This document shows, piece after piece, positions 1 to 64,000 of a stretch of DNA of 64,000 nt. Every line of letters starts with the position of its first letter. Position 1 is the stretch's first letter. A program made the position numbers and the translations under genes. The stretch covers positions 12,056,550 through 12,120,549 of the forward strand of contig NC_090404.1 in assembly GCF_036365525.1 (NCBI RefSeq), written 5' to 3'. Under the pieces are notes generated by a model. That model saw nothing but the letters and a program-made list of their open reading frames with translations. It searched no databases and had not been told where the DNA came from. Source of the stretch: Heterodontus francisci. Lineage: Eukaryota.

Positions 1-480
1 AGTGCTCATGAGCACACAGTTACCTGCTCCTACACCCATCAGGGCAGTGCTCATGGACACACAGCCACCTGTTACCCCATCCGACGTTGAAACAACCATG
101 CAGAGCCTTGTGAGACTCCGCAATTGCCAGTTGCTGCCTGTCAAGCCGAGAGGGCGTCCAAAGGGGTCAAGCACTTGGGGAACATTCAGCAAGAAGAGAC
201 TGAGCACTAAAAGAAACAAGCATGCCGTGTCCAGTGGTAGCAGAAATGTGAATGCTCTTGCTGTGAACACAACTGGTGATAGTAGTAGGCAGGATTAAAT
301 GAGAATGGATGGAAAGACGCACGACTAACATCACCACTGGCAGGGAACTGCTGGGCTAAATGGCCAGCTTTATGCTCATAGCCCAAAAGAAATGTGCTTC
401 TTTTCCAGCACCCTCACATCATTCATGTTTTCCCTGAGAGCAGCATTGAACCATCACGAGATAGGGACAGTAACATCATC

Positions 481-938
481 CTGCCTCCTACAGCTGAGGT
501 GGGTACTAAGTGATCCATTGGCGGTGTTATCAGTACATGCCTTTACCGCAGAACACAAAGCATTCTCAACAGTAATTTCATTGGAGGGAGGGAAGCTCTG
601 ACACTGATGTTCTTTCCTTATTTTCTTTCATGTAAAACGTGCCCTTGAGAAAACAATCCTTGACACTTAAGGACGGCATTCAAGCAAAGGAGGCAGTGCG
701 GGAGAGGACGCAAGGATGTGCTGATTCCTGCATCTGAGGTGGGTAATAAGTGCTTCATTGGCGACGTTATCAATTGGTGCCTTCACTGCAGAACTTAAAA
801 AGGTGTGCACAACAGTAATTTCAGTGGATGGAGGGAGGCAAGCTCTGACTCTGATTTGCTTTATTTCTTTTCATGTAAAACATGCCATCGAGAAAACAAT
901 CCTTGAGACTTAAGGTCAGCATTCAAGCAACGAAGGCA
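481..938. repeat. Diverged ~240-bp direct duplication (about 481-695 and 721-938)
   Basis: Shared blocks CTGAGGTGGGTA, AACAGTAATTTCA, AAGCTCTGAC, TTTCATGTAAAAC, GAGAAAACAATCCTTGA and GCATTCAAGCAA occur in the same order in both copies. Confidence 0.8.
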
Positions 939-1351
939 ACTAGATCATGCTGCGGAGCTCATCACGATGTGGAAAGGAACATTGCATTTATGGATGAATT
1001 GGGAATGCACATTGGGATGCGCTTGGGGAACATTCACCAAGAATAGACTGAGCTCAGACTCTTGTGACTTTGCCTTCTTCACATGGACAATACAGTAGTG
1101 GAATAGAGAGCCAAGCTTTTATTCACCACAAGGCTCTCCAGGAACAATCTCTTTAGCTGTGCATAGCAGAGACTCGGCCTGTCTGTCTAACGGGAATGCT
1201 GGACACAACACTCATGTATCCATGCACAGCAGTTCCTCGGATACTTAATGAACTTAATAAAACTTTTCAATAATTAAACCCAGAATTGTTGAGGTTTTGT
1301 TTTGCATGCTATTTCCCCGACTTTGAAACTGCACTTCAGATATTCAACTAT

Positions 1352-2146
1352 GGTGGGGAGGGGGGGGGGGGGGGGTAGAGGGAGGGGTGTTTGAAGAGGG
1401 GGAGGGGTGGGGAGTGCGGGGAGGGGTGGGGAGAGGGAGCATGCAAAATGCAGGGACCAAACATTTGCAATGCCTGAAGTACTGAGGAGAAGTAGAGAAA
1501 GCAACTGGGTAGGGGAGAAAGCAACTGGATTGGGCATCCGCAGCTGGAGGGAACGGCTGAATGGAGAGGGCCGGAAGCGAGAGGCCGTAGAGAGCCGCGG
1601 GGAGCGAGCGTGCGAAGACCTTGGTGTCACCGGGTCCAGGGACTGGCCAGTAAGTCTTTTGCTGTTGTGTTTATGGCGCATGCACAGAAAAAGGCACTCC
1701 TCTTCCGTTCTGCTGCTCCCCCCCACTCTCTCCCCTTCCTCCCTCTCCCCCCCAGCTCTCCCCCTCCCCCCTTCCTTACCCCTCCCTCTCCCTATTTCAC
1801 CCCCTCCCCCTTTCTCTCCCTGTTTCTCCCCCTCTCCCTCTTTCTCCCCTCTCCCTCTTTCTCCCCTCTCCCTCTTTCTCCCCCCACCCTCTCTCTCCCC
1901 CTCCCTCTCCCTCTTTCTCCCCCCCTCCCTCTCCCTCTGTCTCCCCCCTCCCTCTCCCTCTTTCTCCCCCTCCCCCCTTCCTGACCTCTCCCTCTTTCTC
2001 CCCCTCTCCCCTCCCTCTTTCACCCCCTCTCCCCTCCCTCTTTCTCCCCATCTCCCCTCCCTCTTTCTCCTCCCCTCCCTCTTTCTCCCCCCCTCCCTCT
2101 CCCTCTTTCTCCCCCCCTCCCTCTCCCTCTTTCTCCCCCCCTCCCC
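1352..2146. repeat. G-rich tract (about 1352-1440) and long homopyrimidine (CT-rich) simple repeat (about 1715-2146)
   Basis: Directly visible low-complexity sequence; it produces spurious Gly/Glu/Arg and Pro/Ser/Leu ORFs. Confidence 0.95.
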
Positions 2147-2557
2147 GGCACCGCTACCGCTGGTCACCCCGCGCTGCTCTCCCCGGCCCCCGCGCTGCTC
2201 TCGCCGGCCCGCTCCACTCTCTCACTCCGGCCATTGATTTCTGCCACGTGTTTGTTAGGTTTCATCTCTGTGATTTTTTGAGCAGCGCCATCTTTAGTCC
2301 TGGCAGCTGCAACAGTCGCAGGCTGTGACGTTTCCGTGGCACATGCTGTATCTGCGCATGTGCCAAAACAGCGCCACGACTGATCGCGTTGTCAACAATT
2401 GCGGTCTTTGCTTTCATGAAGATGTAGCTGCGCTTGGGCGTAGGTAGGCACACTCCGATGACGTCAGCGGGCCGGTGCGTTGTCAGGAATCACTTTGTTA
2501 GTGAAACTGCCAAGATTCACTCAGCAGGTCTGGCAGCATCTGTGGAAAGAGAAGCAG

Positions 2558-2594
2558 AGTTAACGTTTCGGGTCAGTGACCCTTCTTCGGAACT
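2558..2594 (-). ncRNA. Minimal type I hammerhead ribozyme motif in the inverted pLTR
   Basis: Reverse complement reads AGTT-CCGAAGA-AGGGTCACTGACCC-GAAA-CG-TTA-ACT: core boxes, stem II hairpin, UH site. Confidence 0.7.
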
Positions 2595-4193
2595 GACAAA
2601 TATTAGAAAAGTCACAGATTATAAACAAGTGAGGTGGGGGTTGGGCAAGAGATAACAAAGGAGAAGGTGCAGATTGGACCAGGCCACATAGCTGACCAAA
2701 AGGTCAAGGAGAAAAGGCAAACAATATGTTAATGGTGTGTTGAAAGACAAAGCATTAGTGCAGATTAGGTGTGAATATACTGAATATTGAACAGCAGCAA
2801 GTGCAATCCTGAAGAAAAACAACCTGAAAAAAACAGTGGGTAAGCAATCTCTGACACCTCCCTTCCCTTCCTCGACTTCTCTGTCTCCATCTCTGGGGAT
2901 AGGTTGTCTACAAATATCCATTATAAGCCCACTGGCTCCCACAGCTACCTCGACTACACTTCTTCACACCCTGCCTCCTGTAAGGACTCCATTCCATTCT
3001 CCCAGTTTCTCCGTCTCCGACGCATCTGCTCTGATGATGCTACCTTCCATGACGGTACTTCTGATATGACCTCCTTTTTCCTCAACCGAGGATTTCCCCC
3101 CACTGTGGTTGACAGGGCCCTCAACCGTGTCTGACCCATTCCCCGCACCTCTACCCTCACCCCTTCCCCTCCCTCCCAGAACCGTGACAGGGTTCCCCTT
3201 GTCCTCACTTTTCATCCCACCAGCCTCCATATCCAAAGGATCATCCTCCGCCATTTCCGCCACCTCCAGCGTGATGCCACTACCAGTCGCATCTTCCCCT
3301 CCCTTCCCCTGTCAGCATTCCGAAGGGATCGTTCCCTCCGCGACACCCTGGTCCACTCCTCCATTACCCCCACCACCTCGTCCCCGTCCCAGGGCACCTT
3401 CCCTTGCAATCGCAGGAGGTGTAATACCTGCCCATTTACTTCCTCTCTCCTCACTATCCCAGGCCCCAAACACTCCTTTCAGGTGAAGCAGCGATTTACT
3501 TGTCCTTCTTTCAATGTAGTATACTGTATTCGCTGCTCACAGTGTGGTCTCCTCTACATTGGGGAGACCAAGCGCAGACTGGGTGACCGCTTTGCGGAAC
3601 ATCTCCGCTCAGTCCGCAAGCAGGACCCTGAGCTTCCGGTTGCTTGCCATTTCAACACTCCCCCCTGCTCTCATGCTCACATCTCTGTCCTGGGATTGCT
3701 GCAGTGTTCCAGTGAACATCAACGCAAGCTCGAGGAACAGCATCTCATCTACCGATTAGGCACACTATAGCCTGCCGGACTGAACATTGAGTTCAATAAT
3801 TTCAGAGCATGACAGCCCCCAACTTTACTTTCATTTTTAGTCATTTTTAGTTATTTTTTCTTCCTTTTTTTTTTACATTGCTTTTAAAATTTTTGCAATC
3901 TTTTTTTGCATTTATTTCATTTCATCTTAGTTTGCTCAGTTTGCTTACCCACTGTTTTTTTCAGGTTGTTTTTCTTCAGGTTTGCACTTGCTGCGGTTCA
4001 ATATTCAGTATATTCACACCTAATCTGTACTAATGCTTTGTCTTTCAACACACCATGAACATATTGTTTGCCTTTTCTCCGTGACCTTTTGGTCAGCTAT
4101 GTGGCCTGGTCCAATCTGCACCTTCTCCTTTGTTATCTCTTGCCCATCCCCCACCTCACTTGTTTATAATCTGTGACTTTTCTCATATTTGTC

Positions 4194-4230
4194 AGTTCCG
4201 AAGAAGGGTCACTGACCCGAAACGTTAACT
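4194..4230 (+). ncRNA. Minimal type I hammerhead ribozyme motif in the Penelope pLTR
   Basis: AGTT-CCGAAGA-AGGGTCACTGACCC-GAAA-CG-TTA-ACT; the core is C(C)GANGA rather than CUGANGA. Confidence 0.7.
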
Positions 4231-4334
4231 CTGCTTCTCTTTCCACAGATGCTGCCAGACCTGCTGAGTGAATCCAGCATTTCTTGTTTTTGTTTCAGAT
4301 TTCCAACATCCGCAGTATTTTGCTTTTATATCAC

Positions 4335-6190
4335 TGTATTCTAGATGTGTTCTCACCAATGGCCTGTATAACTGAAGCATAATATCCTTAATTTTATTTT
4401 CAGTTCCTGTCGTAATAAATTATAGCAATCCATTAGACTTCTTTTTTACTGTACCTGCATACGAACCTTTTGTGCCTCATGCAGTAGAATTCCTAGATCG
4501 CTCTGCACCCCGAAATTCTGCAGTCGTTCTCCGTTTAAGTAATACTCTGCTTTTTTATTCTTCTTGCCAAAATGAACAACTTCACATTTTCACACATCTA
4601 CGAGATTTTTGCCCACTCACTTAACCTATCTATATCGGTCTGCAACTTCCCTATGTCCTCTTTACAACATACTTTCCTACCTATCATTGTGTCATCTGCA
4701 AATTTAACTACCATGCCATTGCTCCCCTCATCTAAGTCATTGATATTAACTGTAAAAGGTTGAGGCTCCAGCACAGACCCCTGTGGGGCTCCACTCGTCA
4801 CATCCTGCCAATCAGAAAATGACCCATTTATGCATACTGTCTGTTTCCTTCCAGCCAGCCAATCTTCTATCCATGCTCATATGTTATCCCCGGACACCAT
4901 GAGCTCCTACTCTGCGCAATAACTTTTTATGTGGCACCTTGTCAAATGTTTCTGCAAATCAAGTACAGCACGTCAACGGACTTCCCTTTATCCACAGCGC
5001 AGGTTACTCCTTCAAAGTTTTCCAATAAATTGTTTAAACGTGATTTCCTTTTCACAAAACCATGCTGACTATTCCCGATTACCTTGAGTTTTTCTAGCTC
5101 GAGCCGACTTGATGATCGATTCCAATACCTTCCCCACGACAGACGTCAAGCGAACTGCCCTATTTTCTGACCTGATTTCTGCCTCGACCACCCACCACCA
5201 ACACAGCAGCTGAATAGAGGGGTAATATTTGCTACTTTCCAGTCTGATAGAAACTTTCCAGAATATAGCAAATTTTGAAAAATTAACACCAACGCATCTA
5301 CTACCTCATTAGCCACCTCTTTTAAGACCCTAGGATGCAACCCATCAGGACGCAGGAAATTGTTAGCCCGCAGATCCATCAGTTTGCTCACTACCGGTTC
5401 CCTGGTGATTGCAATTTCACCAATTTCCTCTCTTGCTTCCACCTCCTGATTTTCAGCTATTACTGGAATGGTTTCTGTATCCTCTATAGTGATGACAGAA
5501 ACGAAATATTTGTTCATTTCATCCGCCATTTCCTTATTATCTACTATGAGCTCCCCATTCTCTCTCCCTAGAGGACCAACCCGTACTATAAATACTTTTT
5601 TCCTTTTTAAAATACACGTCGAAACTCTTGCTATCCGTTTTTACATTTCTAAGTAGCTTCCTCTCCTATTCTAATTTATTTCTCCTTATTAACCATTTAG
5701 TCATTCTCTGCCGTTCTTGATATTCTGACCAATAATCTGACCTGACACTTATCTTTGCGCATATAAATTTATTTCCTTAAGTTTGATGCTTTCGTCAACT
5801 TCGTTGGTTTACCACCGATAGTGGATCCTCCCCTTAGAATATTTCTTGACAGTAAGGATATACTTATCCTGAGCATTCTGAAATATCGCCTTAAACTTCT
5901 GCCATTTTTAAACTATTAACCAATCTGTTAACCTAGTAACCCAGTTCACTTCAGCTAGCTCAGCTTTCATGCCCACATAGTTGCCCTTTTCCAGTTTAGA
6001 ATACTCGTCTTAGACCTGCTCTTCTCTCATTCAAACTGGATGTAACATTCAATGATATTGTGATCGCTACTACCCAGAGGTGCCTTTACTCTGAGGTCAT
6101 TAATTAATCCAGTCACTTTACACAATACCAAGTCCAGTAAAACCTGCTCTCTGGTTGATTCCAGAACGCGCTGCTCTAAGAAAGTATCGG
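4335..6190 (-). mobile_element. Degenerate CR1 LINE fragment (ORF2 remnant)
   Basis: Minus-strand peptides TSGAPQGSVL...INDLDEG...KFADDT and PDGLHPRVLKEVANEVVDALVLIFQ...DWKVANITPLF. Confidence 0.9.
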
Positions 6191-7159
6191 CTGTCTCCAC
6201 TCTTTACTCACAATTGAAAATGTTTTCTTCTTCCGGTCTTTAGGTTAAAGGTTCAAAACCTTTGTGTCTGCATGGTATATAAATTCAGGACCACTCCCAA
6301 TCGATCTTTGCGGAAGCAGGAGCTGTCAGATGAGGACAATGTCGAAACACAGAATTTCCCACACCCTGATCACGGGTATCTGAACCTTTCTCCCTCTCGC
6401 CACCAGAGGTCGTGAGATAACAATGTTCATTTTATGGATCTGTCGCCGGGCAGCGAAGTGAGTTAAGTTTATATTAAACTTATATATATTCAAAAATATA
6501 CTCCAAAACCTGAGTATAATTTGGAATATATAGACGTTCAATAGCTGATATCAACTTCTCAGAGTAATCATTACAAAGAAGCATCTACATATCGAAGGAT
6601 TACTTCTGAACAGTGTGGGTGGAAGATCGTGAAAGAATATTAAACTGTGAACGTCAGACACACCCTGAAATCTGAGTTCTGAATCATTAACTGTATCGTT
6701 ACTGAAGGTCGATGTTAAATGAATGAAAGACAAATCGAAACCACCTGTATTTTGTTTATTTTCCTTCTCCACTCCTTTTGCCATTCTGAGTGGAATTTGT
6801 AACAGCAGTTTTTCATGTCCTGCTGATGTTGAGTATTCTGTTTTAGTGAGAACCCACCCTACATTCCGAAGGCTTCGAACCCGCTCCTGGCGCTCTGCTC
6901 CCGCCCACTTTCAGCCAAACAGCAACACATTGCTACAAAGCACTGATGTCTGTTCAGTAGTTTGTTCAGTAACAGCAGATATCATCGTTCTAATGTGATG
7001 GATCTATAAATCACTCCGATAAAATACCTGATCAATGTTAATTCACAAGTTAATTGATCGGTGAGGGAAATCTCACTGGATTCACGGTTACCTTGGTGCT
7101 GATGGTGAAGATACTGGAATTTGAGAGGAAGAATTAACGCCAGTATAAACCAAATCCAG

Positions 7160-7447
7160 TAACAATCTCATGTTTCTGGTTACAATAACCAGACAAGGGA
7201 TTCTGTCCCCGCCCCACGACTCTAATAGCGGAACCATTCCCCATATGAGGACAGTGACTGTAGCCCAGCTCGGGGTGTTTCCATTCACTGACAGCCAGCT
7301 CACCACCTACCGCTCTCACAGCACCACTGGGGACACAAGGAAGTGAGGTGAGAGAATCCTGAGACAAGACAGCAGATTATTGAGGGTGGGGATTAGAACG
7401 GGTGTCTTCAAATATCCAACTCCCCTTTTACAGAGCGGACAGCGACA
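7160..7447 (+). promoter_or_regulatory. Putative promoter of the intact TCR V segment
   Basis: Lies directly upstream of the leader ATG (7448). Contains AGGAAGTGAGGTGA (7338-7351), an Ets site overlapping a variant of the TCR V decamer AGTGAYRTCA. An inverted copy occurs at 8177-8426. Confidence 0.5.
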
Positions 7448-7913
7448 ATGCGGCTACTCAGCATCTGGGTTGTGTGGGGAGCATTTCTGACAGGTAATTG
7501 TGGACAAAACACATTTCATCTTTTCTCTCGTTTCACAAACATGGTTTGAACCTGAATTTTCAACAACCGTCGGTCTGATCTTTTCCTGTTTAAACTTGTT
7601 TTTCAGATTTAAGTCATGGAGATTCTGTCACTCAGCCGCGTTCCCCAGATGTTAAGACAGAAGGAGAAGCGGTGATTTTAAGCTGTACCTATGATACGAC
7701 ACGGAGCGAGTATTCTTTATACTGGTACCAGCAACACCCAGATACACAGCCCGAGTTTATACTGAGGAAGGATTCTGATAATTATGAAGATAAAGCAGAT
7801 TTTGCTAAAAATCATTTCTCCGCTGAACTCCACACCGTGACTAAATTCACCAGTTTAACCATCTCAGGGCTGCAGCTGACTGACTCTGCCGTGTATTACT
7901 GCGCCTTCAGACT
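7448..7913 (+). CDS. TRAV/DV: TCR alpha/delta-type V gene segment, apparently functional (leader 7448-7493, intron, V exon 7607-7913)
   Basis: Leader MRLLSIWVVWGAFLT with GT at 7494; TTTCAG acceptor. Open V exon DLSHGDSVTQ...VILSCTYDT...LYWYQQHP...PEFIL...SLTISGLQLTDSAVYYCAFR with both Cys and the Trp; followed by a 23-RSS. Confidence 0.93.
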
Positions 7914-7952
7914 CACAGTGATGGAAAGCAGTCTCACCCCTGCACATAAACT
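7914..7952 (+). other. 23-bp spacer recombination signal sequence of the TCR V
   Basis: CACAGTG + 23 nt + ACATAAACT. Confidence 0.95.
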
Positions 7953-8176
7953 GCCTTTGGAGTGTGGGTGGGAGCTCTGGTCTGTTGGGGTCTGTGTAGA
8001 ATCGCAGGCAGATGTGCAGCGACAATGTGCCGCGCGCTGTCAGGCACTCAAACACACACCGAGAGGAAACCAAATTAACCTCGGATCAAACTGTCACCCA
8101 ACTGTTTCCAGGAACGGCCGAGAAATCAAACTACAGAATCCAATCAGACAGACAGATCCAGCACAGAAAACATATG

Positions 8177-8426
8177 TGAGGACCCCAGTTCTAATCCCCA
8201 GCCTCAATAATCTGCTGTCATGTCTCAGGATGCTCTCATCTCACTTCCTTGTGTCTCCAGTGGTGCTGTGAGACCAGTCGGTCGTCAGCTGGCTGTCAGT
8301 GAATGGAAACACCCCGAGCTGGGCTACAGTCAGAGTTCTGATAGGGAAATGGCTGCACATTTAGAGACCGGGGGTGGGAATGAAACCCTGGCCTGTTAAT
8401 TATCACCAACCTGCTCAGGATTGTTA
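8177..8426 (-). repeat. Inverted copy of 7160-7410 (V promoter region) downstream of the RSS
   Basis: AGCTGGCTGTCAGTGAATGGAAACACCCCGAGCTGGGCTACAGTCA is the exact reverse complement of 7255-7300; similarity extends over about 250 bp. Confidence 0.9.
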
Positions 8427-8624
8427 ATGGCGACAGAAAATATTCCATCATTAAGGAGACACCCTGAAGCACAATGGACATTAGAGGAACTCTGTGTTTT
8501 GCGCTTGTTTTAAACATCACAGACACTACCTTGTGAAATCTATTCATTGTGTACGAACTGTCTCTGAGTCAGCAACACGCTCTGATCAAAAAAACCCTGT
8601 GAACAGGCGGCGGTCAAAGACTCT

Positions 8625-11600
8625 GAGAAACTGATATCCCAATTAATTATTTATTCTCAGGAAACAGCTAATTAAAGAAAAAAGCAACCAGTTAACCGCT
8701 GAATTGTGAGTGCATGTGTGTGAAAGGGCGAGTTCGGTTAAAATAAGAAGTGATAATTGTTTTTAGACATAAGTGTATCTTAATAGTGTTTAAGATTTAG
8801 TTGAAATAAATAGTTAATTTGTTGTTGTCTAAAGATACCGGCTTTGGTCTATTTTATTCTGGGGGTTACTAAAGTGTTCACTTTGGGTGTTTTCCGGTTT
8901 GGTAGAAAAAACTTAATAATATGCTGCAATCTGTGTAGTGATGGGACTGAACTGACAGTGCATTACTCCCGCCTCGGTCGTAATATATTAATTTGGTATC
9001 TCGTGTAGGATCAGATTAATTGGGGGTTCGCATTTGGAATTATATTAGTTGCTCATATCTGGGATAACATATAAATTGGGGTCTTGCGTCTGGCATCATA
9101 TTAATTGCTATCGCATCTGGGGCCATATGAATTGGAAACTCGTTTGCTGGGATCCAAACCTAATGACAATTACGAAAACATAGCAGGAACCAGGGTTCTT
9201 GTGTAATAAGGTACAGTCTATGACATCAGAATGGCATTAGCAGTTGCAGCAGTTTTTCTGGGAAAGGACAACTTGTCCCTCAATGTCTTCACAATTTTAC
9301 CTAAGAATAAACGAAAAGAACTGGCTGAAAAATTGGGATTGGAATTGAAATCAGGTGGCAAACAAAGCAGTAATAATTGACCTAATAGCCCAACATCTAA
9401 AATTAGAAGATGAAGAAGAGGAAGAAGATAGTAAGCCAAAGAATAATTCAGTGGAATTGGCTAAGATTCAGTTAGAAATCAAAAAACTGGAACTTGAACA
9501 TGAAAAAGAAAAAGTCAAAGCAAAAAGTAAACTTGAGGCTGAAAAAGAATTGTAGAAAATTGAACTTGAAAAAGAGCAGAGAGGGAAAGAAAGGGAATTT
9601 AGGTTAAAAGAGGTGGAACTAAGACAAAGGGGTGGTCTTGACTCCAGGGAAAATTCAGCTTTGGAAGAAGCTGAATTCAGCGCAGAGCACAAGGAAAAGC
9701 TCTTTAAATTTATACAAGCTCTTCCTAAGTTTGAGGAAAGGGACATAGAGGCATTTTTCATATCTTTTGAAAAAATAACCAAACTGATGGAATGGAAATT
9801 GGAAAACTGGAGACTGCTGATGCAAAGCAGGCTGATGGGCAGAGCTCTTGACGTTGAGGCCACGCTTCCTGAAAAGGCTACTGCAGATTATCAAATGGCA
9901 AAAAAGGCCATTCTCGCTGTGTATGAGTTAGTCCCTGAAGCTTACCGTCAGACGTTTCGGAACTTGCGAAGATTGACTGGGCAGACGTATGTCGAATTTA
10001 AGAGAGTGAAGCAAAGTAATTTTGACCATTGGATACGGGCATTAAAGATAGAAACCACAGATGAGAACCTTCGAGAATGGATTCTCTTGGAAAAGTTTAA
10101 AAACTGTATTCCTTCAGTAGTGAGAACTGATGTAGCTCAGATGAAAGTTTTGAAAGCTAGGCAAGCAGTGGAAGTTAATGATTTTGAGCTTGTGAATAAG
10201 CCAAAACCTTTTGTCCATCACCCCCATAAACACGAGAAGGATAGAAGGTGGGAGAGTGAAAGGAAGGCAAGTAGCCGGGGACAAGAAGGAACAGCTTTGA
10301 ATGCCCCAGGATCACCTCCTCAGGCCCGAAAGGAAGGTTCTGAGGGTAGAAGTGAGGTTTGCATGCTGAAGTGGTATCATTGCCACAAAACGGGTCATCT
10401 TCGTTCAGAGTGCTGGAAATTGCAAGGTAAACCCATAGGACTTGCAAAGCTAATGCAGAGGAAATGACTCTGACTAAGAGGACAGAAGACCAGGCTATTG
10501 CTTTAATGGCAGCTGTAAAACGAGATACAAAAACTAAAGTGAGTGTAGAGGTTAAGGATAAGATACCCGAAAGTTATAATTAATTTTTGGCAAAGGGGAA
10601 AGTAACTCCATTTCCTTTAAATGAGATGGGAAAACTTATCATTATGCTCAGGGATACAGCAGCAACCCAAACACTCTCGCTGGCGAAAGATATAACGTTT
10701 CCACATGACAGGGCTTTGAACGCTAAAAGTTCAGTTAATGGAGTTGGCGGGGAGTATATACACCCGTACCTTTATATAAAGAACGCTGAGAGACTGACTT
10801 AATATCTGGGATGGTAACTGCAGCAGTTGTCCACAGTTTTCCAGTGCAGGGAATTGATCTACTCCTCGGAAATGATCTGGCTGGATAAAAAGCATCAGTT
10901 TCTCTAATAATTACAGAGAAACCAAGTGTAGTTAGGTAAATGGAACAATTACAGGGGCAAGTTTCAGGAATATTTCCTGCATGTGTAGTCACCCGAGCAA
11001 TGACTAAAAAGGATCCATTGTCGGAGGTAAAAGTGGCAGCACAAACAGATAGCCAAGTAGAAGAAACTTTATTTGGGGATTGAGATAATCCAAATGAGAT
11101 GTTCATTAAACCTCTATAATTGCAGCACAGCAAGCCGATCCAGAGATATACAGAATAGCACAGACGGCTCTGACAGAAGCTGAGGCGAAAGGAGTTCCAG
11201 AAGGCTATTATATGGCAAGCAGGGTTTTGAGGAGTACTTGGAGAACGCCTCATAGACCTGCAGTCGAAGACTGGACAGTTGTTCAACAGATGACAAATAT
11301 CACCACAGATTATGAAAGTTAGCACATGACGTTCCTTTTTCAGGACAGGGAGGAATTTGGAATACTAAATCACGTATAAACTAACATTACTACTGTCTAG
11401 ACCTTGCAAAGGACGTAAAGCAGTTTTGTGTGGCTCAGAAACACCTAAAACACCCCAAGCCGATATGGAAAAGTGGGGAGACAAGAATGCAAAAACCCGC
11501 AATTTTCAACCAGGGGATGAAGTATTGGTACTGTTACCGATACAGGGGGAACCATTAAACGCACGGTTCAATGGCCCATTTAGAGTGAACAAAAGAGTGG

Positions 11601-13570
11601 GAAGGTAAATTACTTGATTGCCATCCCTGATCTCCGGAAGAAGAACTGGTTGCGTTGCATCAATATATTAAAGCAATATTATCGCAGGGAGGAAGATAAG
11701 ATGTACAGATATGTCAGGTAATTGCGGATGTTGCGAAAGAAAAGGATAGTCAGGATGAGACAGAAGGAGGCATAGACAATTTTCAGTTTGAACCTCCAAC
11801 TATCAGATTGGCGAATACAGAATGGCTAGGATAATTGGACAAAATACTTTTGCACTTAGAGACAAAACAACGTGAAGACCTAACCAGGCTTTTCACAACA
11901 TTTAAAAAAGTCTGTCGGGATAAGCCAGGATATCCAACCTTAGCCACACATGATGTGGATATAAGGGGAACAGTTCCTTTAAAATAACATGCTTACCACT
12001 TAAGTCCGGACAAAAGGCTCAAGTAAAAGCAAAAGTCCAATACATGCTGGAAAACAATTTGATTGAACCTAGTCAAAGCAGCTGGAGTTCACCAATAGTT
12101 CTAGCACCTAAACCTGATGAGTCAACCCGATTTTGTAAAGACTACAGAAAAGTCAATGCAGTAACAAAGACAGTCTTCGACCCAATTCCGCATTTAGAAG
12201 ACTGTATCAACAGAGTGGGCAGTGCTAGGTTTTAAAAAAATGAAGATTGGCTTGTTATTAGCAAGTTCCTTTGACTCGTCGAGCCAAAGATTTATCAGCT
12301 TTTGTAACACCTGACAGTCTTTATCAATGCCGGGTGATGCCATTCAGGTTAAAAAATGCTCCAGCCACTTTTCAAAGATTAATGAATCGAGTGTTCCCAA
12401 TTGTGTAGTATATCTCGATGACGTACTAATATACTTGGCAAGAACACTTAAACCAGCTAAAAATTCTATTTAAAAAGTTGCAAGCAGTGGGCTTCGGGAT
12501 AAATCTGAGAAAAAGCGAATTCAGAAAAGCAAGAGTAACTTACCTGGGACACAGCGGGGCAAGGACAAGTATTGCCAAAAATGGCCTTAGTAGAGTTCCC
12601 TATCCCTACATCTAAACGGGAAATAATGAGGTTTTCAGGGATGTGCAGCTTCTACAGGAAATTTGTACTGAATTTTATTACTGTGGCTGCTCCATTAACC
12701 GATTTGCTACAAAAAATATACACAAAGTAGTATGGTCAGATGAATGCCAGGCAGCTTTTGAAAAGCTAAAGGCAATCTTAACTAATGAACGAGTGTTGGC
12801 TGCTCCACATTTTGCTAAATACTTTAAAGTGGCGATTGATGTTAGCAACCTGGGGTTGGTGCAGTCTTATTCCAGGATGACGAATTGGGCATGGAGAAGA
12901 AAGTCGGGAACTTTTCAAGAAAACTACATTGCATTCAAAAAAGTATCCCACTGTTGGACTTTAGCTGGCACTCAAACATTTTGAAGTAGATGTCCACCAA
13001 GACTATAATGAAACAATATATACTGACCATAACCCATTAACGTTTGTGGAAAATTTTAAAATCGAAATGCTAGAATGTTTAGGTGAAGTTTATTGTTACA
13101 GCCTTATCATTTGAAAATTGTACATATTTCGGGGAAAAACAGTTATCGCCGACGCTTTGTCACGAATTTAACCATGTTAAGTTATATGGATGGCGATGGT
13201 ACAAAGAAAATGCTGTAAATTATCAGTAGAGTGAATGGGTGCATGAATGTGGAAAATGTTAGAGTGTTTTTTTTTCCAGTTTCAGTTTTCTTTTGGATTG
13301 TAGTGAAACGCATTTTTAAGAATGACGTTTCATTTCACCAAGGGCGGAAGTGTCACGGAACTGTATTTATTATCTCCTCGGACTAAAACAGTGTGTGCCT
13401 TTAAGACTCTGTTTAAAAACATTGTGCCTTTGAAAAAACGAACAGGCACAGTGTGCCAGCAGCTGCACCTGTCGCTAGGCCATAGCAGGAGAGAGAGGTC
13501 ACATGGTGCACTGTAACAATTTGACTTTGTGCGGGGCTCACTCGCTTTCACAACTCCATTGATCAAATCC
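8625..13570 (+). mobile_element. Degenerate Gypsy LTR retrotransposon with Gmr1-type order (gag-PR-INT-RT-RNaseH); LTRs truncated, integrase core deleted
   Basis: 5' LTR ends near 8985; gag from ATG 9231 with degenerate CCHC knuckle (YHCHKTGHLRSEC); protease LRDTAATQT; integrase C-terminal GPF motif (RNFQPGDEVLVLLP...RFNGPF) lies BEFORE RT (IEPSQSSWSSPIVLAPKPD...DYRKVN); RNaseH remnant; PPT AAGGGCGGAAG then TG at 13351. Confidence 0.88.
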
Positions 13571-13574
13571 TTAT

Positions 13575-14080
13575 CCATTGAAAGCAGACAGGCACTGAGC
13601 TAATAGGCCGTTGATGGCCTCACCCACCTTCATAGGCAAAAATCTCAGTTCTCAAACCATTGAGACCTGGCAGATACTGAGATGACCCATTGTGAGAGGC
13701 ATCGATCACCTGCAAAAGTACTTTCCTCAGGTCTTTCACGATTGAGTATAATTTTACCCAGCAAATCTGTGCTTTGACAAAATTTCTTGTTAGCTCTATT
13801 TATCCCCATCCGGCCTATTTTATTTTGCTGCGTTCGCCCCATCTTCCCCATTTACTTCACACCCCCAGACTCTCCCGTTGCCATGAACAGTTGGGGAACA
13901 TCTTTGGAAAGCGAAATTGAAAAACAAAAGCAGAGTGTTAACAGGAAAAATCAAACAGCAGGTTAAAATAAAACAGTTATACATATGAAAAGAAGATCTG
14001 TTCAATGTCTCTCTGCAGGTGAGCGCGAATTCCCTCAGTGGATCAGCTCAGTGCCTCTCTGAACTCAATGGCTAAAATAT
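13575..14080. repeat. Degenerate ~75-bp satellite units in both orientations; related array at about 24480-24566 and 25008-25520
   Basis: Shared motifs CAGACAGGCACTGA, GCAAAAATCTCAG, TTGAGACC.GGCAGA.ACTGA and CCCTCAGTGGATCAGC. Confidence 0.6.
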
Positions 14081-14439
14081 GATACCCAGTGAGCAGACTT
14101 TTTACTCAGATCCCAGAGGCAGAAGCCTCAGACTGGTCCGGGAAGGAAACATTCGGGACACTGGCACTTGTCATAAGCTCCCACCCCGCTCCCCCTCCCC
14201 CACCCCCCCAACCGCCATAACCACCATGGATAAAGACAAGTGCTCTTGGACTCTTCCGCACCTGGAGCAAGTAGTCTGAGACACAGAAATCTCTTGTATG
14301 GTAGGTGAGGGGCTCTGGATTGGGCGGGGGAGGGGGCGGGGCGGAGCGTTTTGTGTGACTAGCCTCTGCTTTATGAGGGGAATTTAGGGTCAGATTGACA
14401 TCTGTCTGTGTATCTTTAAACTCTGTCTCACTCATAATG

Positions 14440-15490
14440 TACTGCAGAATATAAACAGAGGCAGCTCTGGTGAAGTAATAACTGAGATAGGGCCGAGAGT
14501 GGTAGAAAGGAGAAAAGATCTAATGCAATATAACAGAGGCATGACCTAGTTTAGTCATAACAAAAATAATCCTTAATATAGCATAAACAGATGCAGGTCT
14601 AATGCAGAAATTACTGAGACAGGCCCTACTATACTATAAGCAGATACTGGGTCTAGTGGAAAATAAGCAGCCAAATGGTCCAGTGCAGTCATAACTGAAA
14701 CAGGGTCTATTGTAATGTAAGGAGCGACAGAGTCAACTGTATTATGAACAGAGACATGGTCTTGTGCAGTAATAAGTGAGATTGGGCCAAGTGTAATAGG
14801 AACAGGGCAATGATCTGGTGCAGTATACCTGAGGCAGGGTCTGGTGTAATATAAACAGAGACAGGGTCTGGTGTAATATAAACAGAGACAGAGGCTAGAG
14901 CAATATAAACAGAGACAGGGTCCAGTGTAATATAAACAGGGGCCGGGTCTAGTGTAATATAAACAGAGACTGGGTCTAGTGTAATATAAACAGAGACTGG
15001 GTCTAGTGTAATATAAACAGAGACAGAGGCTAGAGCAATATAAACAGAGACAGGGTCTAGTGTAATGTAAACAGGGACAGAGGCTAGAGCAATATAAACA
15101 GAGACAGGGTCTGGTGTAATATAAACAGAGACAGGGTCTAGTGTAATATAAACAGGGGCCGGGTCTAATGTAATATAAACAGAGACAGGGTCTAGTGTAA
15201 TATAAACAGGGACAGATGCTAGAGCAATATAAACAGAGACAGTTTCCAATGTAATATAAACAGAGACAGGGTCTCGTGTAATATAAACAGGGACAGAGGC
15301 CAGAGCAATATAAACAGAGACAGGGTCTAGTGTAATATAAACAGGGACAGAGGCGAGAGCAATATAAACAGAGATAGGGTCCAGTGTAATATAAACAGAG
15401 ACAGTGTCCAGTGTAATATAAACAGAGACAGGGTCTAGTGTAATATAAACAGGGTCCTGGTCTAGAGTAATATAAACAGAGACAGAGTGT
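14440..15490 (+). repeat. 27-bp minisatellite (GTGTAATATAAACAGAGACAGGGTCTA)n
   Basis: Near-perfect tandem copies at 14840-15490, more decayed units to the left. Confidence 0.95.
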
Positions 15491-15660
15491 CTTCTTTGGC
15501 CTCCTTATCTCGAGAGACAATGGGTAAGCGCCTGCAGGAGGTCAGTGGTGTGTGGAGCAGAGCCTGGGGTGGCTATAAAGGCCAATTCTAGTGTGACAGA
15601 CTCTTCCACAGGTGCTGCAGAAAAATTTGTTTGTCTCTCAAGACAAGGAGGCCAAAGCAG
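15491..15660 (-). mobile_element. Short LINE 3'-end fragment (probably RTE-like) with inverted termini
   Basis: CTTTGGCCTCCTTATCTCGAGAGACAA ... TTGTCTCTCAAGACAAGGAGGCCAAAG form an inverted pair; family assignment is from memory only. Confidence 0.5.
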
Positions 15661-16055
15661 AATTGTTAGGATCTTCGCACCAGGCTGATTTCTGTCTACA
15701 TTGTAGATTTATATTTTAATGCAAAACTTATTATTATTTGTTAATTCGCAGTGAGTTATATCGGAAGTAGCAGCGCACGGATATAACTAGTTCCGGGCCA
15801 CCTGTTGGAGTTTATATTATCAATGTGAATGGTGAATTCCCAGAGATACACAAATAAACAACAGACAATTCTGCCCTCACACAGTTAATGTGATAATTAG
15901 ACGGAATCAGTGATCGATGTGAATGATTTTTGATGGTGTTTATGTGGATTGTGCTCGGGTTCTGCCCGCACAGGAATGTATTCACTTGTCAGTGTGTGAT
16001 CCGCTGTTATAAACAGCCCTCAGCAGACAGCAGCTGTGATCCAGAAACCTGCGGC

Positions 16056-17124
16056 AGTTATTGTACGAGGCTGTAGCTCGTTCCCATCACTGAGAGACTC
16101 AGTGCACAGTAACAGACCGCGGTGTCAGACGGCCGCAGCTCCGAGATGGTCAATCGGTACAACTTGTCTGAATGCTGGACTGTATCAGAAAATTGGTTGT
16201 GAGCGAAATCCACCTCAAATTCAGCGCGGCTCTTGTCCCTCCGGACTGAAAACTCGGGCTGTCTGCCTGGGTGTTGTTGGTACCAGAATAAGTAATAACC
16301 ATCGTCGGGACAGATGCAGGTTAAAGTGACATCTTCTCCCTCTGTCTGTGTGAGCGAGGACTCCCGCTGACTGACAGAATCTCCATCTCTCAGATCTGGA
16401 ACACACGGTTAAAGAAAGGGGAAATCACCGATTAAAAGTTCAAAATAGACCGAACTGACGGTGAAAATTCTGTTAGTGTTTCATAAATTTAAATAGAATT
16501 TAAAGCATAGGTCATTCGGCCCAACTGGTCCATGCCAGGGTTCCCACTCCCCACGAGCATCCTCCACCCCTCTTCATCTCAGTCTATCAGCATATCCTTC
16601 CACCCCTTTCTCTCTCATCTGTTTATCTAGCTTCCCCTTAAATGCATCTCTGCTATTCACCATTCTCTGGATGAAGAATTTTGAATTCCCGAGTGGATCT
16701 TTTGGCGATTCTAATATTTATGACCCATTGTTTTGGTATCCTCTTCAAGTGGAAACATCTTCTCCAGTTCTACCTATTGAATACCTTGATAATTTTAAAG
16801 ACATCTATCAGATTGCCCTCAGTCTTCTCTTTACGAGAGGAAAGAGCCTCAGCTGGTATAGTGTTTTCTGATAGCTATTATTTCTCAATTCTGGCATCAT
16901 CCTTGTGAATCGTTTTTTGCATTTTTTCCCTACATCCTTGTTGTCATATGGCGACCAGAGCTGCTCACAATACTCCAATTGTGGTCTGACCAAGTTCGAC
17001 ACAATTTACCATGAACTCTGTTTTTTCAAATTTATTTCTGTCGAAATTAATCCCTTTTTAAAGTTTGGAATTTCTTATCGACAACGAATGTCACCCAGAG
17101 CCCAGCGAGAAGAGGGAGCCGTAT
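16056..17124 (-). pseudogene. TRAV/DV: TCR alpha/delta-type V pseudogene with open V exon (16095-16395) but dead leader (17079-17124) and mutated RSS heptamer
   Basis: V exon DLRDGDSVSQRESSLTQTEGEDVTLTCICPDDGYYLFWYQQHPGRQPEF...YRLTISELRPSDTAVCYCALS. RSS is CTCAGTG-23-ACAATAACT. The 46-nt leader homologue starts ATA and its donor reads AT instead of GT. A CR1 fragment sits in the intron. Confidence 0.88.
16500..17010 (-). mobile_element. CR1 LINE 3' fragment inside the V pseudogene intron
   Basis: LVRPQLEYCEQLWSPY...RFTRMMPEL and a CR1-type 3' UTR. Confidence 0.8.
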
Positions 17125-17193
17125 TGCTGCTGCTGCGGAATTCGAGGGACTTTCGACCTCTCAGAAATCTGGAGAACATGAAAAGAGCTGAGG

Positions 17194-17274
17194 CTGGTCT
17201 GACGTCACTTCCTGAAGAGCCTCAAATGGAGAAAGCTGAGAGGATTGGCTCTGACTGGTCTGATGTCACTTCCT
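17194..17274 (-). promoter_or_regulatory. Duplicated Ets + CRE/TCR-decamer motifs with CCAAT box upstream of the V pseudogene leader
   Basis: Minus strand AGGAAGTGACATCAGACCAG and AGGAAGTGACGTCAGACCAG, 61 bp apart (TGACGTCA at 17200-17207), with ATTGG at 17244-17248 between them. Confidence 0.7.
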
Positions 17275-17635
17275 TAACCACAAGTCCTTGTTTATTTTAG
17301 AGAACTGAGACAGTAAATTCGCATTCTGCTCATCAGAGAGAAAGATTAATAAACGTGAACAGATGGATCTCCAGTTGACCAGAGACAGAATGATCTCGAA
17401 TTGATCTGAGAGGAGCTTGATGTTCAGTTGATCTGAGAGACAGCTTGATCTCCAATTGATCAGAGAGAAAGTTTTGTCTTTGCTTGACCTGAGGGAAGTC
17501 CTGTCAAGAAACAAAGACTGGTGTTGAATGCAGATAAAGATGTTCAGTTTATTTCACTATCACTAATCAGACCTATCTGGTTGACGGGGATCGGGTTTGT
17601 TTACTCCTCTGCTGAAAACACACAAGGGGAAGATT

Positions 17636-19450
17636 TCAAAGAACAAAGAACAAAGAACAGTACAGCACAGGAACAGGCCATTCGGCCCTCCAAGCCTGCG
17701 CCGATCTTGATGCCTGCCTAAACTAACACCATCTGCACTTTCGGGGCCCATATCCCTCCATTCCCTTCCCATTCATATATTTGTCAAGATGTCTCTTAAA
17801 CGTCACTACCGTATCTGCTTCCACCACCTCCCCTGGCAGCAAGTTCCAGGCACTCACCACCTTCTGTGCAAAAAACTTGCCTCGCACATCCCCTCTAAAC
17901 TTTGCCCCTCGCACCTTTTAGCTATGTCCCCTAGTAACTGACTCCTCCACCCTGGGAAAAAGCTTCTGACTATCCACTCTGTCCATGCCGCTCATAACTT
18001 TGTAAACCTCTATCATGTCGCCCCTCCACCTCCGTCGTTCCAGTGAAAACAATCCGAGTTTATCCAACCTCTCCTCATAGCTAATGCCCTCCAGACCAGG
18101 CAACATCCTGATAAACCTCCTCTGCACCCTCTCCAAAGCCTCCACGTCCTTCTGGTAGTGTGGCGACCAGAATTGCACGCAATATTCTAAGTGTGGCCTA
18201 ACTAAGCTTCTGTACAGCTGCAACATGACTTGCCAATTTTTATACTCTATGCCCCGACCGATGAACGCAAGCATGCCGTATGCCTTCTTGACTACTTCAT
18301 CCACCTGCGTTGCCACTTTCAGTGACCTGTGGACCTGTATGCCCAGATCTCTCTGCCTGTCAATTCTCCTAAGGGTTCTGCCATTTACTGTATACCTTCC
18401 ACCTGCATTAGACCTTCCAAAATGCATTACCTCACATTTGTCCGGATTAAACTCCATCTGCCATTTCTCCACCCAAGTCTCCAACCGATCTATATCCTGC
18501 TGTATCCTCTGACAATCCTCATCATTATCCGCAACTCCACCAACCTCTGTGTCATCCGCAAACTTACTAATCAGACCAGCTACATTTTCCTCCAAATCAT
18601 TTATATATATTACAAAGAGTAAAGGTCCCAGCGTTGATCCCTGCGGAACACCACTAGTCACATCCCTCCATTCAGAAAAACACCCATCTACTGTTACCCT
18701 CTGTCTTTTGTGACTGAGCCAGTTCTGTATCCATCTTGCCAGCTCACCTCTGATCCCGTGTGACTTCACCTTTTGCACCGGTCTGCCATGCGGGACCTTG
18801 TCAAAGGCTTTACTAAAGTCCATATGGACAACATCCACCTTATCAATCATCTTCGTCAATTCCTCAAAAAACGCAATTAAATTAGTAAGACACGACCTCC
18901 CCTTCACAAAACCATGCTGTCTCCCGCTAATAAGTTCGTTTGTTTCCAAATGGGAGTAAATCCTGTCCCGAAGAATCCTCTCTAATAGTTTCCCGACCAC
19001 TGATGTAAGGCTCACCGGCATATAATTTCCTGAATTATCCTTATCACCCTTCTTAAACAAAGGAACAACATTGGCTATTCTCCAGTCCTCTGCGACCTCA
19101 GCTATAGCCAATGAGGATGCAAAGATTTCTGTCAAGGCCCCAGCAATTTCTTCCCTTGCCTCCTTCAGTATTCTGGGGTAGATCCCATCAGGCCCTGGGG
19201 ACTTATCTACCTTAATGCTTTGCAAGACACCCAACACCTCCTCCTTTTTGATAATGAGATGACTAAGACTATCTGCACTCCCTTCCCTCGGCTCATCATC
19301 CACCAAGTCCTCCTCCTTGGTGAATACGGATGCAAAGTACTCATTTAGCACCTCACCCATTTCCTCTGGCTCCACGCATAGATTCCCATCTCTGTCCTTG
19401 AGTGGGCCAACCCTTTCCCTGGTTACCCTGTTGCTCTTTATATATGTATA
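17636..19450 (-). mobile_element. Young 5'-truncated CR1 LINE with long open RT frame
   Basis: ORF 17918-19504: SPGPDGIYPRILKE...QHGFVKGRSCLTNL...SGVPQGSTLGPLLFVIYINDL...KFADDT; (TTCTTTG)n-type 3' tail. Confidence 0.95.
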
Positions 19451-19736
19451 TTTCCTCTGGTGTCTCTGTGATCGTGACATATCAAACAGAACAGGAAAAT
19501 GCATGGACAGTGAACTGGAGAAACTTGCAATTTAACCCCCAATACCCGCTATGTTGGCCTGGTTTTCGCCTGTCGATTCCTCATTATAGAGTGAATGAAA
19601 TCTGAAATCTGACTCCTCTATTCAGAGCTGATGGGAGCTGCCTTGCGGGAACATTCTGTCCGGAGAATAACCTACCTGTTCAGAGTATCACAGAGCCGGC
19701 AGCCACACACTGTTCAAGTTACACACAGTGTGCTGA

Positions 19737-20219
19737 AGGTTTTGTACAGGGTGCACACGGAACTGTGTAGCTGTGTGTCTCAGGGGACAGTAATATACGG
19801 CGCTGTCTGACAGCTCCGCCGCAGAAACAGTCAGCTGAACCGTACTCTCTTCTGTGCTCAACTCTGCTGTAAAACGGTCCATGGCGAAGTCGACTGGAAG
19901 GTATCATATTGGGTGATAAGCAACACGTTTCCCGGAGCCCGACCGGGAAGCTGCCAGTACCAGAAAAGATAAGGGTTTGTACTTGTTGTTTCAAAACTTC
20001 AATTCAGCATCACCGCTCCTTCTTCCCGCACTGTCTTGGTCGAATAGCCCTGATGAACCGAATCGCCGCCAACGCTGCTGGCTGAAAGAGAAATTAAACA
20101 TGAACAACTAACCGCCTCAATAACCAGACCTGTTAGTGTTTATTTATACACAGATTCTACATGTACTTACACAGCACAGAGAGGGCCCAAACCAGGCTGG
20201 AATAAATAAGGAAACACAT
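19737..20219 (-). pseudogene. TRAV/DV: TCR alpha/delta-type V pseudogene (leader 20171-20219, V exon 19776-20081, 23-RSS 19737-19775)
   Basis: Leader MCFLIYSSLVWALSVL|GTAAGT. Exon SSVGGDSVHQ...AVMLN*SFETTSTNPYLFWYWQLPG has the first Cys changed to TGA and a frameshift near CDR2, then DRFTAELS...SDSAVYYCPLR. RSS is CACAGCT-23-ACAAAACCT. Confidence 0.9.
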
Positions 20220-21317
20220 CACTGTCCGCTTGTCGAATGAGAGCAGCGACACTTTCTCTCCAGTGGCAAAAACTGCCACCCACACCGGAACAGGCTGATC
20301 TATTTTACCCTGTGACAGGGATAGAAAGGAAACTGACTCTGCAGTCATGTCATATCCGTTATTGACAATGTCACATCATCAGGGAACAGGAAGAATTGTT
20401 GCGGTCGCTGTTTGTGCAGCAACATCAGAAATGTTTCATTGAAGAGTCCTCTGGACAGTATTTCCAGCGAAATTGTAAACTTTGTTTTTACTTGTTCAAC
20501 CATTTAATCGCAAAGAATGTATTTAAGGTCAGCTTAGAGAGAGGTCAGAGGAAACCATCGCGGAACTATTTACGATTCACTGTATTCAATGAACAGGGCA
20601 ATTATCCCACTCAGTTCGTTATTCAGTTCATTTGCATGTACCTGTGGTATTTTACATGGACAGTACGGAGCTGCCATTAGCGTTAACGGGGGACAGGATA
20701 TGATTTTAATCACTGAACACAACCGAGAGTCGGTGGAAAATCGTTCCAGAGCCACAATTGGCCAGAGACTGAATGATGCCAGTTTTCCTGGGTCGATGGC
20801 GCCCCCTAGTCTCTCTTTAATTCCCCATTTCATAGAATCCTGCGGCAATGGAGGAGGCCATTCGGTCCATCGTGTACGTGCTGGCATTTGATTATTGCCA
20901 CTGCTCTGCTCTTCCCCCAGTGGCCTGTAAATTTATCCTTTTCAAGTATATATTTAATTAATTTCTGGGAATTCCTATTTGGACAGGAAGGGCGTGAACT
21001 GCACAAGAATTGTGATAATAGAGAGAGTTTAGTCCTCGGGAATTGCTCGGTGTTCGGAATGCGTGTGCGCCCATCTGTGTGGTGGTCTATCTCAATTATA
21101 TATACTGTGTGTGTACATGTGTGTGTGCGCAGTTAAACAGGATATAGTTATTTTAATAAATGAATAATTGACAGAAAGATGGAGACTGTAAAGTATTAAG
21201 CTTATAATATTGGAAGATGGTTGCAAACAATGACCGGCTGAAGGTTTTCCTGGTAACCTCACCTCACGTGGGCTGTTTAATGTCGAGCGAACATTCCCGC
21301 CTCGGTTATGTTGTGAA

Positions 21318-21421
21318 GTGCTTGTGCTAGTGATCATCAGCAGATTATTGATGAAGAGAGGGACACAGGTGCTTGTGCTAGTGATCATCAGCAGTTTACT
21401 GGTGAAGAGAGGGACACAGGT
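21318..21421. repeat. 51-bp tandem duplication
   Basis: GTGCTTGTGCTAGTGATCATCAGCAG...GAAGAGAGGGACACAG occurs twice. Confidence 0.9.
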
Positions 21422-21949
21422 ACCTCGCCACTTCCTCACCACAGGCTGGTTAGCTGTTACCATCCAGCTCCAGTGCAGTGAACTCCTCCCTGGGACGGAT
21501 CAGGGTCAGACACTGAACACACTGCACCCCACCAGGGACATCACAAACTGCCCCCTCCCTGGTTTCGTCATTGCTGGAGGGATTGAAGCTGGAATATTGG
21601 AACAGGATTGGCCATTCAGCCCCTTCGAGCCTGATGAAACATTCTATTAGATCATGGCTGATCTGCACCTCAGTTCCATTTTCCCGCCTTTGATCCATTT
21701 CCTTTGATATCTTTACCTACAAGAATCTATTGCTTCGTGTCTTGAGAATGTGCAGGGTTACAGGGGGAAGGTGGGGGAATGGCATTAGGTGAATTGCTCT
21801 TTCGGAGAGCCAGTGCAGACAGGATGGGCCGAACGTCCTCCTTCTGCGCTGGAACAATTCTGTGATTCTGATTCGGCGATTTTAACCAAATTGACATCAA
21901 GATCTGACAGAAGCTCTCGATTCATTAGAACATGATTATTATCATTTTT

Positions 21950-22770
21950 TGAATGTGGAAGGAGAAATGTTTGTCTCTTCTGTCTGTCGGAAACAATTTC
22001 AAACATCAATGTGACTGGAAAAGCACCGAGACACACACACCCGAGTGGGAGTGTTCCAGTGCACTGACTGTGGAAAGAGCTTTAACCAGTTACACAGCCT
22101 GAAAAACCATCATTCCATTCACATCGGGGAGAAACCGTACACGTGTTCTGTGTGTGGCTGAGGCTTTAACTGATCATCCGATCTAGAGAGACAGAAGGAC
22201 ACCCACTCCACGGCGAAACCGTGGACATTTGGAGACTGTAGGAGGGGATTCAAGTGTGAGAGGCTGTTCCGCTGCTCCATTTGTGGGAACCAATTCACTC
22301 AGTCATCCAACCTCCATACACATCAGCGTGTTCAAACTGGAGAGCGTCCGTTCACCTGTATTGAATGTGGGAAGGTATTAAATGTTTTATCGCACCTTCT
22401 GTCGCACCAGCGAGTTCACTCTGATAAGAGACCGTTTAAATTTTTTGACTGTGAAAAGAGCTTTAAGAACAAAAGTCAACTGCTAAGACACCAGCAGCTT
22501 CACACTGGGGAGAGGCCGTTCACCTGCTCCGTGTGTGGAGACAGATTCACTTGATGCAGCAACCTCGCTTTACATCAACTTGTCCATACCGAGCAGAAAC
22601 CGTTTAAATGTTCCAACTGTGAAATGAGCTTTAAAAGCGCAAGTGATTTGCTGAAAAGCCAGTGAGTTCATATTGGGGAGAGGCCGTTCACTTACTCAGT
22701 GCGTGGAAAGGGATTTAATCGATCAGCCAACCTGATGAGATACCAAAAAGTTCACAACTTTAAAAGTGAC
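21950..22770 (+). pseudogene. Decayed multi-finger C2H2 zinc-finger gene
   Basis: FQCTDCGKSFNQLHSLKNHHSIHIGEKPYTCSVCG*...HQRVQTGERPFTCIECGK...HTGERPFTCSVCGDRFT*, with several stops and lost Cys/His residues. Confidence 0.9.
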
Positions 22771-23134
22771 TGCAGGGATTCACATCCAGTTAATCAGATC
22801 TAGGACTGACCCATGTTTATTCTGACTGCCGGGCTTCATATCTGCTGATATTAATAATATTTATAACTGGGATGGAATTTGATATTCTGGCGATGTCTTT
22901 ACTTTACTTTGTAACCATTACTCTTGAAATAAAGTATCTCCCTTCAGGCTATGCTCAAGGTTTAGTGGGATGAAACCAAACAGTGATTTACATCCACATT
23001 TTTCAATTTATTATGTTGTATTTGATGCTCCCGATGCGGTCTGCTCCACACTGGGCAGACCGAACACAGACTGAGTGTTCGTTTTGTAGAACACCTCTGT
23101 TCAGATTATCAAGTATAGTAATATCAAGCGGCTC

Positions 23135-24348
23135 TTGCTTATCAATAACCTGCTCAGTGAAGCTCAGTTTGGGTTCCGCCAGGGTCACTCAGCTCCTGAC
23201 CTCATGACGGCCTTGGTTCAAACATGGACAAAGGAGCTGAACTCAACAGGTGGGGTGAGAGTGAATGCCTGTGACATCAAGGCAGCATTTGACCGAGTGC
23301 GGCATCAAGGAGCCCCAGCAAAACTGGAGTCAATGGGAATCAGGGGAAAGCGCTCCACTGGTTGGAGTCATACCTAGCACAAAGAAATATGGTTGTTGTT
23401 GTTGGAGGTCAATCATCTCAGCTTTTGGATCTCACTGCAGGAGTTCCTCAGGGTAGTGTCCGAGGCCAGAACCATCTTCAGCTGCTTCATCAATGACCGT
23501 CCTTCAATTATAAGGTCAGAAGTGGGGATGTTCGTTGATGATTTTACGATGTTCAGCACCATTCGCGACTCCTCTGATACTGAAGCAGTCTGTGTAGAAA
23601 TGTAGCAAGACCTGGACAATATCCAGGCTTGGGCTGACAAGTGGCAAGTAATATTCGCGTCACACAAATGCCAGGAAATGACCATCTCCAACAAGAGTCA
23701 ATCTAACCATTCCCCCTTGACACTTGATGGCATTACGATCGCTGAATCCCCTACTAACAACATCCTAGGGGTTATCATTGACCAGTAACTGAACTGGAGT
23801 AGCCATATAAATACCATGGCTACAAGAACAGGTCAGAGACTAGGAATCCTGCGGTGAATAACTCACCTCCTGAGTCCCCAAAGCCCGTCCACCAAGGCAC
23901 AAGTCAGGAGTATGATGGACTACTCTCCACCTGCCTGGATGGGTGCAGCTCCAACAACACTCAAGAAGCTGGACAGCATCCAAGACAAAGCAGCCGGCTT
24001 AATTGACACCACATCCACAAACATTCACTCCCTCCACCACCAACGCACAGTGGCAGCAGTGTGTACCATCTACAAGATGCACTGCAGCAATGCACCAAGG
24101 CTCCGTAGACATCACCTTCCAAACACGCGACCTTCACCACCTAGAAGGACAAGGGCAACAGATGCATGGGAACAGCACCACCTGCAAGTTTCCGTCCAAG
24201 CCACTCACTAACCTGACTTGGAACTATATCACCCTTTCTTCACTATCGTTGGGTCGAAATCCAGGAGCTCCCTCCCGAACAACACTGTGGGTGTACCTAC
24301 CCCACATAGACTGCAGAGGTTCAAGAAGGCGGCACACCACCACCTCCT
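23135..24348 (+). mobile_element. Non-LTR retrotransposon 3' part (CR1/L2 superclade); related 3' fragments at about 24570-25007(-), 28330-28765(-) and 55725-55815(+)
   Basis: AQFGFRQGHSAPDL...DIKAAFDRV, PQGS and FVDD RT motifs; shared 3' end TTCAAGAAGGCAGCTCACCACCACC. Confidence 0.85.
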
Positions 24349-24445
24349 CTGATGAAAGGTCACAGACCTGAAACGTTTACTCTACTTCCCTCTCCACAGA
24401 TGTTCCATGACCTGCTGAGTATTTCTCGCACTTTCTGTTTTTATT
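24349..24445 (+). mobile_element. Penelope pLTR fragment with hammerhead core
   Basis: CTGATGA-AAGGTCACAGACCT-GAAACG followed by TCTCCACAGATG...GACCTGCTGAG, as in the 4194-4274 pLTR. Confidence 0.7.
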
Positions 24446-25689
24446 TAACCTTTCCCAATGTTTCCCATTTGGCACCGCTCTTAAAATGTGCAGAGAGGCA
24501 CCGGGTGGATCTATGGAAGAAGGAGTCACTCAGCTGCGCAGCTCCATTGATCAGATCTTCAACCATTGTTTTATTCATTCATGGGATGTGGGCGTCACTG
24601 GCTAGGCCAGCATTTATTGCCCATCCCCAATTGCCCTTGAGAAGGTGGTGGTGAGCTGCCTTTTTGAACCGCTGTAGTCCATTTGGGGTAGGTATACCCA
24701 CAGTGCTGTTAGGAAGGGGGTTCCAGGATTTTGACCCAGTGACAGTGAAGGAACGGCGATTTCGTTCCAAGTCAGGACGGTGTGTGACTTGGAGCGGAAC
24801 TTGCAGGTGATGGTGTTCCCATGTATTTGCTGCCCTTGTCCTTCTAGTTGGTAGAGGTCGCGGGTTTGGAAGGTGCTGTCTAAGGAGCCTTGGTGCATTG
24901 CTGCAGTGCATCTTGTAGATGGTATTCACTGCTGCCACTCTGCATCGGTGGTGGAGGGAGTGAATGTTTGCAGATGGGGTGCCAATCAAGCGGGCTGCTT
25001 TGCCCTGAGAACAGACAGGCACTGACCTGATGCGCCTAAGAGTGCCTCATTCATCCAACTGAACGGGCTGTTGCTCAGATCTTCATTCACTGAGACCAGA
25101 TCAGGATATGGCTGATCCACTGAGGGGAGCCTCACGAACCTCCATCAGCAAAAATCTCAGATCGCTAACCTTTGAGACCAGGCAGACACTGAACGGATCC
25201 CTCGTAAGGCTCCTCACTCAGCTGTAAAGGTACATTGCTCAGATAGTTAACCGTGATGTATAGAGAGGCACTGAGATGATGCACCATAGGGAGCCACAGT
25301 CATCTGCACAGTTACATTGTTAAGATTTTTAACCATTGAATACAGACAGTATCTGGGTTCATGCACAGAGGAGGCCTCATTCACCTGCACAAGTCCTTTG
25401 CTCAGATTTTAAACTTTGAATACTTACAAATGAAGGACCAATCCCCTGTGGGAGCCTCACTCACTTACACTGGGCCGTTTCTCAGACCTTCCTTTCATCG
25501 TAATACTTCATAATTTTAACCCGCTGTTTATTTTTCTGCTCCCTGGCTAGATTTTTTTAACCTCTGCTTATCTCTGTCATTCTGTTTTTTCCTTTTGCCT
25601 CTTTCTTCATACTATCATTCTGTTTTTTTCCTTTTGCCCCTTTCTTCTCATCTCCCCAATTCCCTTCACAAAGACCAGATACACAAGAG

Positions 25690-26277
25690 CACAAGAGATA
25701 GGAATGGAGGTTGACCATATAGCCCATCGGGACAGCTTCGCCATTCAATACGATCATGGCTGGTCTTCGGCTTCATGTTCATTTTTCTGGCAGCTCCCCA
25801 TATCCCTTGATTCCCTGCGAGCCCAAAATTCTATCTATCTCAGCCTTAAATGTATTCAATGATGGAGCATCCACAATCCTCTGGGGGAGAGAATTCCAAA
25901 GATTCACAAACCTTTGAGTGAAATAATTTCTCCTCATCTCAGTCCTGAATGATTGGCCCCTTATCCTTCGACTGTGTCCCTGTGTTCTAGATTCCCTGAC
26001 CAGCGGGAACAATCTCTCAGCTTCTACCCTATCAAGCCCTTTCAAAATCTTGTATGTCGCAATTAGATCGCCTGTCATTCTTCTAAACTCCAGAGAATAT
26101 AGACCCAATTTACTCAGTCTCTCATCATAGGACAACGCCTTCATTCCAGGGTCCAATTTAGTAAATCTTCGCTGCACTGTCTCCATTGCAATATGTCACT
26201 TCTTAAATGTGGAGACCAAAACTGCACAGAATATTCCCGGTGCGGTCTCACCAAAGCTCTGTACAATTTTAGTAAGC
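25690..26277 (-). mobile_element. CR1 LINE 3' fragment
   Basis: VQRRFTKLDPGMKALSYDERLSKLGLYSLEFRR...FTQRFVNLWNSLP. Confidence 0.9.
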
Positions 26278-26704
26278 CCTTTTCGTTGTGCAGCTTTTCC
26301 AGGAGCACAGGCATTGCGAGCGAGGAGTGAACAGCTGGGAAGTCAATTTCATCGGGAGTTTCGGTGGAGCAGGGACCACTGGGTAAGTAGAAACCTATAT
26401 ATTTGGGCTGTGTAAATTCTCTTACCTTTTCGTTGTGCAGCTTTTCCAGGAGCACAGGCATGGCGAGCGAGGAGTGAACAGCTGGGAGTCAATTTCATCG
26501 GGAGTTTCGGTGGAGCAGGGACTGCTGGGTAAGTAGAAACCTATATATTTGGGCTGTGTCAATTCTCTTACCTTTTCGTTGTGCAGCTTTTCCAGGAGCA
26601 CAGGCATTGCGAGCGAGGAGTGAACAGCTGGGAAGTCAATTTCAATGGGGAGTTTCGGTGGAGCAGGGACTGCTGGGTAAGTAGAAACCTATATATTTGG
26701 GCTG
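26278..26704 (+). repeat. Three near-identical ~146-147-bp tandem units
   Basis: Units start at 26278, 26425 and 26571 (CCTTTTCGTTGTGCAGCTTTTCCAGGAGCACAGGCA...GGGTAAGTAGAAACCTATATATTTGGGCTG). Confidence 0.95.
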
Positions 26705-26719
26705 CTTCTGAACCCGAGA

Positions 26720-27500
26720 CATGCAGAAGAGGAAATTTAAGGCAGAGAAATGTGAAAAACGTGGAGAGGCAATGTAAAATAAAGGGTGCAATTCTAAAAG
26801 GGGTGCAGGAGCAGAGGAACCTGTGTGCATATGTGAATAATTCTTTGAAGGTGGCAAGACAGGTTGAGATAGCGGTTAATGGAGCATACAGCATACTTGG
26901 CTTCAATAATATGTGCATAGAGTGCAAAAGCCATCAATGCATGTTGAAAATTATATCGAACACTGGTTTGGCTTCAACTGGAATATTGCGTCCAGTTCTG
27001 GGCGCCAGAATTTAGGAAAGATGTGCAGGCATTGGAGAGCATGCAGAAAAGTTTCACGAGAATGGTTCCAGAGATAAAGAACTTCGGTTAGGTGGAAAAA
27101 AGTGGAGAATTTGGGACAGTTTTCTTTGGAGAAGAGACGGTTGAAAGGAGATCTGATAGAGGTTTTTAAACAGATGTGGAGTCTGGACAGAGTAGATAAG
27201 GAAAAACTGTTCCCATTGATCGAGAACAAGAGGGCACACATTTAAGGACATTATCAACAGAAGCAATGGTGACATGGTGACAGCGGCAGGTTAGGATCTG
27301 GAATGCACTGCGTGAGAGTGCGATGAAGTGATATTCAATCGAGGCATTCAAAAGGGAATTGGATTATTATCTGAAAAGGAAGAATGTGTCGGCCTCCGGG
27401 AAGATGGCGGTGCAGTGGCACTAGGTAAATTGCCCTTTCGGAGAGCTGGCGCAGACACGACGTGCCGAATGGCCTCCTGCTCTGATTCTGTGACAAAATG
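26720..27500 (+). mobile_element. Degenerate CR1 LINE 3' fragment
   Basis: LKGVQEQRNL...SLKVARQVE...AYSILGF and a CR1-type 3' UTR. Confidence 0.8.
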
Positions 27501-27810
27501 AATGAAGAAATTGTAGAAATGATTCGATTTGTTTTGATCTACAGACCATTGAGTTTGACAGAGACAGGCTGGAGAATCTGCTCCACTCAAGATAGGTGAA
27601 CTCACCAATTCAATCCGAGTGGCTTCAAGGAGCACAACAAGATTTGAAACCACGGAGTTTCTGATAGACTAGTCCCAGAGCTGCCAGTAGATGAAGGTAT
27701 CGCCAAGAACCTTCTCTCAGCAGTTAATGGGCGACTCTGCAAGTGACTGTTTTAATACCAGCAGAGATCAACTTTTCCAGGCAGATGCTGCAGGGTGATT
27801 ACTGCGGATT

Positions 27811-27826
27811 TGCCGCCATCTGGTGG
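27811..27826 (-). promoter_or_regulatory. Strong CTCF-core-like motif
   Basis: Minus strand CCACCAGATGGCGGCA matches the CCASYAGRKGGCRS consensus, in apparently unique sequence. Confidence 0.5.
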
Positions 27827-28899
27827 AATAAATCAGAATTTCTCCCCAGCAATCTTTCCTTCAATAGGAGAACTTTTGTTTCGGAATTCATTTCGTGAGG
27901 CATTCATAAGGACACTACACCAAAACGGTTGTGATAATTAAATAATAAGTGCAGGACAAAGTACAGTTACAAAGTCAGATTGCTAAGAATCTTACCTACT
28001 AGGGCAATAGATACGCCAGAAATGGCATTGCACGTTCCCTTTGGGAGCAGAGCCGATCTCTTGCTCTGCACTGGGCCAAACTCGTATCTTTCACGTTTTT
28101 TTTTTACTTTTATGTGTCATATATTTTATAGTGTTAGTCACATCTTGCTAACGTGATCACATTTCAATGTATTAATTTCGTTACAAATTAATACTCAACA
28201 CGTTAATTAAATTATACGAATTTCTTCAGTGTATCTGCATTTTTATTTTACTCTCTGCATTGTCTCAGTTATTCCTGCACAAGGCTCAGTCTGAAGTTTA
28301 TATTACACGCAGAACTATCTCAGTCAAGATTCATTCAGGAGATGTGGGCGTCGCTGACCAGGCCAGCATTCATTGCCCATCCCTAATTGCCCTTGAGAAG
28401 GTGGTGTTGAGCTGCCTTCTTGAACCACTGCAGTTGTTGGTGTTCGGGTACACCAACAGTCCTGTTAGGAAGGAAGTTACAGAACTTTGATCCAGTGACA
28501 GTAAAGGAATGGAGATATAGTTCCAAGTCAGGATGGTGTGTGGCTTGGAGGAGAACTTGCAGTTGATAGCTTTCCAAGCATCTGCTTCCTTATTCTTCTA
28601 GGTGGTAGAGGTCACGGGTTTGGTAGGTGCTGGCGAAAAAACCTGGGTGAGTTGCTGAAGTGCATCTTGTAAATGGTATACACTGCTTCCACTGTCCGTC
28701 GGTGGTGAGGGAGTGAATGTTAAAGGTGGATGCCAATCAAGTGGGTGGCTTTGTCTTGGATGGTGCGTCCTATTATATCTCTTTTTATATTACACTCGAT
28801 ACTATCTTATTAATTGTCGCACTAAAATCTATTCAATAGATAGATAGATAGATTGAAAGAAAGACAGAAAGGAAGGAAGCAAGGAAGGAAGGAAGGAAA

Positions 28900-31560
28900 A
28901 CAGGAAATGTCACATCTCTATTCAAGAAAGGGGGCGACAGACAGCAAGAAACTATAGGCCAGGTAGCCTAACCTTTGTTATTGGTAAATGCTGGAATCTA
29001 TTATTAAAGAAATTAAGGAAATCATTTGGCAGACGGTAAGGATGATACCAATCAACTTCAACAGGACATAGATAGGCTATCAGAACGGGCAGACAAGTGT
29101 CAGATGGAAGTTAATACAGAGAAGTGTGAGGTGATGCATATGGGAAAAATGGATATGAAGAGGAAATAGAGACTAAATAGTACAGTTCTAAAGGGTTTAC
29201 AGGGGCAGAGGGACCTGAGGGTTCCTGTGCATAGATCTTTAAAGGTGGCAGGACATATTGAGAGAATAGTTAGCAAAGCATATGGGATCTTGGACTTCAG
29301 AAATAGAGGTATTGAGAACTAAAGTAGGGAAGTTATGCCGAGCCTTTACAAAACTCTGGTTAGTAGACAACGAAAGTATTACATCTGATCACCACATTTT
29401 TGGAAGGATGAGAGTGTCCTTGAGAGGGCGCAGAGAAGATTTACCAGAATGGTTCCAGAGATGAGGGATTTTAGTTACTAGGTTATGTTGGGAAAGCTGC
29501 GGTTGTTCTCCTTGGAACAAAAATATTGAGGGGCGATTTGGTAAAAGTGTGATTATGTGTGTGAGAGAAGTGATTACGAAAGATTTGGGTAGGCAAGTCA
29601 AATAACAGCTATTCTCATTATCTGATGGTACAAGGACTAGGGGACACAGATTTAAGCTTTTGGGCAAGAGATGCAGGGGGTACATGAAGAAGAACGTTTT
29701 TACACATTGAGTGGTAATAACCTGGATCTTGCTGCCTACAAGGGTGGTGGAATCAGAAACGATGAAATGTTTCAAAAAGAAATTGAATGCACACTTGAGG
29801 GAAATAAACTTGCAGGGCTAAGGGGATGGAACCACTGAATGGAACTGTTTAGATTGTTCTACCGATAGCCAGTATGGACTTGGAGGGCTGAATGGCCCAC
29901 TTCTGTGCCGTTATGATTCTATGACTCTGTAATGCAATCAGGTGGCACAGTGGCGCTGTGGTTAGCACCGCAGCCTCACAGCTCTAGCGACCCGGGTTGA
30001 ATTCTGGGTACTGCCTGTGTGGAGTTTGCAAGTTCTCCCTGTGTCTGCGTGGGTTTTCTCCGGGTGCTCCGGTTTCCTCCCACAAGCCAAAAGACTTGCA
30101 GGTTGGTAGGTAAATTGGCCATTATAAATTGCTACTAGTAGAGGTAGGTGGGAGGGAAATATAGGGACAGGTGGGGATGTGGTAGGAATATGGGATAAGT
30201 GTAGGATTAGTATAAATGGGTGGTTGATGGTCGGCACAGACTCGGTGGGCCGAAGGGCCTGTTTCAGTGCTGTATCTCTAAACTAAACTAAACTAAAGTT
30301 GTGTTTGGCAATTTTGTTAGAGTTCTTTGAGGACGTAACAAGCAGGGTGGAAAATAGGCAACCAATGGATGTAATGTATTTGGATTTACAAAAGGCATTC
30401 AATAAGGTGCCACATAAAAGGTTACTACACAAGATAAGAGCTCATGGTGCTGAGGGCAATATATTAGCATACATAGAGGATTGGCTAATTAAGAGGAAAT
30501 AGAGAGTCGGGTTAAATCGGGCATTTTCAGGTTGGAAAACAGTAAGCAGTGTCGTGCCACAGGGATCAGTGCTGGCTCCTCAACTATTTACAATCTATAT
30601 TAATGACTTGCATGAAGGGACTGAGTGTATCATAGCCAAATTTGTGGACAATACGAAGATAGGTAGGAAAGCAAGTTGCAAGGAGGATGCAAACTGCGTG
30701 CAAGGAGATATAGATAGGTTAAGTTAGTGGAAAAAATGGGCAGATGGAGTATAATGTGGGAAAATGTGTGGTTGTCCACTTCGATAGGAAGGCTAGAAAA
30801 GCAGAATATTATTTACATGGAGAGAGACTGCAGAATACTGTGGTACAGAGGGATTTGGGTGTCCTCGCAAATTAATCACAAAATGTTAGCGTTCAGGTAC
30901 AGCAAGTAATGAGGAAGGCCAATGGAATGTTGGTGTTTATTGAAAAGGGGATGAAGTATAAAAGTAAGAAAGTATTGTTACAACTTTACAGGGGATTGGT
31001 GAGAGCTCACTTAGAATACTGCATACAGTTTTGGTCTCCTTACTTAAGGAGGGATGTAATTGCATTGGAAGCAGTTCAGAGAATTTTCACGAAGCTGATT
31101 TCTGGGGTTGTCTTATGAGAAATGGTTGAGCATGTTGGGCCTATACTCATTGGAGTTCACAAGACTGAGAAATGATGTTATTGAAAGACATAAGATTCTG
31201 AGGGGGTTTGACAGGGCACATACTGAAAGGATGTCTCCACTCATGAAGGAATCTAGAACTAAGGGGCACAGTTTCAAAATAAGGGGTCTCCCATTTAAGA
31301 CGGAGGTGAAGAAGAATTTCTTCTCTCAGCGGGTCGTCAGTATTTGGAACACTCTTCCCCAGAGAACAGTGGATGCTGGGTCATTGAAGATATTCAAAGC
31401 TGCTTTAGACAAATTTTTGATGTGCAAGAGAGTCAAGGGCTATGGCCAGCAGGAGTAAAGTGGAGTTCAGGCCACAATCAGACCAGCCATAAGCGTATTG
31501 AATGGTGGAGCTAACTCGAGGGACCAAATAACCTACTCCTGCCCCGATTTCTTCTGTTCT
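28900..31560 (+). mobile_element. Degenerate CR1 LINE fragments, interrupted by a SINE
   Basis: LEFFEDVTSRV...YLDLQKAFNKVPHKRLL, LVRAHLEYCIQFWSPYL, FFSQRVVSIWNTLP. Confidence 0.85.
29941..30297 (+). mobile_element. tRNA-derived V-SINE (HE1-like)
   Basis: A-box/B-box head (GTGGTTAGCAC...GGGTTGAATT), V-domain TGTGTGGAGTTTGCAAGTTCTCCCTGTGTCTGCGTGGGTT...CCGGGTGCTCCGGTTTCCTCCCACA, CR1-like tail and (CTAAA)n. Confidence 0.9.
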
Positions 31561-31780
31561 TCTAGATAGACAGATCGACAGACAGACAAACAAATGGATA
31601 GACAAATAGCTAAATAGATAGACAGTGTCAGTCGTATATTTAAATATAAATAAAATATACCTTTGTGTGTTGAAAGAATACATTTCATCTTGTGAATAAC
31701 TATCAGCACCTGTGTGCAATTTCTAATTGCTCTGGCATTACGTGGGGAATCTTTGCGTCAAAAGGATGAGTGAACCTTGA

Positions 31781-32091
31781 AACAATCTCACAGAGATGAA
31801 CTGGGATTAAGGCACAGGACTAAAGGTGAGCAATATTGTACTGCACGTTACACTACTTAGTGACAAAACTTTGTTGTGTTAAGGTTTACTAATTCATATT
31901 TGTGTTGTACTATGTCCATTGCTGACAGTTTTTTTTAATGTGAAGGATTTTTTTATTCTGCAGGATTTTCTATTGAACTTTTGCCTCACCCACTGCTTGT
32001 GTTGGTCAGAGTCTGGAACCATGTCCTCACAGCACCAGCAGATGGGCTGCCGTAGGGTCCTAATGTCCACCCGATTATCTCTCTCTCAACT
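31781..32091 (+). repeat. ~310-bp module duplicated at 42782-43091
   Basis: Colinear blocks AACAATCTCA.AGAGATGA, CACTACTTAGTGACAAA, GTTTACTAATTCAT, CTGCAGGATTTTCTATT and ATGGGCTGCCGTAGGGTCCTAA. Confidence 0.85.
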
Positions 32092-32128
32092 GGTTAAGAG
32101 GTGCAACTGAAACCAGCTCATGTAATAT

Positions 32129-32432
32129 GGGCGGCACAGTGGCGCAGTGGTTAGCCACTGGGGTTCAGTTCTGGGTACTACATGATCGGAGTTTGCGAGT
32201 TCTCCCTGTGTCTGCGTGGGTTTCCACCGGGTGCTCCCACATCCAAAGATAGGTTGATAGGTAAATTGACCTTTGTAAATTGCCCCAAGTAGGTGGAAGG
32301 GGAATGGTGGGGATGTGGTAGACAATATGGGGTTAATGCAGAATTAGTGTAAATGGGTGGCTGTTGGTCGGCACAGACTCGGTGGGCCGAAGGGCCTGTT
32401 TCAGTGCTGCACCTCTAAATAAATAAAATAAA
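32129..32432 (+). mobile_element. V-SINE (HE1-like), internally deleted
   Basis: GGGCGGCACAGTGGCGCAGTGGTTAGC head, V-domain, same tail as 29941-30297. Confidence 0.85.
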
Positions 32433-32619
32433 ATATGCTTTCTGTGTTAGTGGGATTGTGTCTGTGCTCTCTGGTTGCTTGTATGTGTGAGCTGCATGGC
32501 TGTGTGTGGGTACACATAATTCTTAATGCTTGCAATACATTGCACCAAGAGAAGTAATTATGTCCACCTTCTGTTTTTCAGCATTTTATTCAACTTCGAT
32601 TCACACAACATGTGATAAC

Positions 32620-34442
32620 ATTGCCAATCGTTTTATAGAAGACAAATGTAGGTCCCTTACGGTCAGAAACGGGGCAATCTATAATGGGGAACAAAGAAAT
32701 GGCAGAACAATGAAACACATACTTTGGTTCAGTCTTCACAAAGGAGGACACAAATAACCTCCCAGAAATGTTAGGGAACCAAGAGTCCAACGAGAGGGAG
32801 GAACTGAAGGAAATCAATATTAGCAAAAAAATAGTGCGAGGGAAATTAATGGGATTAAAGGCTGACAAATCCCCAGGCCCTGATAATCTACATCCCAGAG
32901 TACTAAAGGAAGTGGCCCTGGAAATAGTGGATGCAGTGATGGTCATCTTCCAAAATTTTATTGACTCTGGAACAGTTCTTACAGATTGGAGGGTGGAAAG
33001 TGTAACCCCACTATTTAAAAAAGCAGGGAGAAAAAAGCCTTACATCAGTAGTGGGGGAAATGTAAGAGTCCATTCTGAAAGATCTGATAGCAGAACACCT
33101 GGAAAGCATAAACGGGATTGGACAAAGTCAGCATGGGTTTAGGAAAGGGAAATCATGCTTAACAAATGTTCTGGAGGTTTTTTTGAGGATGTAACTAGCA
33201 GAATAGATAAGGGAGAACAAGTGGATGTGGTGTATTTGGATTTTCAGAAGGCTTTTGATAAGGTCCCACTTAAAAGGTTAGTGTGCAAACTTAAAGCATA
33301 TGGGATTGGGGGTGATATACTGGCATGGATTGAGAATTGGCTGACAGATAGCAAACAGAGATTGGGAATAAATGGTCTCTTTCTGGGTGGCAGGCAGTGA
33401 CTAGTGTGGTACCGCAGGGGTCAGTGCTTGGACCCAGGCTATTCACAATATATATTAACGATTTGGGTGAGGCGACTGAATGTAACATTTCCAAGTTTGC
33501 AGGCGACACAAAGCTGGGGTATAGGGGGTGGTGGGAAATGTGAGCTGTGAGGAGGATGCAAAGAGGCTTCAGTGTGATTTGGACAAGTTAGGTGAGTGGG
33601 CAAATGCATGGTAGATGCAGTATAACGTGGATCAATGTGAGGTTATCCACTTTGGTTGTAAAAAGAGAAAGGCATATTATTATCTGAGTGGTGATAGATT
33701 GGGAAAGGGGGAGGTTCAACGAGACCTGGATGCCTTTGTACACCAGTCGCTGAAAACAAGCATTCACGTGCAGCAAGCACTTAGGTGGGCGAATGATATG
33801 TTGGCCTTCATTGCAAGAGGATTTGAGTACAGGAGCAAGGACGTCATATTGCAGTTATATAGGACATTGGTGAGACCACATTTGGAGTATTGTGTTCAGT
33901 CTTGGTCTCCTGATTTGAGGAAGGATGTTCTTGCCACGGAGGGAGTGCAAAGAAGATTTACTCAGCTGATTCCTGGGATGGCAGGATAGGCGTATGGAGA
34001 GAGACTGGGCCGACTAGGTCTATATTCACTGGAATTTAGAAGAATGAGAGGGATCTCATAGACACCTATAACATTCTAACAGAACTGGGCAGGCTAGATG
34101 CAGGAAGGATGCTCCCGATGGCTTGGGAGTCCCAAACCAGGAGTCACAGTCTCAGGATATGGGATATGCCATTTAGAACCGAGACGTGGAGAAATGTCTT
34201 CACTCAGAGGGTTGTGAACCTGTGGAGTTCTCTACTGCAGAAGGCAGTGGAGGCCAAGTCATTAAATATATTCAAGAAAGGGACAGATATATTTCTGAAT
34301 GCCAATGGGATCAAGGGATATGGGGAGAAAGAAGGAACAGGGTACTGAATTGGAAGATCAGCCATGATCTTTTTTGAATGGTGGAGCAGGCCCGAATGGT
34401 AGAATGGCCTACTCCTGCCCCTATTTTTTTATGTTTCTATGT
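32620..34442 (+). mobile_element. Degenerate CR1 LINE
   Basis: KSPGPDNLHPRVLKEVALEIVDA, VYLDFQKAFDKVP, LVRPHLEYCVQSWSP. Confidence 0.9.
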
Positions 34443-36846
34443 TTAATAACAATGACAAATATTCGCAACCCATTCTGTTGCAAGTTCTTGTTTCGAAAGC
34501 AATCTCACATTGAACATTCTGTTACCAAGGCGAGCACGTCTGTCACCGAACTCATTGAACCTCTCTCCTCTCTCTCAGACTGAGCTCACTGAACCTTTCT
34601 CCTCTCCCTCTTTTTCTCTGTCTCTCTCACTCAGACAGACCCTGACTCCCTTAAAATCTCCTGTTTTCGAATAATCCTCTGTGAGGAAAATTCATGTTGT
34701 TTGTTTCCCCTCATTTCTCCCAGTGATCATCCTCAATCCATGTTCTTCAGTGAATGCTTGAACACCCAAATGAACTCATGTCTTTTACTCTTGAAATGAG
34801 AATGGAGGTGAATGCAATGTTGAGTCAGAAGCAATCAGTGTGCTGGTTCTTGGTGCTGTCAGAGTGAATCCACCCTCACAGGCAGGATGACTGTTCATGG
34901 TGATAACATGAAACAGACAGCTGCTGTTTCATTCTCAGGTAGCACAACTTCCTATTTCTCTGCTGCCGCTTCAAAACCGCACATCTCACTTCTGAGCAGA
35001 AAATAAATCCAGGGGCCACAATCTGATGGAAACATCTGCTAAGGCGGCCTATATCTGGCCACAGAGTCGGTGCAGAGTCACACAGGTCACATTGTGGAAA
35101 CATTTACAAATGAACCTGTTGTTTCTGTTTCGAGTCTCTATTCCCGGACATAACTGGCAATGTCTGGATCAGTCACCGATCTCCCTCTGCTCTCTGGAGC
35201 CGGGAGCTGGTCGTTTGCTCCCTTTCATTTTATATAATTCTCTCTGTGTGTTCCTTGTTCGCCCATAACTCCGCTTTTATCTCTCACCACCTTCTGTTTC
35301 TGCCTTTTTATAGTCCCTCTCAGTTTTTCTCTCACTCTTTCTTTCTCTAGTTTTCTCGCATCTTTTTCCATCTGCGTGTTCCTATTTAATAGAGATGTTC
35401 AAAATAATAAGGAATTTTTGATAGATTATGTGAGGAGAAACAGGAGTTGCCCTCCATAGAGCAGAGAAGGTTCAAGGGAGATTTCATGGAAGTGTGCAAA
35501 ATCAGAAAAGATTTTTCATAGATATGGAGAAACTGTTTCCAATAGCAGGAGGGTTTGTAAGCAGAGGGCACAGAGATTTAAGATATTTGGAAACAGAACC
35601 AGAGGGAGAGATGAGGAGAATTTTGTTTTTAAACAGTGATTTATTGTGATCAGGAATGCACACCCTGAAAAGGGTGCTGGAAGCAAATTGAATAGTAACT
35701 TTCAATGGGAACTGGATAAATATCTGAAGGGGAGCAAATTGGCTGCGTTATGGGGAATAGGACTAATTGGACAGATCACTCGTTTTTACTCTGAATTTTC
35801 CTCTGGTGAGGTTTTGAGGTTTGATCTTTTCAGTCATTATGTGCCTTTAACAGAAGATTTAAAACATTAGTTTCTGCAAACTGTCAGATCCAGCCCCGAT
35901 GTTTCTGTGTAGCACGGGGACTGAAATAAAGAAAAAGAAAGACTTGAATTTCTATAGCGCTTTTCACAACCACCGGACATCTCAAAATGCTTTATAGCCA
36001 ATGAAGTACTTTTGAAGTGCGGTCACTATTGTAATGTAGAAGCACAGCAGCCAATTTGCAAACAACAAACTCCCACAAACAAAATTTAATCCTGCAATTT
36101 CGTGTCAGCCTTGATTTTCGTGCTCACGCCCTGGAGTGGGTCTTGAACTGTGACTCAGAGGTCAGAGTGTTACCAACTAAGGCACAGCTGACAGCTGCAG
36201 AATGATGAGAAGGAACAGATTCTTTTCAGTGCCTCTGAGAAATGCACCATTGACACCTCAGATATCAGAAATCTCTGGAGTCCGCCACGTCTTCATGGTC
36301 ACCCCCTTTTGTGCATCAGCTCTTAGTCGGGTGGAATCAGTCACATGCCTTTGTCATGATGTTCCCACACCGACATTATCACACAAATGCCTGTGTCACT
36401 CACCATGACACAGAAGCCTGCACTGGGCCCAAAACATCATTATTTCCCTGCTCATTGTCTTCCTGTTGCAATCAGGCATTTGTTAGGCCCCCTGCCTTCC
36501 TCAATGTAAGAATACTTGCACTAAAAGCAGCTTGTGTTATTGATACACTGGAGCCCGCCTCTGTGATTATTATTATACCAGGTCCCAGTATATATTCAAG
36601 AAGGGGATAGATATATTTCTGAATGCCAAATGGATCTAGGGATATGGGGAGAAAGTGGGAACAGGGTACTGAATTAGACGATCAGCCATGATCTTTTTTG
36701 AATTTTGGAGCAGGCCAGAAGGGCCGAATGGCCTACTCCTGTTTCTATTTTTGTATTTTTCTAAGACAGCAATTAACAAGATTAAACATATTCTTCCATA
36801 GAGAAAATGATTACACCCTCCCACACTCACAAATATATGGCGTGGA

Positions 36847-37016
36847 AATTGGTCTCAGGCAGTGGCACAGAACGAGCAGTGTGGGATTGAATGCCTGGTA
36901 TCGGCAGCGCCTGATATTTAATTCTGTTGAGTGTAATGAAACTGAATATCAGGTGCGGCATACAACGGGCGAACGAGCCAATAGCGCCCGGTTTTGGCCG
37001 TCACACGAGACCAATT
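36847..37016. mobile_element. Palindromic MITE-like element
   Basis: Termini AATTGGTCTC ... GAGACCAATT; internal inverted pair CGCCTGATATT ... AATATCAGGTG. Confidence 0.6.
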
Positions 37017-37069
37017 AGCAGTTGAACATCTTTATTTATAATATATCTTCATCTCAGAGAAACATGGCC

Positions 37070-39850
37070 TAGTGCAGTGATAACCCGACAGGGCCTGGAA
37101 CAATATAAACATAGACAAGGTCTAGCTTGATATAGATAGAGACAGGGTCTTATTTAATATAAACAGAGACAGGTCGAGTTTAATATAAACAGAGGCAGGG
37201 CTAGTGTAATATAAACAGAGACAGGGCCGAGAGTAATATAAACAGACTAGAATTATGTAGCAGACAAAGGGTATTACAAGCAGAACGGGTCCAGTGCAAT
37301 ATAAACAAAGAAATAGTCTGGTGAAATATAGTCAGGAACAGGGCCTAGTGTAATATAAACAGAGACAGAGTCTTGCTCAATATAAACAGAGACTGGGTCT
37401 AGTTGAATATATACAGACACAGGTTCTAGTGTAATAGAAACAGAGAAAGGGCCAGTGTAATATAAACAGACACGTGATCTAGTGTAATATAAACACACGG
37501 GCTGCACTGTAATATAAACAGATACAGGGCCAACTGTAATATAAAAAGAGGCAAGCTATTGCTTAATACAAACAGAGACTGGGTCTAGTTCTAGACACTC
37601 AGATACAGGTTCCAGTGTAATAGAAACAGAGACAGCATCGAGTGTAATATAAACAGAGATTGGGTGTAGTGTAATATAAACAGAGGCAGGGCCTAGGGCA
37701 GTATGAAGAGAGATAGGATTTCATGTAATATAAACAAAGGCATGGTCTAGCACAATATTAATGTATGGAGAGGGCCTCGTTTAATATAAAGAGACATGTT
37801 TCAGTGGAGTAATAGGGACAGAGAAAGAGCCTTATGTAAGATAAATAGAGCAAGAGCTTAGTGTAATATAAACAGAGAAAGGGCCTATTGTAATATAAAT
37901 AGAGACAAGGCCTGCATTAATACAAACAGAGTCGGTGTCCAGGGCAATATTAACAGAGACAGGGTCTACGGTAATGAAAACAGAGACAGAGTCTCGTGGA
38001 ATATATACAGAGACAGGGCCAAGTGTAATATAAACTGAGACAGGACGTATTGTAATATAAACAGCGACAAGTTCTCAGGTAATATAAACAGAGAAAGGCC
38101 TAGTGCAATATAAAAGAGACAGGGTGTAGTAATATACACAGAGACAGGGTAAAATGTAATATAAACAGAGATAGGATCTAGTTTAATACAAACAGAGAAA
38201 GGGCCAACCATAATATAAACAGAGACAGGGTCAACATTAATAGAAACAGTGTAATACAGATAGAGACAATGTCAAGTGTCAGAAACAGAGATGGGGTCTA
38301 GTGTAATGCAAACCGAGACAGGGTATAGTGTAACATAAGCATAGACGGGGTCTAGTTGCATATAAACAGGGACAGGGTATAGTGTAATATTAACAGAGAT
38401 TGGGTCTTGTGTAATATAAACAGAGACAGGGTACAGTGTAATATGAACAGAGGCAGGGCCTTGTACAATATAAACAGACATGCTCCAGTGTAATATAAAC
38501 AGAGAGAGTGGTCCTAGTGTAATATAAACACAATACTAATGTAGAGAGAGGGCTTAGTTTGATACGAAGAGACATGTTCCAGTGGAGGAATAACAGGGAC
38601 ATGGTCTAACGTAAGCTAAACAGAGACATTGACTACTCCAGCATTAATTGAGACTGGGTTTAGTGTAGTAAAGCAGACACAGAGATTGGTGCAGTAATAA
38701 CAGAGACTTTTGCGAATTTAATATAAACAGAGTCATAGTTCTGTGTATTAATAAGTGAGAAAGGGTCTAGAACAGTAATAATTGAGAGAGGAACTGGCGC
38801 ATAGGATCGGAGACAGGCTCTGTTGTAATATGAACAGGGACAAGGTCTTGTGCAGGAATACTAAGACCTAGTGCAGCAATTATTGATACAGGACATATAG
38901 TAATCTAAACCAACACTGGGGATCGTTCAGTAATTACTGAGACAGGGCCTAGCGCAGTAAAAACTGGAATTGGGTCTCGTGTAGTATTCACAGAGATGGG
39001 ATAGTGCAATTTAAACAGATACATGTTCCAGTGCAATACGAAATGAGTCGAGTACAGTAATAATTGAGACAGAGTTTTGTGTAATGTGTGCAGAGACATG
39101 GTATAGTATAGTCAGAAGTGAAACAGAGCCTAGTGTAAGAAAAAAACTGAGACAAGTTCCAGTGCAGTTTTAACTGATAGAGGACATTGTGCAATAGAAA
39201 CTGAGACAGTCCCTAGTGCAGCTATTACTGATACAAGACCTGGATTTCTATGAGCTGGGACATGGACAAATGCAGTAATAGGTGAGACAGGATTCCGTAT
39301 CATTTAACAGAGAGATGGTTCATTACAGTAATAACGGAGAGAGGACATTGTGTGATAGGAACAGAAACGTGGCCTAATGCAGCAATAACTTAGACAGGGC
39401 ATTGTGTAATGCAAGCAGAAACATGGTCCAGTATATTAACACCTGAGATTAGGCTAATGTAGAAATACCTGAGGCATGGACTGCTTTAACATGATCTGAG
39501 AAATTGTTTGTTGTAATATAAATAGGAAAATGACCTCGTGTAATATAAACAGAGACACCATTTAGTATAGCATTGACTAAAGCAAGCTTTAGCTTCATAT
39601 AAAAGCAAAATACTGCGGAGTTCCGAAGAAGGGTCACTGACCCGAAACGTTACCTCTGCTTCTCTTTCCACAGATGCTGCCAAACCTGCTGAGTGGTTCC
39701 AGCATTTCTTGTTTTTATTTTAGCTTCATATAAACTGAGACAGAGTCTAGTGTAATATAAGTAGAGAAAAGGTCTAGTGTAATATAAACAAAGTAATTGC
39801 CTTGTGTAATATAAACAGAGACAGGGTCTAGAGCAGTATTAACTGAGGCA
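37070..39850 (+). repeat. Degenerate array of the same 27-bp minisatellite; also at about 41930-42620, and inverted at about 43790-43900
   Basis: Recurring GTGTAATATAAACAGAGACAGGG units. Confidence 0.9.
39604..39720 (+). mobile_element. Miniature Penelope-derived insertion with hammerhead motif and target-site duplication
   Basis: AGTTCCGAAGAAGGGTCACTGACCCGAAACGTTAC at 39619-39653; flanked by TAGCTTCATATAAA at 39590-39603 and 39721-39734. Confidence 0.8.
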
Positions 39851-41029
39851 GCGCCTGTTTCTGGTAATATTAGCCAACGGGCTTTCACTGACACGTGGTG
39901 CTTGTGTTTGGCCATTGTTCCTGTTGTGAAAAAGTCGAAGTCAGTTGCTGTTTCTGATATTAATACATCAAGGAACAACTTGCATTGCGATAGCAGCTCA
40001 TCACCTTCTCTGGAAGGTCCCAAAATTTGAGGTGCAACTGATTCCAGATGAACGTGGCCGATTTGTGTGCAGAAACACCAGGAATAGAGCAAAGTGCCTG
40101 AACTCTTGTTAATGAATTTTCGTTGATCTTGGTTGATTAGGTTGTGACACGTGAGGCAGAATCTGCCTCTCAAGGGTTGGCCTTCACAGCGTCAGCAAAG
40201 GTGCACCAAGAGAAGACACCCAACCTAAATTGATTGTTTGCTGCACACGCATCATCATTCTGTAGCTGGAAGATGCCAAACCATTATTGAAGGGCAGAAT
40301 GTTGACCAGGGCACAATGTGGGGACCATGGGAACTTTAATATCTAACTCAACAGATAAGGGGGAGGGGAGAGATTATTGGTTCATGATATCATCTGAAAG
40401 ACAATGGGGGGCGATTTTCACCGATACTTTAAATGCTACAGAGCCTCCAATGGAGCCAAGGTTGGACCTTAAGATGAAGAATTGATTTAGACTGCGTTTA
40501 ACAGAAGATACCATCTTGGATAAGGTGTTGACGCTTGCGCTTGGATCAGTCACCCGCAGGATCATTCAGCAGCTGATTGCCACTGAAATCGCCTGTTAAT
40601 GCTCATTGAAGAGGCTGGACTTCATTTTAGCAACTCGCACTTGACCGATCTTCTCTATAAACAGCTTCCAGCTGAGTGGGGTAAACAAGTTGTTACAGAG
40701 GGCTTTTGTGCTACTTAATGGTACGACACCTTTCACTGTCCACTTGCTGCTGGAGGTTTGAAGAGGTGTTTTGAAACCCATCAGGAGAATTTCGGGAACA
40801 CTTTTTCGACTTCGCTAACATACCATCAACATTTATTCTTGGAATTCTCTGACGGTCTCACCCAAAAAATGTAAGAGCTGTGTGACTTGACCTGAGAGGA
40901 GTCACTAGGATAAATGGAATGCTTGGTCATCGGCATCTTCCTGACTGGTCAAATGGGGTGAGGACATGCGGCCAGGAAGAGCAGCACCAGCTGCTGTAGC
41001 AGAGTGAGACAGGAGGGTGAGGTGGTGTC

Positions 41030-41139
41030 CTTCCCCATTGCGGGTACAGGACGTCCCTGCTCCCTTGGATCTCCTCCACCAGGAACTGCAATGCTGTGCA
41101 TGAGAATCTGTGCACCCATTCAAATGGTTCCTGAGCCAT
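41030..41139 (-). mobile_element. Remnant of a Harbinger-type Myb/SANT-like DNA-binding protein N-terminus
   Basis: MAQEPFEWVHRFSCTALQFLVEEIQGSRDVLYPQWGR resembles the RFS...L..LVEEV..RRDVL motif of Harbinger-associated Myb-like proteins. Confidence 0.5.
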
Positions 41140-42781
41140 CCTGAAATATGTCACTGTGTGTCAGCCAGGTTATCCCACGCTTATAGTAGAAGTGGGTGCA
41201 TGGAGCTCACAGAATCTGCTTCAAGAAAATTGTGGTCAATCAGCACTTGAGTGCTAAACCTGCTGGTCATGGTTTAGTGCCTCCAGGCAAGTTCAATTAT
41301 GGTAATCAGCAATCAAGATCAAAATTGTCTGAACAATCCAGACATTCAAACAGAGGTATTTCACTAGCACAGTGCCCATTGAGACTCTGCTTTCACTCTT
41401 TCACCAAAATCACCCCCTAAGTGTATGTTATATATGTGTGCGTGTATGTGTACAAAACTCATCATGTTGTTTGCAATTCCACAAACATAAATAGTTAGCT
41501 CACCAATTATTTTCAGCATTTCATGATATTTAATTCAAAATGTAATTGCAGACCGAGGGTAATGAGCAGCTGCTCACCCGTCTTTGTGCTTTATTGTTAA
41601 GTGATCACCTCACCATCACAGAAGCTGCTGGTATATACCTCACATGTGTGATGATTTGTGCAAGTAATGGTAAAAATGAAACTACCTGTACCTAACGTGG
41701 TTAATAAATTTGTAAATGACTGATGTATAATTTCCCTCATTTGCAAAGGAATGAAACACTTGCTGCTTTCCAGTGAAATTTGCACCATTTTTGTTTCCAC
41801 AGACTTCACTTTTAGCCCGTTACCTTCAATATTTCCTTCCCGACGTCTTCCATTTTTGTATGGTTCAGTTCATTGACATCTGAGGCAAAACCTACCATGT
41901 TTTTGGAAGTGACATCGTTCAGTGGAATAAATAGAGACATGGCCTTGTGCAGCAATAATTGAGACATAGCCTAGCATAATATAGAAAGCAACATGGTCTA
42001 GTGTCATGCAAGTGGGACATGACCTCGTGTAGTAATAACTGAGCAAGGCCTAATGTATTAGAAACAGACAAATGGTCTCCTGCACTAATAACTACACAGT
42101 AAGCTGAGACAGGGCCTCGTGTGATAGAAACAAAGATAGGGTCCTATGTAGTAATAGGTGAGACAGGGCCTAGTGTAATATGAGCTGAAGCATGGTCTAG
42201 TGCTGTAATAACCTAAAATGGATCGTGTGCAATGTAAACAAAGAGATGGTCTAATGCAGTGCCAACTGAGATAATGTCAAGTGTAATATAAACGAGTGCA
42301 GTCATCAAGGAGGCAGTGCCTAGTGTAACATAAATAGAGACAGGGTCTAGTGAAATATCAACAGAGACTCTATTTCGTCGAGTACTAAATGAGGCAGGAT
42401 CTGGTGCAATAGAAATAGAGACATGGTTTAATAACTGAGAGAGGAGGTGCTGCAATATAAACAAATGGAATGAGATGTCTTCTAGTGCAGTCATAATTGA
42501 GACATAATCTTGTATAATATACTAAGAGGCACAATACTCGGCATTTAAAACTGAGACATTAGCATAATAACAACAACAGAAATAGAGTCGGGTGGAATAT
42601 AAACAGGATCTAGTGTAATGTAATGTAATATGTACTCCAAGACCATGTATATGTTCATATTACGTCAGGCCTGGTCTCAGTTCTCATTGCCACGAAGCCA
42701 TATACCACACGAGTAGATAAATAATGATAATGCTAAACCTTCAAAAAAAAAAACACCGGTCAGCCTCAGTTGGAGTAATGT

Positions 42782-43091
42782 AACAATCTCAGAGAGATGA
42801 CTGGGTTTGAGGGATCACATTAAAGGTGAAAATTAGTGCACGGCACTTTGCACTACTTAGTGACAAACTCTGTTATGTTAAAGTTTACTAATTCATTCTT
42901 GTGTTGTGCTGTGATAATTGCTCACAGTTTCTTTTCTTAGTTAAGGGTTGTTTTTCCTGCAGGATTTTCTATTTAGCTTTCCTCTGACCCACTGTCTGTG
43001 CCCGACAGAGTCTGAAACCGTGACCACACAGCACAGCCGTATGGGCTGCCGTAGGGTCCTAAACTCCACCCAATGAATTAGCTCTCAGCTG
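42782..43091 (+). repeat. Second copy of the ~310-bp module (see 31781-32091)
   Basis: Same colinear blocks. Confidence 0.85.
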
Positions 43092-43389
43092 CGAGATCGG
43101 AAAAAACTAAAGTGCATTTATATATAATACATATGTGTATATGTGTGCTTTTATTTATACAGAATATATATATAAAATGTGTGTGGATATGTGATTGTGT
43201 GGAAAGCACATCATTATTTATATTTACAAGCTGAAGTGACGAAGAGAGGTGATTATCTTCACAAATTATGTTTTTGGCATTTTATTTCCTTCTATTCAAA
43301 ACGTATTTGCAGAACATTTAATACATTTGACCAAGGCTCGAAATTTATTACACAAGACGTTTTCACTGTTCACATTATGTCACATCTCT

Positions 43390-45460
43390 GTCTATGGATG
43401 TGGAAAGGATGTTTACTGTTGTGGGAGTATCTAAAACTAGGGGTCACTGTTCAAAAAAATGGGTCACCCATTTAAAACAGAGACGAGATTTTGCTTTCTC
43501 TCAGAGGGTCGTGAGTCTTTGGAACTTTGTTCCTCAAAAGGCGGTGGAAGCAGAGATTTTGAATATTTTTAAGGCAGAGGTAGATAGATTCTTTATAAGG
43601 AAAGGGATGAAAGGTTTTTGTTCGCCGATAGGCATGTGAAGTTGAGGTTATCATCCGATCCGCCATGATCTAGTTGAATGGCGCAACAGCCTCGAGCGGC
43701 CAAGTGGCCTATTCCTGCTCCTAATTCGTATGCTTGTATGTATGTTAGATGCTCTCATTTGTTACTGAATTGCACAATGTGTCAATTAAGATTGCACTAG
43801 ATCCTATCTCAGTTATGAATACACCACGCCATGTGTCTGTTTATATTATATTAGCCCTTGTCTCAAGTGTCATTGCACTATGCCATAGAATACTCCAGTG
43901 CAAAAATGATTATGATAAACTTTTACAAAACACCAGTAGGCCTTAGCTGGAGTATTGTGTCCAATTCAGGGTGCCACATTTTCAGAAGGACTGAGCCTTG
44001 GGGAAGGTCCAGAAAATACTTTCTAAACTGGGACCAGGGATGAAAGATTCCAGTAACTTGGAGAGACTGGAGAAGCTGAGGTTGTTCTGCCGAGAGCAGA
44101 GAAGGTTAAAAGGAGATTTCATAGAGGCGTTCAAAATCATGAACTGTTTTGATAGAATAAATAAACTGAAAATATTTTCAGTGGCAGAAGAATCGGTAAC
44201 GAGAGGGAACAGATTCAAAGTAAATAGCGAAGTAATCAAAGGCTACATATAAATGACTTGGATCTTGGAATGCAAAGTAGAATCGCAATATTTGTCAATG
44301 ACATCAAACTTGGAGGGATGGCAAACTGTGAGGATGATATGAACCACTTGCAACAGGACATCGATAGGCGAGCAGAGTGGGCCGACAAGTGACAGATGGA
44401 ATTTACTGCTGCCTAGTGTGAGGTGATGCATTTTGGCAGAAGGAATAGGGAGAGGCAATATATACTTTATGGCACAGTTCCAAAGATTGTGCAGGAACAG
44501 AGGGACCTAGGGGTGCACGTGCATCAATCTTTGAAGGCGGCAGGACATATTGAGAGAGTGTTTAGTAAAGCACATGGGTTCTTGGGCTTCATAAATAGAG
44601 GCATTGAGAACAAAAGCAGGGAAGTTATGCTGAAACTTTATAAAGCCCTTTGGTAAGGCCCAAATGGAGTATTGCGCCCAGTTCTGGCCACCATACTTTA
44701 GGAAGAACGTGATGGGCCTTGAGAGAGATTTATCACAATGGTTCCAGGGATGGAGGAATTTAGTTCCCAATTAGTTTGGAAAAACTGGTGTTATTCTTCT
44801 TAGAACAAAAGGGATTGAAAGGAGATTTAATAAAAATGTACAAGATTATGACAGGCTTAGATAAGTTAGAGAAGGGAAAACTGTTTACATTAACTAATGG
44901 TACAAGGACTAGGGGGCACAGATTGAAGGTTTTGGGCAAGAGATTGAGGGCGAATATGAGAAATCAGTTTTTTACGCAGCAGGTAGTAATGATCTGGAAC
45001 TCGTTGCACACGAGGGTGGTAGAAGCAGCGACAGCAAATGACTTCAAAATGAAACTGGATGAGAACTCGAAGGAAATAGACTTGCAGGGCTACGAGGATC
45101 AAACGGGGGAGTGGAGCTGAATAAATAGCTCTGTTAAGAGCCGGCGTGGTCCCGATGAGCTGAATGGCCTCCTTCTGTGCTGTAAATGACTCTATAACTC
45201 AATGACTCTAGGCGATATCAGGGGGAAGACAAATGACAGACCAAATTGTTTTTATCTGGATTTACTGCCTGAAAGGGTGGTGGAATCAGATTGAATAAGA
45301 ACTTTAAAAAGGTAATTTAATAAATATTTCAAATGGAAACAAATGGCACGGCTCTGGGGAAATAGCAGGGGGTAGTGGAATAACTGAATAGTTCTTTCAA
45401 AAAGCTGATACTGTCCTTAAGAGCTGAATGGACTCCTTCGCAGCTTTATCATTCTATGAG
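43390..45460 (+). mobile_element. Cluster of degenerate CR1 3' fragments
   Basis: FSQRVVSLWNFVPQKAVEA; MHFGRRNRERQY...QEQRDLGVHVHQSLK; FFTQQVVMIWNSL. Confidence 0.85.
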
Positions 45461-46379
45461 TGTATGATTTACTGGCTCAATCCAACACTCCTTTTTTTTT
45501 TTACACCTATTGTTAGTAAAAAGAACAAAAGCAAAATGTTGCCTTTGTGTAGCCCCTTTCACGACCACAGGACGTTTCAAAGGCTTTTCAAACAATGGCG
45601 TACTCCTGCACATATTCCTTAGGTTCTTATCACAATGACCTGAGACCTCAAGCTGAGTAAATCTCACTGAAGTACTGAACTCGTGAACAATTCAGTCAAT
45701 GCATGAATGGACTGAATGGAGTGGCTCTGGGGAAGGTGGTCAAAGGAGTGAAGGACATTTGTCTTTGCGACCACAATGTGCAATACCCACAGGATATATT
45801 TCACTGTGGCCAATGATTTGCAATGAATATATGGCGGTAAAGCAAGTTACAGTTCATGCTGCTTTAATCCGTGCTGTTTGGAATGGTGTGACTGGACCAG
45901 TCTCACCATTAATGTGGGGATGTGGAAAACGTATCCAATCGTTTGCTACATTTCTGCTGTGACTGAAGTAATTCTGGTGAGGATATGTTGTGTGCTTGTT
46001 GTACATGAAAGGACCACATGTTCAGAAATATTACAATCGTCCCTTCACAACCCAGACATATTCTCCCTTTATCTCTTTGAGATGAGAATCTGTCATTTGC
46101 AGAGAATGATCATCAGCACCACGGGGATATCTCCAGGCCTCTCTTGGCGAATTAAGCTCGTTACTTCTGGTTATCCTAGGTATTGAAATGATCCCAGAAA
46201 TTCAGGAAGGACTGAATGCGTCAGAGAGATACAAATGAAATAAAGGGGCTACTTCATGTTAGGAATATTCAATCACAAAGATGTGATTGTCGAACAGCAT
46301 CTTTCAGGCCCATCTATCCATCTGTCCGTCAGTTCATCCATTATCAATCAACCCGTTCATCGGTACATGTAACAAAACA

Positions 46380-46640
46380 TTCGGACATTCAGGCTATGTC
46401 TCCTTCCTCTGCCCTATCACACACGTTCCCTTTTGTCCTCCTTCACCACCACCTCACCCCCACCACTTTCACTTGCTCAAAACGTATTACATTTCTAACC
46501 TTTCCCAGTTCTGACGAAAGTCAGAGACCTGAAAGGTTACCTCTGGTTCTCTCTCCACAGATGCTGCCTGACCGGCTCAGTATTTCCAGCACTTCATGCT
46601 TTTATTTCAGATTTCCAGGATCCACAGTATTTTGATTTTA
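46380..46640 (+). mobile_element. Penelope pLTR remnant with decayed hammerhead core
   Basis: AGTTCTGACGAAAGTCAGAGACCTGAAAGGTTAC...CTCTCCACAGATGCTGCC. Confidence 0.65.
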
Positions 46641-46745
46641 TTCAAGCTTCCAACGATCGATTCATTCCAGCTATGCAACAGCCTCCATCCACGCAAACAA
46701 GCATATTTATCTATTTCAGAATGTATCATCTCTCTGAGGCCCTCT

Positions 46746-47056
46746 NNNNNNNNNNNNNNNNNNNNNNNNNNNNNNNNNNNNNNNNNNNNNNNNNNNNNNN
46801 NNNNNNNNNNNNNNNNNNNNNNNNNNNNNNNNNNNNNNNNNNNNNNNNNNNNNNNNNNNNNNNNNNNNNNNNNNNNNNNNNNNNNNNNNNNNNNNNNNNN
46901 NNNNNNNNNNNNNNNNNNNNNNNNNNNNNNNNNNNNNNNNNNNNNNNNNNNNNNNNNNNNNNNNNNNNNNNNNNNNNNNNNNNNNNNNNNNNNNNNNNNN
47001 NNNNNNNNNNNNNNNNNNNNNNNNNNNNNNNNNNNNNNNNNNNNNNNNNNNNNNNN
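46746..47056. other. Assembly gap (311 N)
   Basis: Run of N. Confidence 1.
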
Positions 47057-48269
47057 CGCTGCACAGATGCTCCAGCGGACTTTTGCTCCCAACGAGGTGT
47101 CTGTGACTCTGGATATATTTCCTTTCCTGTGAGATGGGAACAGTTCATGTAGGTACACAACTGGAAAAATAAAATTGAATTCAGTGTTGTTGCTGGGTAG
47201 ATGTGTTTATGAATCGGTCTCATTGACAATGTTAAGGATTTGAAGCTGGCTTGCAGCCAAGCAGTCAGTAATGAGGAAACAGATCTTTGATTTACTGCAC
47301 AGAACTGCCAGATGCTTCCTGTAAATTACATTGGATGTTCGAGTCTTCCTGACAACAGTCAGCTGGGTTGCTGCCAATTACTGTGTGGGACAAATTAGCG
47401 TGAATATGAATCGGCAAAGATGGGATTTAACCATTTAAACATTAACTTATTCAGCAGCGCTCTGAGAAAAAAAAAGGGAAAGCATTTTACGATATCACAT
47501 CTAAAGAATGATTTTCGGCAAATTCAGTGCTCTTATCATGATAAAATGGGACAGCAAAATAATAAATTGACCCATGTGGCAATAAAATATAATTCGAGGT
47601 AATTAAGACCATTTATTTTTGTACTGCATGAATCTCTACAGAGAGATTTTAATTACCCCATACCCACATCGTAATGAGAAATGTGGGAATCGCAAAGTAA
47701 TAGGTGGAATTGCCGCTGCATTTCCTTCAATTTTCTCGCAGAGCTGGAAATCATATTCAAACTAAAGACTCCTTTATTGGTGATAACAGCTGCGAACCGT
47801 AAAGTTTAATTTATGATAGTTTGGGTTGCATATTCAGCCCTCTCATAGACAGGATACCAATGGGTAGAGAAAGGCCCAGTTTGAGTTCCGTTTCCACAGC
47901 AGGTAAAGCGTTTGTTTTTGTGATATTCTGTAGCATAACGTTAAGATCTGATATACTGAGTTCCCGATACCAATGTATGTTAAACAGTCTATCGCTATTA
48001 AAATTAGCTGCAATGATCTGGGTGCCGAGGATAGATATGCTGATCGCCATATCTGTTTTGATTCACCAGATTGTCTTTCTCAAAAACTGAACTGAATTTT
48101 ATGTGTTACTCCTTAATTATCAGGCAAACGGACATTTCTATCAGGCAATTTTCAAAGGACTGGCTTCGGGTCACCGAGTGAGGAACAGCTCGAGAAATGT
48201 AGACAGAGAGCGGGAGAGAGAGAGGGGGAGAGAGAGAGAGAGATACTTGTGTATTGCGAGGAGTTTCTA

Positions 48270-48630
48270 TTCTAACAGAACTTGACAGGGTAGATGCAGG
48301 AAGGATGTTCCCGATGGTGGGAGTGTCCAGAACCAGGGGTCATAGTCTAAGGATACGGGATAAACCTTTCAGGACTGAGATGAGGAGCAATTTCTTCACC
48401 GAGAGAGTGGTGAGCCTTGGAATTCGCTACCACAGAAAGCATTTGCGGCCAAAACATTGTATGTTTTGAAAACGGAGTTAGATATAACTCTTGGGTCGAA
48501 AGGCATCAAAGGGTATGGGGCGAAAGCCGGAACAGGCTACTGAGTTGGATGATCAACCATGATCATAATGAATGGCGGAGCAGGCTCGATGGGCCGAATG
48601 GCCTCCTCCTGATCCTATTTTCGATGTTTC
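48270..48630 (+). mobile_element. CR1 3' end fragment
   Basis: LDRVDAGRMFPMVGVSRTRGHSLRIRDKPFRTEMRSNFFTERVV. Confidence 0.85.
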
Positions 48631-49249
48631 TCCGTTTCATTCTGGTCCTAAATAGTGCAACTGCAGCCATTTATACGGCAAATAGAATCTTACTAATATC
48701 CTGAATTTAGCTGCATAAATTGATAACAATTCAAATTATTGGGGATACTTCACTGGTACGGATTGAAGGGATAGATAACGAGAGTTGGATTAAAATATAC
48801 TGGCAGTCACTTTCGACCCTGGTAACGTTGTTTAATCTGAGAGATTCACATTCGCTGTGAAGAGTTGAGAAAATAATGAGATTTAATTTACAGTCCACAA
48901 TGCAATTATTTATTACTGAACACATTCTCAACTGCAGTATCTCCAATTAGGCCCAAGTAACACATTGCATTTAAACCAGGCAGCCAAATAACTATCCCTG
49001 GATACAAATAAAAAGTTCACATTTAATTCTAACCCAGTGTAATGATATGACTCCATTCTGTTAATGATGTGGAAGGTGGACGTGGATCCAGTCACCGCCT
49101 CCATCAGGGAATCAATAGGCGGCGCCTGTAACCTCGCCCCCTTCTGCCGGGTATTTAAATGCCGGTAACTGGAATCGCAACACAACAGACCGGGAGCGTG
49201 TTTGCTCAGTGAGTTGTCGCCAGAACCATTTTCCCGAATTGCCAGAAGG

Positions 49250-49729
49250 ATGAGATCGGCGATTTCTCTCAGTCTGTTGCTGATTTTCTTATCCCGTGAG
49301 TAGTTTTTGCCAGCCGTGTCTTGCAATGTTACTGTCTCAGTGTTAGTCTCTCTCTGGAATGTTACAGAGTCAGGAATCATTTCACCAGGATTAATCCTCG
49401 GGGTTTTTGATATTTTTTTTACAGGTGTCCATTCGGATGTCGTGTTGACTCAGCCAGAGGCAGAGACCGGGAAACCCGGAGGCTCCCTGCGACTGACCTG
49501 CAAAACCAGCGGGTTCAATCTTGAATACAGCTATATGAGCTGGGTCCGACAGGTTCCCGGGAAGGGGCTGGAGTGGTTGGTCAGCTACATGTTTTCATCA
49601 GTTGACAATTACGCCCCAGGGATTCAGGATCGATTTACTGCGTCCAAAGACACTTCAAACAACATCTTCGCCTTGGACATGAAGAACCTGAAGACTGAAG
49701 ACACCGCCATGTATTACTGTGCAAGATAC
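49250..49729 (+). CDS. IGHV: Immunoglobulin heavy-chain VH segment of the IgM cluster, apparently functional (leader 49250-49295, V exon 49425-49729)
   Basis: Leader [15 protein letters not shown]|GTGAG; exon [52 protein letters not shown]...DTAMYYCAR; TATTTAAA about 100 bp upstream. Confidence 0.97.
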
Positions 49730-49768
49730 CACAGCGAGAGGAACCAGGGCTGGACCCGTACAAGTACA
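49730..49768 (+). other. VH 23-RSS
   Basis: CACAGCG + 23 nt + ACAAGTACA. Confidence 0.9.
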
Positions 49769-50142
49769 GATCGTGAGGGATTCGACAAATTCGGTCATAA
49801 CCTGACGGTCAGTAATTGTATTAAATATATTATTAATTGCTGCGGTCACAACCAGACCGTACACAAAACAGCACAGAGAAAATTCAATGGTACAAATCGA
49901 AGACACTAACACTGAGTAATTTTGCCTGTGCTCAATTTTAATGTTAACAGCATTAACAATGTTAACAATTGCAGACCTGGATAAGATGTTGATTTTAATG
50001 TGACTGATACCTGGAGGGAGTTACTTGGAGCTGTGTTCACTTCTGACCGCGTGGTGTAAACATTTGGATATGTTCTAAACTAGATCAGAAGTGAATTTCT
50101 GTTTGAAGTGAATGTTGACAGTACTGAACAGAGAGTGAGTGC

Positions 50143-50222
50143 AGTATTTGTGCGGGTTCGTGTCACGGTGGGTACTATGGGGGTCACGGTGCTGTACAGA
50201 GCGAGTTCCTCTTGCAAAATCC
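50143..50222 (+). other. DH1 segment (50171-50184, GGTACTATGGGGGT) with 5' 12-RSS and 3' 22-RSS
   Basis: AGTATTTGT-12-CACGGTG [D] CACGGTG-22-GCAAAATCC; matches the known shark D1 12/22 layout. Confidence 0.93.
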
Positions 50223-50535
50223 CCAGACACGGAGCTTGCTCAAAGCTGCGATCACTACCACGGCAGGAGGGTCGTAAACAATGAGAATTAAATAAAAATA
50301 ATGGATAAATATAATGCAGTTTGTGACAATGTATGAAAGTCCATTGCTTTATTAGTGTTGACTGTCATGCTAAATCAACATAGATTCTTCAGAAGTATTT
50401 CAATCCGCTTTAGAAATATAATGACCCGGAGCAATTGAATTATCTCACGGATGTACTCTTCGGTGAGTGGGAATCAGGTTTTTTAAGAGTGCTGTGGAAT
50501 TTAATCTCTGTATTTTACAGTTAACAGTCCGCCAC

Positions 50536-50601
50536 AGTATTTGACACGACGTGTCTCACTGTGTACTGGGTGGCACAGCAGTTACTGTCAATACAAAAAG
50601 C
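50536..50601 (+). other. DH2 segment (50564-50573, TACTGGGTGG) with 12/12 RSSs
   Basis: AGTATTTGA-12-CACTGTG [D] CACAGCA-12-ACAAAAAGC. Confidence 0.93.
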
Positions 50602-50927
50602 CGCTCAGCACTAATTGATGAACCTGGGTCACTGATCGTTTTTGCAGTCCAACTGTAGATGCAGCAAAAGTACTATTTGTGTCCAGCACTGTCCTACTAG
50701 CACGGTTTATTATGGATAAACTGATAATTATTCATTTGTCAGTTGGTGATTTCAATAATTACTGACATGTTACTGTGTGAAATATAAAACATCAGGGAAA
50801 TTTATGAAGAGTGAAAAGAATCATTAACACAGTTATAATTTTCTGAAGAACCATCATGATTTTATTTTGCCTCTGTGGTGTGGATATTTAAAATAATGCT
50901 GGATTTCTCTCTATTCTGTGCAGAGCC

Positions 50928-51014
50928 GGTTATTGTGTGACCCAGCCCAGGGAATATAACACTGTGACTATCTCGAGGACTGGGGTCAAGGGACCATGGT
51001 GACGGTGACTGCAG
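50928..51014 (+). CDS. IGHJ: JH segment (50967-51014) with 5' 23-RSS
   Basis: GGTTATTGT-23-CACTGTG, then YLEDWGQGTMVTVTA and a GT donor at 51015. Confidence 0.96.
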
Positions 51015-51113
51015 GTCAGAAAAATGAACGTATTCAGTAACTGATTTATTTGTGTTTTTATTTTATATTTCTGTTTATTTTAATGATACATTTATTCACT
51101 GAAATGTGGATTT

Positions 51114-52039
51114 GGTGGATTCTGTCTTGATATTTGTTGCAATGTTTCATTTGACTCTGCTGCAAAGGGATGAAAGAATTTAACGGTTTCTTCACAATCG
51201 GTTCTGTTGCGGGATTCAGCTCCAGATTGATGTGATTTGGTATTTATTTGCTGATGAGACTGTGTGTCTGGGCTACTTTAAATATCTAACTGTTGTTAAA
51301 CTTTTTGACGTTTCTGCAATGTTTAATCTTGGTGACATCTAGTCACTGCAGGTTTTCCGATCTAATACAAACAATAAGTGTTTAAATATGTTTGCAATAA
51401 AATTGTATGCAGAAAACGTCAGTGGTCAAAAATAGCCTTACGATATTTTGATCTATTTTTATTTGTGGCAATTAAATTGTCATTTATCAATCTACTGCTC
51501 ACGAATGCTCATATGTAATACATTAAATTTTGATGTAATTAAGAATGACATAAATAACAAATTTGCAGTTTTAGTCAGATTTACATTCATATAACCTCAC
51601 TCATTATACTTCGGTGATATCGGCCAATATTAATGAAATATGCTATAGTATCAAGATTAATTTATTAAACATGCTGTCTGTGCTGAAAATTCTGCTGCCA
51701 TTTTTATATATTTGCTGGTAAGTCAGACAGGCGGGCTCGGTGGATTCTGTATTGAGATTTGTTTGCAATGTTACGTTTGAGTCTGCTAAAGTTTTTGTCG
51801 AATTAAGCTACTTCTCTATGAAACGTATTGAGGCTGGATTCAGTTCCTCAGTGATGTGATTTGGTGTTTATCTGCTGAGGAGAGTGTGTGTCTGTGTTAC
51901 AAAGAAAAATTTGTGAAACTCTTTGGCATTGTTCTGCATTGTTTAATCTCGGTGACATTGAGCGGCTTCATGTTTTCTGATCGAATGCAAACATTCTACG
52001 TGTTTAAAACTGCTTGAAAGACGATTGCAGCTGGAAAAC
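51114..52039. repeat. Diverged ~300-bp direct duplication in the J-C intron (51114-51417 and 51739-52039)
   Basis: GGTGGATTCTGT, TTGCAATGTT, TGATGTGATTTGGT, GTTTAATCT.GGTGACAT are colinear in both copies. Confidence 0.8.
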
Positions 52040-54269
52040 TGGCAAGTTTCAGAAATGAGAAAAGAAAACATTGAAAGATATTTCAAGGCATTTTTTAAAT
52101 ATAAGTGATAATCGCAGATTAAACTATTAAGCCATGTTTACAACGCACGTTCAGTACGTGGAATGTAACTGCAATTACAAACTGCATAAGTAGCAGGTTT
52201 GCGGATTGGAGAGTCAAGTTAATGTAATTCAAACAAATGGAATGCGGCAGTATCTCCTCATTTAAACCAAATGTGCTTTAATATTAACATCGATTTATTA
52301 TTCATTAATTGCCTTTCAGAATTCTGGTGTGCCATGCGCACAATAATCATGACCAGAAAATGTTATGGGCTGGAGACAATTTTTAATTATGCTTGAAATT
52401 ATTTCAATCAGAGGGTACTTATTCCAATTTTCTGTTCAGTTTGATGTGCGCTTTTGAATTATTTTTTATATTCCTGTTTAAAACAGATGAATGACAGCTT
52501 TTATTTACTTATAACTTAAATAGGAGTTGTAAATTGCAGTTTGTCAATGTATTATCTCTGTCCGGTTATTACATTTTTTGCGTGAAGCCCAAACCATGTT
52601 CTTCCTTCAGTGTCAATTGTTGTTGGATAGCGAGAAAATGATCACTAATCAAATATTAACCATTTTCCCGAGACAAGAAGTCGCTGGTAGTCAAAGAATT
52701 GTTCATATGATTTTATTTAAATTGAAGAAACTTGTCGACTGCCCAAGGCGAGAGACAAACAAATAGCACGTTGAAATTCAAGTAGATTCAATTAATTTCA
52801 AATGGTTAATGTTCGTTTTGACTTCAATAACAACAACCTCTCTTTCTAGCTGTGCTGCACACAGGATAGAAATATAGACAAAGAACAGATTATACCCGAA
52901 AGTTACAATTCATTCTTATTAAGTATTAAATTGACCAACAAAATCTCGGCTACATTTGCTCACTAAGTTTCAGTGCCGCAGATGATCTGAAAGAATTGTT
53001 CTCGTCCAGTTTTGCAGTGATCATTTTGAAGTTTCTTTCAATAGAAGCACCATGTATTTAATAATTAATTTACAGGAATTTTGTAAATTACTGGAGTAAC
53101 ATATAAAAACATTGTGTGATTAAATAGTGGCAGCACAGTCACCGATCGTAAACTGCCTTGAGGAGAAATTATTGTTCAATTTAAATGATTGAACTGCGAT
53201 TCGATTTAAGTAGAAGTAATATATTTTATGCATGTTTGAATCTATTAATATGATATTTATTATTTAATATTGATTAAGTGTCACAATAATTTAATTAAAC
53301 CCCCCATTATTTCACAAGGCACCAGGCAGAAGCAGGTCTTGAATTAATATTAACTTTTAAAAAAGTATAAAATCAGCTAACATGAATATTAACCAAGAAT
53401 ATAATAATAGCGCTAATTCATTAAACTTAAATGACCTCCCACAATTGAGTAGTGTACTTGCCGGGATTCCAATGAGTGCAAAATCTCAAGGGTCGGAGAG
53501 AATTCTGAATAAATTAGAGAACAATGTATTTCTTACTCAGCTGTTCTTAGCTCGATGACGTGTCGCCGCAGATTTTAATGAATTAACTATGTGTAATGCT
53601 TCAATTTTTTTTGGTAACGTTTAAGTATGCAATTGTATCAAACCGGTGGGTAATCGGTTTGTAAGGTGTGTGCTTCCTGACTTGTTCAATTCTTATGCTG
53701 TCACTGAGTTCCTGTTACGGACATCAAATTCCTCCGAATGTGAATTGTTTTGATGAACACATTTTAAGTGGGACTACATCATATGTTTTTAAGATTACAG
53801 ACAAATAGGGAGAAACTGTTGAAGTGGAAGGGTGTTTTTGAAATGAATACCAGTTTATTTTCAAAGAGCTCACAGACTTGTATTGGTCTCAATTTGACAA
53901 TTGATAAATTAGAATCAAACATCTTCATTGAAGTTGACAGATTCAACAGATCTATCTGCTGAGAGCCCCATTGTTACACCATTAGTGCCTGTTCTGTTTC
54001 TGTGCGCCTGCTCACTGTGTGGAGATCAGTAATCCTCCCGACTGGTTGTAAACCTTCTGGTTCGTCCTCATGTATTTCATGAGTGCAATTTGATCCATTT
54101 ATTTAAGAAACTTGTACCTGTGAGAAAAACGAAATTTTGGCTTTAAGTCTGATGAGGCGCCTCCGCGATGAGATCTGTATTCCAGTCTGTGACAGTCAGA
54201 AATAGCAGTTCAGTGTCATGACAGACAGAATGTAGAAGGAGAATTGGTCAATTTGTAATCAGTAATGTC

Positions 54270-54660
54270 TCTCCCTTGGGAGCATTTGACTGCCAATGTC
54301 GAGGAAGCTTTGCTACATATTTAATCCAAGCTGTAACTGTCCTGGGATTGTTTGATGGGGACAGTGTCGAGAGAAAAAATACTCTGTATCGAAATCGGGT
54401 TGAACCTGTCCTGGATGTATTTGATGGGACAGGGTACAGGGAGCTTTATTTTATATTAAACTAGAGCTGTACCTGACCCAGAGCGATAGTGAAGTATAGA
54501 GGTGGCTTTCCATGGTAGATAACACTTGTGATGTCTGATCTTACAGCTCAGGATAGGGACGTACAGGGGGATCTTTACTTTACAATTTAACTGTCCTGTA
54601 CCTGTCCCGAAAGTTTTTTCCCCGCAGTGTTCAAGGATCCTCAATCTGCATCTAACTCAT
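54270..54660 (+). repeat. Degenerate ~70-bp shark satellite (TTTGATGGGACAGTGTAGAGGGAGCTTTACTCTGTATCTAA-type); inverted fragment at about 63955-64000
   Basis: Recurring TTTGATGGG(G)ACAG, GAGCTTTA and CTGTACCTG motifs. Confidence 0.65.
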
Positions 54661-55131
54661 GAGCTGTGAGTTCTCGAGCCAGACATATGAAAATAAATTG
54701 TTCCATTGCCCAGATGAAATAACGCACATGAATTGATTTTAACCATTCATGCAAGCCCAATTTTTAATGAATTAAAAATATTTAAACCTGTTAAGTATCA
54801 GATAATTATCGAATGAGATTGGCCTGATCTTGAGTGTACTTTCAGAAGAAAGAGTTTCAGGAAGCAGCTGTCGTGCCCCAGTTAGCAGCACCTGTTCTGA
54901 ACTGATGGGAGAATGGAAGTTCTTTTGGCACTTTAAATGGAAATAGTCGAGACTCCGGCTACAAATAACCATCATGATAATCTCATCTTTGAAATCATTA
55001 TTTCGTTCAAGTATTTTCAAAAGATAACAGGCAGTGATAAACTCTGATGAGATGCAGTAATTGGACTGGGTCACAACTGAGGGTACTTCCCACTAAAGTC
55101 AGCTTGTGTGAAACTATTGAAGTGATACTTT

Positions 55132-55445
55132 CGGCACGGTGGTGCGGTGGTTAGCACTGCAGCCTCATAGCTCCAGCGACCCGCGTTCAATTCTGGGTAC
55201 TGCTTGTGTGGAGTTTGTAAGTTCTCCCAGTGTCCGCGTGGGTTTTCGCCGGGTGCTCCGGTTTCCTCCCACAGCCGAAGACTTGCAGGTTTATCGGTAA
55301 ATTGGCCATTATAAATTGCCCCTAGTATAGGCAGGTGGTAGAAATATGGGCTTAGGGTAGGATTAATATAAATGATATTGATGTTCGGCGCAGACTTGGT
55401 GGGCCGAAGGCCCTGTTTCAGTGCTGTATCTCTGAATAATAAATG
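55132..55445 (+). mobile_element. V-SINE (HE1-like) in the J-C intron
   Basis: CGGCACGGTGGTGCGGTGGTTAGCACTGCAGCCTCA head, V-domain and shared tail. Confidence 0.9.
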
Positions 55446-55649
55446 ATACAGTTAGCCTGCAGTCAATGTCAATCACGATAAGCTTTAAGTCTCTGACAGT
55501 ATCTGATTGACTCAGTTGTAGTTTTTAAGATTAGTCGCTATTTTGGAGGGAGGGGGTTGTGCTGGGGATGGAGGGAGGGGGTGGAAGGGTGGGGGCAACA
55601 CAGCAGTCTACTTGCAAAGAGCAAATTTCCAAAACACTGCAATTGATAA

Positions 55650-56372
55650 ATGTTGAATGCTTTATTTTTTGAAAAGTGCTGCTGGTTTAGAAATAAATAC
55701 TGACCGGAATAGCGGCGAAACTCCACCTCCAGCTCACCACCACCTCCTCAAGGACAATTATGGACGGGCAATAAATGCTGACCTCGCCAGTGACGCCCAC
55801 ATCCCATGAATGAATAAAAGGCTCTTACTTTTGTAATGTTACAGGTCCTGTCAGAGAGGTGTGTTCCTCACCAGGGGACCGACAGGTGATGATCACCAAA
55901 TGATGGAGTTGCTAGAAGCTCCAATGCGGATGAAGGTTTTAATATTAGAATCAGTTTCTTGCTGGAGCCAAATTCCAACTTGTTTGGTTACTTGATAAGC
56001 ATGAATTACAGTGTCTAACTCGTTCAATTAATAAATGCAGAGTGTTTTTTTTTTGACAAAGTGCTCTTGGTTGAGAAATAAATACTGGCAGGAATAATGG
56101 GGAAACCCCTCTTCCATGTTAATCCAATGCAAGGTACTTTATTCAGGCGACGTCAAAAGGCTCCTACTTTTGTAATGTAACAGATCCTGAAAGAGAGGTG
56201 AATTCCTGACCTGGAGACCAACAGGTGATGATTCCCAATGATGTAAGTGGTAGAAGCTCAAATGCGGATGAAGATTTTAATTGGAAAATATTGGAATTAG
56301 TTTCTAGCTGGAGTCAAATTCCAAGTTGTTTGGTTACTTGATAAGCATGAATTACTGAGTCTAACTTGTTCA
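55650..56372. repeat. Tandem ~330-400-bp duplication immediately upstream of the Cmu1 acceptor
   Basis: AGAAATAAATACTG, CTTTTGTAATGT.ACAG, ACAGGTGATGAT, AATGCGGATGAAG and TGTTTGGTTACTTGATAAGCATGAATTAC each occur twice. Confidence 0.85.
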
Positions 56373-56391
56373 ATCTGCCATTCTTTCACAG

Positions 56392-56688
56392 CGACACCGT
56401 CTCCCCCAACCCTTTACGGCCTGTGCTCCTGTGAGCAACCCAACACCGACGGCTCCTTGGCCTACGGCTGTTTGGCAATGGATTACATCCCCCAAATCAC
56501 CAGCGTTTCCTGGAAGAAAGATAATGAGCCGATCACCACTGGATTGAAGACTTATCCGTCAGTGCTGAACAAGAAGGGAACCTACACCCAGAGCAGCCAG
56601 TTAACCATCACCGAGTCAGAGGTGGGAAGCAGCAAAATCTACTGCGAGGTTCGACGCGGAGAGTCGGTCTGGATCAAGGAAATTCCAG
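56392..56688 (+). CDS. IGHM: IgM constant exon Cmu1
   Basis: CACAG|, [32 protein letters not shown]...SWKK...[18 protein letters not shown], |GT; phase 1. Confidence 0.97.
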
Positions 56689-56899
56689 GTTAGTGTTGTG
56701 GAAACTGTGAAAAATAGAAAAGCTTTAATGATCTTATTTAGAGCTTTGGCTCTACCATATTCAGAGTACCGTGCACAGTTCTGATCCCTCTAAACTCCAG
56801 CTGGTGTCTGCTTGACAGCAAAGAAGCTGTTAAAATATAAGAACAGTTTGCATTAGTTATTAATTTCTTCTAAAAATGTCTAACGTGTTTTTCTTGAAG

Positions 56900-57217
56900 A
56901 TTGTAAAGGTGACAAGGTCCATCCAACTGTTATCCTCACCCAGAGTTCCAGTGAAGAAATCACAAGCAGAAGATTTGCAACTGTCTTGTGTTCAATCATC
57001 GATTTCCATCCAGAGTCAATAACCGTGAGTTGGTTGAAGGATGGACAACACATGGAATCGGGCTTCGTCACATCTCCCACCTGTGGAGTGAACGGGACCT
57101 TCTCGGCGACCAGTCGGCTGACAGTCCCCGCTAGGGAATGGTTCACCAACAAGGTCTATACCTGCCAGGTCTCCCATCAAGGGGTCACCCAAAGCCGAAA
57201 CATCACCGGATCTCAGG
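56900..57217 (+). CDS. IGHM: IgM constant exon Cmu2
   Basis: [49 protein letters not shown]...[20 protein letters not shown]|GTAAG. Confidence 0.97.
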
Positions 57218-58608
57218 GTAAGAGACTTAAACCAAAGAAGCTCCAGATCATTCTGTGCTCTGTTGTTAATCAAATAAAGGAATTTATAGGAACTCGTACA
57301 AAACACAGAATATTTTCTAATTTCCCATCATGCAGTTTGTATATTTCTTTCCGCTGTGAGTGCTGAATTAGGATTGCTCACGGTTCAACATGTCATCACA
57401 TCACATCAATAGTCCCCTCTGCCTAGATGCCATATAGTGAGTGAGGTGACCTTGATATCAGGTTTATTCTGAGCGGCATTAAGTAATGAGGACAGGTTTA
57501 TCAGACCTAACTGGTATTGCTTTCAGTATTAAAGATGAAAAGGGAATCTAACTGAGGTGTTTTAGTTGTTTATTGGAATTGATGGAGTCGATGGAGAAAA
57601 ACATTTCTTCGGGTGTGGGACTCCAGAACAAGTGGGTATAACCTACAAATTTGACCAAGATCATATAGGGATGATATCAGGAAGGAGCTATTCACACAAT
57701 GGGTAGCGCAAACCTAGAATTATCTCCCTCAACTCACTCTTGAAGTCTGGCATCAATTGAAACATTTAGTGTTGATATTGATAGATTGAAATTAGGCAAG
57801 GGAATAAGGGTAGACGGTGTTAAGATACAGATCAGCCATTGTCTAACAGAATGGTGGAACAGGCTCGAGGGGATGAATGGACTACTCTTTTTCTTCTGTT
57901 TTTATGATTGTCCTCTGGTCAGATCGCCCTCTGACTCCAGACGGACATATGAGGAGTTCTCACTCATGACAGATATTTGCAAAGTGCCTCAGACCGTTAT
58001 TGCAATTTATTCTCCACATCAAAAAGACTCCTGAGAATATTTTCACCACCTTTCACCCCTCCTGCGATTGGTTCCAACATATTCTCAACTCCTCAACTAT
58101 CGTGACAAGGCGCCAGAAAATTAACTTTTTTTTCCTGTTGGGCCAAAATTTCGGAATTTCGTTTGACACTCGTTTTGAGCCAGTGTGAATTACATGTCTA
58201 GCTTGTGCCCATGGGAGATAGAGCCATTATATTCAGCGGAGATACGAACATACTAATTAGGAGCAGGATTTGGTCACTCGGCCTCTCGAGCCGGCTCTGC
58301 CAGAGATTTCAGGAAGAACGTTATTCAGTGCGTAACACAAATTCTCCCACAATTATTCGTTTTTTACACCGCGTACTTGCTTCAAAGTCCATTACAGGCT
58401 TCTTAGGGTGCAAGTACACAGTATATGTTATAGGATCTCCAGGAAGCACTTTCAGGTTGTTGTCCTTCCAATAAACTATAATATTTTGAGCAACAGCTGG
58501 AGATTGATGTCTCGAAATTGATTTAATCTCCTAGAGACAGTGAAGGCTGAAAACTGGTGCCTGATTTTGAAGACGAATCTTTGTTTGCCTTTCATTTCTG
58601 TTTTACAG

Positions 58609-58917
58609 TTCCTTGCTCCTGCAATGATCCAGTAATTAAACTACTGCCACCATCAATAGAACAGGTCTTACTGGAGGCGACGGTGACCTTAAACTGCATC
58701 GTGTCTAATGCTCCTTATGGAGTCAATGTGTCCTGGACCCAAGAACAGAAGTCTTTGAAATCAGAGATTGCCGTCCAACCTGGAGAGGATGCAGACAGCG
58801 TGATCAGCACCGTAAACATCTCGACGCAAGCCTGGCTGAGTGGGGCTGAGTTCTACTGCGTGGTGAACCATCAGGATCTGCCGACTCCTCTCAGAGCATC
58901 CATCCACAAGGAAGAAG
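58609..58917 (+). CDS. IGHM: IgM constant exon Cmu3
   Basis: TTACAG|[32 protein letters not shown]...[22 protein letters not shown]|GTGAG. Confidence 0.97.
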
Positions 58918-59418
58918 GTGAGCGGTGAGATTGAAGCTATAAGTGAGATGTTGTGATCATTTCTTGCGTTTGTGCAAGGCCCAATTCGTCCTTTTAAGTG
59001 CTCACATGGATTATTCTGATAATTTAAGTGTAATTCCACTGAAAAAACCCCTCTGGAACCATAGGTAATGCATTTAAGGGGAAGCGAGATAAGTAGATGA
59101 GGGAGAAAGGAATAGAAGGAGATGAAGTAAGGCGGGAGGAGGTTTGTGTGCAGAGTAAGCAACAACACAGACTAGTTGGGCCGAATGACCAGTTTTTCTG
59201 CTGTAAAATCTATGTAATGTTCCAGTCTAATCCTTTAAATTCTCATCGAGAAGGATTGCATCCACCTCTGCTCCGGGCTGGAAAACAGGACTGAGCCCAG
59301 AGGGGAAAAGGAAACCTTTAAAATTCAGCGCAAAGCACATTCCTTTCACATGTAACCACCGGTTTCATTGTCTCTGGAATTCTCCAGTTTATTGACATTA
59401 ATTTTAATTTTTCTGCAG

Positions 59419-59810
59419 TTAAAGATCTGCGAGAACCGTCCGTGTCTATCCTCCTGTCCCCGGCAGAAGATGTCTCCGCTCAGAGGTTCCTCTCCCTCAC
59501 CTGCTTAGTGAGAGGTTTCTCCCCCCGAGAGATCTTCGTCAAGTGGACCATCAATGACAAGTCGGTGAATCCTGGCAACTACAAGAACACCGAGGTGATG
59601 GCAGAGAACGACAACAGCTCCTACTTCATCTACAGCCTGTTATCCATTGCAGCGGAGGAGTGGGCCAGCGGCGCTTCTTACTCCTGTGTGGTGGGACATG
59701 AAGCGATCCCCTTGAAGATCATCAACAGAACAGTTAATAAATCGAGCGGTAAACCCAGTTTTGTGAACATTTCCCTTGCACTGTTGGACACTGTCAATTC
59801 TTGTCAATGA
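59419..59810 (+). CDS. IGHM: IgM constant exon Cmu4 plus secretory tailpiece (internal donor after 59748 for the membrane form)
   Basis: [43 protein letters not shown]...[24 protein letters not shown]|[24 protein letters not shown], with NIS glycan site and penultimate Cys. Confidence 0.97.
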
Positions 59811-59838
59811 GAATCTCTCGATTGCATTTCAATTCTTA

Positions 59839-59854
59839 AATAAAAACCAATAAA
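59839..59854 (+). terminator. Polyadenylation signals for secreted mu mRNA
   Basis: Two AATAAA (59839-59844, 59849-59854) about 30-40 nt after the stop. Confidence 0.8.
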
Positions 59855-60929
59855 GACCTTTTATTCCAACCGCGATTTAAATACACAGCCACTCAATTAA
59901 TTTTGCTTCCCACATTTGCTAAGGGTAGATCTGTTCATGTAAAGTAGGATATTTGAAAAACACGGGCACAAGTCTGTAGAATGGTGCTCCAAGCTCAGAT
60001 ACACCACAGCTGAGCAACAAAGGAAGGGAATTCATTGCTGGATTCTGCAGAGTAACTTCAGCAACTTTCCCCCTCTGGGGGAGGTCCGAAATTTTCCCTT
60101 TTCTAACAAACAAACGCGGCGAATTGAGATTTTGGTGTTCCTGCTCCTCGTGTTGTCCATCCTTTCAGATTTGGGGCCAGTTTTAATTTGCAGCAGAGGA
60201 AAGACTGATCAGCCGAAGGGCCTGTTTCTGTGCTGTCTAACTCTGCGACTCCATGAATTGAGGACGACACACGAATACCAACAACACCCAAAATCCCCCA
60301 ACAGGAAGAGGGAAAAGGACAATTTATTAACTCACTGTAACCCCACTTCCTGAACAGAGAAAGGGAAAGGGCAGTTGTTAATCCACTGTAACTCCACTTC
60401 TCCAACAGAGAGAGGGCAGAGGGAGATGTGAACCGATTGCAGCCCTCACTCAATTCCTCCAATAGATAAACGAGCAAGGACATTTTTTAACCCACTAGAC
60501 TCTCACTCCTCCGGCAGAGAGCTTGGAAGGCAACTGCTCTCTATTATATGGACTCAGTTGTCATCAGTACAAAGTCAGCTTCTAGCTGACTGTGCGAGCA
60601 TTTTAAACTTTCTACACGGAAACCATCTTGTAAAACATATATGTATGCAACATAATATCTTTAAACTTTTCCCTGTTAATCTTGTTGAAACAGATTGAAT
60701 TCTAACAGTCCAATTCTAACCAGTGATATAATCCTCCTCTGTTTTTTCATACTTGTGCTCCTGATGTTTATGAGGCCCATCAGTTGCATTGCTGCATGCA
60801 TGCAGATGATGTCATATTGCATCTCTCACAAAATACATTTACACAGAATAGTGAAGAATGTTCTCGACAATGCACACTGTCAAGGCCAGACCTGGTTATT
60901 GGTTCTCTGTGAAACTTTGAAGAATAATA

Positions 60930-62280
60930 AAAACACACAGGCACACGGACACAAACACACACATAAACACACTCACATACACCTACACACTGGAACAGAC
61001 ACAAATGCTGATATATAGGCTCCCACAATCACACACATAAACATAAACATAACGACGCACCGTAGTACAGTCTCACGTACACAGAAACATAGACATAAAA
61101 GCACACACATGGATTCACCATTGACACACATACATGGGCGTATATATTAGCACATTAGCAAACTGGCAAACATGCACCCAAACATGTCGATAGATAGACA
61201 CATTAACACACAAATAAACACCAACATTAATATACTGACACACTCACTCACACACAAATAAACACCAACATTAATGTAAATAAATGCAAGATACTGCAGA
61301 TGCTGGAAATCAGAAATAAAAACAAGAAATGCTGGAAACACACAGCAGGTCTGGCAGCATCTGTGGAGAGAGAAGCAGAGTTATCGTTTCAGAACAGTAA
61401 CCCTTCATCAGAACTGGCAAATATTAGAAATGTAAAAGGTTTTAAACAAGTAAAGTAGGGGTGGGGCAAGGATAACAAAAGAGAAGGTGTTGATAGGACA
61501 AAGTCACAGAGAATAACTGACCAGAAGGCCACAGTTTGCCTTTGATCCTTTTATATTTTAAACGTTTGCATTTCTAATATTTGCCAGTTCTGATGAAGGG
61601 TAACTAACCAAGCTTAATGTACTTACACACTCACTCACAGCATCAACAGCAACTTAAGATACTGACACATTCACTCACACAGAAATAAACACCAACATTA
61701 ATATACTGACACACACATGGATAAACAAACACGCACATAAACACATACATTCGCACACATGTACAAATAATCATACATGAACACACGCATTAATGCATAA
61801 ATGTAAACATTAACACACACACGCACATTATCACACTTATGGAGGTACCAACACATGTAAACAAACACATTAACAAACCCAGATCGACACATTGACACAT
61901 AAAATCGGATTAACTTACAGGGACACATAAAGATCCATCAACACAGAAACACAGGTTAACAAACTCACACATAAATAAATATTGACACACTCATACAAAA
62001 CATGGACAGATAGGCACAACACACACACAAGCACACACAGCCGCATACACACATGCGGTCATTTGAATACACATATCTATGCACATTGGCACAGCCATCA
62101 ACATATAAACTAGAACATTAATACAGTCGCACTTGAATATATAAACGAACAAATAAACACACTCATTAACACTCACACGCAAGCACACATGGATACACAC
62201 ACACAGAGTAATGCAAAGCAAGAGATACTGATACACACACACAGAAGCAATAAAGCGCACAGACAAAAACACTAGACTAT
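60930..62280. repeat. CA-rich low-complexity region containing an inverted Penelope pLTR fragment (about 61282-61606)
   Basis: (CA)n-derived sequence; CAGCAGGTCTGGCAGCATCTGTGGAGAGAGAAGCAGAG and inverted CCCTTCATCAGAACTGGCAAATATTAGAAATG / CATTTCTAATATTTGCCAGTTCTGATGAAGGG. Confidence 0.8.
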
Positions 62281-62856
62281 AGACGAAAGCAGAATTCAAA
62301 TGCAATATTTGAACAGACAACGTCCCCAACAATTTCCTTGATACATGTTGGACTTTCAATCGCAATAAAGCAATGTTCTCAGTTAGAAACTGCGATCAAT
62401 TAATGATTTACTAACCACTCTCATCACAAATAAACAAACAAGATTGGAATTCACATTCGATCTCTTACCCAGCACCATTGACAATCTCCAAACAAGTAGT
62501 TATCTGAATCTATCTTCACAATAATTGTTATCGATCAGCAAACCTCCCTCGGTATCTCACCATAATTGCTAAGGATAGAACGAAATTGATCCAAAATAAA
62601 AGCGCTTGACACTGAAGGAAAAACTGACATATTTTCCAATATGACCTGGACGAGGATCATAAAGAAAGAACGACTGTGGCGTTACTAACAGAGATTGATT
62701 GCTGAATGTGATTAATCTAACAATAGATATAGATTTAAAATTAAATTCGGGAGCAAAATCATGGGTTAAGGAAGAGAAATGCGAATGCAAACTAACAATC
62801 TTATATCCTGCTTTAATAAATAATCTAAATATATTTCCTCCTCTACATCACTGTAG

Positions 62857-62984
62857 ATTCCTCAGACCACATCTGGATTGAAGACAATGAGCAAGAGAGC
62901 GGCAGCGTCTGGACAACAGCTTCTACATTCATCATCCTGTTCTTCCTGAGCATTTTCTACAGTGCTGCCGTCACTCTGGTGAAG
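62857..62984 (+). CDS. IGHM: IgM transmembrane exon TM1
   Basis: TGTAG|DSSDHIWIEDNEQESGSVWTTASTFIILFFLSIFYSAAVTLVK|GTGAG; CART motif; phase compatible with the Cmu4 internal donor. Confidence 0.96.
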
Positions 62985-63130
62985 GTGAGAAGATTCAAAC
63001 CACTCACACTTCAATTTGACTGAAGCTGTTTAGTAAATCTCTAAAACTTTCATCGATTTAAAAAAAAACTCTGAGATGAAATTCCCAGACCACGAAATCT
63101 CTGCTTCATTCTTTTATCCCTCTTTTACAG

Positions 63131-63139
63131 GTCAAGTGA
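63131..63139 (+). CDS. IGHM: IgM exon TM2 (VK-stop, giving the KVK cytoplasmic tail)
   Basis: TCTTTTACAG|GTC AAG TGA. Confidence 0.93.
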   Translation, partial: VK

Positions 63140-64000
63140 ATGATTGAATTTCGGCCGGCCTGGATTTTCCTCATTTTCTAACATCTCTGTATGACCAAAA
63201 AAAGAGGAAACCTGTAAAAGTAGAATACTTTCAGTTTATGGTTCCGAATCTGCAGCTGAGAAAATCATAAACATTAACTTAGTTGTTTTTTTTGAAATGT
63301 ATGAGATAATCGTGGCAATAATGTAAATGTACCTTCGACATTCATGTGTAAATAAGTAACTATTCCTTACTCATAAGTGTTTCCTCTCTTTTATGTTTTC
63401 TCTCTCTCATATGTTACAGTTTTACAGACAGCTGCAGCTCAGACCGCATGTGTTCTGTTCTCAATGTGATGCACAGTTGTTATATTCACTCTTCCTTTTC
63501 TTTTAAAGTCTTCTCTGTAAAATGTTCCTTTTGAAATTGCTAATAAATATTGAACAACAACAAACTTGGACTTTGCTGAATCCTTTACCCCAAGGCCACC
63601 CACACCGCTCTATATTCCCTGTTCCACGTTTTTCCCCTTTCCTGACATCTATTTTGCACCAGTCCGTCTGGTTGCGTTTAAACCCACGGCTCTTCGGTGA
63701 AAGAGCCGCTGCGCCATCCAGAGCCCCATCAGAGTAAAGACACCTTTCCCTCTGCCTCATTGTGACAACCACCAGAGGCAGAAAGACCGCACAGCGACCA
63801 GGAGCACCTCGCTGACTTCCACTATCTTATGTTCTGTCAGAGTCACCTGCCAGGTTATATTAAAGAGCAGCATTCTGCTCTATCACAGATTGATACAGTA
63901 TGGCATAACAAAGAATGCGGTCCCAACAAACTTTTCCAGGACAGGCATGGAAAAGGTTAGATGTCGGAGTAATCTCACTCTGCACTGTCCCATCAAACAC

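What the first reader, a model, noticed from the sequence alone, without database searches (positions are those of the whole stretch)
7448..63139. Intact TCR V positioned to recombine into a complete IgM cluster (possible TCR-V/IgM chimeric heavy chain)
Seen: a functional-looking TCR alpha/delta V with a consensus-heptamer 23-RSS (CACAGTG-23-ACATAAACT) lies on the same strand, about 42 kb upstream of DH1/DH2, whose 5' RSSs have 12-nt spacers. Its RSS is at least as close to consensus as the VH's own (CACAGCG-23-ACAAGTACA). I found no TCR D, J or C in the sequenced part of the window. Established: sharks make IgH-V/TCR-delta chimeric receptors, and the 12/23 rule permits this join. Inference: a deletional join would give the reciprocal product, TCRV-DH-JH-Cmu, an antibody or BCR heavy chain with a TCR V domain. 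I do not know of this being described as a regular product. Caveat: a 311-N gap lies between the two parts.
Basis: partly seen in the sequence, partly recalled or inferred. Interest (0 to 1): 0.8.

Follow-up and report, generated by a model that had tools for sequence, protein, structure and literature searches.

The report
Shark TCR V gene upstream of IgM cluster
An intact horn-shark T-cell-receptor V gene does lie about 42 kb upstream of a complete IgM antibody gene cluster, but this mixed layout was published for other sharks in 2025, and nothing I could test shows the two are ever joined into an antibody with a T-cell-receptor V domain.

Summary
Observation confirmed, with corrections. An intact TCR alpha/delta-type V gene (leader 7448-7493, V exon 7607-7913, RSS CACAGTG-23-ACATAAACT) lies on the + strand. 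It is 42.3 kb upstream of D1 of a complete unrearranged IgM minicluster (49251-63139), whose RSS pattern is VH-23 | 12-D1-22/23 | 12-D2-12 | 23-JH. The 12/23 rule therefore permits a TCR V to D1 or D2 join.

The 311-N gap lies in retroelement spacer; I could not test contiguity across it.

The genome is Heterodontus francisci. TCR alpha/delta-type V exons between IgH clusters were already reported for four other elasmobranchs (Flajnik et al. 2025, PMC12227049). This scan has also noted the same pattern at many other places in this genome.

V genes of this family occur joined to D-J-C of TCR delta in other elasmobranchs. RNA contigs show that this V or near-identical paralogs are transcribed and spliced, partly as germline read-through RNA. 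They do not reveal any rearrangement partner.

In nurse shark, IgH rearrangement stays within a minicluster (PMC2435157). The TCRV-Cmu chimera is therefore permitted but unsupported: about 4% as a regular product, perhaps 30% as a rare by-product.

The parts
7177..7415 (.). Left arm of an inverted repeat; covers the promoter and 5'UTR region of the TCR V gene
   Evidence: 84-89% match to 8172-8408, inverted; RNA contigs begin at 7269-7357
7448..7493 (+). [quoted passage not shown]
   Evidence: the splice joint 7493>7607 (GT..AG) is seen in RNA contigs
7607..7913 (+). V exon, open, V-set domain with ..LSCTY..LYWYQQ..DSAVYYCAFR
   Evidence: (PF07686, E 4e-15)
7914..7952 (+). 23-spacer RSS, CACAGTG-23-ACATAAACT
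8172..8408 (.). Right arm of the inverted repeat, beyond the RSS
16056..16395 (-). Second TCR-type V. The exon is open (47% identical to V1). The heptamer is CTCAGTG (CAC lost), with a 23-nt spacer and nonamer ACAATAACT. No leader or promoter homolog was found; a retroelement tail sits in the leader intron.
   Evidence: (V-set, E 1e-10)
19737..20219 (-). Third TCR-type V, a pseudogene. The leader is present. There is a TGA at 20001-19999 in place of the Cys23 codon, plus a frameshift. RSS is CACAGCT-23-ACAAAACCT.
46746..47056 (.). Assembly gap (N) within retroelement-rich spacer; not filled, continuity untested
49251..49298 (+). IgM VH leader exon ([15 protein letters not shown]..)
49425..49768 (+). 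VH exon (to 49729) and its RSS CACAGCG-23-ACAAGTACA
   Evidence: V-set, E 2e-15
50143..50222 (+). D1 (50171-50184, GGTACTATGGGGGT) with a 5' 12-RSS and a 3' 22/23-RSS
50536..50601 (+). D2 (50564-50573, TACTGGGTGG) with a 5' 12-RSS and a 3' 12-RSS
50928..51014 (+). JH (50967-51014, ..DWGQGTMVTVTA) with a 5' 23-RSS
56392..56690 (+). Cmu1 exon
   Evidence: C1-set
56900..57217 (+). Cmu2 exon
58609..58917 (+). Cmu3 exon
59419..59810 (+). Cmu4 exon with secretory tail and stop
62857..62984 (+). TM1 exon (DSSDHIWIEDNEQESGSVWTTASTFIILFFLSIFYSAAVTLVK)
   Evidence: read directly
63131..63139 (+). TM2 exon (VK, stop)

Best explanation
This is a stretch of the horn shark (Heterodontus francisci) antigen-receptor complex, in which IgM miniclusters are interspersed with TCR alpha/delta-type V segments.

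The + strand V at 7448-7952 is an ordinary, intact germline TCR alpha/delta V gene. It is transcribed from its own promoter, and its leader intron is spliced. Its 23-RSS serves (inferred) long-range joining to TCR D-delta or J-alpha segments that lie outside this window.

The IgM cluster at 49251-63139 is an ordinary, unrearranged, apparently functional minicluster. By analogy with nurse shark, it assembles VH-D1-D2-JH within itself.

The adjacency reflects common descent and segmental duplication of the region. It is the same physical linkage that explains the known VH-to-TCR-delta transrearrangements. The reverse join, TCR V into DH, is allowed by the 12/23 rule. At most it would be a rare by-product, most plausibly in thymocytes, where both kinds of segment are open to RAG.
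For: - Anatomy and RSS pattern.
- V-set and C1-set domains.
- Species: an NCBI H. francisci protein is 98% identical to the V (P0016).
- V family used in TCR delta: P0001 (68% identical V with the same leader pattern) continues into D-J and a C region. That C region is identical to the one in the two-V NAR-TCR proteins P0006 and P0012. P0020 is a full V-D-J-C-TM chain with a closely similar FR3.
- Best single-domain PDB matches are TCR alpha, then TCR delta, V domains.
- The RSS, including its spacer, is conserved in bamboo-shark read-through models (TVM..SL.P..KLP).
- RNA contigs: the leader intron is spliced out. One 1250-nt contig of a ~98% paralog runs through the RSS, so it is a germline transcript.
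[quoted passage not shown] - Only 1 of the 3 TCR-type V segments here is intact and co-oriented with the cluster.
Against: - No transcript or DNA junction of this exact V with any TCR J or C was seen. Logan contigs stop at the V end.
- The position and orientation of the TCR D/J/C segments relative to this window are unknown.
- Several near-identical paralogs exist, so expression of this particular copy is not proven.
- The within-cluster rule comes from nurse shark, where miniloci are at least 120 kb apart. It was established with VH- and cluster-specific primers, which could not have detected a TCR V joined to DH.
Confidence: 0.78

Rival explanations
1. One reading: the TCR V regularly recombines by deletion into D1 or D2 of the downstream IgM cluster. 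This would yield a functional TCRV-D-JH-Cmu heavy chain expressed by B cells.
For: The V is on the same strand and upstream. The 23/12 RSS pairing is compatible. The TCR V RSS is closer to consensus than the VH RSS. The V family is transcribed. A neighbouring window is noted to repeat the V-then-cluster arrangement (unchecked note).
Against: - No junction evidence.
- The family's known partners are TCR delta D-J-C.
- VH sits 441 bp from D1, against 42 kb for the TCR V.
- Nurse shark IgH rearranges only within the minilocus.
- Two of the three TCR V segments in the spacer are dead and inverted, and earlier scan notes report mostly dead TCR V segments beside other clusters.
- FR2 is of the VL/V-alpha type (WYQQ), not the VH type (WVRQ), so pairing with a light chain is uncertain (inference).
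Confidence: 0.04
2. Hybrid TCRV-DH joints do form, but only as rare, mostly non-productive by-products. The most likely place is thymocytes, where TCR V segments are open and IgH miniclusters are partially rearranged but not transcribed.
For: In nurse shark, most IgH loci are partially rearranged in every thymocyte while no Ig transcripts are detected. Rare aberrant Ig V-to-TCR rearrangement cDNAs are also mentioned (PMC2435157). VH-to-TCR-delta transrearrangements are common in sharks (PMC12227049). RSS compatibility is shown here.
Against: Nothing was observed directly. Distance and unknown chromatin topology may prevent synapsis.
Confidence: 0.3
3. The V is a stranded orphon. It is transcribed as a sterile germline RNA but no longer rearranges to anything.
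For: A read-through germline contig and an NCBI model of a paralog (L+V+RSS+tail) exist. The window holds no TCR D, J or C. Its neighbours are decaying V segments.
Against: The exon, splice sites and RSS are perfectly kept, and several near-identical copies are kept as well. RSS conservation with bamboo shark points the same way. In run X3, contigs over the 3' end of the V exon carry the window's letter at 7896, while the only contig just past the RSS is of the paralog type. This hints at rearranged use, but contig depth is a poor measure.
Confidence: 0.12
4. The adjacency is an assembly artefact: the N gap at 46746-47056 hides a misjoin, so the V and the cluster are not neighbours.
For: There is a gap of estimated length inside repeat-rich DNA. 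Nothing in the window bridges it.
Against: The same interleaving is published for four species. It is noted at many other places in this genome, including the stretch just downstream (unchecked notes). A bamboo-shark gene model joins a V of this family to a VH-like exon on one strand (P0019).
Confidence: 0.08

Closest known systems
Elasmobranch antigen-receptor complex (AgRC): IgM/IgW/IgNAR clusters linked to TCR alpha/delta (Flajnik et al., Sci Adv 2025, PMC12227049)
   Same: IgH miniclusters with TCR alpha/delta-type V exons lying between them, and the V(D)JC of each cluster kept together. This is exactly the layout seen here.
   Different: [quoted passage not shown] It discusses VH-to-TCR-delta joins only and does not raise TCR V-to-IgM joins.
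IgH V to TCR delta (and alpha) transrearrangements in nurse shark (Criscitiello et al. 2010, as cited in PMC12227049 and PMC6795676; the paper itself was not held)
   Same: RAG-mediated joining across the Ig/TCR boundary within one linkage group, permitted by a V 23-RSS and a D 12-RSS.
   Different: The known products are VH-D(delta)-J(delta)-C(delta), expressed in T cells. The proposal here is the mirror image (TCR V with Cmu), for which I found no report.
Shark IgM minicluster recombination (Malecek et al., PLoS Biol 2008, PMC2435157)
   Same: A VH-D1-D2-JH-Cmu unit with segments about 400 bp apart, as in this window.
   Different: That work found recombination only within a minilocus. Its primers targeted VH and the VH leader intron, so TCR V-to-DH joins were outside its view.
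TAILV / VH-delta segments and NAR-TCR (Ig-type V segments used by TCR delta)
   Same: They show that the V pools of Ig and TCR delta mix in cartilaginous fish.
   Different: In those cases Ig-like V segments serve a TCR constant region. Here the V is a plain TCR alpha/delta type (29% identical to the neighbouring VH), and no Ig use of it is shown.

Membership tests
Germline TCR alpha/delta V gene segment | Leader exon, short intron and V exon with intact splice sites | tested here: met
   the 7493>7607 GT..AG joint is seen in RNA contigs
Germline TCR alpha/delta V gene segment | Open V-set domain with Cys23, Trp41 and the YYC motif | tested here: met
   (PF07686, 56 bits); translation
Germline TCR alpha/delta V gene segment | 3' RSS with a 23-nt spacer | tested here: met
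Germline TCR alpha/delta V gene segment | Closest relatives are V segments found joined to TCR alpha/delta J-C | tested here: met
   P0001 and P0020 carry TCR delta-type J-C. That C region is identified through the NAR-TCR proteins P0006 and P0012. Best single-domain PDB hits are TCR alpha and delta.
Germline TCR alpha/delta V gene segment | This very copy is seen rearranged to a TCR J or D | not testable with these tools
   Logan contigs end at the V border and there is no loose end at 7913.
Elasmobranch IgM minicluster | [quoted passage not shown] | tested here: met
   (the D1 3' spacer is 22 or 23, depending on nonamer register)
Elasmobranch IgM minicluster | Four C1-set Cmu exons, a secretory tail and two TM exons, all open | tested here: met
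AgRC layout (TCR alpha/delta-type V exons between IgH clusters) | A TCR-type V lies within tens of kb of an IgH cluster on one scaffold | tested here: met
   subject to the untested N gap
Ig/TCR chimeric receptor (transrearrangement product) | RSS compatibility of the V of one locus with the D or J of the other | tested here: met
   V 23-RSS against the 12-RSSs 5' of D1 and D2
Ig/TCR chimeric receptor (transrearrangement product) | A hybrid V-D-J-C junction observed in cDNA or lymphocyte DNA | tested here: inconclusive
   The RNA contigs laid on the V show no junction at all, with either a TCR or an Ig partner. There were no raw reads and no second call.

The most novel reading that the evidence does not exclude
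Horn shark B cells regularly use TCR alpha/delta-type V genes that sit upstream of IgM miniclusters. Deletional joining to D1 or D2 would give IgM heavy chains whose antigen-binding domain is a TCR V. This would be the mirror image of the known VH-TCR-delta chimeras.
Probability: 0.04. Interest if true: 0.85.

Novelty: new member of a known kind. Interest (0 to 1): 0.3.

Why it matters
As it stands, the window adds the horn shark, the species in which shark Ig gene clusters were first described, to the list of elasmobranchs whose IgM clusters are interleaved with TCR alpha/delta V genes. It gives base-level coordinates for one intact, co-oriented V-and-cluster pair.

That pair makes a sharp experiment possible: PCR from a V-leader primer to a JH or Cmu1 primer. 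The experiment asks whether the Ig/TCR boundary is leaky in both directions.

A positive result at real frequency would change how the separation of the B- and T-cell receptor repertoires is understood in the oldest jawed vertebrates. A negative result would show that the boundary is enforced by something other than RSS compatibility, such as distance, chromatin domains or lineage factors.

Tried and rejected
1. RNA test of the chimera. The look-up of sequencing runs gave only three runs from one sample, kept as contigs. Laying them on 6900-8500 showed splicing and read-through, but no junction partner. Both caps are now used, so the gap could not also be examined with reads.
3. Criscitiello 2010 (PMC3222143), Ott 2021 (PMC7909615), Deiss 2019 (PMC7039070) and Hsu 2016 (PMC4874517) are not held. 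I therefore could not check whether the reciprocal product was ever looked for. The reviews I read mention only VH-to-TCR-delta joins.
4. Self-BLAST of the gap flanks found no element spanning the gap.
5. A weak tblastn hit of the TCR delta C N-terminus at 21858-21778 is a common repeat, not a C exon.
6. A 'VpreB-like' reading was rejected. It was prompted by NCBI's name 'immunoglobulin iota chain-like' for the paralog model P0016. The 120-codon tail after the RSS is not conserved in sawfish or bamboo-shark models, and one expressed copy has a 10-nt deletion inside it.
7. The loose end at 8168 in run X3 is not a splice. There is no GT donor, and the loose sequence is absent from the window.
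8. The octamer ATGCAAAT is absent from both V promoters, which is uninformative.
9. The large representative protein search was not run. A TCRV-Cmu chain would cluster with ordinary IgM chains and stay invisible, so the cost was not justified.
Full report
**What is there.**

The TCR-type V gene has these parts:
- An ATG at 7448 and a 46-nt leader exon.
- A GT..AG intron at 7494-7606.
- An open V exon at 7607-7913, ending ..DSAVYYCAFR.
- A consensus heptamer, a 23-nt spacer and the nonamer ACATAAACT at 7914-7952.

Pfam calls the exon a V-set domain.

The IgM cluster on the same strand is complete and unrearranged:
- Leader at 49251.
- VH exon 49425-49729 with RSS CACAGCG-23-ACAAGTACA.
- D1 50171-50184 (12-RSS on the 5' side, 22/23-RSS on the 3' side).
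- D2 50564-50573 (12-RSS on both sides).
- JH 50967-51014 (23-RSS).
- Four open C1-set Cmu exons, the secretory tail, and TM1 (62857-62984) and TM2 (63131-63139).

The TCR V RSS matches consensus at 7/7 and 7/9. The VH RSS matches at 6/7 and 6/9.

A window-wide RSS scan found only these RSSs. A J-motif scan and tblastn with TCR delta chains found no TCR J or C. One weak hit at 21858-21778 is a repeat.

tblastn with the V exon found two more TCR-type V segments in the spacer, both on the minus strand.
- One (16395-16095) has an open exon and is 47% identical. Its heptamer is CTCAGTG, so the essential CAC is lost. No leader or promoter homolog was found.
- The other (20219-19776) has TGA where the Cys23 codon should be, plus a frameshift.

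Only one of the three TCR-type V segments here is intact and co-oriented with the cluster. The rest of the 41-kb spacer is retroelement debris: a SCAN-like gag, RNase H, a LINE reverse transcriptase and a GIY-YIG element.

**The gap.**

The N run at 46746-47056 lies in this spacer and touches no exon, so the question of reading frame does not arise.

I could not test continuity. The single run search returned only RNA contigs. I did not try to fill it. The 42-kb same-strand relation therefore rests on the scaffold.

The general pattern does not rest on this gap, as the next sections show.

**Whose genome, and is the layout new?**

The protein search returned an NCBI Heterodontus francisci model that is 98% identical to the V. 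It lies on a 59.5-Mb contig (P0016). The window is therefore horn shark, as earlier scan notes said.

Flajnik et al. [quoted passage not shown] They use this to explain VH-to-TCR-delta transrearrangements. They do not mention the reverse join.

The scan's own notes list the same interleaving at many other places on this chromosome, mostly with dead V segments. They also note a near-copy of this V about 13 kb past the window's end (unchecked notes).

**What kind of V it is, and what its family is used for.**

- The V is 29% identical to the neighbouring VH. Its FR2 is of the VL/V-alpha type (WYQQ).
- Its best single-domain matches among solved structures are TCR alpha chains, then V-delta 1 and V-delta 3.
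- Its nearest relatives (62-68% identical) are bamboo-shark V models. Their read-through translations keep the RSS-encoded TVM..SL.P..KLP, so the RSS and its spacer are conserved.
- P0001 has the same leader pattern and a 68% identical V. It continues through a long D-containing CDR3 and a J (LIFGAGTQLTVEP) into a C region, ..QKSIVKPKLSAFYPPKSSSKDAVQAAVCLAS.
- The same C follows the second V in the two-V proteins P0006 and P0012. These have the NAR-TCR architecture, so this is a TCR delta C.
- P0020 is a complete V-D-J-C-TM chain with a closely similar FR3.
- P0005 has a short CDR3 of the alpha-J kind.

The family's demonstrated partners are therefore TCR delta and probably TCR alpha.

**Expression.**

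Three runs from one sample hold parts of the V exon. Laid on 6900-8500, they show the leader intron removed exactly at 7493/7607, so they contain RNA.
- One 1250-nt contig is about 2% different from the window, so it comes from a paralog. It is spliced and then runs straight through the RSS to beyond 8500. That makes it a germline (sterile) transcript.
- NCBI's 236-aa model P0016 is the same kind of read-through product from another near-identical copy.
- Other contigs match the window's leader exactly. Over the 3' end of the V exon they carry the window's letter at 7896. The only contig just past the RSS is of the paralog type.
- That pattern would fit rearranged use, but contig depth and paralog sharing make it weak.
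- No contig carries a junction, so the partner, TCR or Ig, is not shown.

**Likelihood of the proposed chimera.**

For it: the geometry, the RSS compatibility, the good RSS and an active promoter.

Against it:
- VH is 441 bp from D1. The TCR V is 42 kb away.
[quoted passage not shown] Those assays used VH-side primers, however, and could not have seen a TCR V.
- The V family is known with TCR delta.
- Most TCR V segments beside IgM clusters, including two of the three here, are decaying and variably oriented. That is not what selection for a V-to-cluster partnership would leave.

The same paper shows that IgH miniloci are partially rearranged in nearly every thymocyte without being transcribed. 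If hybrid TCRV-DH joints form, the thymus is the likeliest place, and they would mostly be silent.

I put a regular functional product at about 4% and rare by-product joints at about 30%.

**Limits.**

- Exons were searched one by one.
- Four key papers were not held, so I cannot say whether anyone has looked for the reciprocal product. My recollection that it has not been reported is memory only.
- The large representative search was not run.

**Verdict.**

The layout is a further example of a pattern published in 2025. The chimeric heavy chain remains an allowed but unsupported idea that a simple PCR or 5'RACE could settle.

Noticed in passing
window 7177-7415 and 8172-8408: An inverted repeat (84% over 239 nt; core of 175 nt at 89%) brackets the intact TCR V. 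The left arm is the promoter/5'UTR. The right arm lies beyond the RSS, so only the germline read-through RNA carries both arms and could fold back on itself. A rearranged transcript would lose the right arm. Another reader of this scan has already noted it.
   Followed up: partly
window 7609-8271: The V reading frame stays open for 120 codons past the RSS. NCBI models the same read-through ORF of a paralog as 'immunoglobulin iota chain-like' (P0016, 236 aa). The tail is not conserved in sawfish or bamboo-shark models, and one expressed copy has a 10-nt deletion at 8236. It is most likely a fortuitous ORF.
   Followed up: partly
protein P0019 (Chiloscyllium plagiosum gene model): This gene model joins a TCR V exon of this family directly to a VH-like exon (..EVILSQPETETGIPGQSLKLTCKTNGF..WYRQSPGNGL..). 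It suggests that the same-strand neighbourhood of TCR V followed by an Ig-type V also exists in a bamboo shark. The second V has a TCR-like WYRQ in FR2 and may be one of the 'intermediate' V segments of the 2025 paper.
   Followed up: no
window 8168 (run X3): One RNA contig follows the window up to 8168, then continues for 255 nt of sequence that is absent from the window. It diverges exactly where the right inverted-repeat arm begins. This is probably a paralog that lacks the inverted duplication.
   Followed up: partly
window 14573-15520, 37274-38602, 39715-40173, 42213-42494: Long tandem arrays give repetitive ORFs (..CLCLYYTRP.. and ..DPVSVYITL..) on the minus strand, recurring at four places in the spacer. 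They look like satellite-like repeats and were not characterised.
   Followed up: no
window 60900-62300: An A/C-rich, microsatellite-like tract (ACACACA.. / CACATA..) of about 1.4 kb fills most of the intron between Cmu4 and TM1.
   Followed up: no
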